In this document: piece after piece, positions 1-64,000 of the stretch | Numbering within the stretch: the first letter of the stretch is position 1 | Layout: every line of letters starts with the position of its first letter | Position numbers and translations under genes: made by a program | Source of the DNA: Rhizaria sp. SCN 62-66 | Taxonomy: Eukaryota | NCBI GenBank assembly: GCA_001724265.1 | Contig: MEDY01000020.1 | Coordinates: 62,001-126,000 of the forward strand | Direction of reading: 5' to 3' | Length of the DNA stretch: 64,000 bases | The notes under the pieces: generated by a model | Seen by the model: the letters and a program-made list of their open reading frames with translations, nothing else | Databases searched by the model: none | Told to the model about the DNA's origin: nothing

Positions 1-434
1 ACCACGAACCGAGCTCTCGGTCAGCTGCTTTGTATGGGCGCGAGGTGAGGCGAAGGAGGAGTGTCCAACGCGTCGGGGTCTCCGTCAATCTATTTTTCAG
101 TTTGGCATGCGCAAGTGGCGCTAATATTTGCGATGTATTTTTAACTAGAAATGCATAGAGCGCGTTTGTGAAGCTCTGCACACATTTTTTAGCTTCTCAG
201 GAGAGAGTCGACTGGGACTGTCTGTAGGGTTGCTCTTCGGCATGTCACTAGCAACCATAATGTTATTATTCAGGGATTTCGTGCTGCTTATGGAATCTCG
301 GCGATGTATTCTGCTATGGAAAGTTGGTTATAGTGCACTATCTCCTGATATACCTCGCCTGCATACATCTGTTCTCACACCCAACTCCTTCGTCGCTGCC
401 CATTCTGCCCTGTGCACAGCTAGACCGTTTTCCG

Positions 435-977
435 ATGGCGTCATCGGGCGTATCGCGCGGCTCGCTGCCGCAGGTCGCGAGTTCCCTGTCGGACTTCGAG
501 ATCGAGGAGCTGCGCGAGGCCTTCTCTGTGTTCGACAAAGACGACTCGGGCTCCATCACGGCCGAGGAGCTCGGCCTCATCCTCAAGTCCATCACGCCCT
601 CGGTGGTGTCGAACATCTCCGACGACGACCTGACGCGGCTGGTGCAGAAGTTCGACCGCAACGGCGACGGCACGATAGACTTTGGCGAGTTCCTGGAGAT
701 GATGTGCCAGGCGGAGCGCGGTGGCGAGGAGCAGGAGGATGAGCTGCGCGCCGCCTTCGCCATCTTCGACAAGGACGGCGACAACACCATTACGGCCAAG
801 GAGCTCATGGGCATTATGTCCGCACTGGGCGAGGACGTCGATCTGGACACGTGCAAGCTCATGATCCAGTCGGTCGACCTGGACGGAAACGGCACGATCG
901 ACTTCGAGGAGTTCCGCAAGATGATGCGGGACGGCGTCGAGCTCGACGCAAAGATCGGCGCCACCAACAAGGACTAA
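435..977 (+). CDS. Calmodulin-like protein with four EF-hands (180 aa)
   Basis: ATG at 435 where GC-rich codon usage begins; four canonical EF loops DKDDSGSITAEE, DRNGDGTIDFGE, DKDGDNTITAKE, DLDGNGTIDFEE; 'ELREAFSVFD' entry helix; ends TAA. Too divergent to call canonical calmodulin. Confidence 0.9.
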   Translation: MASSGVSRGSLPQVASSLSDFEIEELREAFSVFDKDDSGSITAEELGLILKSITPSVVSNISDDDLTRLVQKFDRNGDGTIDFGEFLEMMCQAERGGEEQEDELRAAFAIFDKDGDNTITAKELMGIMSALGEDVDLDTCKLMIQSVDLDGNGTIDFEEFRKMMRDGVELDAKIGATNKD

Positions 978-1000
978 ACACGTGCAACATGTACACGTGC

Positions 1001-1078
1001 ACATATCACGCACACATATCACGCACACATATTACGCACACATATTACGCAAGCAAGTAAGCAAGCAAGCAAGCAAGC
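1001..1078 (+). repeat. 3' UTR tandem repeats: 4 x 13 bp (ACATATYACGCAC) followed by an (AAGC)n microsatellite
   Basis: Read directly from the sequence just downstream of the EF-hand gene stop. Confidence 0.85.
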
Positions 1079-1993
1079 TCGCTAACAAATGAGACGCAGA
1101 CGCTGTGACCACTTCTGAGTCTTTTTGTCTTTGTCTCAGCTTCGTAGTCTGGAGCTTGCTGTCTCACTACAAATCCCGTTCTCTACATAGTCTTTTTTGT
1201 TTTCTTTTGGGCATCCGTTTTTGCAGTATTCCTTCCCTGTAAAGCACCGCGCCAGCTCTCGTGCGTTGCCATGAGTTGCTGTGCAGTACAGTTGATTTAA
1301 TATTCCTGTCGTGTGCATGCATCATGCCACAAACTGTGTCCTCCAAGGTTGGTTTTCCCCTCTTTTGTTTCGGTTTGTAATCCTTTCTTTTTCTTGATCT
1401 TCTTCATTTATTTTCACTCACTCTCGATCTCTCGAGAGTCAACGTGAACTGTTGCGCGCCCGGCTCGACCTTTCCTGTCGCTGCCGCCTGTTGGTATCTG
1501 TCACCCCGCCCCGGCACTCGACTGCGATGCACCGCGACAACCCCGTCGCTGCGCACAAGGGATGCCAGGAAATGAAGTGGGCAGACTATTGCACTCGTAC
1601 TCGCAACCTTACAGTTACAATTGTCAGCAGAGGACTGCTGCGCTAGTTTGGAACCATACACAGTCTTGGTTTTTATTTTAAGCTGATTGCACTCGAACTT
1701 CATTTGCAGCAATACTTTTCATTCAATATACTTGATTCATAGCAATATAGGTCTTGATCAGCATCTAATATCGTCTTACGCGTTATCCACAGGTTGCATT
1801 CTCACCTTAGTCATGCGCCCCGGTTCAGCTTAGACGACAAAGGTTACCTTCAACAGCCTTGTTCTCTACGTGTTAACCGTTAGCAGGAAAATAACACGCA
1901 ACGCCAATGCCTAACAAACAAAATATGTTTATTTCTCTTTTAATACTCACATAAATGCTATTCTTTGCGACTCTACCCTATGTTTGCCGCAGG

Positions 1994-4462
1994 ATGAGCC
2001 ACAAGCGCCCGCACACCCCTTCGGGCGGCGGTAAGCCTTCCCACGGCGGCGCCGGCAAGCTCTCCAATGCTGGCAGCTTTGCCCACGGCGGCAGCAAGCC
2101 GCACCAGGCCCACAAGGGTCAGCAGGACCAGAACAAGACCCAGTCCCACGGTCAGAGCCATGGCGGTAACAGCGAGGGCCAGCAGAGCAAGCACACTGGT
2201 CACAATGGTCGCAACGGTCACAACGGGAGCAAGGGGCATAAGGGCCAGGGCCAGAAGCGCCGCGTCCCCGGCTCCGGCGACGCCGACGAGGACGAAGACT
2301 CGGACGACGGCTTCGAGGTCGCGTCCGCGCGGCGCACCCACGCGGCCGTGTTCCGCGAGCAGTGGTCGCTAGACCGCGGCGGGCCCGGCTCAGACACAGA
2401 CTCGGACGCTGAGGACTCACAGGACTCAGACACAGAGGACTCGGACGCAGCTGAGGACGATGACGACACAGACACTGAGGTGCAGAACACGACCAAGTCT
2501 GCGGCCAAGAAGCCTCAGCAACAGCAGCAGCAGCAGTCTCAACAACAGAGGGCGGACGACTCTAACCCTAACAACAAGAAGCCTCGCCTCGCCTCGACCG
2601 CTGCGCCTGCTCATGCCGCGCCTGCCGCGACTCTGACGACGATGGCTCCCGCGCCGGCGCTGAGCCGGCAGGTGACGTCGACCGGCGCGCCCAAGCTGAC
2701 TGGCTGGGAGTGGTTCCGCGCGATGGGCTCCCCGCGCTTCGTGCTGTCGCCGATGGTCGGCCAGTCGGAGCTGGCGTTCCGCGTGCTGTGCCGCCGCCAT
2801 GGCGCGACGCTGGCCTACACACCGATGATTATTGCCACACGCTTCGTCGAGTCCGAGGCCTACCGCCGCGCCGTGTGGCAGACCGCGCCCGAGGACCGGC
2901 CGCTCGTGGTGCAGTTCTGCGCCAACGACCCGGCGGTGCTGGTGGCCGCGGCCAAGCTCGTGCAGGGCCAGTGCGACGCCGTGGACCTCAACCTGGGCTG
3001 TCCGCAGGAGGTCGCGCGGCGCGGCACGTACGGGTCATACCTCATGGAGCACCTGGACACGGTCAAGGCGATGGTGACGGCCGCGGCGACGCAGCTCGAC
3101 GTGCCGGTGACGGTCAAGGTCCGCGTGTTCCCCGAGTTCGCGCGTACGCTGGCTTACTGCCGCATGCTGCAGGCCGCCGGGGCGAGCCTCATCACGGTGC
3201 ACGGCCGCCAGCGCCACCACCGCGAGGAGGTGCTCGCAGACTGGTCCGCCGCGGCGCGCCTGCGCACGCTGCTGCGGATCCCCGTGGTGCTCAACGGCGA
3301 CCTGTGGGCGCCCGAGGACGTGGCCAACTGCCTCGCGGGCGCGCGCGTCGACGGGTTCATGTCCGCGCAGGGCATCCTGCACAACCCCGCGCTCTTCGCG
3401 CCGCTCGCCGCGGTCAAGCAGCGGCTGCCGTTCCCTGCTCCGCAGACCGGGACGGAGCAGGCCCAGCTCCAGGCGCGGCGCCAGGCGCTGCTGCTCGCGC
3501 GTTCCAAGGCGGGCGCGGGCGCTGAGGGCCCGGTGGCGGTCGACGGCGGACCCGTGGCCTTCTCCTGGGCTGCGCCGCAGCCCGACGACCGGCTGCGGCA
3601 GCGGCGGCACATCTCCCCCTTCTTCTCCTTCGCGCTCACGACTGTGTTCAACCATCCGCTGTCGCAGGTGCGCGGCGACGGCGTCGGCTCGCTCTCCGGC
3701 ATGGCCTCCGGCGCGGACGCGCTCGACAACAGCAACGGCAATGGCGCGGAGGCCAAGAGTGCGACTGGCGCTGAGGGTGAGAGCGCAGAGACTGAGAGCG
3801 CAGAGAGCGTGTTGAGTGGGAAGGAGATCCGCGCAGCCTTCGCGACGCCCTTCACGACGCCCACCGACGCCCGGCGCCAGTTCGCGCTGGCGACCGAGTA
3901 CTGCGACATCATGAAGCAGTACCCCGTGTATCACGCGTCGATGGCGCGGCGCCACATCTTCTTTATGCTCTTCGACAACTTCCAGGCCAACCTGGACCAG
4001 TACGACCTGCTCTGCGACGCCGCGAACGACACCGCCTACCGCGGGATCATCGCGACCTTGCAGGCGCGCGCCGAGGCCGGCGTCAACAAACGCGCCAAGA
4101 ACGCGTATGGTGGCGGCGCCGACGGGCAGAAGCCGCGGCCGCGGCGGCGCGACGGGACCGTGGCACCTCCGCCGTGGCCCGTCGGCGGCGGCGGCATGAA
4201 CTCCGAGGCCCCCAAGAAGCCCGGCCAGCCGGGCTCCAGCCTCGCGCCCGCCGGCCCCGGCTCTGGCCCCGGCGCCAAGGGCGCCAAGGGCGGGGCTGCG
4301 GGGCCGGGCGCGGTGCGGAGGAACAACAACTCCGAGGAGGACAGCTTGACCGTGATCGGGAACGGGATGAGCACGGCGTCGGCCAAGGCGCTGGCCAAGG
4401 CCGCGGCCTCGGGGCTCGACCCCAGTCGCCTCCGCAACATCAACCTCAGCAAGTTCGACTGA
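1994..4462 (+). CDS. DUS1: tRNA-dihydrouridine synthase, DUS1-like, with low-complexity N- and C-terminal extensions (822 aa)
   Basis: Motifs LSPMVGQSELAFR..GATLAYTPM, EDRPLVVQFCANDP, DAVDLNLGCPQ..ARRGTYGSYLM (catalytic Cys), PVTVKVR, ITVHGR, IPVVLNGD; ends TGA. Start placed at ATG 1994, just after a CAG acceptor-like site, rather than at 1955. Confidence 0.9.
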   Translation: MSHKRPHTPSGGGKPSHGGAGKLSNAGSFAHGGSKPHQAHKGQQDQNKTQSHGQSHGGNSEGQQSKHTGHNGRNGHNGSKGHKGQGQKRRVPGSGDADEDEDSDDGFEVASARRTHAAVFREQWSLDRGGPGSDTDSDAEDSQDSDTEDSDAAEDDDDTDTEVQNTTKSAAKKPQQQQQQQSQQQRADDSNPNNKKPRLASTAAPAHAAPAATLTTMAPAPALSRQVTSTGAPKLTGWEWFRAMGSPRFVLSPMVGQSELAFRVLCRRHGATLAYTPMIIATRFVESEAYRRAVWQTAPEDRPLVVQFCANDPAVLVAAAKLVQGQCDAVDLNLGCPQEVARRGTYGSYLMEHLDTVKAMVTAAATQLDVPVTVKVRVFPEFARTLAYCRMLQAAGASLITVHGRQRHHREEVLADWSAAARLRTLLRIPVVLNGDLWAPEDVANCLAGARVDGFMSAQGILHNPALFAPLAAVKQRLPFPAPQTGTEQAQLQARRQALLLARSKAGAGAEGPVAVDGGPVAFSWAAPQPDDRLRQRRHISPFFSFALTTVFNHPLSQVRGDGVGSLSGMASGADALDNSNGNGAEAKSATGAEGESAETESAESVLSGKEIRAAFATPFTTPTDARRQFALATEYCDIMKQYPVYHASMARRHIFFMLFDNFQANLDQYDLLCDAANDTAYRGIIATLQARAEAGVNKRAKNAYGGGADGQKPRPRRRDGTVAPPPWPVGGGGMNSEAPKKPGQPGSSLAPAGPGSGPGAKGAKGGAAGPGAVRRNNNSEEDSLTVIGNGMSTASAKALAKAAASGLDPSRLRNINLSKFD

Positions 4463-4701
4463 AGTTGCTGTGAATATGCACGCAAACAAAGCAAAATCAG
4501 TCGAATGCACTTTGTTTCAGTCTCTTTGGCTGGGTGTACGGGCCAGTGCGACTTGAAGTGTGTCGACCTGGTGACATGACAACTTGAAAAATAATCCAGA
4601 GGCCGCAGACGCCGGGACGGGCTGGGACTGACAAGGGCTTTGTTCGACGAGATCTAGCGCTGATTCAACTTCTCTATTTGCGCATCCGAGACTTGTTTTG
4701 C

Positions 4702-5848
4702 ATGCTTCGACGCACTCTCCGCGTTCTCGCCATCTTAATTGGCGCTGCTCTGGCGACTGTGTGTCTCGTCGTCGCCTCACTGGGCGGCGCCTCGGCCGCC
4801 ACGATTATCGCTCCCCCTGGTCTTTCCTTCGGTCGCGGTACGCCCTAATATCGGCCACACGTATGTCAATCTTCAAATTTCCAACATCTTCGCGCTACCT
4901 GTTTCTCGTCATTTTGATTGTTTCTCAGTCGTCTCTCATCCTTCCACTGTTTTGTTGTGGTATTTGCAACGGCATTCCCTATTTCTAGTCGCTGGCTCGC
5001 GTGAGCTGCCAGACTTGCGCGAGCGCGAGGCGGCCATCGTGTCCCGCGACGGCGACGCCGACGAGCCCGCCGCGTCCGACGCGCCGCCGCGGCTGTACCG
5101 GCGTCCGCCGCAGTGGCGCCCGCCGCGCGGCCCTGCGCGGTCGCCGTTCCCGCCGCCGACGTGGCGCGTGTACCCAGCGGACCCGATGCTGCTTCCCGGC
5201 GGCGTCATCCTGACCGCGTCGGGTGCCGTGCGCACTGACGTCGACGTCGTTCGCAGGCACAGCACGCCTGTGAGCGGCGACGGTGGCCGCACTCGCACGC
5301 GCACGCGCACTCATCGTCGTCGTCGTTCGCGCTCGCGTCCCAGCGACGCTTACGATGCTACCCGCGACCACAGGCTTGACGACGATCTCTCGCAGCCCCG
5401 CCGCCGGAACTACGGCGACGACGGCCACAGCGACGACGGGTTCCGCTACGGTCGAGAGGCCCGCGCCGTTGCCGTTCTCTCGGACGACCCATCGCGGTCC
5501 CCGGAGTCGAGGATCTGGCCCCCGCGCCCGCGGCCGCCGCCGGGCCCGCGCCCGGTGCCGCCGCCGACGCTGCTGCCGCCGCCGACGCTGCTGCCGCCGC
5601 CGACGCTGCTGCCCGGTCCGGACACAGACGGCGAACACCCCCCGTGCTATAGCGGCAACAACAGCGGCAACGGCAACTGTGGCGGCGGCGGTGATGCGGG
5701 CTGGCCGGAGCCGCGGTATAGGTTGATCCGACACACGCGCGTGGGGCGGCCCGCGCACGTGTCGGCCACGGCGGCTGCGGACGCCGCGGAAGCCGCCGCG
5801 CGCGGGGCGCAAGACAACGCCGCTTGGTAGGCTCGCACCAACGGCTGA
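4702..5848 (+). CDS. Predicted secreted Pro/Arg-rich protein of unknown function; 2 exons (4702-4837, 4989-5848), reading through TAG 5828-5830 to TGA
   Basis: Exon 1 encodes a signal-peptide-like MLRRTLRVLAILIGAALATVCLVVASLGGASA; phase-1 GTACGC...TTTCTAG intron (4838-4988) joins in frame to the 4739..5830 ORF; PPPTLL repeat x3. If TAG were a stop the gene would end at 5830. Confidence 0.6.
5558..5611 (+). repeat. Coding tandem repeat, 3 x 18 bp (PPPTLL)
   Basis: CCGCCGCCGACGCTGCTG repeated three times. Confidence 0.85.
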
Positions 5849-6274
5849 GTGAACACAAAGTAGGGAAACTAGGCTTTTGACACAATAATATTATTACTTT
5901 AGCATATAAATCAAATTAATACACAACCCATTGAGAAATTGAGTTCGAATTTACTCATATCATAGAGATATCCAAGAAAATGTCAATATAACTGGCGTGA
6001 CAGAGCAAGCACAGAGGCAGACTGGGCTTCCAACCCCGCAAGAGCAGGCATTTTTCATGCATGATTCCGTCATAATCAGATCATTGAGCAAGGGCAGCAT
6101 TACTACCATACGAACTTTTACAGATATTAAATTTAGTTACATTTATCAGAACTTCTTAAATATTCGTATTTACTGCTGTATCGCTGCGTTGCGCTACTGC
6201 CAGTTCGCACCCTCCTCACCCCACGCTGTTTTGCTTTCTTGCACCCTCGCTTGCCTCATAGAAGCAGCAACCGG

Positions 6275-9200
6275 ATGATGCGCTCTGCGCTCACATCCGC
6301 TGCGACGCTCCAGGCTCCGGTGCTTGCGCGTCTTTCTGCATCAGAGCGCGCCCTGCTCGATCTGGCCTCGGCCACGTTTTCGACCTGCGCCGCCACCGCT
6401 GCTGCGCCCACACACCACTCGGCCAACTGCACTCACCATCACGGCGCCGCGGCTGCTCCTCGCGCTGCCGCCCGTCAGCCGCTGCCCGACCGGCGCCCCA
6501 TCACCGCCGCCGCAGGCCCCAGGCCCACGTCTCTCTTCAGCGGCTCCGCGCCTCTGCTCGCCAAGCCGCCCAAGCAGCCCAAGGACGCTGCGGGCGCCAC
6601 CAACGCCAAGGCGGGCGCGAACACAAAGGCCGCGGGTGGTGACAAGCGCGGGGGCGGTGCGGCCGCGACGGCGTTTAAGGCGAAGCCGGGCCGCGTGCCG
6701 ACGCCGCAGTTCATCAAGTCCGTGGAGGAGAAGGAGATCGAGGACGAGCGCGTGGCGCGGCTCGAGAACGCGCAAAGCTACGACCCGTCCAAGGGACAGC
6801 CGATCCTTGCCCAGACGGTCGAGGCCACGGTGTACCGCATGTCGCGCATGTTTATCCCCACGGCGCACGAGGCGCCCGCGGACGCGACGCTGCGCTCGCA
6901 CCAGCTGCTTGTGCGCGCGGGCTACATCAAGCAACTCGCGTCGGGGCACTACTACTTCCTCCCGCTCGCCGTGCGCGTGCTCAAGAAGATCGAGACGATC
7001 GTGCGCGAGGAGATGGACGCCGTGGGCGGCGAGGAGCTCTCGATGCCCATCGTCATGCCGCGCGCGCTGTGGGAGACGACGGGCCGCTGGGACACGTCCG
7101 GCGCGGAGATGTTCCGCCTCCGCGACCGGCACGACGGCGAGTTCTGCTTGGGCCCCACGCACGAGGAGCCCGTGACGCAGCTGGTGCAGCTGGCCGTGGA
7201 CTCATACAAGCAGCTCCCCGTGCGGCTGTATCAGATCGGGCGCAAGTTCCGCGACGAGGCGCGGCCGCGTGGCGGGCTGCTGCGGTGCCGCGAGTTCGTG
7301 ATGAAAGACATGTACTCGTTCGACGCCGACTTCGAGGGCGCGCATGAGACGTACAAGGGCATGCTCGAGGCGTACAAGCGCGTGTTTGAGCGCGCGGGCG
7401 TGCCGGCCGTGCAGGTCGAGGCCGACTCGGGCAACATCGGCGGCTCGCTGTCGCACGAGTACCACGTGCTCGCCGACGCGGGCGAGGACACGCTCTACAC
7501 GTGCGAGCTGTGCGCGTACACGGCGAACCAGGAGAAGACGGCCTTTGCCATCAACCCCGCGTTCGACCACAACGCGCACTCGCAGATGCTGCGCGCGGGC
7601 CGTCTCACCGACAGCATGAAGTGCGACCCGCGCGCCGTGGGGCTTGCCACCACGGCCGCGGGCGCCGCCGCCGCCGCCGCCGCCAGCGCGGTCGTCGCCG
7701 CCGCCGCCGCCAAGGCCAAGGCCGCGCGCCGCGCTGCGGACGCCGCCGCCGAGGCCGCGGCCGCGGCGCCGACCAAGCTGGGCTCGACCAAGGTCTCTGT
7801 CGGCGACTCCACGGTGTCGCCGTCGCTGGCCGCGATGCTGCCGCCCATCGACGACGCCGCGCCCACTGCCGCGCCCTCGGCCGCTGCGGCCGCCGCGTCT
7901 TCCGCTGAGGCTGCGGCCGCCGCTGCGGCCGCCGAGGTGGCCGAGGCCGAGGCCGCTGCCGCGGCCGCCGCAGCCGCCGCGGGCGACCAGTACGCGAAGC
8001 TGCGCGCGTGGGTGCAAAAGGTGGCCAAGCGGCTGGTGAACCCGAGCGTGCGCACCGACGTGCCATACGTGATGAACGTGCTGCGGCTGACGTTCAAGGG
8101 CGACGCGGCGGGCGAGCACGGGCCTGAGAGCCTGATGCCCGACGGACCATGCAAGAACATGGTGCTGGTGGCCTTCCGCGCGGACCGCGAGCTCAACGCG
8201 TGCGCCGTGCGGACCTTCTTCGAGGCCAGCGACGCGACGGTGCTGTCGGCCGAGGAGGCCGCGGCCGTGCTTATGACGTACTATAAGCACAAGGTGGCGT
8301 CACACCGCGCCAAAAAGCAGGCAGGGCAGCTGCAGGCGTCGCACTCGGACCCGCTGGCGCGCGAGCCGACGCAGTTCGCTCAGGTATCGCTGATGCGCAT
8401 GGCGCGGTACGAGGAGTCGAACGACACGGCGGCGATGCAGGCCGAGATGCGGCGCGTGGCGCGCGTGAACCTGTCGAAGCTCGACGACGGCGGTCTGGCC
8501 GTCATGACCGACACGTCGCTTGTGGTCATGGGTCACGACGTCGACTTCCTCGGGCTCGACGGCTACACCGAGGCCGACCTCGCCAACGTCGACACCAACC
8601 GCACCGCGGCCAAGCCCTCGTCGATCGACTCCCTGGCCAAGGGCTTCCTGGAGCACGAGAAGATCTTTGCCAAGGCTAAGAGCAACGGCTTCATGGACGA
8701 CGACCCCGTGGACGAGGCGGAGGAAAAGCGCATGTCGATGCAGGAGGCGCTCGCGCGGAAGCGTTTCTCGAAGCTGGACATGGAGACGGACGACGAGATG
8801 CTCGATGAGCAGGCTCTGCAGGCCGAGCGCGCCGGCGGCATGGACGACAACTACGGCCAGGCGATGATGTCGCTGGCGCCGACGCAGGGCGACTTCGTGC
8901 TGCCCGCCGACGGCGACCGCTGTATCCAGCAGCAGTGCAACGCGCAGGGCATCATGCGTCCGCGCCGCGGCATCGAGGTCGGCCACGTCTTCTACCTCGG
9001 CACCAAGTACTCGGAGCCGCTGGGCGCCAAGTTCACCGACGACGGCGGCCGCGTCAAGACGATGGAGATGGGCTGCTACGGCATCGGCGTCTCGCGCCTC
9101 CTGTCGGCCGCGGTCGAGGCCGATGGCGGCGCCGACGAGCACGGTCTGCGCTGGCCCGAGGCCATCGCACCCTTCAACGTGTACATCACGGCCATCGGCA

Positions 9201-10843
9201 AGGCCGGTGAGGTGCCCGAGCGCGTGCCGGGCGTGCCGTCGCCCTACGAGGCGCACTGCGCGGCGTCGGCCAAGGTCAAGGCGCAGATCCAGCGGCGCCA
9301 GGTCGCGCTGAGCTCCATGTCGTCGCTGATGCGCGCGTCGCACACGCAGCGCTCGGGCAAGCGCGGGTACATGCCGCTCTTCACGCGCAACGGCGCGGGC
9401 AAGCGCCTCGCGGGCTCGGGGCTCGGCAACCACGAGCGCGCGGCCGAGGACGAGCAGGCGTCGCTGCGCGACATGTACAACGAAGTGTGGAACTGGGGCG
9501 ACGTCGACAACCCGACGCACGCGGAGAAGCTGGCCGCCGCGCTGGGCGCCTTCGCGCCGTACCTCGACGGCGACATCCTGCTCGACGACCGCCACGGGCT
9601 CTCGCCGGGCGCGCGCATGCGTGACGCGACGCTCGTGGGCATCCCGTGGGTGATCGTCGTCGGGCGCGACATGCAGGCCACGGGGCGCGTCGAGGTGCAG
9701 CACCGCCGCTCGGGCGTGTCGCAGCTCATGACCATCCCCGAGTGCGTGGCCTTCTTCAACGGCCACCAGCCGGTGATGGAGCGCGTCGACTACGACGCCG
9801 CGGCTGAGCGGCTGCGCGTCGAGGCCGAAGTCGAGCAGTTCCGCCTCAAGCGCATGGGCTATGATGGGCCCGACTTCACGATGACCATCACGGACACGGG
9901 CGACAAGCTCCTGCAGGACATCCCGTTCGACTACTCGCGCGACCGCGTGCGCGGGCTGATCGACGAGAGCATCACGGCGACCGAGTTCATCCGCGAGGAC
10001 CAGATGCCCGAGGGCGAGACAACGGACGAGCACCACGCCATCGCGCGCCGCCACGCGCACGAGGACGCGATGCACGCGCGTCGGCCCGCGATTGTCAAGA
10101 TGATGGAATACCAGCGCGAGCACGTGGACCACGCGGCGATGAAGGTCATGCTCGACGAGGTCGACGAGGCCGAGCGCGTGGCCAAGCTCGAGGGTGCGAC
10201 GCAGGAGCAGAAGGACCACGCGCGCAAGCTGCTCGAGTCGAGCGACGCCACGATGGAGCGCCTCGTGCCGCCCAACTTTGTCGAAGTCCTCGACCGCATG
10301 CGCGGGCCCAGCTGCCCGCCGCTGCAGTCGCGCGAGATCGCCGACATGGCCGAGGCGGGCATCATTTACGACGATGCACACGGCTTCGTGCGTGTCGACA
10401 TGGCCAAGGCCAAGGCGCGCATGGACCTCGTGCGCGGCGACCGCTACCGCGGCAAGTCGGAGGAGGCCATCAGCGACATGATCGCCGACGAGCGCCGCGC
10501 GCGCAAGGAGCGCGTCAACAAGGAGCAGAAGGTCTACGAGCGCCAGCAGCACGCGCAGGCGACGGTGCAGCGCAAGCTGGCCGAAAACGCGCGCGTGCCC
10601 GTGCGTCCCTCGGGCCTGTACCACGTGGCGATGCCGACGACGGAGGAAGTCATGGACTACCGCATGAAGACGAACCGCAACATGTCGCACTTCGCACCCG
10701 AAAACAAGTCTGAGCAGGCGCCCCCGAAGCTTGTCGCCGGCGGAATGAAGGGCCGCGTCCCGCTCGGCAAACGCTCGCTCAAGAGCTTCATGCCCGTCAT
10801 CTCTACTCCTGCCGCCGACAAGGATGACGCTGACAAGAAGTGA
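6275..10843 (+). CDS. PARS2: Prolyl-tRNA synthetase, bacterial/organellar type, probably mitochondrial (1,522 aa, with large insertions)
   Basis: SHQLLVRAGYIKQLASGHY, LGPTHEE, YQIGRKFRDEARPRGGLLRCREFVMKDMYSF, EADSGNIGGSLSHEYH, RGIEVGHVFYLGTKYS, MEMGCYGIGVSRL, anticodon domain LLDDR...GIPWVIVVG; Ala/Arg/Ser-rich N-terminus resembling a targeting presequence; ends TGA. Confidence 0.92.
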   Translation: MMRSALTSAATLQAPVLARLSASERALLDLASATFSTCAATAAAPTHHSANCTHHHGAAAAPRAAARQPLPDRRPITAAAGPRPTSLFSGSAPLLAKPPKQPKDAAGATNAKAGANTKAAGGDKRGGGAAATAFKAKPGRVPTPQFIKSVEEKEIEDERVARLENAQSYDPSKGQPILAQTVEATVYRMSRMFIPTAHEAPADATLRSHQLLVRAGYIKQLASGHYYFLPLAVRVLKKIETIVREEMDAVGGEELSMPIVMPRALWETTGRWDTSGAEMFRLRDRHDGEFCLGPTHEEPVTQLVQLAVDSYKQLPVRLYQIGRKFRDEARPRGGLLRCREFVMKDMYSFDADFEGAHETYKGMLEAYKRVFERAGVPAVQVEADSGNIGGSLSHEYHVLADAGEDTLYTCELCAYTANQEKTAFAINPAFDHNAHSQMLRAGRLTDSMKCDPRAVGLATTAAGAAAAAAASAVVAAAAAKAKAARRAADAAAEAAAAAPTKLGSTKVSVGDSTVSPSLAAMLPPIDDAAPTAAPSAAAAAASSAEAAAAAAAAEVAEAEAAAAAAAAAAGDQYAKLRAWVQKVAKRLVNPSVRTDVPYVMNVLRLTFKGDAAGEHGPESLMPDGPCKNMVLVAFRADRELNACAVRTFFEASDATVLSAEEAAAVLMTYYKHKVASHRAKKQAGQLQASHSDPLAREPTQFAQVSLMRMARYEESNDTAAMQAEMRRVARVNLSKLDDGGLAVMTDTSLVVMGHDVDFLGLDGYTEADLANVDTNRTAAKPSSIDSLAKGFLEHEKIFAKAKSNGFMDDDPVDEAEEKRMSMQEALARKRFSKLDMETDDEMLDEQALQAERAGGMDDNYGQAMMSLAPTQGDFVLPADGDRCIQQQCNAQGIMRPRRGIEVGHVFYLGTKYSEPLGAKFTDDGGRVKTMEMGCYGIGVSRLLSAAVEADGGADEHGLRWPEAIAPFNVYITAIGKAGEVPERVPGVPSPYEAHCAASAKVKAQIQRRQVALSSMSSLMRASHTQRSGKRGYMPLFTRNGAGKRLAGSGLGNHERAAEDEQASLRDMYNEVWNWGDVDNPTHAEKLAAALGAFAPYLDGDILLDDRHGLSPGARMRDATLVGIPWVIVVGRDMQATGRVEVQHRRSGVSQLMTIPECVAFFNGHQPVMERVDYDAAAERLRVEAEVEQFRLKRMGYDGPDFTMTITDTGDKLLQDIPFDYSRDRVRGLIDESITATEFIREDQMPEGETTDEHHAIARRHAHEDAMHARRPAIVKMMEYQREHVDHAAMKVMLDEVDEAERVAKLEGATQEQKDHARKLLESSDATMERLVPPNFVEVLDRMRGPSCPPLQSREIADMAEAGIIYDDAHGFVRVDMAKAKARMDLVRGDRYRGKSEEAISDMIADERRARKERVNKEQKVYERQQHAQATVQRKLAENARVPVRPSGLYHVAMPTTEEVMDYRMKTNRNMSHFAPENKSEQAPPKLVAGGMKGRVPLGKRSLKSFMPVISTPAADKDDADKK

Positions 10844-11025
10844 GCGCGCTGACAAGGAGCACTTGCGTGGGATCACGCATGGTTTCCTCACATCTTGACC
10901 TTTGGTAGTGTCAACATCAACTTAACACTGACAAGAAATCAATGTAATTTAATATTATTTATTAATCAATGTCTCAATAATACAAAAGAGCATTTTAGCG
11001 ATGTCAGTAATATACAAGATTACAA

Positions 11026-14000
11026 TCACTTCAGATTGTTCAGAAGAAGCTTCTGCGCGCGAGCTACGTGACGTTTGCGCAGTGCAGCAGTGCGCCACGC
11101 TTCAAGGATGAGTCGCAGCAAGTCCTTAGCGCGCTCGCGCTTGGCGATTGCAGCACGACGGCGCCAAGCGCGGAAAGCGCCCTCAACAGCGGCCGCGCGC
11201 ACTGCGGCGCAGCGGCGCTCAAGCGCATCCCTGCGCCGCTGCTGCGAGACTGCGGCGGTCCACCACTGGCGCATCGCTTCGCGTTGCATGCGCTCGCACT
11301 GCAAGGCGTCCGCTGCAGCAAGCCACGCACGGTGCACGTTTGCGCGCATCCTTAATCGCCGCAAAGCCGCCACGCCACCGGCCAACGCGCGTACGCGGTG
11401 GTGCTGCGCCGCTGTCGCGGCGTCCGCACGAGCGCGCTGAGCCGCGACAAAGACAAGCCGCATGCGCGCAAAGCTTTCGCGCAAAAGGGCGGCCTCAAAC
11501 GCGTGTTCGATTGCCGCCACGCGCGCCGTTGCTGCACGCGCATGCGCTGCTTCCGCGCGCAACGCGGCTACCGCACTGTGCATGCGCTTTTTTTGAAGTG
11601 CGCTAGCTAACGCCGCTCCCGCCCGCGCCCGTGTATTACGTCCTGCATGAACTAACAGCGCGGCCACTGCATGGTGCTTTTTCACTGCAAGCACTGCATC
11701 TGCCGCAGCAGCGGTAGCACGCGCGAGCGAAAATGCCTCGCGCCATGCAACAAAGGCTCGTTCAGAAATCCCTACTGCGCGGCGGCGCTCAAAGACGGCA
11801 AGCAGCGCATCGGCTGCAGCTTTTTGGCGCGCGCCCGCGCGGCACCGCGCGTGATAGCGGCGCCACACGGCCCAGAGCGCTGGGAGCGCTGCGTGCCGCG
11901 CGTACGGCGCAGCGCTTGACAGGTCCAGGATGCCCAGCGTCTGCGGCAGCGGCACTGGAGCTTGTGCCACAGAGCCGTCGATCGGCCCACTCGGCGCAAC
12001 AGTGTCGTCATCATCGTCGCTATAGCGCGCGTGTGTAACAACTGCAGTGGCACTTGGTGTCGCAACAGGCGCAACAGAGGCAAATAGGCCACCCTTATTT
12101 TCGTTGACTCCGGCGGTGTGGGCGCTTGTGTTGTCGAGATCGAAGGTGACTGTTGGCAAGCGGCTACGGCCTGGAGTGTGGCGGTTGGGCGTTGTGCTGT
12201 TGCGCGGGGGCGTAAGGTAACCCACCGCGGGGGGCTTCTCCCCGTCATCGCCGCCCCAGCGTTCGCGGCGCTTGTCCTCAAGCAGCTGCTGCTCTCGTGC
12301 GCGTTCCTGTTGCTCCCAGAGTTGGATTGCGGCGAGGTGCTTCGCACGCGCACGCCCCGGCGTCCTCGCAACTGCACCCATACCAACACCCGTGCCCGCT
12401 GCGGCGGCTTCAGCAGCGCCTGCGCCAGCGTCAATCCCCGCCGCGCCAACGGGCAGGTGCGCGACGAAGCGGTAAAAAATCCGATGGCGTACCTCCGCCG
12501 ACACACGCTCAGCCAGGCGCGCGCGCAGACGGCTCGCCTCTGCAACAAGCTGCTGCCGCACTGCGACTTCGTGAGCCCACTTGCCCCAGCCCCAGCGCGC
12601 AAGGCGCTCGCCCTTGGCGCGGCCGAGCAGCGCCGCCAGGCGCACGCAGGCGATGCGCCGGCCCGCTGCGCGCTGCCATGCATTCAACACCATGCGCAGC
12701 GCCTCCAACCGGCTTGCCACGCGCGCCTCACGCACGCGCTCCTTCGATGCACGCATCTGTACAGCAAACGCCTTAAAGCGTGCGATTGCATCATGCAGCT
12801 GTGTGCGGCGTCGGTGTTCATGCGCGGTCTCAATCAACTTAGCGGGTTTCATATTGCTACGTAGTGATGCCATTGCCGCAACAAGTCCACAGCGCCGGTG
12901 GTGTGCAACTGCAATGCGCTGGCACTTAGCAGAATCTGCGTGTGCCTTTAACGCTTTGATTGCAAAGCGCACTCGACTAGTGTTGTTGTTGCAACGCGCC
13001 GAAGCTAACAACGCACGTGCACGCGCTTGCGAGCGCCACGGGTATTCTTGTCTACCGCTTGTAGCAGTGCTGCCACCACCATGACTACCAAGCGTAACGG
13101 TGAGAGTGTTGGTTTTAAAACGCAATAACGCGAGCGCGCGTAGCGCTAGTGACGGTGTCGTGACTGCGCCAGTGTACGGACACACCAAGCTCCAAAGTGC
13201 TTCGCTCGCGAGGTCAGGAGTGCGTTGCCGCAGCGTGATCCGCGCTAGTGGCGAGGGATACGGCGACAGTGGTGCGCGGGCTGTGGCACGGGCGCGCCAG
13301 TAACGCACCATGCCTTTTGCAAGCTGTCGCTTACGCTGAATGCTTGCCATTGCATGGCGCCGCAAAGCACGCAGCCCGCGCACCAGAGCTGCGCGCGCGA
13401 AACACGCATCTGCACCAGTTGTCACGCGCTTTAGAAACCGCGAGCCCGGCGCTACTTGCAATGCGGTGTGACCGCGGTCAAGTCCCAACATGGCCAAGCG
13501 GCGCAGTGCGCGTTTTGCCGAATGCGTGCACGCTAGAGCGCGCGCAGCAGACGCAGTCACTGCAGCTGCAGCACGTTGTGCTAAGACAGCCCGCCAGCGG
13601 CAAACGCCGCGCTTGATTGCGGAGCGCCTGGCAACTGCACGAGCTTGCTTGCGCTCACGTTGACGCCGCGCCCAGCACAGCCAACGAGCCACTGCGGCGC
13701 TCTTGCGACGGTTCCGGATAAGCGCAATACCCTCCGCAATAGCAGAAGAGTTTTTGCGATGGCGCCGCGCCCACACGCGCCACCGTGCAAGAGAGCCTGC
13801 AATCGTTGCCACGCAGTGCTGTTGCACAGCAGCACGTTGATCAACGCGCTGCTGCTGCCGCAAAAGCGCCCACAGGCGCAGGGCAGCAACGCCACGGCGG
13901 TGCGCACGCGCGCCACTTTCTGCCACAGCCGTCGTGCGCAGCGCAGTCTTGTTAGTGGCGTCGTGCGCGCGTTCCCGCCATATCTGCAAGACCCTCTCAA

Positions 14001-17000
14001 GCGCACTGCGGCGCGCAACTGCGCGCGGCACAGAGCGCAGACGTTGCTGCTCACGCACGTGGATCTGTAGCTGCACAATCGCGCGGCGCTTAGCGCTCTG
14101 AGCGGCCTCGGCGCGGACACACGCGCGGACACACTGCATAGTGCGCGCCAGCGCGGGCCGGCTCGCTCGCGGCAAACCGGGCCGCGCCTGCTGCAGCGTG
14201 AGCGCGGGCACTTGGCGTGCGTGCGGCTGTCGCGCATGCGCGGCCACTGCAGCTATTGCTGCACGACCAGATGCATCTGCCGGCCCACACAGACAAACAA
14301 AAGCGCCACGGCACCTGCGCGCACTAGGCTGCGCCGCGCCGGCGCCACTATCGGGCCTGCACTGGCAGCCGCCGCAGCCGCAGAGCCACCAGTGCCGGCG
14401 TTCGCGCACGCCGCGCACCCAGGCTCGCACAGCGCGTCGCTGCAGCGTGCGCGCCGTGAAGGCCTCAATAGCAGCAACGCGCTCGGCCTCTGCCTCGTCG
14501 CGCGCGGTGCGGTGCGCGGCCGCGTTGGCGCGCAGCGCGGCGACGGCGCCCTCGAGCGCGGAGAGGCGCTCCGCAGCCGTAAAGTGCGGACGCCAGAAGC
14601 GCCAGTCGTCGCGCACCACGGGCTGCGACGCGGCGACGGGCGCCGCGGAGAGGTGCACCTGCACGGCGGTCGCGGTCTCGGGCGTCGGGGCCACGACAGC
14701 GGCGGCGGCGGCCGCGGCGACGCGCGCCCAGTCAAACTCGCACGCTGCGGTGACGCGCGCGGTCGAGACGGAGCGTACGTCCGCCACGCGTCCCGCAGAC
14801 ACGGGACTCGGCACAGGCGCTGGTATTGGCACTGGCGCTGGCGCGGGAGCTGGTGCAGGCGCAAGCGGCTGCTGGGTGACAATCGTTTTTGTTTGAACTT
14901 GTGAGGGCGGTTGAGCTTGTGGTTGTGAAACGACATCATCCACTTTTTTTGCAGCAGGGATGGGAAAAGTCTTAGCAGAAGTTGGTGCAGGCTGCGAGAA
15001 CAACATGTGGACCGATGCAGTGTTGTTTGAGTTCACTGTAGTGCCGAGTCGTTTCGGGCTTGTCACCGACTCAGCCACAGGCACGGCTCGTGGCGATACA
15101 CCTACACCGCTGTCGCCACTGCTGCCACTGTAATCACGCCTGTAGTCAAGACTGCTGTCGCGCTTAAGCTCGTCACGCACCGTGTCGTCATCTTTGTATG
15201 TTTCTTCACCGTTGCTCTTGTTGCTGTATACGTCTTCAGTACGCGTCTCTTCGCTGGCAACGTCCATTTTGGGCGAGTCAACATGTTCATTGCTCACACC
15301 ATTCTTGCCACCGCCATAAAGCGCGTCGTACTCAGCGTCATATTCACCGTCATACGTAACATCCAGGTTGGAGGCAGCACAATTGTTGTTGTCGTCACCA
15401 AGATCTTCTGTCATACTTTCGGCAGTGGACGCAAGCATAGCGTTGCCGTCGTCAATAGCGCCATCATCAACGCCGTACGAGAGCTCTAATGCAGGCGCAT
15501 TTGCGCTGCCTTCAATGTCTCCCGTGAGGATCTCACTCTCTAACTCCATAGCATCGCCCTCAAGACACACATGCTCATCCGCAGGGTACTCATGCTCTTC
15601 TGCAGAGTCACCCTCACACACGTACCCAAGCGCAGCCGCCGCCGCGGTCTCAGCAGTCTCGGCGGGGTCGTCTTCCCCGAGCAGCAGCAGCACCGAGAGC
15701 GCCGCGCTCGTGGGCGACAGCGCGTCGCTGTCGGCGCCGCTTAGTTCAGAGTCCGCGCCGGCTTCAGTGTCCATCGCACTTGAGCTCACACTCGCAGGAT
15801 CAGTTTCGGGCTCCGCTTCCAGCGGCTCGAGCTCCGATTCGGGGTTGTGCTGTGTTGCGTGCGGCCGCTGTGAGGGGAAGCGCAACGAGTCGGGCATCAC
15901 AACCACAAACTCAGCGTCTGCAGATCCAGCGGTCGACGCGTCTGCAATATCTGCAGTCTTGCGCTCGGCAGGCTCAAGCATCACTTGCATATTCGTGCGC
16001 CGAACTTCATCGAATTTCGACAAATCATATCTCGGCGTTTGCGGCGTACACGGGTCCGCGGTGAACTGAGCGCCAAACGGCGACTGCAAGTCTGACGTGT
16101 ACTTTGCCTCAGCCTCGCCGCTCGCAGTGTACAGAGAGGCCCCGCGCGCGGGCGTGAGCGCTGCAAGCCCGTGCGACCACACCGGCAGCCCACGGTCACT
16201 TTTTACACTGGCGCTAACTGCGGCCGTGCCCAGCCCGCGCCCCGGCGCCGCCACAGCGCCGCTAGCGCCGGTGATGCCGCCGCTGACTGTGCCTTTGGCG
16301 GGCGTGTACACGCCCGTGTAGGTTCCGCGGCCCGCCTCAAGCCGTGCCTGCAGCGCGGAGATCGTGCGGATCTGCGAGCTCAGCTCCGGCAGCGTGCTCT
16401 GCGCAGGCGGCGGCACGCTGGGCGTGTGCGACTTAAGAGGCGCAGACGTGCGCGGCGCATATTGCTGTTGCGAATACTGATGATAGCCGCTGCTGCTGTT
16501 ATAGATGCTTTCCAGAAGCCTATGACTGCTGCCGTACGCGTGGCCATACCCCGTCGACGCGCCGAGTGAGCTTAGCGCAGTCGGCGCCGCAATGGATTGG
16601 GCTGTCGGTACGGGCGTGGCGACTGTGAGCGGGAGATCGCGCCAGAGCTGGGCGAGTGCGGCGTACACGCGGTCACCGGCGCCGCCCGCGGCCGCGCGCT
16701 GGTAGTGAAACGCATGGGGCGCGGCGGCCGTGCCGTGCAGGTCAACCGAAGCCGTGTGCACGACGCCGGTGCGGGCGTTGACGCGCGTCACTGTGGCCCG
16801 CGGGAAGACTTGCGCGGCGGCGGCAGGGGACTGGAGGGTGAAGCGGGCCATCACGGCGTCGAAGGCCGCGAGCATGCCCACGTACGTGCACGGCCGCGGC
16901 GCCGCGGTGCGGTGCGCGACGGAGATGACCTCGCGCAGGAGCGACGCGTCAGGCTCCAGCAGCGACAGCGCGGCGGCGCGCGCGAGCCAGGCGGCTTCGG

Positions 17001-17208
17001 TGGGCATCAACACTGCAGACGACGACACCGGCGCGGGCACGAACGCGGCACGCGAGGACGACGACGAGGACGATGGCACGGACGGGTGCAGCAGCACACG
17101 CGGCGCTAATGAGGACGTGACTGGAAGAGGGCCGAACAGGGCGGTGCGCATGGGACTACCGTGCACAGGCACTGGAGTGGCACCTGGAAAGGCGTTGTGG
17201 GAGGACAT
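11026..17208 (-). CDS. Sfi1-like centrin-binding repeat protein (2,060 aa)
   Basis: C-terminal half carries at least 12 helical repeats ending in hydrophobic-x-x-W-R/K (LERVLQIWRE, GSLARWRVW, KRGVCRWRA, LRMVLNAWQR, SERAFVAWRE, VEGAFRAWRR, LLRLILEAWRT), as in Sfi1 repeats; N-terminal half is low-complexity and acidic; single exon; ends TGA. Confidence 0.7.
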   Translation of the reverse strand: MSSHNAFPGATPVPVHGSPMRTALFGPLPVTSSLAPRVLLHPSVPSSSSSSSRAAFVPAPVSSSAVLMPTEAAWLARAAALSLLEPDASLLREVISVAHRTAAPRPCTYVGMLAAFDAVMARFTLQSPAAAAQVFPRATVTRVNARTGVVHTASVDLHGTAAAPHAFHYQRAAAGGAGDRVYAALAQLWRDLPLTVATPVPTAQSIAAPTALSSLGASTGYGHAYGSSHRLLESIYNSSSGYHQYSQQQYAPRTSAPLKSHTPSVPPPAQSTLPELSSQIRTISALQARLEAGRGTYTGVYTPAKGTVSGGITGASGAVAAPGRGLGTAAVSASVKSDRGLPVWSHGLAALTPARGASLYTASGEAEAKYTSDLQSPFGAQFTADPCTPQTPRYDLSKFDEVRRTNMQVMLEPAERKTADIADASTAGSADAEFVVVMPDSLRFPSQRPHATQHNPESELEPLEAEPETDPASVSSSAMDTEAGADSELSGADSDALSPTSAALSVLLLLGEDDPAETAETAAAAALGYVCEGDSAEEHEYPADEHVCLEGDAMELESEILTGDIEGSANAPALELSYGVDDGAIDDGNAMLASTAESMTEDLGDDNNNCAASNLDVTYDGEYDAEYDALYGGGKNGVSNEHVDSPKMDVASEETRTEDVYSNKSNGEETYKDDDTVRDELKRDSSLDYRRDYSGSSGDSGVGVSPRAVPVAESVTSPKRLGTTVNSNNTASVHMLFSQPAPTSAKTFPIPAAKKVDDVVSQPQAQPPSQVQTKTIVTQQPLAPAPAPAPAPVPIPAPVPSPVSAGRVADVRSVSTARVTAACEFDWARVAAAAAAAVVAPTPETATAVQVHLSAAPVAASQPVVRDDWRFWRPHFTAAERLSALEGAVAALRANAAAHRTARDEAEAERVAAIEAFTARTLQRRAVRAWVRGVRERRHWWLCGCGGCQCRPDSGAGAAQPSARRCRGAFVCLCGPADASGRAAIAAVAAHARQPHARQVPALTLQQARPGLPRASRPALARTMQCVRACVRAEAAQSAKRRAIVQLQIHVREQQRLRSVPRAVARRSALERVLQIWRERAHDATNKTALRTTAVAESGARAHRRGVAALRLWALLRQQQRVDQRAAVQQHCVATIAGSLARWRVWARRHRKNSSAIAEGIALIRNRRKSAAVARWLCWARRQRERKQARAVARRSAIKRGVCRWRAVLAQRAAAAVTASAARALACTHSAKRALRRLAMLGLDRGHTALQVAPGSRFLKRVTTGADACFARAALVRGLRALRRHAMASIQRKRQLAKGMVRYWRARATARAPLSPYPSPLARITLRQRTPDLASEALWSLVCPYTGAVTTPSLALRALALLRFKTNTLTVTLGSHGGGSTATSGRQEYPWRSQARARALLASARCNNNTSRVRFAIKALKAHADSAKCQRIAVAHHRRCGLVAAMASLRSNMKPAKLIETAHEHRRRTQLHDAIARFKAFAVQMRASKERVREARVASRLEALRMVLNAWQRAAGRRIACVRLAALLGRAKGERLARWGWGKWAHEVAVRQQLVAEASRLRARLAERVSAEVRHRIFYRFVAHLPVGAAGIDAGAGAAEAAAAGTGVGMGAVARTPGRARAKHLAAIQLWEQQERAREQQLLEDKRRERWGGDDGEKPPAVGYLTPPRNSTTPNRHTPGRSRLPTVTFDLDNTSAHTAGVNENKGGLFASVAPVATPSATAVVTHARYSDDDDDTVAPSGPIDGSVAQAPVPLPQTLGILDLSSAAPYARHAALPALWAVWRRYHARCRAGARQKAAADALLAVFERRRAVGISERAFVAWREAFSLARATAAAADAVLAVKKHHAVAALLVHAGRNTRARAGAALASALQKKRMHSAVAALRAEAAHARAATARVAAIEHAFEAALLRESFARMRLVFVAAQRARADAATAAQHHRVRALAGGVAALRRLRMRANVHRAWLAAADALQCERMQREAMRQWWTAAVSQQRRRDALERRCAAVRAAAVEGAFRAWRRRAAIAKRERAKDLLRLILEAWRTAALRKRHVARAQKLLLNNLK

Positions 17209-17327
17209 TGGTGTGCTAGTCCAAGAACCACCTGAAGAAAGACAGAGAAAAGGAAATGTCAGAGTTTAATTAAATGCTGTAAGCCTACACATTTATGAAA
17301 ACAACATGTTTTGATGATTTATTCTAC

Positions 17328-17402
17328 AACGGATTTTTCACGGCAGGACGCAGTGTTAAAATGTGATGGCTTCATGAGAGGAGGCAGCTTCTCCAACGGC
17401 TA
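17328..17402. promoter_or_regulatory. Two MSA/MYB-like AACGG elements upstream of the Sfi1-like gene
   Basis: CAACGG (core 17328-17332) and TCCAACGGCT (core 17395-17399); the second matches the YCYAACGGYY consensus. Function inferred only. Confidence 0.35.
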
Positions 17403-17978
17403 TCTTAGTGGCAAAAATAGAATCTGAAGTCGTTTGTACATGTAACAGTTTTACGAGTTGTAATAAGCACTTTGCATCAAAGAATAACATTATGTTTCGT
17501 TATTAAATCAATGTTTTATTGGCTGTTCAGTTCCCTTAGTCGATATATAACCAGAAACGATGTCGGGATCATCCGCCCAAAGACGCATCTTGAGTCTTTC
17601 GGCGCTGCTGTCACGGGCGACGCTGCTGCATTATGCCGCAAATCGTATCGCGTGCAAGGAGTAGTGTTTGTTGTGACCGCCACAGACGTTGTTAGTGCCG
17701 CATCTCGCCAAGAGACGCGTCGCAACGCCTGCGCATACGGCCACGCTACCCGCGTGCCAACCTGAACTTCATTCTTCCCCCTTCCTTACCACCATATTAC
17801 TACATATACAAACAAAATGCAAAGACAAAAACAATTAGAGGCACAAACACAAAACAGATAAACACTATCCATAACACAGATTTAACAGAACAAGGCAATT
17901 TCACCCCTCCAGCCAACAACTTATCAATGATTCACTGTTGTTAACACCACAAAGCGACACACGAGCGAGCGCCTGCAT

Positions 17979-20900
17979 TTAAGCTGTGTTCTCCTTGTTG
18001 TCGGCGGCAATCTCAACGGACACTGCGGAGAAGAAGGGCGAGGACGCGACCACGGGGTCGACGATCTTGCCCGCGGCAGCCGTGGCGCGCTGCTGCGCCG
18101 CGGCGGCCGCGCGCTGCTGCGTCGCCGCGGCGGCCTGCTTGCGCGCCTCGGCCGCGGTCGGCGTCGCCGCGCCGAACGCGCCCAGCCGCGCGGAGCCCGC
18201 GCCTGCGCCCGCGCCGAGCAGCGCGGTGGCCGACGCGGAGACCGAAAGGCGCGCGCGCGCCCCGGCGGCCGTGGGGGTGCCGACGGTGCGCGCGCCGGCG
18301 CCTCCGATGGTGGGGCGCGTGACGGCGCCCGTCGCGGTGCGCGCGAGCGCCGCGTTGGCAGACGCGCCGGCGCCCGCAGCGGAGAGTGGGGCTACCGCGG
18401 GTGCTGCCGTTGTGGCGGCCGCGTTAGCGACGGCGGCGACGCGGGACGTGCGCGAGAGTGCGCGCGCGGACGAGGCTGCGGCCGGCGGCCCCATGAGCGA
18501 CGCGCTCGACGCCGTGGCACTGGGCGTCGCCGAGGGCGCGCGCGCGCGGGCCGCCGTCGACACGGGCGTGCGGCCGCGGACAGCCGCGCCGACCGTTGAG
18601 TGCGCGCCCGCGCGGGGCGTCGCCGCTGAGCCGGGCCGGGCGCCGGCACCGGCGGCGCCGCCGGCGGAGCGCGCATTGAGCTGCTCCTCGAGGCGCGTGC
18701 GGTCGCCGAGCGCGAAGCGCAGCTGGGCCTCGAGCGCCTCCTTCTCGCGCTCGTACTCGATGAACTTCTCCTCAAAGCGCAGCTGGTCCGAGTGCGCCTT
18801 GGCCTTGTACATCTGCATCTTGCTCACGGCGGCGTCGTGCAGCTTCTCCTGGGCGCCCGCCGCGGCCTCGACGGCGGCCTTTTCCTCGCGCACGCGCTCT
18901 GTCTCGGCGCGCGCGGCCGCCAGCACGCCCGCAGCCTCCTCGCGCGCCAGCCGCAGCGAGCGGCCCGCCTCGTCACGGAGCTGCGCGACCGTGTTCTGAC
19001 CGGCGTCGAGCCGCGCCTGCATGTCGGCCTCAGTGGCCGCCCACGCGCGCTGCGCCTGCTCAAACTGCGTCTGCAGCATCGCCAGCGCGGCTTTGGCCGT
19101 CATGCTGTCCGTCTCGGCCGTCTTGAGCCGCTCCAGAGTGCGGGTGGAGGTCTCGCGCTCTTGCTCGTCGCTCGCCGCGCGCGCGCGCGCCTCGGCCGCC
19201 TGCATCGCGACCAGCTCGCCGTGCGCGCCGCGCAGTGCGGCGAGCTCTGCGCCCAGCCGCGCAGCCTCGCTCTGCGCCGCGTCGCGTGCGGTCGTCACGG
19301 CGAGCATGTCCCCGTCGAAGGTCGCCGTGCGCGCCTCAGCGGCGGTGCGCGCGGCCACGGCCTCGCGGTGGCCCTCGGTCGCTGCCTCCAGCGCCGTCGT
19401 CAGGTCCGCGATCTCGCTCGCCGCCAGCGCGCAGTTGCCGCACGCGCCCGCGCCGCCGCTGCACCCGAACTCAGGGTCGCAGTCCGCGCCGTCGCCGTCG
19501 CCGTCGTCCTCGGGCGCGGTGCGGCGGAGGTCGGCCAGGGCTTTGGTGAGGCGCTCGACCTCGGCCGAGAGCTCCTCGCTGCGCGCCATCGCGCTCAAGA
19601 GCATGTTGCGCTCCTTCTCGTCGCGCGTCTCGTTGATCTAGAGAGAAATAAACAGAGCGAGGCAGAGTTGTGAAGTGTGAGTGTGCAAGCTAGGTCGGTT
19701 TACAAGTTGAATTCGACAATAATTAACAATCTTTTGAAACATTAGAACGCGTTTAGATGCGTACCTTAGCAAAGTTCTTGACTTCGAGAGCGTTTGAGGC
19801 AAAGCGAAGCGTGGAGATGGTCATGTTGACGGCCGAGATACTGGGCGAGATGCACGCAATAAGGCATGTGAGACAGTTGCCGCCGAACGAGTCTTGCAGC
19901 AAGTACGTGAGCGCCGAGTCGCGGTACGGGATGACGGCGCGTTTGCCCGAGCGCGCCGAGTCCTTGAGGCGCGAGATGACAAGCGAGAGCGTCGACAGCG
20001 ACGAGTTGATCGAGCACGCCTCGGAGAGCTGCATGCCCTTGGTCTGCGCCTCCTTCTGGCGTTCCGAGCCCGCTAGATCGACCAGCGTGAAAGTGGCCAG
20101 CCGCGCGACGGTGGACCCGTCAAGCTCTTTCTCCGTCGTGTGGAGCTTGAGGCGGAACACGCTGTGCGAGCGCGATGATTCAGCATTCGCGGCCGTCGCA
20201 GACACGCGGCGGTTGTCCGCACCCTTCTTGATGTAGTAGAGGCACTCGGCGGCGTCACCGACAAAGACGGAACGGTAGTTGGCCTGTCCGCTTGCCAGCG
20301 CGGCCGTCGACATCACGTTGAGGCCATTGCTGGGACTGCCGCCGTTGACCGGAGAGGTCGCGGAAGCGCCCCCGTTGGCCGCGTTGGCGGCGGCGGCGGC
20401 GGCGGCGGCCCCGGCGGTAGTGGTGGCGGCGGACCCGCGGCGCAGGTTGCGCGGCATGTCGGGCACACCCGCAAGCAGGTCCTCAGTCTTGTCGAGGTAC
20501 AGCTGGAGGTACGAGATAGAGACCGTGGACACGGCCGACGGGTTCGACTCGGCGCGCTTTGCAAGCGCCTCGAAGACGTGCTCGACCGCGCGCGGCATCA
20601 GGCCGCGCGTGGAGGTCGCGCATGCCACGTCGCCAGGGCCCTGAATCGCGTAGGTCTTGCCGGAGCCCGTCTGGCCGTAGGCCAGAATGGTCCCGTTGAA
20701 GCCCGCGAGGAAGCGGTCGGCGATCGGGCGGCCGACCTGCGAAGAGAGAAAAGTCACGCAGAAACAAACACGAGCACAGAAAAGTGAGCTATTACGTGAG
20801 AAACTAGAATCCAATTGTACTTGCAAAGATATGCTGCAATTTGATATGATTTAAGATAATTATGATGCGATGTGCGGATAGACCCCGAAAGAGCCGTTGG

Positions 20901-21378
20901 GCCGCGCGAGGCGGGTCTGCCGGTGCTTTGAAGATAGGCGATGCATGAATGCGGTGACGTACGTGCTCGAAAACGTCCTCTTGGGGCACCTCAGGCGCGA
21001 GGATGCGGTCGAACTGGTACGCGCTGTTAAGGTGGACGCTCTGTTTGGGTTGGCGCGCCGTCACGTTGACCGTCGACGGCGGCTGCAGTGTGATGCACGT
21101 GCTTTATGAGGGAAGGGAAATAAAGCGCAAACAAAAATGGAACGGAATGTGAGTATGCAGAGCCGATAAAAACGCGTAGTTTCAATCTTACCAGAAATGA
21201 AGCAGCCCATTTCGGATTGTTCTAACGGCATGGTGGCGGTCTAGAAGGGGCGTGGGACGTACTCCTCATCGGGACGGGGGGGCGCGACCTTGACAACAAC
21301 GTTGATGCGAAAGACTTCGTCTGTGGCAGCAGAGACCGACCTCACGCCGGCACCGCCAGACGCGGAACGGTCAGCCAT
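17979..21378 (-). CDS. Kinesin, N-terminal motor plus coiled-coil stalk, kinesin-12/KIF15-like; 4 exons (21378-21263, 21101-20963, 20736-19765, 19637-17979), 961 aa
   Basis: INVVVKV, YQFDRIL..QEDVFE, GFNGTILAYGQTGSGKT (P-loop), SSRSH, LVDLAGSERQK, IPYRDSALTYLLQDSFGGN; three GTACG...AG introns keep the frame and join the motor ORF to the 17979..19604 coiled-coil ORF; ends TAA. Subfamily inferred from the DLAGSERQK..GMQLSEA..IN.SLS context. Confidence 0.88.
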
Positions 21379-21580
21379 GAAACTGGGGCGCGGAGAGGTG
21401 GACTCAACCGGCAGACGTGGATGCTGAGAGGGGGAGAGGTGGGGTCGAGGAGTGGCCGGTGATGCTTCGGCTTTTCCGCTGGCTGTTTTCTACGTGTCAG
21501 CAAGGTTTACAGAAGTAAAAAAGAAACTACAAGTTGAATCAATACAGGATCAGTCATAGTATATCAATAGAATTTGCAAT

Positions 21581-21671
21581 AACGGAAGCTCTAGCTCAAA
21601 ATAAAGGTGCGAAAGAAGCGACTAGGCGTGAAACCTCTTCTGACAACGGGCCACCAACGGATAGCCGTTGG
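21581..21671. promoter_or_regulatory. Cluster of four AACGG (MSA/MYB-like) elements upstream of the kinesin gene, including the inverted pair CCAACGG-ATAG-CCGTTGG
   Basis: AACGG at 21581, 21645 and 21656, and CCGTT at 21665. Function inferred only. Confidence 0.4.
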
Positions 21672-22001
21672 GACTGCGCGAGCCGACGTTTATGACTGTG
21701 AGCAAGCACCGATGCGCCACTTTGTAGTGTCATTCAGTGTCAGAATGAGTTCTTATTAAAATAAATTTGGGAAATTGTATTATTGATGTTGAGCTATGTA
21801 TAATTGAGAGACGTATTATCTGTTGAACTCATGTCTACACTGATATAATGCGAATTTCTAAAACTGTCGTTACTCTTCGGCCTTACAAAACGGCCCTGGG
21901 TGGCACATAAACAGAGTTTAGTGATATAATCGCAAATGATTTTATAGAGCGCACATAAACACACGCCTCATACTCAGCGGGCTTTTACTGCGACATGCTT
22001 C

Positions 22002-22576
22002 TCAAGTCGAACCGACGTGAGGCGCAGCGGAGCCCTGAGCAGCTTGTGCACCAGTGGCGGATGCGGTGGCGGCTGCGGCGGTGGCGGCTTTGCGCGCTGC
22101 GTGCTGGCGGTCCGCCTCAAGGAGCTCGTCACCACGGCCGAGGATCTCCTAAGAGGGGGCAGGCATGGAGCGAAGTTGTGACGGGAAGAAAGGAGGTGGG
22201 AGCGGAGACGGGGTCAATGTGAAACAGTGAGGAGGGGCGTGAGTGAGTGGGACAGGGGGCAATGTCGAGCATTGCTGACTAAATAGCAACAAAAAAGAAA
22301 AATTCAAGGCAATCCAACGTACACGCGCGCCCTTAGAGAAACGGATGAGGCAATAGTATCCGATAACGTAAGCTAGAAAGGGACGAGCAGAGGAGTGGAG
22401 AGCAGGGTTAGGGTTAGCCTGAGTGATCTAGCGAGCTCAAATCATGTGCAAGAGAGAAATGGGTAAAAAAAAAACAACGTACCGAGGATGATAGTGGCGA
22501 TCATAATGAAGAGTGCGCCCCAGAGGCGCGGGTCGCTCCACTGCAGCCGCTGAACGAAGGCCTTCGCCTGACTCAT
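22002..22576 (-). CDS. Small single-pass membrane protein (96 aa); 3 exons (22576-22483, 22372-22323, 22148-22002); absent from the ORF track
   Basis: Two GTACGT...TAG introns give an open frame MSQAKAFVQRLQWSDPRLWGALFIMIATIILAYVIGYYCLIRFSKGAREILGRGDELLEADRQHAARK...; one hydrophobic helix; ends TGA. Confidence 0.7.
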
Positions 22577-22908
22577 CGAGCGCTTCGAGATATGGATTAG
22601 CACCGAGCGAGTACGAGGTGAAGACGGACGAGCCTAGAAGTTTAATTTAACAGGAATACACAGTGAGCAATGATATTAAGCGTAATCTTTGCAGATTTCT
22701 ATTCTGACGACGGTTTGTGTCACATACGAAGTTTGTATTACGAAGTGATGGCCTGGCTATCGGAGAGCACGGACGCAATGTGGCCAGAACGCTATTTCAA
22801 CGCATAGAGCAACATACTCTTTGCATCTGCAGCTTAAAACACGAGAGCGGACTTTGACGCATTGATGCCACCCAAGTACAAGCAAAATACACCACGACCA
22901 GCTTTACT

Positions 22909-23934
22909 TCACTCGTCGTTGACCTCCTCTTCCTCCTCGTCGCCATCGTCGCCGCCCTTCTGAGCGCGGCGGCGCGCGGCCTCGGCCTTCCTGGCGACGG
23001 CGTCGGCCGCGGCGGTGTCGGCGCGCATGGTGCTGGCGCGCTCCTTCTTGAGGACATCGTCGGCGGCCTCGCGCGCGGCGCGCTTCTTCTCGATGAACGG
23101 GAGGTACACCTCGTGGTAGTCCTCGGCCAGTCCGTCGATGGCGGTGAAGAGCTCGGCGAGCCCGTCACCGGTGACGGCCGAGAGCGCGACGGTCTTGATC
23201 GCGCGGTAAAACTCGTCCAGCACAAGCGCCATGGAGCGCGAGAGCGAGGACATGTAGCTGTCGTGCTCGCGGATCGCGTCGAGAAACGCGTCCAGGTCGC
23301 GCATCCACTCCTGCAGCGGCGCCGCAGACGCCACGTCCGTCTTGTTGAACACAAGCAGAAAGGGCAGCTTAGTCTTGAACATGATGGAGCAGGCGTACAT
23401 CATGTTGGACATGAACGTCACCGGCGAAAGGTTGCGCGGGGTGTCGACGACGTACAGGATCGCCGTGGGGAAGGTCGCCGCGAGCGCCTCGGTGATGATG
23501 GCGCCGGACGCGGACCACGTGAAGACCTCGATCTGCCCAGGCGTGTCGACGAAGACGTAGTCAAGCGAGTCGCGCTTCTTCTCCGCGTGCGCGAGGACCT
23601 GGTCGAAACGCGTGGCGAAGAGGTTGAGCGAGGTGACGATGCCGCCGTTAGGGCCGAGGCCGTATTGCTTCATCACTTCCTTGTACTTGACCGTGTCGCG
23701 AATGTCGATGTTGGCAAAGTAGGGCAGCTCGCCGCCGCCCACGGCCGGGTCAAGGTTGATGAAGTAGGCCGCGTCGCGCTGCTCGTCGGGCAGCTCGTCG
23801 AAGTGCGCGCCCAGCCGCTGCATCAGTGTCGTCTTGCCGGAGCCCGCCATGCCGATCACCAGCAGCGTCACGGGCTTCTTGCTGCGCGCGCCCGCGTCCG
23901 GGGCCGCGGCGGCGCCGTCGAGAGAAGAAGACAT
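22909..23934 (-). CDS. GPN1: GPN-loop GTPase 1 (XAB1/Npa3), RNA polymerase II assembly factor (341 aa)
   Basis: [84 protein letters not shown]; ends TGA. Confidence 0.96.
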
Positions 23935-24425
23935 CGCACTGGGCCAAGATCGGTATGGAGAGGCGTGCGGGGGGCGTGAGGAGCGAGGGGAATGGCGGGA
24001 GAGGTTCGGGAGTTAGTGAGCAAAATAGACGTAGTGCGGAGTTTGGAGCCAGGAGGGGGATAACAAGCGCGAGGCAAGACATAATAATAAAGAATTAAGT
24101 TGATAACTATCTAGTATACGGTGATGCTAATCGCGTGGCTACTGACGGACTCCTCGCATCACGCGCATGGCCCGGAGATCCCGAAGTCGGACTTGCATCA
24201 CGGCCCACGTTGCTTAAGGTTGATTTCCTCGAGTCTCGGTTTTGCGCCGTTACAGCGACGCCACAAGTCTGTTAAGTGTGATTATAACTTGTGATTCAAA
24301 CTGCCACATAGGATTTGTGTTGCATACTTTTATAATATCTCATATATTTCTCTCCCCGTCGTGATATCCCCAGTTCATCTCACCCTACCCACAGCGCCTG
24401 CTTTGCGCTGCCATTCTGCCCCCCG

Positions 24426-27400
24426 ATGAGGCGCTTTGTGTCCCCGGCCGCGACCACCTCGGTTGCGCGCCGCGCCACAGCCGTTGCCGCCGCCGTCACA
24501 TCTTCCACCGCGGCGCCAGTCGCCCGCGGTGTTGCGCCCATCGTGCTGCCTGTGCCTGTGCTCGCTGACAACGCCTCCTCGTTGCTCAACACTAACGCAG
24601 TCTCTCAGCACATGCAGCAGCTGGCTGCCGCCACGACTGCGCGTAAAAGCGCCACATTTAAGTCATTTGCGCCGATTTCTAGCGTTATGCACGCGCACGC
24701 TGACGATGTGAGCGACTTCAACGGCCTAGGCGCTGTAGTATCTGCCGTTCCTTCATCTGCCACTGCAAGTTTTGCTGTTGATGCTTCAGTCGCTATCTCG
24801 GTGAACTCTGCTGATTTCGCTCCCAGCCGTGGGCCCTCAATGCTGCGCGCTACTTCCCCCGTGCTTGCACCCTCACAAGCTGCATTGTCGCCGCCGACAC
24901 AGCAGCAGACGCATTAGCAGCCGCCATCGCAGTCGCCACAGTTATCTTCTGACCCCGAAGTGGCTGCGCTGCTGCTGCGCGGCGACCACCGCGGCGCGCT
25001 CCCGCTGCTGCAGCGCCGCCTGGCCGCCCACGCGCGCCTTGTTGCCGCCATCGAGGCCGCCCGTGCCGCCGCGTCAGACTCTGTTCTCAGATCACATCTT
25101 CTTAACAACCCTGAGTCAGAGACGTCGGACGCAGCTGCGACTGCAGCCGCGGCGGCTGCGGGCGCGGCGGCGCTGGTGGCGGGTTGCCGCGCCGCGTTTC
25201 CGTGCTGGACTCCGCCCACCGCGGGCCCGCCGCACCTGTTCGCGGGGCACAGCTGCGCCGACAACGCCGACGGCAGCGAGGACACCAACTCATCCGCCGA
25301 CGACGTCAGTGTCGGCTCGAGCTTCAGCGGCGACTACAGCGACACGGTGCGCGGGCGCGCGACGCTGGACGAGGCCGCGCTGCTGGCGTCGCTGCCCGCC
25401 GTGTACTCGGACCTGTCCGCACTCTTCCTCTGCCTCCTTAACACGCCGCCGCCGCGCCCCTCGCCGTCGTCATCTGCTGATAATGCAACACCTGCTTCTG
25501 CCTCTGCCTTGGCCTCGGTGCGGTTTGGCGGCGCGGACACGTCGCTGGCAAGCATGGACGCGTTTTTCGCGCTGCTGGCCGCGGACCCGCTGTCCGCGCT
25601 GCTTACGGCGCCCGCACACTGCGCGCTCGCCCACGGTCACAGCCACGGCTACGGCTACGGCCACGGCCTCGGCCACGGCAACATTCACGGTCTCGCGCAC
25701 AATGTGGGCGGGACGGGCAGCGCTGTGGCCGCCGCGGCCGGCGGCGGCGGGCGCGGCGGGGACTGGCGGCGGCGGCGGGTGCAGGCGCTGCAGGACGCCG
25801 CCGCTGCCAAGGCGGAGCTTCTATCTCGGCTCGCGCTCGCACTGCCGCACCTCGCCGACGATAGCGCGAACGCCAGCAGCACGAGCGGTCGCAGCGGCAG
25901 TGGCGCCAGGGCGGCGAGCGCGCGCGCGGCCGTGGCGGGCGCGGCGGCGATGCGTCCGCTCTTGGCCTCGCACTCGCTCGCGCACGGCCAGAATCAGAGG
26001 CAGAACCTTGGCTCGGGCGGCTCGCTGCACGGCGCATCGTCGCTGTTGAGTGAGACTATGCCCGCAGTCGCCGCGTCGCTGAACGTGCTCACTGTTGCCG
26101 GCGCCGACCTGGCGGCGCTCTCCGCCGCGGCCGCCACGATCGCCGCCCCCAGTGTCGCCGCCTCAAGCGTCGCAGCCAGCGCAGCAACGCCGGTGACGGC
26201 GCGCGAGGGCGGTGTTGCGGCCGCTGCGCTCGAGGCCCCCCGCCTCTTCATTATTGGCGCGCACGCGACCGCGCTTGCGCACGCCGCCGCCAGCGTCGCG
26301 GCTGAGCACGGAGGCTCCGACGCGCCCTCCCCGGCCGCTGCTGCGTCTGCGTCATCAGCCGCGTCCGCAACGGGGGCATCTGCCGCGGCCGAGGCGGAGC
26401 GGGACTGGGTCGACGCGCTGTCGCCCGCCCTCGTCGCCGCCGCCACCGAGGCCGTCATGGTCACGGGCGCCAGCTCCTCCGTTGCCCTCGCCGACGCGGC
26501 GGACGCGGACGACAGCAACGGCAGCTCCAGTCTCAACAGTGCAGTCAGCGGCGGCGTGGCCGGGGCGGACGCTGACTTGCTGTTGGCGCGCGCACGCTTT
26601 TCCCACCAGGACAGCGCTGCGGCCACGCGCTCCGCGCACGATAGCACTGACCCCGGCCAGAGTCTGAGCCAGAGTCGCACTCGCGGCGGCGGCCTCGGTC
26701 TCAGCACCGCGACCGTGCGCGGCGTGTGCGTCGCCGGCGACGCCGCGGCTGCGCGCTGTCTGGACACAGTCGCCCTGCCCGCACTTGCGCTGTCTGCCGC
26801 GCTGTCCTTCTCGCTCGCCGCGGCCCCGGGCGCCGCCGCCGTGCTGTCGGGGGCGCGCGCGGACGAGGCGCGCGCCGCGCTCGTGCGGACGCTGCTGCGC
26901 GCGGCGGCGGCGCGGCTGTGGGCCGCTAGCGTTGGGGTGTTTCACGCCGCCGTCGCCGTGTGCCGCGAGAACACGCTCGCCGTCGCGCCCGCGCTGCCGC
27001 GCCCGCTGCTATTACGCAAACACGCGTTCCCCGCGCCAGCGGTGCACTCGGCCGCGACGGGACCGATTGCCGCAGTCGCCGCGCTATCCGACTCGGGCGC
27101 CGCGGGCCCGCTCGCCGCGACCGCGTCCGCCGCCGCCACAGCGATCCACGAAGTGACGTGCGCGCGCGACTGGGGCGCGGGCTCGCACGTGCCCGCGCTG
27201 ACCGCCACGGTCGCCGCGGCGGCCGCGGCCGTGGAGGCGCTGTCTTCGTTGGCGCTGGCACCCGCGCTGGCCGTCAAGGACCTCGCGCGCACGGCGCCGC
27301 ACGTGCTTGCGCGCGCGCTCGACAACACGGCGCGGCGCGGGAACGGGACGGGCGAGTGCGACGGCGGCAGCGACTGCGAGTCGGCGGCGTTCCCCGCCGT

Positions 27401-30092
27401 GCCAGTGGAGGCGTACGACGTGTTGACGGCGGCCGCGCTGGCTGAGTTCCTCACCGCGCACGTCGGCCGCGGCATCACTGCGGTCAACAACGCGTTCATC
27501 GTGTGGGAGACCGCGCTTGCGGTCACGCCCGCAGTCACGGTCGCGTATCCGACGCAGTTCCACTCGCAAGCACAGCCGCAGCAGCAGCACCAGACGTCGC
27601 AGTCGCACGTGCAGCCGCTCACGGGCGCTGGCCCCGCGACTGGCGCCTCTCCTGCGACCGCCTCCACTGTGCACGTCCCCACCCCGGCGTCCGCGTCCGC
27701 GTCGGCCGCGGTCTCAGCGGCGGCGTCGGCCGTGGCGAAGGTGCTGTCTGTGGCGCCCGTCGCGCCGACTGTGAGCCGCACTGTCCGCGCTGCAGGCTCG
27801 GGCTACAGCTCCGCCTCCGAGTCCGAGGGACCAACGACGCCCGCTGCCGCCGCTGCCGCCGCCGCCGCCGGCGCGCCCGCTGAGGCCGCTGTGGCCGGCG
27901 CGGTTGCGGCCGCGGGTCTGAAGCCCGTCGCAACAGTACACCTGGACCCGCTCGCGCGCGTGGGCGCTGGCGGCGGCGTTGGCGCCGCGGGCGCGTCGTC
28001 CGCGGCGGGCGGCGCGCGCGCGGACCCCGTGCTGTCGGAGTTCCCCGCCACGCCGTCGATTTGTCTGGACGAGCAGAGCGAGGACGTTGTCGCGGAGGAC
28101 TTGGCGCGCGAGGGCGTCACCGCCGCGGTCGCGCGCACGGGCGCGGACACGTTCACGCCGATCCCGCGCTCGCCGCCGCCGCAGCCGATCGCGCCGCAGC
28201 AGCAGCAGCAGCCGCAGAAGCAGGCCGCGCCACAGACGAAGACTCAGTCGCCGCCGCAGCCGCACGCACAGTCGCAGGTGCATCTACCGCAGCATTTGCA
28301 CATGGCGCCTAGCGGACGCACCCCCTTGCAGACGCATGCGCAATCGAACTCGCATTCTAACCCGCACCCGCACCCGCACCCGCACCTGCAGGCCGCCGCG
28401 GCGTCCCCGCGCGCGCGGGGCAAGGGCGCGGTGTCGGTGTCGCTGTCGCCGAAGGCGTGCGTGCTGTCGTGGTCGGAGCCGGCGACGCTGGCGCACGCAC
28501 CGCACCTGGAGACGCTTGTACGCCTGCACGCGGCGACGGCTGCGGCGACCGCGGCTGCCACCACGCTCGGCCCGCACGCCTGGCTTGAGCGCCTTGAGCG
28601 CCAGCAGCGCCAGCAGCAGCAACAACTGACCGAGCAGCAGCAGCAGCAGCATCTGCTCGGAGTCGGCAAAGAGCGTCGCCACGCCGTGCTGCGCCGCCAC
28701 CGCGCCGCGGCGGGCCCGTGCCTGGGCCCCGCCGCCGGCGGCGGCTCGGCTGCACTTTGCTACCAGGTCGAGGTGCTGGCCGAGCGCGCAGTCAAGAAGT
28801 CGCACCGGCACGCCATCACGGCCTCCGCGGCCGAGACCGAGCTCCGCGCGTGCGCGCCGTGGCCGCTGCTTGCCGCGCTTACCGCGCTGCCGTCCACGCT
28901 CGCGCTCGGCTTGCCGTCACAGGCCGCGAGCGCCGCCGGCGCCATCGTCGGCGTCAGCGACCGCGAGAGCGCGCGCGCGGCGACGGCGATGGCGATGGTG
29001 CGCGCCCCGATCCGCGCGGCGTGGCACGCGCTGGGGTTGCTGGCGCCGCCCGCACACAGCGCGCTCGCGCCCGCCCCGGTCGACTCGGCGACGCACCAGC
29101 AGCAGCACCACGACCAGGCGCTGGCGCAGGCGCAGTCGGTCTTCCCGGCGGGCTCGCTGCAGTCGTACCTGGCGAGCTACTTCGCCACGGCTTCCCCGCC
29201 CTCGCTTATCGCGGCCTCGCAGCACTGCATCGAGACGCTGCAGGCCTCGGCGCCCGCGCTGTGCGCGCTGCTGGCGCCGCACCCGCGCTTCGCGCTTGCC
29301 GCCGCGCTCGCGACTGTGCGTGCGGCCACGGCCGCCGCCGCCGCCGCGCGTGCCGCGGGGCTGCCTCTCACGGGCGCGCGCCTCGACGCCGCCGCGGGCG
29401 AGGCGGGCGCGGCCGTCGCCGTTGACGCCGGGCTCGCCGCCGCCATCGCTGCCGAGGCCGAGGCCGCCGCGCGCGCCGCGTGGGCGCAGCCCTTCGTTGT
29501 GCTGCCCGCCGGCGCGGCTGCTGCTGCTGTCGCTGCGGGCGAGAGTGCCAAGGCCGCCGCTGCCGCCGCCGCTGCTGCAGCTGCCGCAGCGCGTGAAGCC
29601 GGGCGGCCCGGCGCGGGCAAACTCGGCCCCCGCGGCGGCGCTGACGCAAGCGCTGGTGCTGGTGACAACAGCGGCGCGACCGGCGGGCCCGTGGTTGTGG
29701 TGACGACGACCAACGCGCCGGGCATCGACGGAACCGTCGTGATCAAGCCGCGCACCACCGGCGGCAGCGACGGCGGCGGGAACGGGCTGACCGCGGCCGC
29801 GATCCTCGACGGCGACGCGAGCGCGCCGCTGCCGCCGCTGCCCGCGCCCGCGCCCGGCACGGCCCCGCTGGCGGCGCTGCACTTCCAGCTCACGCTCGCC
29901 GTGGCCTCGGCCTTCAACGACGCCGGCATGACTCTGGTGCAGCTGGTGCAGCTCGCGGCGCCTCGCCTTAACCTCTCACTGCTGCGCGCGATGCAGCTTG
30001 CGGGCAATGAGACCGCGGCCGTGCAAGCGGCGAGCTCCAGTGCTGGGTCACGTCTTAACATTGCTGGCGCTAGCAGCAGCTCCAGCAGTAGC

Positions 30093-30129
<37 letters not shown>

Positions 30130-33100
30130 GCAGCAGCAGCAGTGACAGTAACAGCAGCAGCACCGCCGCTAGCAGAAGCTTTAGTGCCAGCACTCCTGCG
30201 AGTTACGGCTCCAGCTCGAGCCAGAGCGCGGCATCCAAGGCGACGCCTTTGATTGCGACCACTTCGGTGCACGCGAGCGCGGAGGCGGTTGAGCGCGCCG
30301 AGGCCGAGGCCGCGACGGCCGAGCAGGCACGACAGCAGGCGAAGCAGCGCGCCGCGGCGACGCGGCTGGCCGGCGAGGACGCCTTCCTGACGTCGGGTGC
30401 CGCGGCCGCCGCCGTCGCCGCGGTCACTGGCGGCGACCACGCACCGGACATGGGCGAGCGCGCGAGCGCGGGCAGTCGCTACGCCAGCCCCGAGCGTAGC
30501 GCCGCCGTCAGTCCCAGCGCGAGCGCGCGGCTCGAGAGCGTGCTGACCGCTGACGCCGTTGCCGCTCCGCGCGCGGCAGGCGCTGCTGCTGCGGCTGCTG
30601 CTGCTGGCGCGGGTCGCAGCACGACGGCGCCCCCCGCGGCGCCGGCGACCGGCGCTTTGCAGGGCGGCGAGTCCGGCAACGCGGCCGGCGCTGCCGGACT
30701 GGCGGGCGCCGACGCAGTGGGGCTGTTCGACCTCACGCACTCCGAATCGGGCCGGGCTCGCCGCGAGCGCGCGCGGCGCGGCTGGGTGCGGCTGCTGCCG
30801 CCGCCCGCCGCGCTGGCGCTCACGGCCGAGACCGCGCGCGCGGTGCGGCCCGGTGGGTTGTGGTGTTTCGGGCGCTACTGGCTGCCTACGACGCTGTTGC
30901 TGTCGCCGCCAGTGCCTGCCGCCGCGGCCGCGGGCCCGCCGATGGTCAGCCGGCTGCCGTTCCTGACAGTGGCGTCGCCGCTCGCCGGCGCGAGACTGCG
31001 CTGCACGCGCGCCGCGGCGCTGGGCACGGTGCCCGCCGACGCGCTCATCAGCGGCGCCGCCGGCGCGCTCACCACGGAGCACTACGCGCTGGTGGCCGCG
31101 GCCGACGGGACCGCGCTGAGCAGCGCGCCTAGCAGCGACGCTGCGGCCGCGGGCGGCGTGCGCGCGTGGGTGAGCGAGGCGTCACCGCTGCCGCACGTGA
31201 CGCCCGCGACGGCGCCCGCGCTGACCGACTACCTCACCCGGCTGGACATGATGGCCAACAAGGCGCGGGCGCACTTATCGCGCTCGCTCTGGCTCAAGCT
31301 CACCGCGCTGGGGCTCGCGCACGACCTTCCGCTGCCGGGCCGCGCAGTCTCAGCAACAGCGTCCGCGGCGGGTGCAGCGGGCAACGCGCGCGCGGGCCAA
31401 GGGCCCGCGCGCGAGGGCGGCGGCGTGGGCTCTGCTATGGCTGCGGCCGTGGAGGCGGGTGTTGCGCAGGCCGCTGCGGCGACGCGCAACACCACAAACA
31501 CAACGCTGCTTGCGGGCAAGCCCCATGCGAGCGACGCCGACGCTAGCAGCGCAGACGATTGCCACAGCAATAGCAGCGACAGTAACAACAACGTGAGACG
31601 CAGCAACTACGGCAGCGGGGTTCTGAGCCCGGAGCTTCCCGGCGTGAGCGATGCAGCCGTTGCGGCCGCGGCGGCCGACGCCGTCGCTGCGCAGGGTCGC
31701 GCCGTCAAGGCCTGGCTGGCCTCCGTCGTCGCCGCGCCCACAGTCGCGGCCTCCGCTCCCGTGCCCGCCGCGCAGCCGCGCGAGGAGCCCAAGGGCCGGC
31801 GCGCGGCGCTCAGCGCGGCGGACGCGGCGCAGCATCTGCGGTACCGCCCGCCGAGCTCCGCCACCGCGAACTCCACTGCCACATCGGCTGCGGGGCTGCT
31901 CGCGAGCGCGGCCGCGGCGGTGCCGACGGTGGTTGCGAAGCACGTGGCGGGCCCGGTGCTGGTGTCGGTGTCCAACGCGATCCGCAACACGACGGTGCTG
32001 CTGCTCAACGCGGGCGGCGGCGCGGCGCACGTGAACGGGCACGGGCACCACCACGGCCACAGCCACCACCACGCGCACTACGTCGCGCAGTCGTCGGTGC
32101 TGTCGGCGCACATCGGCGAGACGGTCGCCGCGGTGGCGCCCGCGCTGCTGCCGGTGTACGCATACTGGGCGCGCGAGGTTGCGTTTCACACGCACTGCGT
32201 TGCGAGCTCGGGCGCGTCGCTGCTGCGCGGGCTGCCCTCGGGGCTCGGCTGGCCGCGCGCCGCGTTCCCGCCGCTGCAGCACCTGGGCGACCGGCGGCCC
32301 GGGGTCGCGCTGGCTGACTCATGGGAGGCCTTCGCGCCTTCGCAGGCCAGCGCCGTGCTCAAGAACGCGCACACCAACCTCGCACAGGCCGCGTCCGCGG
32401 CCGGGGACTTGCCCGCCGCGGAACTGCACTCCGCGCTTGCGTGCGCGCTTACCGCGTGGCTGCCCCAGGTCGGCGAAGAGGCCGCGGCGCAGAGGCTGCA
32501 GCAGTAGCGGAAGCCTGCGCCGACGAAGGCGCTGGCCACGGTGGACGTGGAGGCGGCCGCGGATGAGGTCGCGGTCAACAAGGGCGTGCCCCCGGCCCTG
32601 GGCCGCCTCGGCCAGCTGCCCAGCAACAGCCTTGTCTCCAGCTCTTTCCCGGGCGCGGGCTCTGGCTCTGGCTCGAAGAGCGGCGCGATGCGCGCGGACG
32701 CGGTGTTGACGCAGCTGCTCGCGCATTGGGCGCGCGTCCCCACGTACCCGACGTCGCAGCCTGAGGCAAACGCGCTCATCATGAAGGCGTCGCTGCTGGG
32801 CCAGCTGGGCGCGCTCGCGCAGCAACAGCACCAGCTTGAGAGCCGCATCGCCGCGATCCTTCGCGCGCGCGACGGCCGCACGCTGCCGCCGCCCGCGTGC
32901 CTGGGCGCGCAGGCCGCGTTCTACGCTAAGTTTGTACACCCGGGGACCGTGAACAAGACCAAGGGCGGCCGCACCGGCGGCGAGCGCGGGCGTGCGGCGG
33001 CAGACGCGGCTGCGAGCTCTGGCGCCGGTCTCGACGTCGCGGGGCTCGCTGAGGCACTGTGTCGGCGTGGCACTTCGTCGGCGAACGCGGCGGCGCTGCA

Positions 33101-34100
33101 GGCGCGCGCGCGCGCGTCGGCTGAGCGCGCGGTAGCGGCACTGACTGGCGCGCTCTCCGCGCTGCAGGCGGCGTCGGCGCTATGGCCGCCGGGCCGTCTA
33201 CGCGCGCAGCAGGTGCTGCATCTCGAGGTGGACCCGTGCGCGCCGCGGCTGTCGGCGGCCGTGCTGCTCGCTGCTGACTCGGCGCGCAGCCGCGAGCAGG
33301 CGCTGACGCTGTCGGGCAACCTGGCACAGGCTCTGGTCGACGCGCGCTCCCCGCAGGCCGTGCCCTTTATCGACTCGCTCATCGACGCCACGCTGCTGCA
33401 CCGCAACGCCGCGCGCCTCTCGTTCCTGTACGCCGACGCGGCCCGCCAGCGCGCGCGCCTCGCAGCGCGGGGCGGCGGCGGCGATGGCGACGCGGGCGTC
33501 GTGGAGCTGATGATGACGCGGCCCGTGACCGTAGAGCTGGGCCGCACGCCCGCGCTGGCGGAGCTCTTCTGGCGCAAGGCCCTCGCCGCGCAGCTTTGTG
33601 GCACGCCCGTGACTAACGGACCCGACGCGACTCCCGCCACCACGACCGCCGCGGCAGCGACAGCGAGCGCAGTCCCTACCTCGCCTGCGACCGCCAGTGC
33701 CAGTACTACTGCTGCGCCTGTTCCGGAGCCGAAGCCGGACCTGGACACGGCGGAGCGCGCGCTCTTCTCGGCGCTGTGGCATGCCAGCGCCGCGCCCGCC
33801 GCGCGGCCCGGCCGAGGCACGGTCGGCGCCAAGGACGCCGACGCCGACGCCGACGCAGCGGAGGAGGAGGAGGACGCGGACGCGGCGTTCGAGGCGCGCG
33901 GCCCGCTGGCGTTTGCGCGGCTGGCGCCGCACCCGTCGGTGCCGACGCGCGTGTTCAACGCCATCGTGCTGCAGTACGCCGAACTGCTGAGCAGGCGCGG
34001 GGACCTGGCGTCGGCCGCGATGGTCTCCACGCATCTCGTCATGGAGCCGGGGGGTGGCGCGGACCCTGCGTACATCCGCCAGGTTTTGCGCTCGGGCTGA
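24426..34100 (+). CDS. Giant Ala-rich hypothetical protein (3,224 aa) with two in-frame TAG codons (24915, 32505)
   Basis: ORFs 24426..24917, 24960..32507 and 32541..34100 are in one frame, separated only by single TAG codons, with unchanged coding-like composition across the junctions; ends TGA. No family recognised; weak TPR-like helices near the C-terminus. Confidence 0.7.
30072..30161 (+). repeat. Coding (AGC)n poly-Ser tract
   Basis: Imperfect AGC run encoding SSSS...RSSSSDSNSSS. Confidence 0.85.
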
Positions 34101-34531
34101 GAGAGCGTAACGGGTGCTCGTGCTAACTCACCGCGCTCACCAAACACCAATGAACAACATGCGACACATATTTATTTGACGAGGTTAAAGTTTAATAGTT
34201 TCTATAATGATTCGAATACATACAATATTTTAACTTGTTTGGTGTTGGGGTGTCTCGTGGTAATGCTATTATCGTTGTATTGTGACGACAAGTGGATGTA
34301 TGCGACATAATCGTACCTTGCCGTGAGAGTTACCAACACAACTCAAGCTCAGAGCTGTTTACACCAACCTTGTTTTCTGCATTATGTTATGCAACATCCG
34401 ACACGGCTATTGCAGCCGAACTCATGGTTTTACCAGTATTAAATATATACGCTGCCTTAATTATATACTGCCAGTATCTCACTAGCTCTCTATGTGCGTC
34501 TTTTTTTCTTTCATCGTTGCTCTGGACAGAG

Positions 34532-35229
34532 ATGAGTTTGGCCAAGTCTTCCCAAGCGTTCCGCCGCAATACTATCGGCATGGTTGTCTTTATGACTGTT
34601 GCCACCTTCATTGTGTCTGGCCTTTCTAACCAGAAACGCCGCATTGTAGGTTTTCATGTTCATATTCTTGCACTAGGACTCGTTTCTTCTTCTTGCCTCG
34701 ATGCACATAAGCATGCTTCGTATTCGTTCTTTAAACACGGCTGATCATGATGATATCATCGTCCACAACACACACATTCGCAATATCATTTACAATTACT
34801 CACATATTATACGCTTACTGTGCTATTTTCTCTGCAAGACAGAAGGGTGACACAATGCGCGACGCCGACTACCTGGCCGACAACCTCAAGAAGCACGAGG
34901 TCAAGCCCGAGCAGGTTCAGAACGAGATCAAGGTGCGTTCACAGCATTATCTGTAGATTTTCAACGCACTATTACCATGCCATTATATTATTGTGATGTG
35001 GTCGGCGTTGCGTGCTTTCTGGTCTGCAATCATATGCTCACAACTTCCGCCGTTCTGCGTTCCTTCTTTCTTCACTCTTTCACGATGCACGATCCATCCA
35101 TTTGCGCGACAGGCCATGCTCGAAGAGTACGACGGTAAGGACTATGACATGGTGCGCATTGCCCGTCCGCCGACGGAGAGCGAGGCCGCGCTGCCGTCTC
35201 GCCCAGAGTTCAAGGGAAAGCAACAGTGA
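34532..35229 (+). CDS. COX16: Cytochrome c oxidase assembly factor COX16-like (106 aa); 3 exons (34532-34645, 34843-34932, 35113-35229)
   Basis: N-terminal transmembrane segment (IGMVVFMTVATFIVSGL), then a charged region and C-terminal DYDMVRIARP, resembling the COX16 'D..E.vR.pRP' motif; phase-0 introns GTAGGT...CAG and GTGCGT...CAG; ends TGA. Confidence 0.7.
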
Positions 35230-35765
35230 GCACGGCGCGTAACATGATGGAAATCAAACTAGTGAACGGAGGGCCATGAGTTGACTTCGCAATACATATT
35301 TAACACATATTTTTGAAAATAAAGATAAAGGTTACGATTTATTTACTGCACACATGTGCCGTATTGTGCTATATCACACAGAGCACATGCAAGAAAGAAA
35401 AGAAAACGAAAACAACATCGCAGAGTAAGTTGTCGGGGCAATCTAGTAAGTAGGTGGTTAGTTGAAAGTCTGTCCATCGTGCGCCTCTGGAGTGGGACAC
35501 ACGCGGCCCATGCACCAAACCACGCACGCTCGTGGTCAATCAAAGAGACACAAGGCCGGCATAAACAGTGGCCCTGAAGGACTCAGTTTACATATCGTGC
35601 ACCGATAGAGACACAAATATAATCATCAATGACCCAGAACCTTTCCGGTCTGTGCGCGAGACTCGCTGAAACGCGAGGCGACATTCGGCGTTATAAGCAT
35701 ACTCTCCAGCGCAACACGACACCGTGTTACACGATGACTACAAATGTTTCTATGCGTGAGCTTGT

Positions 35766-38700
35766 TCAACCAAGCGCGACCGTGAGCGCGGCGGCAACGG
35801 CGCCGGCGACGAGCGCGGCACCCGTGGCCACGAGTCCAGCGTGCGCGCCCGTGGCGGCAGCGGCGGAGGCGCCTGGGAAGGTCGCGCCGACCCAGACACA
35901 GCGCATCTTGCCCGTGGCGCCCTGGCAGACACCTGTGACGCAGTCCGAGTTGGCGGTGCAGCTGCTGTCGAAGCTGCAGCGCGGGCACGAGGACGCGCCG
36001 CCGCAGTCGACGTCGCTCTCGGCGGCCGCGGCGGGCGTCGTGGTGCGGACGCCGTCGAAGCACGTCGCGGGCTGCACCGCGATGGCGGCCGGGGACGCCG
36101 TGGGGTTCACCGTCGCGCGGCCCAGCGACAGCGTGGCGGCGTTGAGCGCGGCCGAGATGTCGGCCGCCGCGGCCGAGATGTCCACCTTGAGGTCCTCGGC
36201 AAAGTTCCACGCGATCGACGACGTGAGAAGCAGCCGCGCCGTGGTCTGCGTGGCCGCCGCGTTGGCCGTGGCGGCCGAGCCAGACGTCTGCGAGTAGAAG
36301 GTCGCACGGACGCCCGCGGCGACGAGGTGCGCGTTGATGTTGAAGGCGTTGGTCACGGCGGCGATCTGGTACGACACCAGCGGCGCCGTCTGCGCGAAGG
36401 TCACTGTGGCCATCAACACCTCCTTCTCCGGAGCCGCCGTCGCCGACGTGATAGCCGGCAGCGGCGCCGAGCCGGACATGACCGTGAGGCCCAGCGGCGA
36501 GGCGAAGACGACGCCCACAGAGCTGGCAGCGGAGGCGTTGGCGGGCACGGCGACGTTGAAGCAGAAGAGGCGGAACGTGCCCGTCACTACGGGCAGCGCC
36601 TTGGCGAACTTGAACGACACGGCGTGGGTGACGTCGTTGAGCGTTGTTGTGCCGGTGTACTTGGCGTCAGCCGGGTTGGGCGAGTCGACGCCCGCGACGC
36701 ACGAGACGTTGGCGGCCACGGTCCAGCCTGTCGACGGCGCCGGCAGTGCCACGATGACCGAGGAGCCGGCCTCGAGCGCGATCGGCACGGGCGCAAGAAT
36801 GAGCACAAAGAGCCCCGCGGGGGAGCCCGCGCGCGTGGACACGGGCATCGCGGCGGCGCGCACAAGCCCCGGCACGGGGTACGAGATGGCTGCTGTCGCC
36901 ACCGAGGCCTCGTTGGCCTTGACGGCGGCCGTGGACGTCGCCCAACGCAGCGACGACACCGACGCGGCCGCGGGCGCAGGGTTGGTAAACTCGCCGCACG
37001 TAAAGACGGCGGTGCTGCGACGCGGGCCCAGCGCGGCGATGTCCGCGTTAGCCACTGTGAAGACGAACATGAGCACGGTGCCGCCTGCCGAGACCTGCTG
37101 GCGCACGTCGGCGGCCGACGTGGGCAGCGTGACGGCGGCGTGGCCCGATGCCGCGTTGCTGAGCGAGCACGTGGGCGTGGTGGCGAAGGCGAAGAGGTGC
37201 GAGGCCGGTAGCGTCATGGTCAGGATATCTCCGACCTCGAACGGCACAGGCAGGTTCGAGAGCGTCAGCACGAGGTTCGACTTGTCGAAGGGCAGCGTCG
37301 ACGTGGGCGCCAGCGTGGCGGCCAGCGGCGCGGCCGTGATGGGCGCGAGCGAGGCCTGCGAGGACGAGAAGAGCTGGTAGTAACCGGTCGGCACGGCGTA
37401 GAAGTTGACGGTGGCGGTGCCCAGCGTCTGCGTGCGGTCCGGGTTCTGGAAGCCCTCGCATACGAGCACGTAATGGCGCGTCGAGTCGGCGGCGATGAGG
37501 TTGCCCGAGGTGATGCGGAAGGACCACACGCGTGTGCTGGTGACGAGGTTCGCGACGGACTCGACCGAGATCGGGATAGAGTACATCGTCGGCGAGGCCG
37601 TCGACGCAGACGTCACCAGGCCGTACGCGCACGTTACGGCGCCCGGCGCGGTGATGGACGCGGGCAGCTGCACCGAGAGCAGATGGTTGTTCGTCAGCGG
37701 GAACGTGAAGGCCGTCAGGCGCACCGTCATGTTGACCGCGTAGCCGGTGTAGGACGAGGTGAAGAGCACGGAGCTCACCGTCACGGCTGACGCGGGGCGC
37801 GAGCCCATGTGCTCAAAGCGGATCCATGCGCGCTGCGTCAGGCTCTCAGATTCGGGGTTGGGGTTGTCCTCGGTCGCCGCTGGCGCCGCGGCGGGCGGGT
37901 AAGAGTTGTAGATCTCGACGACGAGCGGCTGCGGCACGCCGACGGCGAGGCCGGCGCCCGTGGTCAGCCCGGTGCACGCGATACGCGCGCTAACGACGTC
38001 GACCGTGGAGCCAAAGGTGACGCGGATCTGCTTGATGGATGTGGTGTCGATGAGGTCGTACTCGGCCGAGGTGGCGGCCAGGGTCTCGACATCAGTCGCG
38101 TCGACAGTCCCGCAGTGTAGCGTCGAGCCGGGCAGCAAAAACACGCCGCGGCCGGCCGCGGAGACGGGCATCTGGATCAGGAAGGTGTAGCCCGCGCCGA
38201 CGTTGGCCGTGAGCGTCGACAGCACGGCGCGCATCGTCTGCGTCGTCGCGCCCGGGTAGTTGGGGGAGAAGGTCACCACGTTGGTCGGCGCGGTCACCGC
38301 GGGCGTGAGCACCGTCAGCGGCGCCAGCGAGCCCAGCGTCCACACAACGTCGCGCAGCGCCGTCTGCGCAGAAACGGGCAGGCGAAGCGGGCATGACAGG
38401 GAGCCCGAGGCGCCGGCGGTGACGGTTGTGGACGTGGCCGCGGAGAAAGTGACCACAGCGGCGTCATCGACCGTGGTGTGCGCCACCGTGAGCGCCTTCT
38501 GCGTCGTGGCGCCGCCGCCCGAGGGCGTCATCGTCAGCGTGCACTCGGTACCAACCGCGGGGCGCATGTCTGACGGCAGGCGCGCCATGAGCGGCGCGGT
38601 GATGCTGATCGTCGCCGCGCCCGTGGTCGGCGCCAGCGGCGCGATGTTAATCACGAACGTGGTCGTCGAGTTGGCCACGGTCGTCGCAAACGTCATGCTG

Positions 38701-40350
38701 CCCGTGGTGGCGCCGAAAGTCCCGGCGGCGCGCGCGGGGATGATGGGCACGGCCGTGGAGCCCGCGGTGAGCGCGAGCGTGTCGACCGACGTGACGGCGT
38801 CGATGACGACGCCCGCGGTGACGGCCGCCGTCGTCGCGGCCAGCGGGTACGACACGCCGCGGCAGCGCAGCGTGACGGAGCCCCAGGCCGCGATGAACTG
38901 GTCCAGGTAGAGCTCGGCCGTGACCGTCGTGTCGGTGACCGTGAGCGCGTACATCTCCAGGTCCACGGCGGAGCCCGTGGCGGGGATGCGCGCGCACACG
39001 GCGGGCGTCTGCAGCCCTGCGGAGAAGGAGAAGTTGCCTGGCAGCTGCAGGCGCACGCGCATGGTGGACGTGGCGTCGGAGCGCGGCGTGGTGAGCGCCA
39101 AGGGCGTGACGAAGGACACGGTGACGGGGGCGAAGCGGCCCGCCAGCAGCGGCGTCGCGAGCGTCAGCGTCACGTCGGCCGCGCGCGTGGGCAGTAGCGT
39201 CGGCAGCGAGGCGGCGGCCGCGGAGGCGACGCGCGTGACGCTCAAAAGCAGCGGTGAGAGCATGTACGTTGCGCCCGGTGAAGAGCCCGAGGTCGTGGTC
39301 GGCAGCGTGAAGGTGCCCGCGGCGCAGGTGACCGTAAGCGGGGTGAGCTGCCCCGAGCCGATCGTGGGCGTGTACGTGTACACGGCGATCGTCAGCGTGG
39401 CCAGCCCGGCAGTGAGCGTGAGCGTGGGCGACGCCGCAGTCACGAGCGCAGAGGCGTGCGTCAGCACGCAGCTGGACGCGTTGGTCACGGCCGACGCGGG
39501 CAGCGTGAAGGCAATGGAGGTGGCCACGGGGGTGGGCGCGCCGCTGCCCCACGCAGGGTTTTGCTGCGACGCGGGCGTATACATGTCTGTGACGTCGAAC
39601 GTGACCTTCGGAGACGAGCGTACCATCTTGGCCCACTCTTCGCCGGCGCCTAGCGTGACCGTCAGAGTCGGCGCCTGCGGGTCGACCTCGACGATCGTGG
39701 CGGCCTCGGCCTCGGCCTCGGGCTCATCCGAGTCCGAGTAGAGCGAGATGGACGGCATGCGGACGCCCGCGGCGGCGGCCGCCTCGGGCGACAGCGATGC
39801 GACGCGCGGCGGCAGCAGGCCAGTGCAGGTGAACGAGACGGCGTTCACGGTTGAGTTGCCGGCTTCTTCATTGAGTTTCCCGAGGAACTCGGGCGACGGG
39901 TCAAGCGCAAAAGTGCAGCCCAAACGCGATTTCGGATACGCAACCAGCGCACCCACCGTGGTGGTGCATGCCGGAATGATAGTTGAGTTGGGCAGCTGGT
40001 ACCAGTCGTCTCCGACGTAGACGCAAAGCTGGTTAGGGTACAGCCATTCCCCATAGGGTTTCGCCACGTGAAACTTCAGCGTCGCAGACTTTGCAGCAAT
40101 CACATTCGTCACCGGCTCAATCACAAAGTCTGACAACATAGCGCTCACGAACTATGGTTGCGAAGTCGACATAACACAGCCGGAGTGGGGAGTTGAAGAG
40201 TGGGTGAGTACAAGGAGGGCGATAGGACGATGTAGACTGTCAGGGAAGAGACTACGGGATAGATTTAGAAAGAAAAATGTAGCGTACCTGAGTTTGGAAG
40301 AGGACAAGAAGACACCCCACCAAGAAGAGGATCGCTTTCGCTGGTGGCAT
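35766..40350 (-). CDS. Large Thr/Ala/Val-rich cell-surface protein (1,482 aa) with signal peptide, beta-rich body, C-terminal Cys module and hydrophobic (GPI/TM-like) tail; exons 40350-40288 and 40151-35766
   Basis: Exon 1 gives MPPAKAILFLVGCLLVLFQTQ, spliced (GTACGC...CATAG) to FVSAMLSDF; repeated TLTxT beta-strand pattern with spaced Cys; CFDG...ESDVDCGG..CPRC....C....DC..G.C module; ends with an unbroken hydrophobic tail and TGA. Confidence 0.8.
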
Positions 40351-41543
40351 CTTCCTCTGCAAAGAGACCGCCAACGTTGTTCGAAGGAGGATACAAAAGA
40401 AGGTTGTGTAAGTGAGATACAGCGTCGGAGAAACAAAGGAATTTACAATAAGATGTGCCTAGCAGAATTATATCGCATACATAAAAAACACACGCTAGCA
40501 ACGATGTAAAATGCTGTCTAGCGCTAAACAAGTCGTCAGAATTGTCCCTTTTGAACTGCGACCGTGAGCGCTTACAGGTTTGCTTTCTTGTCAACTTTAA
40601 GGTGGGCGTCGAAAAAAGAGACATGCCTTCGTGTAAAACTTTGTGGGAGATCGTTGAGCGTTGGTGGGTGATGAATCGTGGCTGTTTTATCATTTATTTC
40701 ATTTTGTTTTTTCGATGGGCCTTTATTTGGCGAGCAATATCATCTCACGCTGTGCATGCCACCCACGAAAACTTTAGCGTCCCAAGAACCGGAGACCAAC
40801 GAGGCTACCGCGACATATCCGCTCTAGTTGCGATTAGTAGGTGGAGTTTCTTTGTGATTGCATCATGCGCTGAGTGATCTTGCTGTTTCTATAAGCTCTT
40901 TCGCTCCTCTTTCGAAAGTGCCGTCCGTTACTATATATTATACCATGAAGCTGAATGTGGCATTAACAATGGCTGCTACTATCGTTATCAATATTTTTAT
41001 GTACGTGGAGAGCTATACCATGACATATTGACTGCGTCTAACTCCTCGGCTTGATCTGTGTGACTGTATTCTTGAGTCGGTAAAGTGAGAGACATGAGCG
41101 AGTTGACAACATGTCCGATCACACCAAGATTTAAAAACATACGTGATTATAGAAACAACTGTTTTAAGTTACATATCTAAAAATAAACGGTAAAGACATC
41201 GAATAAGCATGCATTTGACGAGTATTTGTCACACGCACAGTGAGTGAACCGACATTCGACAGATCGCCACCGAGCCGACTCTGCGCGGCCTAACTTTCTT
41301 CGGTCCGCTAGAGAGATGAGGACGTTCACAAATGTGGCTCCTGTGCCTGCAGGAGTTGTTGTTTTGTTTTAGTATAGCAATATATTTATGCTCTCACGCG
41401 TTCATAATTTATCCCTGTGTTTTCTTTTCATGCAGACCCTTCGGTAGTCCTCGCCAACTTTCGTCGAGCCAACCCGACCCAGTCACCCCACCCGCTCGCC
41501 AAGCACACCCGACCCGCATTCTGCGTGGTTTTTCTTTGCTTCT

Positions 41544-43535
41544 ATGATTCTCAGTCGCACCAAGTTCCGCACGCAGGTGCGCGGCGCCGCGAGTGTGTGC
41601 CTCATTCCCGACCTGCTTGAGCGCACGTCGCATATCATCCGCACTGGCTACTCGTTCCCCCGCTGGTGGAAAGTGTACAAGATGACCCCGCCCAAGACTG
41701 TCATGAACGGCGGCCCGCTTAAGGAGATCAAGATGCCATTCGACCACCTCGTCAAGAAGGCTGTCACGCGCATGCCCATGCTCCGCAAGGAGCACCTTGA
41801 CTTCAACGACAAGGACTTTTCCCCTATCGCGGTCCGCTTCGCGCAGACTCAGTACGCCCTCATGAAGGAGAAGAACCTCTCCGAGGAGCAGGCCTTCGTC
41901 GAGTGCGAGGAGAAGATCTTCAAGGAGGAGCTCTGGGTACGTCTTACCCACTCACAACTTCTTCCGCTCACCCATAACTCTTCGTTTTGAACTCTTCACC
42001 CAACGCGTTGCCGCATCCGACAAGCTCGCTCGCTCTATTTGACACCGTGCCTTCACACTTCTTTCCCCTTGTTTCCGATCATTGATTTATTTCTTCTTGT
42101 GCAGAACTTTGCCAAGGCCATCCGCCGCTCTCCGGGTAGCTACTTTAAGCTGACGGACAAGGAAGCGCAGTACTTCAAGCTGCACGACATGGTGAACGCG
42201 CAGGTCTACGCCGACGGCGCGAGCAAGGCCGCCGGCCGCCCCGGCACCACCGACGCCGCCGGCGTCGACTACCGCACTGCGCTCAACGCGCTCTACAACT
42301 CGCCCGTGGCCTCGCCCGTGCGCGCGCTCGCGCTTCCGAACCCGCGCCCATACCTGGAGTCGCTGCTCGAGGCGTACCGCGCTGCCGCCGCCGCGCCTGA
42401 GGCCCCTGCGAGCGCCGAGGTGATGGCGCATTACCGCTCCGCCGCCGCTGTCGCCGCCGCTGCGGACCGACTCGCTGCCGCGCTGGCCGCCGGCGACATC
42501 AGCGCCTCTACTCTGGCCCAGGTCGAGGGCGAGAAGGACGCCTACGGGCGCGTGCTCGCCACGGCTGCCGACGGCACCATGTACCGCCGCATCCCCTACA
42601 CGTCCCAGCTCTCGGGCCCGCCGCGTGCGCGCCACGAGGTCGTCACCGAGGTCGCCGAGGGCGTGGACCGCGATGCGCTGGCCGCGCGCTACCCGCCGCT
42701 CAAGTACACAGAGCGTCAGCGTTACGTGGCCGGTCGCACCAACGTGCCGCTGAACCTGCTCATCGACGTCGTCAAGGCGGCTGAGGCCGTGGCGGCGCCC
42801 GAGATGCCGAGCTTTTCCGGAGAGGCCTCCGGGTGGCACCCAGAGCTGCTGCGCGAGCGCGTCAGCCCCGACTCGCTGGGCCCGCGCAAGGCGCGCAACA
42901 TGGCGGCGGGCGAGCTCGACGAGCAGGCGCTGGCCGACGACGTCATCTTCGCTAAGTACGCCAAGCTCCCGCGTCCCGCGGGCCAGGAGGACGAGGGCGA
43001 GCTGCTGTACCGCAGCTACATGCTCGAGCAGCAGCTGCTGCAGGCCGTCAACATGGTCGGCGACCTGGAGGCGCTGGCGGCGCAGCACACCAAGCAGCTG
43101 CGCCTCGCGGGCGTCTGGGCCGAAGAGTCCCAGGACTCGGAGCTGGCGTCGCAGCTCGAGCTGGCTACGAGCGAGGCGTACGAGACGATCGCCGAGTGCG
43201 AGGAGCTGCTCGACCAGTTCGAGCACCCCGACAGTGACCCCGAGGAGGAGGTCCCGGCCATGTCCGCGCTCGACGCGCGCACCGCCGCGGCGGCCGACGC
43301 GGCCGCGCCCTCGGTCACGCGCGCGATCTCGATGCGCGAGCACGTCTGGCACAGCGAAATCCTGCGCATGCAGCAGAAGCTGGAGCGCCGCCGCGTCGCC
43401 ACGGAGAAGCTCGCGGCCGCGATGAAGCGCGAGGAGGAGATGGCGGCGCAGATCGCAGAGGCCCAGCGCAAGGCCGCCGCCGAGGCCGCCGCACTCCAGG
43501 CCCAGATCCAGGCCGCCGCCCCTAAGACCGCGTAA
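41544..43535 (+). CDS. Mitochondrial small-subunit ribosomal protein mS23 (Rsm25)-like with long C-terminal extension (607 aa); exons 41544-41936 and 42105-43535
   Basis: N-terminal PRWWKVYKMTPP...LKEIKMPFDHLVKK...P...FAQTQYALMKEKNLSEEQAF fits the mS23 pattern; phase-0 GTACGT...GCAG intron; ends TAA. Confidence 0.65.
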
Positions 43536-44012
43536 GCGCAGTCGCCGAGTGCAGGAGAGGATGCAAGCTAGCACGTCAGCCAACAAACAAACAAACAACG
43601 AGTATTTAAGGGCTCCGAGGAGCGTGTGACATGACACGAGAGGAAGGAACCCCAAACACAAAGATGAAAAAGCCCAACAACAACAAAAACACACACAATA
43701 TTATTAAGAAAGTATATATCGCTAAGTATGCGTGGTATTATTAGTTATTTCAGTTCAGGTTAGTAGTTCAATTATTATGCTAAGAAAATAGCTTAATCTA
43801 TGGATTAAGCTAAGACTCATCGGTCTGTTGTCGGAGACACGTTTGTGTGGTTTCGAGAGCAACTGGTGTAAAATACAAATTTCATCACAAAAACACACTG
43901 AAAAATGCAGGATTGTTTATTCTTAGGCGTTGGATAACTTTGACTATGTATGCGTGTGCGTCACGTTTGACCATGGAGTTCGTGATCGCTCTTTGTTCTG
44001 TGTGATCATGAT

Positions 44013-44810
44013 TTACTCCCAGGCTTCGTCCGCATCGGTCGCTCCCGCGCCGCCGCCGCTGCCCGCCGTCGCAGTCTGCGCCGCCGCGGCCGCCGCCGGC
44101 ACAGCTGCAAACGCTACCTTGCGCGGCGTCGCAGTCGCCGCAACCGCCGTCGGAGTTGCCGCGCCTGCGCCCGTGGCGGCCGTGACCACGCCTGTGCCCG
44201 ACCCAGCTGCTGAGGCGGCCGCGGTGGCTGCGGGGCGCGTCACGCGGAGCACTGGCCGGCGCGGCGACGCCGTCACAGCGAGCGGCCCCGCGCCGCCCGC
44301 GCCGGCAGCCGCAGAGAAGTCAGCAGATCCGTGCGCGTGCGCGTGCGCGTGCATGGCCGGGGGCGCTGCGGCGGGCGCACGCGGGCGCGGCGGCGGCCTA
44401 GCCTCGAGAACCGCGCCACCAGCCTCAGTTGTAGCGCTGCTGCTGCTGCTGCTGTGGCTGTTGCTGGGCGCGATGGCGCGCTGCGCAGGCGCTGTGGCGT
44501 GCGCGTCGGAGGGCGCGCCGGGCAGCGCGGGGCTGAAGACCTTGAGGGACACGCGCGGCTGGGACTGCAGCTGCGGGTGCACTTCCGACTGAGACGCGGC
44601 GGGTGCGGCCGTGGCGCGGAATAACGAGGCAGCTGCAAGGGCGGACGCAGACATCGAGGCTCGCGCAGCCGCAGCACCAGCAGCAGAGCTCAGTCCCGAG
44701 CCCAGACCAGGCGAGTCAATGCCGAAGCCTGCGCCTGGGCCAGAGCCGAGAGCGGGCGCGGCGACACTAAGCGCGTTGACACTCACGGCCGACCGCGCCA
44801 CCGGCCCCTG

Positions 44811-44859
<49 letters not shown>

Positions 44860-45764
44860 GTCGTGTTCGCGTTGGCGTTAGCGTGAGCGGGCAGCATCGC
44901 GGACGAGTGGTAGAGGCTGCGGGCGGATGGGTCGGCGCGCGCCGCCGCCGCAGCCGTTACAGCAGAGCTGGCGGCCTCCGCCAGGTCGGCCGCAAGCGCG
45001 TCACCGACTTCGGGCGAAAGCACGAGCGCAGCGACGGAGCCACGGGCCCCGCTAAACGTCCCCGCGTTCGCAGCCGTAGCCGTTGCGCCAGCGTTGAACG
45101 CACTGCCGGGTCCACCAACGCTGTTGCGGGCGGATTTGGCTCCAGCGTCGTCCTCGTCGGGGGCAAGGTGGTGATAGAAGGACAGCGCGACGGGGTTGGA
45201 TTCGGGCAGGACAAAGGCGGGTTCAGCAGGCTCGTCACTCTCCTTGCTGAGGGCATCGTTGTCACCATCAGGATCGTCATCGCCGTCGTCGTTGTCGTCA
45301 CTGCAGGTGAGCTCAACGCCGTCGGGCGTATAAAGCGCACGGGCGCGCGCGCGACGGCGGTCGGCACGCTCCGCGTTCTGCTCCAGCTGGATCTGCACAA
45401 GCAGTTGCCAGTCCGCGTCAAAGCCGCGCGAGACGCAGTGCTTGAGCAGCGGCAGCGCGCGTGCGGACCGGCCCGTCAGCCAGTACGCATGCGCCAGCAG
45501 GTGGAACCCCGGCGGCTCGGCGCCCTGGCCGGATACATATTGCTGCAGCACGGTGGCCGCACCGCGGTAGCGACCCGCCTGGTAGAGCAGTTTGCCTGTG
45601 TAATAGAGATCGAAGGGCTCAGGCGGGCGGTTGAGCTGTGCGCTCAGCCACGTAGCGGCCTCATCCGCACTCATATCATCGCGGAACGCCGCCAATGACA
45701 CAAGCTGTGCATTGAGCTGCGGACCACGCGTCGCCTTTGTCTGGCGCACAGGCAGCGGTGGCAT
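44013..45764 (-). CDS. TPR-like repeat protein with long low-complexity tail (583 aa)
   Basis: LYYTGKLLYQAGRYRGAATVLQQY and FHLLAHAYWLTGRSARALPLLKHC resemble TPR helix pairs; first in-frame ATG at 45764; poly-Q tract; ends TAA. Confidence 0.65.
44814..44858 (-). repeat. Perfect (CAG)15 coding microsatellite (poly-Gln)
   Basis: 15 uninterrupted CTG units on the + strand. Confidence 0.95.
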
Positions 45765-46188
45765 AGCAGGTTGGGGCGTGTTGGCAGGAAAGCGAAAAGT
45801 TGCAGTGACCACTGCGAAGTTTGTGGTTGCTCTTGGTGGATTTAAAAGAAGTCTGTAAAAGAATTAATTAAAGGAGCGTATGAGTTGAACACATTAGCTC
45901 AATAAACATTTACACACATTGCCTTTAACGGACGCCTGGTGGAGATACGCAGAGTTTGTGAAGATTCACAATGAGCTAAACCAACGAGTAACGACGGCCA
46001 AATCGTGTAATTTGGTCAAAGTCGAATGTCGCGGGTTTAAATAGAACTATCTAGCTGTATTGTCAATATATTATACATATTCAATACATATTACTTCGGC
46101 TAACTGCTTAAGGTCCCTGCCATGTCATATCCCCATGCATCACGCACCGCGATACGCTAACCGCGACCACCAGTGACAAACGACAGTA

Positions 46189-49089
46189 TCACTGGACGGG
46201 GCGCGGCAGCAACTCGTCCCCGCGCGTGAGGGCCGCGGCGAGCAGCGCCTTGACGGGTCCCATGCGCGGCACCATGTCCGGGATGCGTTCCTGGTTGAAC
46301 CGCGCGCACGACTCGCTGACGCGCTGCTGCAGAGTCTCGATGCGCTCGAGAAGCAGCCGCAAGCGCTCGGCCCCGCTGCCCGCACCCGCGCCCGTGCCGG
46401 CGCCGACTTCGACGGCGCGCCAGAAGTTGCGGCAGAGCTCGGCTGCGACGAGGTACTTCTGTCGCGCCTCGGCCTCGGCGTTCGCGCGCCGCTCGTCCCC
46501 CTCAGCGCCGCCGCTGCCACCGCTCTTGCCGCCGCCGCCGCCGGTCAGCAGACTGCTGCTGGCGTCGCCGTCGCCGCCGTCGCCGCCGCCGCTGCCGCCG
46601 ATGACGTATGGCACGGGGGGGCCCAGACGGGGCAGCGTCGTCGCGAGGTAGTTGAGCGCTGTCGCGTGCCCGGTCAAGGCGCGCGGTTGCACCCACGCGC
46701 TGCCCAGCGCCACAGGCGCACTTAAGTGCGACTGCGGCTGCGGCTGGGACTGTGACTGTGACTGTGGGGACGATGCGCTGAGGCCGGGCTCAGGCTTCAC
46801 GCCGCGAGCCGCGGCGCCGCGAGCCTTGCTGCCACTCTTGCCACTCTTGCCATTGCCCGTGCTGGCGCTGCTGGCAGCGCTGTTGTAGCTGGTCTCGATG
46901 GCGGCCAGAAGCGCCGCCGAGCCGGCCCAGCCGCGGGCGCTGCAAAACGCGCGCGCGGCCGCCTCCGCACTCTCGGCAGAGTCGGCGCTGTTTGAGCTGG
47001 CGCTCTTAGTGCTCGCGGCCGCGACGAGGCGTGCCAGCACGCGCGCGGCCTCGCCGCCCACAGCCGTAGCGGCAGTCGCAGCGGGACTCGCAGTCGCAGT
47101 GACGCTCTCTGCGCTCGAGCCGTCATCGGTCATCGCAGCTCCCGTGGGCATAAGCGCGGCGGCCGAGTTGGCCGTGGGCAGGAGGGCCGGCGGCGCGGGC
47201 GCCGGCAACTGCACCACCGCGTCCGCCGGAGCCCGACCTGTCGCAGCTGCGTCTGCACCGGCACCGGCTGTAGACGCGGTCGCAGGCGCGCTGGCGGAGG
47301 CTCTGGTGTTGGTGTTGGTCTGCGGAGCCATACGGATGCGCTTGGGTGCGGCCACGACGTCGCGCATCAGCTCGGGGAAAGCCACGCCCACTGTCACTCC
47401 GGCGTCAGACCCCGCGCCGGTGTTAGCCGCGGTGGGGCTTGTCGCGGGCCGCGCGGTCTCCGGCGGCGTCGGCGTCGCAGTCGCTGCGGCGGCTGAGACG
47501 TTGATGCGGACAGAGGCGGGCTCGGTGGCGGACGCGGCACCGACCGCGATCGTCTTCGCAATCTGCCCGGCCACCGCCCCGGCATTCGCACCAGCAGCAG
47601 CGACACTGGGCCGGGTGCGGACCATTTCCTCCACGAGCAGGCGCGAGTGCGCGTTGAGCGCCGCTACTACCGTGCGCCGGGCGCCCAGCTCCTGCTTCTG
47701 GTGCGCCGTCAGCAGCGCCTCGGGCACGGCGACGTCCTCGTCGGCGGCGCCGCCCACGGCCGCGGCCTCCGCGCCCCAGTCGAGGTGGTCGCCGCGCGTC
47801 TCGCCGAGCGCGAGCGACGCGTCGGCGGCCGCCGTGGTCTCGCCCAGCGCGGGCTTCCGCGCCAACCGCAGCACCGCGGGCGCGCGCGCGGCGGCCTCGG
47901 CCTCGCGCGCGCGCCGCGCCTCGGCGAAGATGCCCTGTCCCTCGCCGTTGAGGTTGCTGCCGCCAACGCTGGCGACCGCTGCGGCGAGTCCGCCCCCTTT
48001 CTCGGCGGCCTCGAGAATGTTGCGCGCTGAGAGCGGGCCGTGGCGCCGGAACGCCACCCAGAACTGGTGCTCGGTCATGGACGTCGGCACGCAGTCGCGA
48101 AAGGCACGCACGACGTCCGGGTGCGTGGCCAGCACCAAGTGGATTGCGTCCACGGGCGGCTCCTTGGAGGCCTCGGCGCGCGCGGCGGCGGCGGCGGCGG
48201 CGGCCGAGTCGGCCGCGGTGCCGCCGCGGGCCGCGTGTTTGTCGCCGGTCTTAATAACGCCCAGCACGGCGTCGAGCGCGGCGTTGGCCACGGGCACGCG
48301 TGCGGCGGCGGCGGTGCGGCCGGCAAGCAGTGCGCCGCGCGACTCCCAGAACTCTTCCTCGCTCACGCCCACGCCTCCACCGCCACCGCTGCTGCTGTTG
48401 CTGTTGCTGTTCGCGGCGGTCTTCGCGGTAGTCTTCGCGCCGGCGGAGCGCACGACCTGGTCGTGGAGGTAGTTGAGCTCTTGGTCGGCCTTGAGAGCAG
48501 CCTCGCGGGCGAGGCGCACCTGCACGAGGCGGTCCTCGATCTTCCTCGCCTCGTCCGCGGCCTTGTTCCTCCTCGCCTCGTCCGCGGCCTTGGCGACGGC
48601 GGCAGCCCTGGCCTCCTCCATCTTCCTCGCCTCGTCCGCAGCCTTGGCGGCGGCGTCCGATGCGGCCTTGGCGTCCTGGATGGTGCTCACGAGGCGTGCC
48701 TTGAGGAGTGCTGCGGGAGCCGACTTGAAGTCGCTACCATCCTCCGCGGCCACATACGCCGGGTCCGGGCTCAGCACGCGCACCTCGACGCTCACGCTCG
48801 CGGAGGCGTCCGCGGCCGAGGGTGGCGCGGGCGCGGCTGGGCTGGGCTGGAACTTCAGCAGGATGCGGTAGCGCTGGTCCGCAGCCGTCTTCTGCGCGTC
48901 GTTGGAGCCCCTGGCGAACTCGATGCGGTCAAGCGGGATAAGGAACTTAAGGTCGCCGCTGGTGGGGATGATGCGCACGGCGTCGCGCGTGACGACGAGC
49001 AGGCCCGCGTGCATGGGGCCCGGCTCGGAGCCCTTGGGCGCCAGGTATCGATACATGACATCGCCCTCGGCCAGGCTCGGGGAGGACAT
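46189..49089 (-). CDS. GTF2H1: TFIIH p62/Tfb1-like subunit (PH domain plus two BSD domains) with Ala-rich insertions (966 aa)
   Basis: N-terminal PH-like strands (GLLVVTRDAVRI...ILLKF); BSD1 L..DQELNYLHDQVV...VSEEEFWESR; BSD2 IHLVLATHPDVVRAFRDCVPTSMTEHQFW; C-terminal ELCRNFW (compare ELLRHFW); ends TGA. Confidence 0.8.
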   Translation of the reverse strand: MSSPSLAEGDVMYRYLAPKGSEPGPMHAGLLVVTRDAVRIIPTSGDLKFLIPLDRIEFARGSNDAQKTAADQRYRILLKFQPSPAAPAPPSAADASASVSVEVRVLSPDPAYVAAEDGSDFKSAPAALLKARLVSTIQDAKAASDAAAKAADEARKMEEARAAAVAKAADEARRNKAADEARKIEDRLVQVRLAREAALKADQELNYLHDQVVRSAGAKTTAKTAANSNSNSSSGGGGGVGVSEEEFWESRGALLAGRTAAAARVPVANAALDAVLGVIKTGDKHAARGGTAADSAAAAAAAARAEASKEPPVDAIHLVLATHPDVVRAFRDCVPTSMTEHQFWVAFRRHGPLSARNILEAAEKGGGLAAAVASVGGSNLNGEGQGIFAEARRAREAEAAARAPAVLRLARKPALGETTAAADASLALGETRGDHLDWGAEAAAVGGAADEDVAVPEALLTAHQKQELGARRTVVAALNAHSRLLVEEMVRTRPSVAAAGANAGAVAGQIAKTIAVGAASATEPASVRINVSAAAATATPTPPETARPATSPTAANTGAGSDAGVTVGVAFPELMRDVVAAPKRIRMAPQTNTNTRASASAPATASTAGAGADAAATGRAPADAVVQLPAPAPPALLPTANSAAALMPTGAAMTDDGSSAESVTATASPAATAATAVGGEAARVLARLVAAASTKSASSNSADSAESAEAAARAFCSARGWAGSAALLAAIETSYNSAASSASTGNGKSGKSGSKARGAAARGVKPEPGLSASSPQSQSQSQPQPQSHLSAPVALGSAWVQPRALTGHATALNYLATTLPRLGPPVPYVIGGSGGGDGGDGDASSSLLTGGGGGKSGGSGGAEGDERRANAEAEARQKYLVAAELCRNFWRAVEVGAGTGAGAGSGAERLRLLLERIETLQQRVSESCARFNQERIPDMVPRMGPVKALLAAALTRGDELLPRPVQ

Positions 49090-49474
49090 GCCGCGCGCGG
49101 GGATTAGGACCCGGAATGGGAGAGAACTAAAAGGTTTACGCACAAAAAGTGAGCGGAGCGCTTCTGTGGGCTACGGTCTAGGACGAAAGAGTTCGGTGCG
49201 TTTGCAGGCAAGAAGAAGGCGACGACAGCAGATCAGGAGGATTAGAACGTCAAATAGAGACGCCAAATTGTCACAAAGACCAATTAATGTTGTTAAATTA
49301 TAAATCAAATTTGCGGATATCCCAGCTCAGTATGTATCAACTTCGAGGTCTTTTTCGATCCAATACTCATCTGTCGCTTTCCACGACTTCAACGGATCCC
49401 CTCCCCAACATGACACCCGCCCCTCGCACAGTCCCTGACCAGTTTCCATCCCGGCTGCCAAGCGACCGCGCGCG

Positions 49475-51214
49475 ATGTCCAAGTACCTGACGTGCCAGGA
49501 CGACGTGAGCGAGGTGGGCGCGCTGGTGTGCCTGCACTGCCACTCGTGGGAAGTGCCCACTTGCTCTGACCACGGGCCTATGTCCTGGCCCACCAGCGAG
49601 CCCTCGGACCCGTCCTGCATGTGCACGCCGCACCCGCCGGCGTCCGCGCGCCGCTGGGGTCCGCAACCAGCGCCGGACGCGTGGCGCGCGCTCCCGTCTG
49701 CGCCCGCGGTACGCGTGGGCGTGCGCTGCCACTCGTGCGCGCTCGAAGTCTTCGAGTCTTAGCCCTGGTGCTGGCGCTGCGTCGACTGCGACGCGCCCTC
49801 GCCCGGAGCCGTCCGCTTCCTCCGCTTCCGCGCCGCCGCGGGGGTTGCCTTCCGCGCCGCCGCGGCGCCCGGGGACGGCGCGGGGTCCTTTCCCATCTGC
49901 CCGCTGCAGTCGGACACGTTAGGCGACGCAGGCGGCGGCGGCCGGCCGAGTGCGCGGCCGCAGCCGGTGGCATTCGCGGGCTACCTCGCGCGCTGCCAGC
50001 TCTGCGCCGCCGCCGCGCCGGTGCTCCGCGCCGAGAGCAGCGCGCACTACGCCGCCGGCGACGCCGCCGCCTTGGCAGTCGCAACCGCCGCCGCCAGGGC
50101 AGAAGCAGCCGCCGCAAAGCGCGAGGGCAATGGGACCGCGGCTGATGGGACTACGACGGAGGCGAATGCGGCTGTGAGTGAGGCGCAGCTGCAGCAACAG
50201 CCTGCTCTTGAGCCGGAGCCGGGGCTGGCGAGTTCCGCAGTGGAGCTGTCCCGCGGGGTCGAGGGCGCGCTGCGCGTGTGCCGGCCCTGCGACGCGTCCG
50301 TGGCCGTGCGCCACTTCCGCGAAAACAACAGTCACCTCTTCACAAAGCGCGGCAACAATAACAACAACACCGCGAACGGCAACGCAGTGACTGGGCAGAA
50401 TGCCGATTCAGCAACAGCCGCGGGAGCAGCGGCCGAGGACGAGGAGGATCTGGCGGCGTACGACGACGCGGCCGTGGTGGCGGCGCTGCGCAGCGCGTGG
50501 GCCCGCAAGCTCGAGCACCACGGCGCCCAGTGCGCGCTGCTGGGCGGCGACGCGGCCGTGGTCGTGGAGCCCATCTCGACCGTGGCTGCGGCGGCCGAGA
50601 ACCTGTGCCGCTACACCACGGGTCCTGCGCGGCGGCCGGCGCCGGCTGTGCGGCTGCAGCAGCGCTGCGAGCACCCTGATGGCCACGTTGGCGACGCCGA
50701 CGGCAGCAACAACGACAGCGACGCCGCGGACCGCGACTGCGGGGGCGTCGCCGTGCGCAGCGCGCTGGGTCAGACGGTCGCCGTCGCGGGCGCGGGCCCC
50801 GCCGACAGCGAGCGCTGGGGCTCCTGCGACGCGCTGCCGTGGCTCGCGCCGCTGGCCGCGGATGAGCAGGAGCGCGAGGCCCTGCGTGCCGCCGCCGCGT
50901 AGATTGCGCGGGCGCGCGGTGCTCAGGTCCACGCGGCGGCGGCGACGACTGGGGCGACGCTGGGGGCGACGCTTGGGCGCGCGGTGGACTCGGTGGCGCT
51001 GCGCACCGAGCTCGAGAGCGCTCTTGGCAGCGGCTGCAGCGACAGCATTGGCGGCAGAGCTCTCGAGACTGTGGGCGGATCTGCTGTGCACACACAGCCG
51101 ACTCCCGCGCAGAGTCTGGACCAGAGACCGGGGCAGGGGCGCGCGGCACGGGAGCGCGCCGTGGCTGCCGAGTGGGCGCGGCGCGAGACTAGGATGCCCG
51201 GACTCGGTCGTTGA
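49475..51214 (+). CDS. Cys-rich hypothetical protein (579 aa) with two in-frame TAG codons (49760, 50900)
   Basis: ORFs 49475..49762, 49967..50902 and 50984..51214 share one frame with only TAG between them; CxxC-type pairs on both sides of the first TAG (CLHC, CHSC | CWRCVDC, CQLC, CRPC); ends TGA. Confidence 0.6.
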
Positions 51215-52105
51215 GCGCGAGAGCGGGTTGTGCGCGCCTTTTTTGCTCTGGTGCGTGTTACATGTACCGTGTGGCTTGCGCCTCTCGAAAGCTCTTGTTG
51301 TGGGGGCTTTGACTTTGGGCAATGATTGATTTTTATTGATTAGATTTTAATGATTACTGAATAATGAACTTAAAGAACTAAAATTACGCTGCCGTGAAAT
51401 CGCGAGATATTGACAAACTTGTTGAGTGTGCATTACAAACGAAATGGAGGAACGTCATCCTCAGAGTAACACGAACTGCAAACCTCAATCGAACTGCGTG
51501 TTTGGAGTTCGATGATTATAATAATGAGATTTGCCAGAATGAGACTTTCTTATCTAACATACGAGTGAATTTTGTACACAAAAGCATTTGTTTATCGACG
51601 TTGCGAGCGGGTATTGACTTCTATAATGTCACGTCATACGTATTACAAGCTTGATTATTGTATAAATACATCGCTTTTTGATATTTCAGAGTTAAATAAA
51701 CATGTTTTTCTTTACACCCAACCATTTTCCAGACACATATCCAAAGTGTTAAGTGATTAGTGGCCAAATAATGCGGTATTGACACAAAACATCGTTTACT
51801 TGCCAAGGGCCACAAATGAAATCTGGGGGGTACCAAGGGTGAGTGACAACGCCTCATTTTGAACGGAGATATGCTCGAGCGCTTAATCGTAAATCAGTGA
51901 TTAGCGCCCCTGTTATACATATGCCGCTTACTTATAATGATCATACTTCTGTGGTTCTTGATTACATTTTGATTAAACCTTACGTGTACGTCTGTTTATC
52001 TCCCCCTCTCACCAGGCTGCCCGCTTGGTCTCCTTTTCATAGCCCGACTTTCTCCTTCTCACCCGCCCCGTTTCCGCGCCCATCACCCGAGCCGCTGGGT
52101 TAACG

Positions 52106-52627
52106 ATGGGCAACACCCCCTCGGCGGACTCGCCCGACGCCGCCGTCGGTTCTGCGGCGACGTCCGCGCAGCCCGCGGGCCAGTTCCGCGGTGTCATCGC
52201 GACCACTTTTTCGGCACCCGCGCGCCGCCCTCGTTCGGGGTCTCGCTCCGACGACAGCGACGGCGCTGCGTCTGCGGACAAGGATGGCGACTATGTCGAC
52301 GATGACGACGACGGTGCGCTTGTGTTTGCCGCCGTCACCTCAACACCCGCCTCGCCCGCGCCCGCCACAGCCTCTGCCTCTGCCACCGCCTCCTCCGCCG
52401 CCGCTGCCTCACCAACCCCCGCGTCCCCCGTGCCCGTCGTCTCGGCCGCGGCCGGCGCCGGGCCCGCGGACGCGGACACGGATGACGGCGACGGCGCGCT
52501 GCTGGCGGACACGCGCGTGGAGGTGCTGCTGCGCGCGGGCCAGGCCGAGGCTGCCGCGGCGCTGCTGAGGGAGCGTCAGCAGCGCAGGGCCGCGCGCCTC
52601 GCCCGCAAGCTCAAGCGCCAACAGAAT

Positions 52628-52658
<31 letters not shown>

Positions 52659-55600
52659 CGCAAGACGAGCAATCAACCGACCAGTCGCCGCCACATGAAG
52701 CCGCGGCTTCTGAGGGCAATCAGCTGCCCGAGGCCCAGGCGGCGCCTCTGTCTGAGGCGGCGCCTCTGTCTGAGGCGGCGCCAGAGTTTGCATCCCATTC
52801 CGCCGCTCCTGTCTCTGCGCCCGAGCCCGACGCAGCGTCTGTTGCCGCCGCCGCCGCTGCCGCAGCCCCCGTCCCCGAGCAGTTGCCCGCCCTTGTCCCG
52901 GCCCCGGCTCCCGACCCGGCCCCTGCGGCGGCTCCGTGTCTGCGGTCGCTGCTGCCTGTTCTGCGCTCGCGCGGCGTGACCAACCTCGGTCAGACGTGCT
53001 ACCTGGCGGCCGCGCTGCACGTCGCCGCGCTCATCCCGGGGCTGCCCCGCGCCGCCGCCGACGCCGCGCGCGCTCTCGCGCCCGCACGCGTCGCAGACGC
53101 CTTCACACCCCTCCCCGCTCCGGTCGCAGCTGCACCAGCAACTGCGGCGGCGGCCTCTGCGTCCGGCACCAAGACTGCAGGGACTGCGCACAAGGCTGCG
53201 CCCACGACAGCGGCTGCGTCTGCTGCAGTGCCGGCGACAGTGTCAGCGACAGCGTCAGCGTCAGCGTCAGCACCGCGCGCCGTGCAGCGGGTCGTGCGTG
53301 CGCCCTTCTCTCCGACGGAGGCCGCGCCGCTGCCGCCGCCGCCCGCGCGCGCGCCCAAGACGCTGCCGCGCGTGGTGGCGCTGCCGCCGCCGCTGTCGCT
53401 CTTCACGCCGCAGCAGGCCCCCGCGGCGCTGCTGGCCGCCGCACTGCGCCGCCTCGCCGCCGCCGCGCACGCTGTCCGCACCGTGCGCGCCGTTGCGGGC
53501 AAGGCCGATAAAGCGGGCCAGGCCGATAAAGCTGACAAGAGCGGGAACGACAGTGCCGTCAAGAGCAAGAACAGTCATGGACGCACGCGTAGTGCTGCTG
53601 CGGCGGCTGAGCGCAGTGCGCGTGCAAGCGCGCGTGCGGAGACGATGCGGCTCTACTTTGACACGCGGCTCGTCTTCGGTGGGCGGTTTGACGTCGAACC
53701 TGCCGCCAACGGCGACGATTGCGCCAGCAGCAGTCACAGCGACAACGACAGCTCTAGCGACAGCAGCCTGAGCGACACCACCGACGACGAGGACTTCGAC
53801 CGTGGCGTCGCGACCACTTCTGTCGTCGCGCGCACCAACAGCAACGCTGCGAGCGCTAACAATAGCAACAACAACAGCAGCAGCAGTCCCGTGGCGCATG
53901 CGACCGCTCCTGAGGCGGCGTCCGCTGCCGCCGACGCGAGTAACAACGCTTCTGCTGCATCCTCGCCTTCCCCTGCGCCCGCGCCCGCGCATGCGCCTGT
54001 GTCCGCGCCCGCGTCTGCACCAGCTGCGGTGCCGGCGCGGCCGCGTCGCTTCCGCCCGCTGTCGGCCGCGACGGTGGGCTCGCTGAAGCGCGCGCTAGAC
54101 ACGGTGCCGGGTCTGTCGTCGTTCCGCGGGACGGACGCGCCGCACGACGCGCTCGAGTACCTGCTCACGCTGCTCTCGGCCGTGCACTACCACGCCGTCG
54201 TCGCCGCTGCCGTCCGCACCCGCGCCGCGCGCAAACGCGCCCTGCGCCGCCTGAGCAGCAGCAACAGCAGTCGCAGCAGTGCCGACGCCGCGGCGCAGTC
54301 TCCTGCCGCGGCCGCCGCGAGCGCGGCGCTGCCCGCGGTGAGCGTGCTACCCGCGCAGCTGGACCCGTTGTCGCTGACGCGCACGCTCACGGGCCGCGTG
54401 ACGGTTCCCGCGGCGGCGTGGGCGCGCGCAGTCGACGCCGCCGAGGCCTCTGCGCGCGCCTGGGCCGGGGCCCTCGAGCGCGCGCGCGCGCTGCTGGCCG
54501 ACACGCTGCCGCGCCTCGCGCGCGCGCAACCCGCTGCCGCGGTCGCCGCCGCCGCGCTCGCAGCGGGCGCCGCGCATGACATCAACATCAACGCCGGCGG
54601 CGCGCAGTCTGCGGACTCGCCGGAGCAGGGCTGGTACACTGTGCTGCCGCGCCTTACGGCCGCGCTCGACCGTGCAGAGGCATCCACAGCGGCCGCAACC
54701 GCGACTGCGCCTGCGGGTGCTGGCGCCGCTGCGGCGGGCGACGCTGCGGCGGCCACGGCGGCGGCGGCAGCGGCGCTTGCGTCGGGCGTGGAGGCCGCCT
54801 CCCTGGTCTCCGCGCTGCCCGCGCCTGTGCTCTGGACCTGGCTCTTTGTCCCTCCCCACGGCAGCGCGAATGGCGCCGCAAACACCGGCGACGCGGACAG
54901 TGCTGTGGCCGGCAGCGCGGCGGCGGAGGGCGCCGCACAGCCAAGCTTTGCGGAGGCGACCGCGGGCGTGCTCGCCGCGGCGTGGCGCCGGCACTGCTCC
55001 GCGCGCGGCGCGTCCGACGTAGGCCGCGACCTGAGCTCGCTGCTGCTCGAGGTCGCCATAACGCCCGCCTCGGGCGAGGCCGCGCTCGTGGCCACCGTCG
55101 GCGTCTTCACAAACGTGCCCCTGCTCACGGTCACCGCCGACGCGCAGAGCATGGGCAGCAGCCCTGGCGCCAGCGCACCTTTCCCTGCGCTTTCCCTTGC
55201 GAGCTCTGTGGCAGCCCCGTCGGCCGCTGCTGCGAGCGAAGCCAAGAGCAAGGACGAAAGCAAAGCTGCTGCCGCGAACGCGCCTGCAAACGCGACTGCA
55301 ACGACGGACCTGACGGACACGGACGACGACGACTCGACCTCAGCTGTCGCCGCCGTGGCCGCCGCTGTGGCCGCCAACCCCGCGCTCGCGGGCCGCCGCC
55401 GCCCGCGCAACAGCAGCGACGACACTGACGCCTGCTCCGACGCGGACAGCGACGCTGAGGCCGAGGCCGAGGCCGAGGCTGAGTCCGCGGAGGCGGAAGC
55501 TGACGAGGCGGGCGCGCGCTGCGGCCGCCAAGCGGGCGCTGCGGTCGAGGGCATGGGCCCCTGCACGTGCCCGAAGCCCGACGCGGCGGCCTCCGCGCCC

Positions 55601-58459
55601 GCCGCCGCGTCCGACAGCGCAGTCGCTGCCGCTGCCTCACCGCGTGTGGACTCGCGGTCGCCGTCGCCGGCCTCCGCTGCCGCTGCCGCTGCCCCGGTGC
55701 TGTCCGCGAGCGACGCGGCGGCGATCGCGGCTGTGACCGCGCTGGCTGCGCGCGCCGCGGCCGCAGTGTCCCGGCTCGCGCGGCGCACGCGCGCGCACGC
55801 CGCGCACCTGCGACAGCTCGGCGCCGTGGCCGCCGCGGCGGCGGGCGCGGCGGGCGCGCAGGCCGAGGCTGAGGCCGAGAGCGCGCGCACCCTGCAGACG
55901 GCGCGCCGCGCACACGTGCGCTGGGTGGAGCGCCGTGCTCGTCGGGCCCGCGCCGCGCGGCTGGGGCTTGAGGACTCGGACGCGGAGAACGGCGCCGCCG
56001 ACTGCTACTCGGATACCGAGGACGAACAAGTTGCTGCTGCGCAGCAGGCTGAGCCGCAGCAGGATGTTGGCAAGGCAGATATTGTGACCGAAATTAGCGC
56101 TGAGGTAGTACCTGAGGCCGATGCAAGTGCTGATGTTGATGCCGAAGAGGGCTTTAGTACTCCTATTGCTGTCGCAGCCGAGCCTGTCGCTAAGCTTATC
56201 GAGCCCTCTGTAGCCTCCGCTGTCGAGTCTGCTGCTTCCGATGCTGCTAGCACAGACTCTGCTGCGGCTGTGGCGGCCGCCTCCGTCTCTGCTGCAGAGT
56301 CCACTGCGATTGCAGATCTTGTTGCTGTAACCGAGTCTGCTGTGGCTGTGTGCCCGCAGCATGGCGCATTCTCGCCTCGCTCCATGCGCCCGCGCTCGCG
56401 CGCCAACACGCAGTCCCTCTCTCCGCTGCCGGTGTCCCCCGCTCCTGCTCCTGTGTCCGCCCCTGTTGCCCCTGTGCCTGTACCTGCGCCTGTGTTAAGC
56501 GCGAGCGCTGGCCCCGCAGTGAGCGCAGTGAGCGCCGTGAGCGCTGGCGGCGCGGTGTCGGTGCTCGCGTCGCTGGCGCTGGCGTTCCCATCGCGCCCGC
56601 CCGCGGCGTCGGCGCTGCCGCTGCCGCCGCCGCCCTGCGCGCTCGACGGCGCACTCGCGGCGCGCGCGGCGGCCGTGGCGGCGGCGACGGCGGCGCTGGG
56701 GGAGGTCATGGCCCGCGAGCGCGCCGAGGTCGCCATGGCCGTGCGCGTCGCGCGCGCGCTGCATCGCGACGAGGCCGCCGCGCGCCGCAAGCAGGAGGAG
56801 AAGGAACGCGACGCAGCGCAAGCTGCCGCCGACGCCAAGGCCGCCGCCGATGCCAAGACCGCAGCGGTCGCCGCGGCCGCTGCTGCTGCTGAGGCCGATG
56901 CTGAAGTCAAGACCAAGGCCAATGCTGAGTCTGAGGCCAAGACGGAGGCAGAACCCGAGACCGGGTCGAAGACTGAGGTTAATGCTGACGCGCCTGCTGA
57001 TGCCATTTCTGACGCTGTGACTCATGCTGCTGATGCTAAGGCTGTGCCTGAGCCTGACGTGGCTGCGTCCACTACTGTCGAGCCGAATACGGTTCTCTCT
57101 GCTGCTGCGGACGCTGAGCCCGCTGCCGCCCAGTCCGAGGCCGACGCCGAGGCTGCGGCCGCTGCAGAGGCTGTGGCTGAGGCGAAGGCTGATGCCGAAG
57201 CCAAGGCCAAGGCGGAAGCCGACGCAGAGCACCGGCGGCAGCGCCGCCGCTCCGCGCTGGCCTCGTTGCCGCCGGTGCCGTATCCGTTCCCCTCCTCCGT
57301 GGCCGCGCCGTGGATCCCTCTGCCGGGCCTCGCGCCCGGCGACCCCGTGCCCGCCTCCGCGCTTCCCGTCTCGACTCCCGCATGCGTGCCTGCTACTGCC
57401 GCAGCTGCGGCTGAGAGCGTCGTGGCGGCGGCCGTGCTGCCCGCCGCGCTGCAGCCGCCCGCGCCGCTGCTGCCACATGTCGCCGCGTTCCTGCCCGCGC
57501 GCCCGCTGCGGTTGTGCCGCACCGTCGTGAAGCCGCCCGCCGTAGCGTTGCTGCGGCTCGACCGCACCGGCGACGCCGCGCAGGCCTCCGCGCGCGCCGC
57601 CGCCGCCGCGCTCGCCGCCGCCACGGGCGAAGACGACGGCTTCGGCGACGACGACGCCGGCGATGACGGTCAGAACGACGGCAACCTTGTCGGTCAGGGC
57701 ACCAGCGTTGCGACGGAGGGCGCGGGCTCAGCTGCAGCGGCATCTGCCGCCGCTGCTGCTGCGGCCTCCGCCGCTGCCGCCGCCGCGTCCGGCTCCGGCA
57801 GCCGGTCCATGTGGTCCTGGCTGCCATGGGCTCGCTCTGACGCCGACGCCGCCGCTGCCGCGGCAGCTGCCGCCGCTGCCAGCGCGAACAGCAGCAGCAA
57901 CAGCAGCAGTCTGAGCGGGAGCAGCAGCAGTTCGTCGCTATTCGGCTTCGGTGGGCAGTCCAAGGCGACGGCGCCCGTGTCTCTGCCGCTGTCTGCGCCG
58001 CTGTTCGGCCAGCACCGCCTTACGCGCGCGCTCGCCGCCGCGCTCCGCACCGCCGCCACCACCGCCGCCGCCACCGCCGCTAGCAGTGGCGCCTCTGCGT
58101 CCGACGCCACCGCTGATGTCGACGCGCGCGCTGGCGCGCTGCAGCGCCTGTGCGACGACGCCGACGCTTGGGAGCTCTCTTGCGTCGACCCCGGTGCGTT
58201 AGCACTTAGCGCCGGCGCGATCAGCGCTGCGGGCGGCGCGGGCGCGGCGTACTCGCTGCGCGGGCTCGTGACGCACTCCGGCGCGTCCCGCGCTGGAGGG
58301 CACTACGCAGCCGTGCAGGCGGCGCGCGGCGACGGCGTGTGGTACGTGCTCGACGACGCCGCCGTCACGCCGCTGCTGCTCAACGCGCCCGCGGTCTCCT
58401 CGCGCGACGCGTACGTCGCAGTCTATGTCCGCGAACAGACGGCTGGCGCGCGGCCCTGA
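52106..58459 (+). CDS. Ubiquitin-specific protease (peptidase C19) with a highly fragmented catalytic domain (2,117 aa)
   Basis: Cys box GVTNLGQTCYLAAALH, HDALEYLLTLLSAVH, His box YSLRGLVTHSG...GGHYAA...WYVLDDAAV, terminal AYVAVYVRE; N-terminal MGNTPS fits an N-myristoylation motif; ends TGA. Confidence 0.85.
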
Positions 58460-58774
58460 GCCAACATAAGTTATGCGTGCTGAATGACATGATCTTGGTC
58501 GTTGTACGTGTTGTTGGTGGTCTATGCTAATGTGATAAACATGTTCAATTGTTATTGAGATTACAAATAATAACTCTAGAATAAATTATTAAGGCTTTTT
58601 TCCAAATTCTATGTTATCTATTTCAGTCACAGCATCTGTGCTGAATTATTAAACTAAAATCTACTCAAAATGTCATCATGCGAACACAAAAATATTATCA
58701 AAAATACAACAGCATTCATCAAGACAGTTTCCTTGTCACTGCACACCCTTCTATCAAAATCGATACAGTTAACG

Positions 58775-61700
58775 TTACGCCCACTCCCAGTCGCGAATAT
58801 TGCCCTCATCAGGGAGTGCACCCTCGATCTCACCCTGGGTTTGACCCTCCTCCTGGTGCTGCGGCTGCTGCTGAGGCTGGCCCTGCTGCGCATCGTTGCG
58901 CATCCACTTCGTCACTGGCGCCGCGGCAGCAGCCTTTGCCACAATGGCGGCCTTGGCCTCGGCCTTAAGAGCTGCCCGGGCCTCGGCCGTGGCGCGGGCC
59001 TCATCCGCAGTGCTGGCCTGCACCTGCTGCGCCTGCGCCCGAAGCTGCGCCTGCGCCCGGGCCTGCGCCGCGGCATCTGTCTGCGCCTGGGCCTGCGCAC
59101 GCGCCGTCGCGAAGGCCGCGGCCTGCGCCAGCACCTGCGCCTGCACCTTGGCGGCGGCGTCGGCCTTGGCCTTGGCCTCGGCGTTCTCGGCCGTGAGCGC
59201 GTCGATCTGCGCCTGCTGCTGCACCAGCTGCTGCTGCGCCTGCTGGAGCTGATGCTGCTGCAGCGCAGCGTGAAACACTTGCTGCGACGCCGCGTCTACG
59301 ACCGGCGGCATGCCGTAGCCGTAACCGGTGCCGGCAAAGCCTCCCGGCGCGACGCCGTAGGCCATGTGCTGCCCGGCGTAGGGCGCGTAGCCATACGGCA
59401 CGCCAGCGCCCGCCGCGGCCATGCCCGCCGCTGGCATGTGCGGGTGCCCGGCGGCGCCGTAGCCCGGGGCGGCGCCGTACGCGGCGGGCGCGGGCGCGGC
59501 GCCGTAGCCGGGCATGGGGAAGCCGTAGGCACCAGCGCCCGCGTGGGGTGCCGGGTACCCGTGAGGGTACTGTCCGTGCGCGTGCCCGTGTGTGTGCGCG
59601 TACGCGGCCTCGTGGCCCACGGCGGCAGCAGCGGCAGCGGGCTCACCATCGGCGTCTTTAACAGCAGCGGCGGCGGCACGAGTCGCGCGCAGCGCCTGTG
59701 CCTGTGCCTGTGCCTGCGCAGCCGCGGCGCCCTTAGCACCTGCCGCCACGGCGGGAGCGCCTCCAGCTGGGACGGGAGCGACCGAGTCGTTGCTGACCCA
59801 GCCCATAACGGGGCGGTCGCGGGCGGGTGGCGCCGCCTTGGCCAGCGGCAGCGGCGCCACAGGGTGCAGCGCCTTGGGCGGCTGGTACGGGCCCTTGAAG
59901 GTGTTAGCATTGCGAGCAGGACCAACGTTGCCGCGGTAATTGTTTCCTCCGGTGTTGTAGACCTTAGCAGGCGGCGCGCGCTGTTGATGTTGATGGTGCT
60001 GTTGCCGCTGCTGTTGCCGCTGCTAATGCTGTTGATGCTGATGCTGCACGCGGCCGCCGTCGGGGCTGTGGTCACCACGGATACGGTCGTCCGCGCGGGC
60101 GAACTTATTGCGGGCCCCTGTGAAGTTGCTGTTGTTGTTGTTGTTATCGCCATTGTTCTGGAGCTCCGCCGCCTCCTCGGCGGCCTTCTCGCGCGCCCGG
60201 CGCAGCGCGCGCTCACCCGCGGCCATGCACCGCGCCGCAAGCGCTGCCGCCGACACAGAGTGCTGGCGTCGCGCCGCAAGCGCCTCCGCGCTCTCAGCCT
60301 CGGCCGCCGGCTCCTGCTCCTGCTCCTGCTGCTGCTGCAGTTCATGGTCGTTTCCGTCCTGCATCGCAAGCACGGGCGCGGGCGCGGGCGCGGGGTCCCA
60401 GGCCGCGGCGTAGGTGAGCGAGCCGAGCATTGCGGCGAGCGCAACGGCAGCCTGCTCCTCGTCGTTGGCATTGACCGTGACGACCGCGGCGAAGCCCTCG
60501 CTGGCGACGGGCGCCTCGAACTCGTCCTGCTGGCGGTGCACGACGCCGCCGACGCGCGCGCGCGCCTCTGCGGGCGACTCGTCCGCCTGCGCGCCCAGCC
60601 TCAGGTGGCCCACGCGCGCCAGGACGCGGTCGACCGAGTCCTTGGCCGGCAGCAGCAGGTGCACGCACAGCCGCAGCGGCAGCGGGACAGGCGCCACGCC
60701 GAACGCCGCGGGCGCCAGCGCCGGCGACGGCAGCTGCGTCGGCATGTTCGCGGCCGCGGCGGCGGCGTCGGCAACGGCCGCGGCCGCGGCGATGGCGGCA
60801 ACAGCGGCGCCGTCGTTGTCGCGCGCAGCATTGTTATTAAGATTGTTGTGATCGTTCACGACAACACCGTCCTCCTCAGCTTCTTCTTCGTCGACGAAAG
60901 TGAATGCAACGTGACCGGGCTTAAACGCCACAGCAGGGGCAGCAGCCGGAGCGGCGCGTGCGGCAGGAGCGGCGGCCGCCTGTTGCTCGCGCCGCCCCTG
61001 CCTGTCCTGCTCTAGCTGCTGTCGCAGATTCTGGAGCCGCTCCGCCGCGTCCACCGCCTCCACGGCCACGACGGCGTCAATGGCGGCGGCGGCGGCGTTG
61101 AGCTCCGCCTCGGCCTTGGTAAGCGCATTGACGGCGCGCGCGTCGGGCGCCTGCGGCGCGGCGGCCACGTTGAGCCAGTGCGCGCGCTGCTGCTTGGTGA
61201 GGTTCGTGCGGTCCACGACGAGGCGCGGCACGCCCAGCGCGTCAAGCGCGGCGTCCCACGCTCTCACGCCCGCGGCCACGCGGTCGCGCTCCGCGTCGCG
61301 CTGGGCCTTGACCTGCTCGCGAGGCTTGTTGTTGGCGTTGTTGTTACCGGCCAACGCTTGCGTCTCGAGCTGGTTCAGAGGCAGCGGCAACAGCGCGGGC
61401 AGCAGCGCCGCCAGCGCGGGCCGCGAGCCCGACACAAGCGCGTCGGACAGCCCCTGGCGCGCGGCGGCGCGGGCCGCAGCGGAGCTAGACAGCAGCGTCG
61501 CCGTCGCCGCGTCTATCGCGGCAGACGCGGCGGTCACGACAGGAGGCTGCTGCAGCTGTTGCTGTTGCTGCTGCACATGGAGAGGGAGAAAGGCCTCAGC
61601 AGGGCCCGCGGCAGCCTCGTCAGCGGCGGCCCGCGCGGCGGCCGCGGCGACAGTCGTGGCGTAGGCTGCACTCAGCGCGGCGGCGGAAGCGACGTTGTCA

Positions 61701-62017
61701 GCGAGATTGACAGCGGGAGTCAGCGCGGTCGTCACTGCGAACTCGCACGCGCGGCGGTCGCCCATCGCGTCCTGGTTGACCACGCACCACGGTGACGCAG
61801 TGTCAACGTCCTCGGTGATGGCGGCCGCGGCGGCAGCGGCGGGCAGAGCGGAATTGGCTCGCAGGGCGCCCGTGAAGGAGGACTTGCCGGCGCCAGAGAG
61901 GCCGACGAGCACAATGAGGCGCGGCAACGGCAGCAGAGATGGCCACTCGTTACTCGTAAACGACGCCGGCAGCGCGCCCGCGCGCGCCAGCGAAGGGTGG
62001 ATGCGGAACGAGAACAT
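58775..62017 (-). CDS. P-loop kinase (AAA_33/polynucleotide-kinase-like) with a Gln-rich and Tyr/Gly/Pro-rich C-terminal region (1,080 aa); one in-frame TAG at 60025-60023
   Basis: LIVLVGLSGAGKSSF, VVNQDAMG.RRACE, LVVDRTNLTKQQRAHW, DRVLARVGH, FEAPVASEGF; ORFs 60023..62017 and 58775..59860 are one frame joined by TAG plus 54 open codons; ends TAA. Confidence 0.75.
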
Positions 62018-62436
62018 TCCGAGCTTGGCCGAGACGCGAGGCAGGACCGGAACGGGTGGGTTCGCTCTATGGAAGATCGCTGCGTTGTTTGGAGAAAACT
62101 GGACAGGGGATTCAAGCGCAAGATGTGATGAGTCTGCGTATTAAATAAAGTAAAATGTGTTAAACAACACAGTAAACTCTAACAAATTCGTGTTATTCCG
62201 ACCTGACGACGTATATAGAGCATTATCAACATGCTTATTGTGTGGACGAACGATCTCGGTCGGACGGCGCTGCCACAGAGAGACCACCACAAACGAAGCG
62301 TGGCTCATAAGCATTGCTGTTGCGCACCACAATCATCGTCAAAGCAAGATTGTTTGTGTGCTTATTGGTTTAAACGTGGTTTTAACAACTTGTCTTGTTT
62401 TTTGTGCTTTTAATTGCTTAGGAACGCGCGTATCGC

Positions 62437-63217
62437 ATGGATCCACTGACCGGTGCCCGCAAGCCGCTGCCTGACGGACGCGGCGAGGTTCCCCTGAGCA
62501 CCTTCACCTACATGTTCAATGAGGTGATTCGTTACTATCAGAACCAGGCACAAGACATCAACGACATTGAAGCTGGGTACGTCTCTTATCAGCGCTATCC
62601 GACCTGAGCCGTGGAGTCCTCATATTGCGCTCTGTTCACCTCCGTTCCCTCGATATTTCCATGTCCTCACTAACCGTTGTCTGCCACTCCTGTATAACCT
62701 TGTTTTCTTGTGTCGCCCCCTTCGAAGCCTGCACCGCATGGGCGTGTCGATGGGCCCGCGAATTTTGGAGCTGCTGGCGTTCCGGGAGGGCAAGCACCAG
62801 CGCAAACCTGCTGGCTCGCCGATCGCGCTGCTGACCTTCGTGCAGACGACTGTGTGGCGCGCGCTCTTCGGCCAGCCCGCGCGCGGGCTCGAGCGCTCGG
62901 GCGAGGCGGCGTGCGAGTACTTCCTGCTCGAGGGCGAGCCGGTGACGAACCGCTTCGTGTCGGTCCCGCGCGCGCTGGGCCAGCTCAACTGCGCGGCGTT
63001 TGTTGCCGGGATCGTCGAGGGCGTGCTTGTCGCAGCAGGGCTGCGCTGCGGCGTCCAGGCCGCCTGGGCCGCCGCGGGCGCCGGTGCTGCGCAGCAGACT
63101 GTCTACGTTGTGCGCATCGAGTCGGAGGACCCCGGGGCCGAGGCCGTCGCGCAAGCTGAGGCCGAGGCCGAGGCTGCTGCTGCCGCCGCCGCCGCTGCGA
63201 ACAACACTGGCAAGTGA
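62437..63217 (+). CDS. TRAPPC5: TRAPP complex subunit 5 (Trs31) (209 aa); exons 62437-62576 and 62728-63217
   Basis: EVPLSTFTYMFNEVIRY, LHRMGVSMGPRILELL, LLTFVQTTVWRALFG, EPVTNRFVSVPR.LGQLNCAAFVAGIVEGVL; phase-2 GTACGT...AAG intron; ends TGA. Confidence 0.92.
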
Positions 63218-63771
63218 ACGGCGCGAGCGTTGGCGTGATCATGATGGTTGTTTGTTGGACTGATACTGCAGGCATGGGTGTGCGTATGGTGCGACTGATG
63301 AGCTTGGCGTGTTTGGGGTGTCTGTGAGTGTAATAGCTTTAAGTGCAGTTGCTGATTCAGCTTCAGTCCGGTCTTAGTGGGGCCAGCCTGGGCTGGTCTC
63401 AGTTATGAGCTTCATATCAGCTGTAATGTTACATTAGATTTACGATACACAACAGAATTTGCGTTCATGCCTTCATATACATCTCACAGGCCAATGATTC
63501 TCAAGTTGGCCTTACATCTGCACGGTCATCGCTCCTTGGCGTGGCCGAAATGCAAACAAGGTTTTCCCGTTATATTGCGATGGTATCTTCGTTAATCTGC
63601 TTAAACTTAGCTACATTGAGATTTATATACACATTTAATTATTATACTCAAATTACACATTGTAATTCTGTTATTAACCTTCTGAACCCCTCACAACAAA
63701 ACTGTACTGTTCGACTGCCCGCTCGAATCCCGCGCCTTGTCTACATCGCGGCTGATGCAGCTCTCTAGTCA

Positions 63772-64000
63772 ATGTCTGACGACCCCTGGGCCTCCCCCGC
63801 TCCTGGCAAGCGCGCCCACAACTTTACCGCAGGTACGAGCAAATCCTTGTGTAACACCTTGACCCCTCTATCATCCGCGCTGTTCGCTTCTCTCTCCTCA
63901 ACTCCGCATTCACAAAGTGTCCTCGACTCACCTCTCACTTGACATCCGCACGTCGCTCAACCCGACACACAGGCCCGAGCGCACTGCCCGCAAGCGTCCT
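63772..64000 (+). CDS. PSAT1: Phosphoserine aminotransferase, 5' part (exon 63772-63832; exon 63973 to window end)
   Basis: Splicing GTACGA...CAG yields RAHNFTAGPSALPASVL, the N-terminal signature of SerC/PSAT1. Truncated by the window edge. Confidence 0.8.

Follow-up and report, generated by a model that had tools for sequence, protein, structure and literature searches.

We consider it quite probable that the nuclear genetic code of an uncultured, GC-rich wastewater eukaryote, found in bioreactor and wastewater metagenomes, uses UAG as a sense codon, most likely for glutamine, and that UAA and UGA are its sole terminators. Five in-frame TAGs were located in a 64-kb stretch of its DNA (hereafter the window). 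These TAGs are real DNA and lie inside coding sequence, two of them within a conserved protein, the product of gene B. The initial annotation of this DNA had proposed the same code, and the proposal is supported by the homologues of gene B, by open reading frames, by codon bias and by the gene ends.

Gene ends and internal stop codons

The window is part of a eukaryotic contig that is compact, GC-rich and has few introns. Its coding DNA is 65-77% GC, with a GC3 of ~0.87 and a strong preference for G- or C-ending codons. Its introns are ~100-170 nt long and AT-rich, with a pyrimidine tract and the donors GTACGY, GTAGGT or GTGCGT. Despite the preference for codons ending in G or C, TAG is absent from the gene ends: 5 of the 17 are TAA and 12 are TGA. 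This reproduces the count made initially, though one of the 17 ends is ambiguous. Internal TAA or TGA was found nowhere in 16,449 codons (16 coding segments). The earlier statement that genes lack such codons holds for these coding segments, whereas an in-frame TGA does occur at 41988, in an AT-rich intron of an MRP-S23-like gene. In-frame TAGs likewise occur in an AT-rich intron at 21243-21241 (kinesin intron 1) and in an intron of a small gene at 34532-35229. With this codon usage, ~70% of random nonsense mutations would yield TAG, so that five TAGs out of five has p ~0.16. That coding segments lack internal TAA and TGA therefore carries little weight.

Two further TAGs are ambiguous. One (40152..40154, reverse strand) lies six codons past the first ATG of a Thr/Ala-rich gene at 35766-40172 (MSTSQP*FVSAM, the asterisk marking TAG here and below), and it was left uncounted because the start may be the next ATG. 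The other (5828..5830, forward strand) lies in the ORF 4739-5848, six codons ahead of its TGA, where GC-rich sequence drops to AT-rich. It is possibly a true TAG terminator. No clear coding signal was found in any frame of 4950-5780.

Reading frames remain open past five TAGs

Six genes carry a Pfam domain above cut-off (DUS, ProRS, kinesin, GPN1, TRAPP and UCH), and none of them contains an in-frame TAG; the five are confined to three genes, A, B and C, which counts against the proposed code. All five occupy the positions reported initially, namely 24915, 32505, 49760 and 50900 on the forward strand and 60025-60023 on the reverse strand. With TAG read as sense, frames are open over 24336-34100 (3254 codons), 49439-51214 (591) and 58775-62140 (1121). 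From the TAGs to the next stop there are 2529, 530, 379, 103 and 415 codons, a range (103-2529) in line with the ~100 to 2,500 first estimated. Past the 17 true stops, the frame stays open for just 1-69 codons. Every post-TAG length thus exceeds all 17 of those (rank probability 1/26334). Codon log-likelihood and GC3 persist in frame beyond 32505, 60025 and 49760. The base after the TAG (C, C, C, A and C) also contrasts with the base after the true stops (A7, G7, T2, C1; hypergeometric p ~0.003, worked by hand). The DNA around the TAGs is 60-85% GC and has none of the signals of AT-rich introns, which indicates that the TAGs are not intron-like.

Gene A (24426..34100, forward strand) is a 3224-codon, Ala-rich ORF that ends in TGA and contains two in-frame TAGs. 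It has no Pfam domain, and its codon log-likelihood remains highest in this frame. Its first TAG (24915..24917, codon 164, context TQQQTH*QPPSQSPQ) is the weakest of the five. The coding signal near it is weak and the first downstream in-frame ATG is 212 codons away; upstream of it, the frame runs open for 193 codons, against 5 and 9 stops in the two other frames. At the second TAG (32505..32507, codon 2694, context AAAQRLQQ*RKP), a strong in-frame codon signal runs on for all 530 codons up to the TGA. Gene C (58775..62017, reverse strand) encodes a protein of 1080 codons; it carries a P-loop motif at the N-terminus, and Pfam gave P-loop matches only, all sub-threshold. Its single in-frame TAG (60023..60025, codon 665) lies in a Q/H-rich tract, and beyond it the in-frame codon signal picks up again for the 415 codons to the terminal TAA.

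Conserved sequence in gene B spans both of its TAGs

Gene B (49475..51214, forward strand) ends in TGA, contains two in-frame TAGs and encodes a Cys-rich protein of 579 codons, whose family is conserved but uncharacterised. A phmmer search against 1.84 billion representatives returned 5 matches: three pieces of gene B itself, truncated at the TAGs, and two metagenomic homologues, P0127 (E 1.9e-28) and P0128 (E 1.5e-20), with 33-38% identity. The first TAG (49760..49762, codon 96) lies between two CxxC pairs, in the context RCHSCALEVFES*PWCWRCVDC. A single BLASTP alignment (E 9e-29) crosses it without a gap, and the columns C85, C88, P97, W98, C102, C105 and P108 on either side are invariant. 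In the initial annotation none of the TAGs could be aligned to a conserved residue; with these homologues the first TAG of gene B can be placed in an alignment. None of the 379 codons from the first TAG to the second is an ATG, and no in-frame ATG occurs for 477 codons past the first, so the conserved stretch between them needs readthrough of the first TAG.

The second TAG (50900..50902, codon 476) has the context RAAAA*IARARG. The end of gene B, ERAVAAEWARRETRMPGLGR, lies 77-103 residues past it and matches the extreme C-terminus of P0127. The final 20 residues align with that C-terminus end to end, with 13 of 20 identical (E 5e-07). Together, the gapless alignment over the first TAG and the matching C-terminus past the second indicate that both TAGs lie inside conserved coding sequence. 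In the gene B alignments, no TAG was found opposite a conserved glutamine. The column of the first TAG, the only alignable one, is variable: P0127 has S there, whereas the residue in P0128 and P0129 is F.

Three of the TAGs recur in other contigs

Logan contigs of runs X2 and X3, from another sample, show 0 differences over the TAGs at 32505, 49760 and 50900. The contig over 32006-36094, which holds the second TAG of gene A, and that over 49633-51399, which holds both TAGs of gene B, are identical to the window. X2 shares its study with the likely source, and X3 may be a second deposit of the data in X2. Among public JGI, ENA and Logan assemblies, the gene B fragment ending exactly at the first TAG is called on 4 contigs and that ending at the second on 7+1. 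With the same TAGs present in these assemblies, it is next to impossible that they are assembly or sequencing errors. The runs compared match the window almost throughout, with 8 variant positions in 20 kb, indicating that a single strain was sampled. RNA contigs of a polyA metatranscriptome (run X4) contain parts of genes A and B; those listed cross none of the five TAGs. The RNA run has no variant letter reported at 32505, 49760 or 50900, where coverage is not displayed.

Alternative explanations

Glutamine is probably the amino acid inserted at UAG, an assignment drawn from context, as it was in the initial annotation, which correctly quoted QHQHQQH* in gene C alongside the two gene A contexts above. 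At least three Q lie within 7 residues either side at three of the five TAGs. Such a context is found at 4.6% of all positions, at 32% of Q and at 9.8% of H, the next highest residue. In gene C, the DNA reads TAG CAG CGG CAA, then CAG CAG CGG CAA; the TAG opens a 12-nt unit whose tandem copy differs only in starting with CAG. Among the codons that a single transition turns into TAG, CAG (557 codons) is also the most abundant by a wide margin. If UAG were sense but encoded another amino acid, e.g. Leu, Ser, Glu, Tyr, Lys or Trp, this would agree with the two TAGs of gene B, which have no Q within 7 residues, and with the sole alignable column, which holds S and F and no Q. Nuclear codes with UAG=Leu, UAG=Ser and UAG=Glu are indeed on record (PMC11687900). 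Against the Q-rich tracts, the tandem units and the CAG pool, we regard a residue other than glutamine as unlikely.

Under the standard code, the TAGs could be leaky stops at which readthrough by near-cognate tRNAs gives short and long products, and other genes may end in TAG. UAG-C is generally regarded as the leakiest termination context and UAG-CAR as also prone to readthrough; C follows four of the five TAGs and CAG follows two. In-frame UAG is very rare as well (5 in 16,449 codons), and a TAG may be the terminator of the ORF 4739-5848. However, genes A and B hold two TAGs each, and at readthrough rates of a few per cent almost no full-length product would result. The conserved C-terminal motif of gene B sits behind both of its TAGs, the stretches dependent on readthrough run from 103 to more than 2500 codons with full coding signal, and none of the 17 gene ends is TAG, all of which makes leaky stops quite improbable. 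Somewhat less probable again are CAG-to-TAG nonsense mutations fixed in decaying or dispensable genes of one clonal strain. Random nonsense mutations would mostly give TAG and would hit CAG codons and thereby Q-rich tracts, so both the TAG-only pattern and the Q context would also be expected from them; all five TAGs lie in fast-evolving, low-complexity or poorly conserved genes, and the sampling covers that single strain. Yet three of ~17 genes would have to be dead, two of them hit twice, while genes A, B and C, with 4883 codons in all, contain no frameshift, no TAA and no TGA and their codon bias is intact. With 33-38% identity to its homologues, gene B still has its C-terminal motif and the Cys, Pro and Trp of the invariant columns, polyA RNA contigs include parts of genes A and B, and the lack of TAG at gene ends also speaks against pseudogenes. 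Loss of the TAGs from the mRNA, through very short in-frame GC-rich introns or U-to-C editing, is very improbable, even in a genome that has introns, some with in-frame stops. A GTACGC lies 51 nt upstream of TAG 49760, and a 54-nt in-frame segment ending at the AG of that TAG can be drawn. This segment, however, codes for the invariant C85 and C88, and the homologues are gapless there. The other four TAGs have no nearby pair of donor and pyrimidine-tract acceptor, and the RNA run has no variant letter reported at three TAGs, coverage there not being displayed.

Identity of the organism

In a single-gene tree of GPN1, the organism grouped with metagenome proteins, outside named fungi, animals, plants and Balamuthia. 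The members of this tree include no labelled fornicate, rhizarian or ciliate, and an independent origin of UAG=Gln, as suggested initially, is not established by it. Of the mitochondrial genes reported at first, COX16 received no confirmation from Pfam searches on single exons. For the mitoribosomal claim there is an MRP-S23-like Pfam match (E 0.0053) that falls under the curated cut-off. This weakly matching gene suggests that the organism has translating mitochondria.

Decoding of UAG and comparison with known codes

A UAG codon decoded as glutamine would call for a cognate tRNA with anticodon CUA, able to read UAG and unable to read UAA, and for an eRF1 that has lost efficient recognition of UAG. 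The 64-kb window contains no tRNA. The UAG codons may be former CAGs, changed by C-to-T transitions once reassignment was in place. With 5 TAG against 557 CAG and 75 CAA, UAG makes up ~0.8% of Gln-type codons, and this scarcity fits such an origin.

Ciliate macronuclear DNA is generally AT-rich, and phyllopharyngean chromosomes are gene-sized. In the organism studied here, by contrast, many genes share one contig of at least 64 kb, the coding DNA is 65-77% GC and introns measure ~100-170 nt; its GPN1 falls with metagenome proteins. The variant in which UAG alone becomes glutamine is listed by NCBI as table 15. According to PMC11687900, the ciliates with this same variant are Protocruzia tuzeti and two phyllopharyngean lineages. 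The account in PMC5304391 describes it in the fornicate Iotanema spirale, with 204 in-frame UAGs in 126 genes and gene ends of 104 UAA and 15 UGA. As here, where 0/17 ends are TAG, UAG alone is reassigned and is, in that account, never a bona fide terminator. The main terminator is UAA in Iotanema and UGA here, and our organism differs further in being GC-rich and in having the MRP-S23-like gene (a weak Pfam match). In Iotanema, glutamine was proven at hyperconserved positions (22/28), whereas here it is read from context. UAG accounts for ~8% of Gln codons in Iotanema (PMC5304391), ten times the share seen here, a difference that counts against the proposed code.

Uncoupling of UAG from UAA in a non-ciliate nuclear genome is shared with the rhizarian exLh, where UAG=Leu and the terminators are solely UAA (56) and UGA (15), and with Scotinosphaera, where UAG=Ser (PMC11687900). 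Here, with five sites to judge from, Leu or Ser is less likely: the Q-rich surroundings and the repeat unit with TAG in one copy and CAG in the other favour glutamine. Reassignment of both UAR codons to glutamine, probably via tRNA-Gln derivatives, is described for hexamitin diplomonads, oxymonads, ulvophytes, many ciliates and Amoeboaphelidium protococcarum (PMC5304391, PMC11687900). In those organisms UAA is also sense, whereas here TAA closes 5/17 genes and none of 16,449 codons is an internal TAA. A code in which UAG stands for Gln and UAA and UGA still terminate is rare but already known, and the organism would be a new lineage for it. The separation of UAG from UAA that this code entails is rare among nuclear genetic codes.

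TAG interrupts three long coding frames

The window alternates between GC-rich blocks (65-78% GC) and short spacers of about 50% GC across its 64 kb, and GC3 is 0.80-0.91 in its confident genes. Pfam identified an EF-hand protein (261-977, +), a dihydrouridine synthase (1955-4462, +), a class II prolyl-tRNA synthetase-like protein (6131-10843, +), a kinesin motor (19753-20850, -), the GPN-loop GTPase GPN1 (22909-24012, -), a BSD-domain protein (46189-49326, -), a UCH-type ubiquitin hydrolase at the end of 51977-58459 (+) and a TRAPP subunit (62528-63217, +). The synthetase-like protein (6275-10843) is 1522 residues long; its class II core is broken up by very large insertions, Ala-rich and acidic, with Pfam core positions 1-177 dispersed across residues 328-996.

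The five in-frame TAGs described in the initial annotation are all present at the positions it gave. When TAG is read as sense, they fall into three long frames. Gene A (24426-34100, +; 3224 codons) carries TAG at codons 164 and 2694 (positions 24915 and 32505), gene B (49475-51214, +; 579 codons) at codons 96 and 476 (49760 and 50900), and gene C (62017-58775, -; 1080 codons) at codon 665 (60025-60023). After these TAGs, the next in-frame stop lies 2529, 530, 379, 103 and 415 codons away, compared with 1-69 codons after 17 true stops. All five TAGs exceed all seventeen true stops in this respect (rank probability 1/26334).

We scored coding potential with a codon log-likelihood trained on the domain-bearing genes of the window. 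Past 32505 and 60025, the same frame scored best, with positive values over hundreds of codons. The signal was clear and more modest across 49760, weak around 24915 at the low-GC3 5' end of gene A, and faded at about 70 nt past 50900. Upstream of 24915, 193 codons are open, with 5 and 9 stops in the other two frames, and the first in-frame ATG past this TAG is 212 codons downstream. For genes A and C, it is the open frame and codon bias that speak for coding sequence around the TAGs.

Termination at UAA and UGA

Our count of gene ends reproduced the earlier one: 17 ends comprising 5 TAA, 12 TGA and no TAG, with one end ambiguous. UAA and UGA terminate, and neither occurs internally within 16,449 codons of 16 coding segments. 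UAG was a bona fide terminator at 0/17 ends, a small sample in which the ambiguous case is ORF 4739-5848. An ambiguous stop/sense code of the Condylostoma or Blastocrithidia type predicts some clear TAG ends; we saw 0/17 and one ambiguous, a count that is weak at 17 genes.

The ambiguous ORF (4739-5848, +) is the longest one in a GC-rich block (4950-5780) that has no clear coding frame on either strand. It is rich in Arg/Pro/Thr repeats, and its TAG at 5828 is followed six codons on by TGA, where GC falls. It may be the sole gene of the window that would end at TAG. In a gene at 35766-40172 (-) that is Thr/Ala-rich and surface-like, a TAG lies six codons past the first ATG (40172-40152 region), and a second ATG follows five codons beyond that TAG. 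This early TAG either closes a short upstream ORF or is a sixth coding TAG.

Gene B is conserved on both sides of its TAGs

Genes A, B and C matched no Pfam family at E<=0.01, and at E<=10 gave just insignificant zinc-ribbon and P-loop matches. Searching by word index with the last 805 residues of gene A found no match among proteins of 1789-5695 aa. Scanning GPN1 and its 10-kb flanks against metagenomes for relatives of gene A yielded 77 loci, none from a close relative; the best full-length GPN1 identity was 63%, and the window's own contig was absent from the matches.

Gene B did have relatives. We translated the TAGs of gene B as Q and searched 1.84 billion representatives with phmmer, which gave five proteins. 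Three are pieces of gene B itself (residues 1-95, 165-475 and 504-579), standard-code calls cut exactly at both TAGs. The other two are true relatives of metagenomic origin: P0127, with 482 aa and an E-value of 1.9e-28, and P0128, with 503 aa and an E-value of 1.5e-20. In BLASTP, a single alignment over query residues 6-194 (E 9e-29) runs through TAG 49760 with no gap. In a three-way alignment, C85 and C88 before this TAG and P97, W98, C102, C105 and P108 after it are invariant. The initial annotation had stated that no TAG could be aligned to a conserved residue. This column can be aligned; it is variable, with S in P0127 and F in P0128 and in a third metagenome protein, P0129, and so leaves the encoded residue undisclosed.

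The C-terminus of gene B, ERAVAAEWARRETRMPGLGR, is followed by TGA, and its 20 residues align with the last 20 of P0127 (13 identical, E 5e-07, same end position). Because the two C-termini coincide, the true C-terminus of gene B lies behind the second TAG (50900). No ATG occurs in frame from one TAG to the other, so the conserved middle of the protein has no start of its own and needs 49760 to be read through. Gene B thus carries in-frame UAG within coding sequence that is conserved on both sides.

The family to which gene B belongs is conserved, Cys-rich and uncharacterised. It features several CxxC pairs together with the motifs RKLEH and, at the C-terminus, RRETRMPGL; all its known members are metagenome proteins, and it has no Pfam family. 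A profile search with the alignment of gene B and its homologues recovered just gene B's own fragment among the candidates listed, and P0127 had no usable match in a protein atlas.

Three of the TAGs are present in other DNA assemblies

Words of the window sequence occur in six studies of bioreactor, wastewater and activated-sludge metagenomes. Three DNA runs (X1-X3) contain 85-99% of these words, and one polyA metatranscriptome (X4) contains 36%; runs X6-X9 have small shares. We compared runs over 31500-51499, which spans three of the five TAGs. Logan contigs from two DNA runs, X2 (another sample of the same study as the probable source) and X3 (filed under another study, although its data appear to be those of X2), were identical to the window over 32006-36094 and 49633-51399, with 0 differences. 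There was no variant letter at TAGs 32505, 49760 or 50900 in this comparison, so all three of the TAGs compared are unchanged in other DNA assemblies. The public protein collection agrees: JGI, ENA and Logan assemblies supplied 7+1 contigs with a called fragment that stops at TAG 50900, and the fragment that stops at TAG 49760 comes from 4 contigs. An 11-base insertion behind 49202, in the spacer from gene 46189-49326 to gene B, is present in runs X4 and X5 (a later study) and absent from the DNA runs X2 and X3; it is a strain difference.

Introns in the window

The window contains few introns. They are AT-rich, span about 100-170 nt and have GTACGT, GTACGC, GTAGGT or GTGCGT as donors, with acceptors located after a pyrimidine tract. 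At least three AT-rich introns, with GTACGY donors, interrupt the kinesin gene, the first at 21262-21098 (-). We considered the TAG at 21243-21241, in the region of the kinesin first exon, as a sixth coding TAG and rejected it: only donor GA|GTACGT with acceptor AAAG|CAC keeps the frame to the next exon, and this TAG is therefore intronic. An MRP-S23-like gene (41448-43535, +; weak Pfam match, E 0.0053, under the curated cut-off) has an in-frame intron with TGA at 41988-41990, and its two exons mimic a TGA-broken ORF.

Decay, readthrough and splicing as alternative explanations for the TAGs

Could the organism use the standard code and the TAGs be nonsense mutations in decaying genes? Given the codon usage here, TAG would be the outcome of about 70% of nonsense changes at a single base, so five of five being TAG is unremarkable (p about 0.16). 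They would, moreover, hit CAG codons and hence Q-rich tracts. The initial annotation had relied on the absence of internal TAA and TGA and on the Q context. The absence holds as an observation; neither feature, however, separates reassignment from decay. What speaks against decay is the state of the genes themselves. Genes A, B and C contain no frameshift and no other stop in 4883 codons, codon bias is intact, and gene B retains conserved residues and a conserved C-terminus behind two TAGs. The lack of TAG among 17 terminators is also at odds with decay under a standard code, in a genome that otherwise favours G- and C-ending codons. Programmed readthrough of leaky stops would likewise leave the standard code in place; its marks would be a leaky context at the stop, short extensions and a long product in the minority. 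A C after the stop is the leakiest termination context, and the TAGs show it at four of five sites, the next bases being C, C, C, A and C. The bases after the 17 true stops are A7, G7, T2 and C1 (hypergeometric p about 0.003 against the TAGs, calculated by hand), so the TAGs are unlike this organism's terminators. Readthrough would nevertheless have to act twice in each of genes A and B and produce extensions of 103-2529 codons that look fully coding, and the conserved end of gene B needs both TAGs decoded.

We also considered whether the TAGs are spliced out as introns, or edited, in the mRNA. Introns with in-frame stops do exist here (TAG 21243-21241, TGA 41988 and a TAG in the second intron of gene 34532-35229). 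These introns are AT-rich with clear splice signals, whereas the five TAGs lie in 60-85% GC and lack a pyrimidine-tract acceptor. Only one candidate intron emerged: it is in frame, 54 nt long, and would run from a GTACGC motif through the AG of TAG 49760. Its removal would delete C85 and C88; since both are invariant and the homologues are gap-free there, an intron at this TAG is excluded. PolyA RNA contigs of X4 cover parts of genes A and B, none of those listed spanning a TAG.

The earlier proposal that UAG is sense while UAA and UGA remain stops is supported by gene B homology, the open frames and the gene ends. We consider it likely that UAG is a sense codon in this organism.

Glutamine is the probable meaning of UAG

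At least three Q lie within 7 residues on either side of three of the five TAGs. Across all positions, 4.6% satisfy the same criterion; for Q positions the share is 32%, and for no other residue does it exceed 9.8%. In gene C, the DNA reads TAG CAG CGG CAA followed directly by CAG CAG CGG CAA, a tandem 12-nt unit whose copies differ only in the first base. Codon counts are 557 CAG, 75 CAA and 5 TAG, and CAG is a large pool one transition from TAG. This context makes Gln the best-supported residue for UAG, and probably the correct one. Decoding would be carried out by a tRNA(CUA) together with a changed eRF1, as the initial annotation had predicted. In the window, a tRNA scan found 0 genes and an Rfam scan 0 matches, and eRF1 is absent from it.

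Placement of the organism

The window's GPN1 is found on 4 contigs of the public collection, the longest 97 kb. Its nearest relative has 66% identity, and named matches at about 47-63% identity are fish, plants, Mucoromycota, other fungi and Balamuthia, in both cases among the matches listed. We built a GPN1 tree of 35 rows, consisting of the window and 34 sequences chosen from the 120 matches listed (16 named; 18 from metagenome, EukProt and MMETSP sources). The window groups with metagenome proteins in a six-row clade (support 100/99), and the opisthokont and plant groups that are named in the tree lie outside it; its closest relatives are P0006, P0008, P0009, P0011 and P0013. The tree represents one gene, and no fornicate, rhizarian or ciliate is labelled in it. 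From these sequence comparisons, independence from the known UAG-only cases appears likely.

The initial annotation had assigned the organism COX16 and mitoribosomal genes. COX16 was not recovered by Pfam on the three exons of the small gene 34532-35229, and the MRP-S23 match is weak.

In six AT-rich metagenome loci recovered with GPN1 (L023, L025, L040, L041, L047 and L050), stops interrupt the frame at conserved Gln positions, the GQIEVF motif being one example. UAR=Gln organisms such as ciliates would show this pattern, and the loci are unrelated to the window organism.

Discussion

Nuclear codes that split UAG from UAA are very rare, and two reports (PMC5304391, PMC11687900) describe them in Iotanema, a rhizarian, Scotinosphaera and a few ciliate lineages. 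There, UAG alone is reported to be assigned to Gln in Iotanema spirale, Protocruzia tuzeti and two phyllopharyngean ciliate lineages, to Leu in the rhizarian exLh and some ciliates, and to Ser in Scotinosphaera; Amoeboaphelidium is given as UAR=Gln. The window resembles the Iotanema type in having UAG internally and only UAA and UGA at gene ends. It differs in usage: UAG makes up ~0.8% of Gln codons here compared with ~8% there, about tenfold lower. A literature search found no report of an activated-sludge eukaryote with such a code among the matches listed.

The organism represents a new lineage for a code variant that is already known, though rare. On balance, we favour an independent, previously unreported reassignment of UAG alone (UAG=Gln, with UAA and UGA as stops) in an uncultured, GC-rich, mitochondrion-bearing lineage that turns up repeatedly in wastewater bioreactors and has no named relative among sequenced organisms. 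The reassignment would have been caught early, with low usage and, so far, only weakly constrained positions.

Standard gene callers cut the genes of this organism at TAG, and gene B exists as three fragments in public protein collections. Eukaryotic bins from wastewater therefore need code-aware annotation. A further case in an unrelated GC-rich lineage would be an independent data point on why UAG can be captured alone. It would test whether a tRNA(CUA) plus an eRF1 change suffices, and it would display the low-usage stage of a reassignment. If an early-stage independent origin is true, this organism would be a natural model for the uncoupling of UAG from UAA.

Follow-up and report, generated by a model that had tools for sequence, protein, structure and literature searches.

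Nuclear genetic codes in which UAG alone has become a sense codon are known from few eukaryotes, namely Iotanema spirale, together with one rhizarian and some phyllopharyngean ciliates. In I. spirale (Metamonada, Fornicata) UAG encodes glutamine while UAA and UGA serve as stops, and the predicted mechanism combines a tRNA-Gln(CUA) with an altered eRF1 (T32G in the GTS motif) (PMC5304391). The ciliates Hartmannula sinica and Trochilia petrani use NCBI translation table 15, and UAA ends >85% of their genes (PMC11687900). UAG has been assigned to leucine in the rhizarian exLh (PMC5304391) and in TARA phyllopharyngean MAGs (PMC11687900). Codes with UAR = Gln (table 6) are found in many ciliates, in hexamitin diplomonads and in some green algae (PMC5304391).

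The locus described here lies in a 64-kb window (the whole stretch of DNA that was analysed), in which UAG is probably a sense codon, most likely for glutamine, with UAA and UGA as terminators in the manner of table 15. This reading resembles the code of I. spirale in that UAG alone would be reassigned, and to glutamine, with UAA still a stop (PMC5304391). The I. spirale case was built on a transcriptome and on conserved positions (PMC5304391). The main stop is UAA in I. spirale (PMC5304391) but TGA here (10 of 15 genes), and unlike in that organism the genome is GC-rich and TAG very rare. As in H. sinica and T. petrani, UAG would stand for glutamine and would not terminate, UAA and UGA being the terminators (PMC11687900). 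However, UAG accounts for 18.5–31.8% of Gln codons and occurs in ~80% of genes in these two ciliates (PMC11687900), against ~0.7% of Gln codons and 3 of 15 genes in the window. The leucine codes share with the present reading that UAG alone turned sense and UAA was kept as a stop, and differ in the amino acid. The UAR = Gln codes would share with it the conversion of a stop codon to glutamine through a suppressor tRNA-Gln; unlike in them, TAA here ends 5 of 15 genes and is absent in frame. The DNA itself, with contigs of up to 97 kb, a high GC content and AT-rich spacers, is unlike ciliate macronuclear DNA.

The kinase locus and its internal TAG

In the ORF listing, ORF 60023..62017 (664 aa, ATG start) and ORF 58775..59860 (361 aa, GTG start) lie in one frame, which when read through has 1080 codons, a single internal TAG and an end at TAA 58775–58777. 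The minus-strand letters quoted in an earlier note on this DNA are exact from 60049 down to 59996, and TAG 60023–60025 does sit, as claimed there, inside a CAG/CAA run, followed by 54 open codons (60022..59861) up to the GTG of the second ORF. It was also correct that the second ORF has no AT-rich spacer before it, the 162 nt after the TAG having a GC of 0.61. The features of the locus are as follows.

60026..62017, minus strand: upstream part, 664 codons; AAA_33-type P-loop kinase, then a low-complexity tail
60023..60025, minus strand: in-frame TAG, codon 665 of the 1080-codon frame; CAT before, CAG after, in a Gln/His/Arg run
59997..60024, minus strand: tandem repeat of period 12, 2.3 copies, 100% matches
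58775..60022, minus strand: downstream part, 415 more codons in the same frame, plus TAA
58460..58774, no strand: AT-rich spacer, GC 0.33, on which the UCH gene and the kinase gene converge with their ends

The downstream part opens with a Q/H/R run, goes on through a stretch rich in G/Y/A/P and a coiled-coil-like one rich in Ala/Gln, and is acidic at its end. DNA of GC 0.33 begins directly after TAA 58775–58777, and the spacer 58460..58774 shows where the coding sequence of the kinase gene truly ends on its 3′ side. The TAG is no assembly error: an identical DNA contig from another study (run X3, record 12) covers 59829–60292 with no other letters, and no run carries a different letter at the site.

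Coding signal was scored per codon in six frames with a codon log-likelihood (LLR) model trained on 11 other genes. The frame of the kinase gene scores +0.47 before TAG 60023–60025 and +0.40 after it, the five other frames all being negative, and in 9 of 9 bins after the TAG that frame again ranks first. Over the 60 codons that directly follow the TAG (GC 0.63) the LLR is only +0.11. The joining of the two ORFs proposed by the earlier note is thus well supported, by the same codon-usage frame on both sides, the lack of an AT-rich spacer and the lack of a splice-donor consensus, and is backed further by three to four other in-frame TAGs in the window and by the absence of TAG from the ends of 15 genes. 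With UAG as sense, both ORFs would belong to a single minus-strand gene, 58775..62017. Its predicted product of 1080 residues would have the AAA_33-type P-loop kinase, with its long Ala-rich inserts, at the N-terminus and a long tail of low complexity after it.

The description of the upstream ORF as a kinase stands only as a weak yet consistent match to AAA_33-type P-loop kinases. The motifs comprise Walker A, QD..G.R..C, DR.N....QR..W, RV..R..H and EGF, spread over ~520 residues of 60026..62017. Kinases of AAA_33 (PF13671), such as PDB 9d8a (‘Rhizopus azygosporus Kinase’) and 9drz, share this motif order: Walker A, W..vnQD.(l/m)GsR..C, v(i/v)DR.N....QR..W, RV..R..H, EGF. Alignment with four homologues contains Walker A and all downstream AAA_33 motifs in the right order; three of the four reach the Pfam cut-off for AAA_33, with P0122 at 23.2 bits against a cut-off of 27. 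Where the kinase domain has homologues, these stand alone and measure 165–212 aa, whereas in the present protein long Ala-rich inserts of ~160–170 aa split the motifs and ~560 low-complexity residues follow. Searches at E limits of 0.001 and 0.1 assigned the protein to no Pfam family, and it stays below the gathering threshold, probably because the long inserts interrupt the match to the profile. Its hits with phmmer are weak too, at E 0.039 in PDB and at E 2.7e-6 to 9.4e-4 among the representatives.

An exhaustive search of representatives at E up to 0.001 returned six proteins including the locus’s own ORF; the others are four small kinases, matching over the domain only, and one low-complexity match to residues 899–1032. 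With the 1080-aa reading as query, the 664-aa ORF itself was the sole protein at E up to 0.001 (8000 candidates scored). No related locus was confirmed in JGI metagenomes (591 pattern matches), IMG/VR (71) or GTDB genomes (600). The public protein collection holds just the 664-aa piece of this protein.

A polyA metatranscriptome of activated sludge exists and contains contigs of the kinase gene. Among the longest pieces, which are those listed, they cover 60049–60292, 61089–61345 and 59391–59677, so that they flank the TAG on both sides, and none bridges 60049 to 59677. Over 60049–60292 the RNA contig is collinear with the DNA. Spacers at 58606–58839 and 62116–62583 have no polyA-RNA contig, though they are covered by DNA runs. 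RNA depth in low-complexity bins was left out, such bins being mixed with contigs of other organisms.

TAG and stop usage across the window

In-frame TAGs number five in the window (four firm, one ambiguous) and fall in 3 of 15 genes, against 555 CAG and 75 CAA codons in the 15 genes. Besides the one in the kinase gene, two lie in gene 24426..34100 and one or two in gene 49475..51214.

24915..24917, plus strand: in-frame TAG, codon 164 of gene 24426..34100 (3224 codons, ends TGA); CAT before, CAG after
32505..32507, plus strand: in-frame TAG, codon 2694 of gene 24426..34100; preceded by CAG CAG
49760..49762, plus strand: ambiguous in-frame TAG, codon 96 of gene 49475..51214
50900..50902, plus strand: in-frame TAG, codon 476 of gene 49475..51214 (ends TGA); context without Gln richness

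The second of these has the stronger coding signal just downstream: the 60 codons from TAG 32505–32507 to the next ATG have an LLR of +0.49, compared with the +0.11 at the kinase gene, which makes it debatable whether the latter is the clearest single site, as the earlier note had it. TAG 49760–49762 may end a short in-frame intron, because an in-phase GTACGC stands 54 nt upstream.

The terminal stops of the 15 confident genes are TGA in 10 and TAA in 5, each followed by lower-GC DNA, and TAG in none. Were TAG 20–30% of stops, the probability of finding no TAG end among 15 would be 0.035 to 0.005; these stop and TAG statistics refer to the single 64-kb window and its 15 confident genes. UAG thus does not terminate, and UAA and UGA do, in 15 of 15 genes, a small sample with one doubtful ORF beside it. 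Read with the standard code, that ORF, 5186..5830, would have TAG as its stop, and a TGA stands five codons on. Among the genes of the window, no in-frame TAA or TGA has coding-like sequence behind it.

The sequence behind the internal TAGs differs from that behind the terminal stops. The 60 in-frame codons after each of the five internal TAGs contain no stop and have a GC of 0.63–0.79, whereas the DNA after the 15 terminal TGA and TAA stops has a GC of 0.32–0.54 and another in-frame stop within 60 codons in 14 cases. Spacers between genes (n = 14) range from GC 0.33 to 0.60, with 13 of 14 within 0.33–0.52. Because of this contrast in stops and GC, the open continuation after TAG 60023–60025 is more than chance.

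The proposed explanation is that cytoplasmic translation reads UAG as sense, most likely as glutamine, and that genes end with UGA or UAA. By analogy with known codes of this type, UAG but not UAA would be read by a tRNA-Gln whose anticodon is CUA and which goes back to tRNA-Gln(CUG), and eRF1 would have lost efficient recognition of UAG. In the 64-kb window there are no tRNA genes, no Rfam matches and no eRF1 gene. In codon register, TAG 60023–60025 takes the place that CAG holds in the next two copies of the 12-nt repeat. On the proposed explanation the TAG would have come from CAG by a C-to-T change within this repeat, which encodes Gln-Gln-Arg-Gln, and under a UAG = Gln code such a change would be silent.

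Competing readings of the TAG

An unlikely alternative, but the one that survives best, is that UAG is a genuine stop: the kinase would end at residue 664, and the 415-codon tail would have been cut off recently or be reached by readthrough. A truncation would have arisen by a CAG-to-TAG nonsense change, with the tail still open because the change is young; otherwise ribosomes would reach the tail by passing a leaky UAG, at a low level or in a programmed way. For the kinase gene either may apply, given how rare TAG is here. Since the homologues are stand-alone, a product ending at TAG 60023–60025 would keep a complete kinase domain, which lies well upstream of the TAG. The context UAG-CAR-YYA is the leaky-stop context of plant viruses, and UAG-CAG is its first part; the site, TAG CAG CGG, agrees with CAR but not with YYA, and no stable structure lies downstream of the TAG (z −0.66), both of which argue against programmed readthrough. 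The locus has in common with leaky UAG systems a UAG followed by CAG, a possible Gln at the stop and a C-terminal extension. Readthrough by near-cognate tRNA-Gln is known in standard-code organisms (PMC13192750). However, readthrough systems make two products and use UAG as a normal terminator elsewhere, whereas here it ends 0 of 15 genes and TAGs also stand early in very long genes. A genuine stop would also have to hold at codon 164 of 3224 and codon 476 of 579, where it would destroy the protein, yet the coding signal goes on. Against it, too, are the identity of the internal stops, all TAG with no TAA or TGA, the absence of frameshifts, and the presence of the same TAG in DNA of two studies.

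It is less likely still that UAG, though a sense codon, stands for something other than glutamine, such as the leucine that it encodes in the rhizarian exLh and in the TARA phyllopharyngean ciliates. The earlier note had argued for glutamine at this site; glutamine is supported by context, through the Gln codons that adjoin the TAGs and the alignment of the 12-nt repeat with CAG. A Gln codon adjoins the TAG at 3 of 5 sites. In general, Gln codons have a Gln codon as neighbour at a rate of 29%, and codons of other amino acids at 4–10%; the probability of at least 3 of 5 is thus 0.15 under glutamine and 0.003–0.009 otherwise, with 0.005 at the rate of Leu codons. The perfect 12-nt repeat, moreover, sets TAG against CAG, one transition apart. 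On the other side, UAG = Leu has arisen in eukaryotes (PMC5304391, PMC11687900), and the TAGs at 49760 and 50900 (2 of 5) stand outside Gln contexts. No TAG of the window falls within a Pfam-matched or otherwise alignable region, and because none falls in a conserved domain, no alignment puts Gln at a TAG position. Context and repeat alignment together point to glutamine over leucine.

Improbable as well is an arrangement of two genes, in which the kinase stops at the TAG and a separate downstream gene, with its own transcript, starts from ATG 59806 or GTG 59860. The ATG does open a 343-aa ORF, and the gap is unbridged by RNA contigs among those listed. However, the would-be spacer of 216 nt has a GC of 0.67, is open in frame and scores best in that frame of the six (+0.16), whereas the six same-strand spacers of the window measure 424–1812 nt, five of them with GC 0.42–0.50. 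That both parts share one frame also speaks against two genes.

Least probable of these is a tiny in-frame intron, 60049..60023, that would take the TAG out of the mRNA. This stretch of 27 nt has GT at its start, AG at its end and a length divisible by three, and TAG 49760 may end a 54-nt intron with a consensus donor. However, the four clear introns of the window measure 127–226 nt, with GC 0.39–0.47, GTACGY donors and pyrimidine-rich ends. The 27-nt stretch, GTGCAG...TAG, holds the sole in-phase GT upstream of the TAG; its donor matches GTACGY at 3 of 6 places and it has no pyrimidine tract. A GT-initial codon within 20 codons upstream would be expected by chance, and the RNA contig that reaches 60049 keeps the genomic base there, which counts weakly against splicing. 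The 1995 nt that precede TAG 60023–60025 in the gene lack GTA[AC]G, and the TAG is not removed by a normal intron of this organism’s type. Two further possibilities, pyrrolysine and a change of UAG to CAG by RNA editing, were set aside, as neither is known from eukaryotic nuclear genes.

Source organism and implications

The DNA of the window has turned up repeatedly in samples from reactors and sludge, taken by several studies over several years. An atlas look-up placed it no more narrowly than Eukaryota. It carries eukaryotic housekeeping genes, namely GPN1, a kinesin with spliceosomal-type introns, TRAPP, Dus, a class II aaRS and UCH, and for this reason an origin from a giant virus was rejected. 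The nearest proteins to its GPN1 are 66–73% identical, and named eukaryotes of several supergroups (Balamuthia, Umbelopsis, fishes, plants) are 56–59% identical; a scan of JGI metagenomes for GPN1 returned 77 loci and no close relative, with identity ≤69% (HSPs of at least 100 residues). The source is best explained as an uncultivated, GC-rich, intron-poor eukaryote of wastewater, bioreactor and activated-sludge samples.

There is about an even chance that an undescribed GC-rich, intron-poor lineage of wastewater and activated sludge has independently captured UAG as a very rare Gln codon, with TGA and TAA terminating. Genes of this kind are split by gene callers that use the standard or bacterial code. 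Some giant-virus genomes, including ones from activated sludge, are best called with single-stop reassignments (PMC13524828), and a eukaryote with UAG as sense would bear on the question of which hosts read such codes. Changes confined to UAG bear on how eRF1’s recognition of UAG is separated from that of UAA, and on stop-codon capture. If the reading is true, it would represent a further independent origin of a table-15-type nuclear code, and the first such code in a GC-rich genome. TAG would then be gone from gene ends and yet make up <1% of Gln codons, which would place this lineage at an early, low-usage stage of capture.

Reading frame across the TAG at 60023–60025

The focal gene (58775..62017, minus strand; a single gene on the best reading) consists of two ORFs in one frame, the upstream one encoding an AAA_33-type P-loop kinase, which are split by a TAG:

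60023–60025, minus strand: TAG amid CAG, CAA, CAT and CGG codons, read directly in the sequence
60023..62017, minus strand: upstream ORF, 664 aa
58775..59860, minus strand: downstream ORF, 361 aa from GTG, in the frame of the upstream ORF

The minus-strand sequence quoted around this TAG in the earlier note proved exact on re-reading, and an ORF listing bore out its description of 54 open codons leading from the TAG to the GTG of the downstream ORF, in frame with 58775..59860. Read through, the frame comprises 1080 codons with one internal stop and ends at TAA 58775–58777, where the DNA becomes AT-rich (spacer 58460–58774, GC 0.33). A CAG in place of the TAG, which had been named as a possible refutation if seen in raw reads, does not appear in the runs aligned to the window: a contig from run X3, a DNA metagenome run of another study, spans 59829–60292 with zero differences to the window, and no aligned run carries an alternative letter at 60023–60025.

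Coding signal was scored as a per-codon log-likelihood ratio (positive values being coding-like), using a model trained on 11 other window genes. The upstream ORF scores +0.47 per codon and 58778–60022 scores +0.40 in the same frame, the other five frames being negative; past the TAG the focal frame is top-scoring in 9/9 bins, with a weaker score (+0.11) over the first 60 codons. The 216 nt from the TAG to the first downstream ATG (59806) have a GC of 0.67; same-strand spacers in the window (n=6) measure 424–1812 nt, five of them with GC 0.42–0.50. PolyA-RNA contigs from an activated-sludge metatranscriptome lie on both the upstream (60049–60292, 61089–61345) and the downstream part (59391–59677) and on neither flanking spacer (58606–58839, 62116–62583), both of which have DNA-run coverage; among the matches listed, which are the longest pieces, none crosses the TAG. 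That translation of the UAG joins the two ORFs, as the earlier note proposed, is the best reading and a fairly probable one; glutamine, which the note assigned to UAG outright, is the most likely meaning only.

Termination and in-frame TAGs elsewhere in the window

Alternatively, UAG may be a real stop, with the downstream part of the focal gene a recently truncated or leaky tail. This fits the gene taken alone, as the kinase domain, whose homologues are free-standing proteins of 165–212 aa, is complete upstream of the TAG. It is, however, at odds with TAGs at codon 164 of 3224 and codon 476 of 579 in two other genes:

24426..34100, plus strand: gene of 3224 codons ending in TGA, in-frame TAGs at 24915 and 32505
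49475..51214, plus strand: gene ending in TGA, best coding frame with TAGs at 49760 and 50900

Coding signal persists on both sides of TAGs 24915 and 32505, and the 60 codons after the latter, before any ATG, score +0.49. A standard-code ORF at 50400..51329 (plus strand, 309 aa) was rejected as a gene, its GC2 of 0.80 and negative codon score marking it as an off-frame shadow of 49475..51214. The TAG at 49760–49762 is ambiguous: given a consensus GTACGC donor 54 nt upstream in phase and weak local coding signal, it may be the 3' end of a short intron. This 54-nt candidate (49709–49762, plus strand) is GC-rich and in-frame and, if real, would mean two intron classes here, very different in size and composition.

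A terminating UAG also agrees poorly with the stops of the 15 confident genes (10 TGA, 5 TAA, 0 TAG), and a truncated tail with zero TAA or TGA nonsense codons and zero frameshifts. After the 15 terminal stops GC is 0.32–0.54, and in 14 cases the next 60 codons bring a further in-frame stop; the 60 codons after each of the five in-frame TAGs hold 0 stops and have GC 0.63–0.79. TAG is not rare in spacers, where both strands together hold 211, against 401 TAA and 402 TGA. In the leaky-stop context of plant viruses UAG is followed by CAR-YYA, of which only half is present after the focal TAG, and no stable structure was found 3' of it (z −0.66). The only in-frame TGA flanked on both sides by coding-like sequence (41988–41990) was rejected as a read-through stop, as it sits in a clear intron. 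Separately, 4739–5848 (plus strand) is a GC-rich open frame of 369 codons and of doubtful gene status: it contains proline-rich repeats, matches no Pfam family and has a codon score close to zero; the ORF within it at 5186..5830 ends under the standard code at TAG, with a TGA five codons on, just before AT-rich DNA.

Removal of the focal TAG by a 27-nt GTGCAG...TAG mini-intron is formally possible but unlikely. A normal intron was rejected, as the gene has no GTA[AC]G upstream and as far as 60049 an RNA contig follows the DNA without a break.

Probable amino acid at UAG

None of the five in-frame TAGs lies in a conserved domain, so alignments carry no evidence on the amino acid. Glutamine is nevertheless the most likely meaning to judge from sequence context, being favoured by two features. 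Firstly, a Gln codon directly adjoins the TAG at three of the five sites; such a neighbour is found beside 29% of Gln codons and 4–10% of the codons of each other amino acid, and the probability of at least three in five is 0.15 under Gln and 0.003–0.009 otherwise. Secondly, Tandem Repeats Finder detects a 12-nt unit (59997–60024, 2.3 copies, 100% matches); read in codon register, the two copies that follow carry CAG at the position of the TAG, from which it differs by one C-to-T transition.

Host genome and known UAG codes

The window genes are eukaryotic housekeeping genes (dihydrouridine synthase, class II aminoacyl-tRNA synthetase, kinesin, GPN-loop GTPase, UCH protease, EF-hand protein, TRAPP subunit). 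Coding parts have GC3 near 0.8–0.9, and spacers GC 0.33–0.60 (13/14 at 0.33–0.52). Four introns are clear (127–226 nt, GC 0.39–0.47, GTACGT or GTACGC donors, pyrimidine-rich 3' ends), three of them in the kinesin gene, where a motor ORF (19753..20598) and a coiled-coil ORF (17979..19604) form one four-exon gene whose seeming TAA stop at 19753 and TAG at 21241–21243 are both intronic:

17979–21378, minus strand: kinesin gene, exons 21378..21263, 21101..20963, 20736..19765 and 19637..17979; intron donors GTACGT, GTACGT and GTACGC
41545–43535, plus strand: gene whose upstream exon begins at ATG 41545; its intron (41937..42104, 168 nt, donor GTACGT) includes an in-frame TGA, and of its exons only the second appears in the ORF list (42189..43535)

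Very long inserts of Ala-rich, low-complexity sequence interrupt conserved enzymes (6275–10843, 1955–4462, 60026–62017); 179 profile positions of the class II synthetase core domain are stretched over residues 280–948, and the motifs of the AAA_33 kinase span about 520 residues. Metagenomes from several studies, sampled from bioreactors, wastewater and activated sludge, contain the window DNA again, and part of it is present in the polyA metatranscriptome. The closest GPN1 proteins are 66–73% identical, and the best from named organisms 56–59%, across amoebozoans, fungi, animals and plants.

Reassignment of UAG alone to glutamine, while UAA and UGA still terminate, is documented in Iotanema spirale (PMC5304391) and in the ciliates Hartmannula sinica and Trochilia petrani (NCBI table 15; PMC11687900). 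The mechanism expected in those organisms is a tRNA-Gln(CUA) pairing with UAG and not UAA, together with weakened UAG recognition by eRF1. By analogy, a tRNA-Gln(CUA) would here read UAG and not UAA, and eRF1 recognition of UAG would be weakened; the 64-kb window contains no tRNA genes. In the table-15 ciliates UAG makes up 18.5–31.8% of Gln codons, and about 80% of genes contain it (PMC11687900), whereas here its use is very rare: 3/15 genes have an in-frame TAG, and there are 5 TAG to 630 standard Gln codons. Unlike in the known cases, the main terminator is TGA rather than TAA, and the genome is GC-rich; the literature covered, a partial selection, yielded no instance of this code in a eukaryote that is GC-rich or comes from wastewater. 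Alternative single-stop codes are also reported in a giant-virus catalogue, among others from activated sludge (PMC13524828).

Among the 77 loci from a JGI metagenome scan with the window's GPN1 as query, five GPN1 genes on contigs of other organisms (L024, L041, L046, L049 and L073; GC 0.29–0.45) have an in-frame TAG opposite a query Gln. Two of them, L041 and L046, have in-frame TAA too, and a ciliate-type code is probable in the organisms that these loci derive from. The code of the window itself is best read, on its sequence, as a further case of a rare, already known change confined to UAG.
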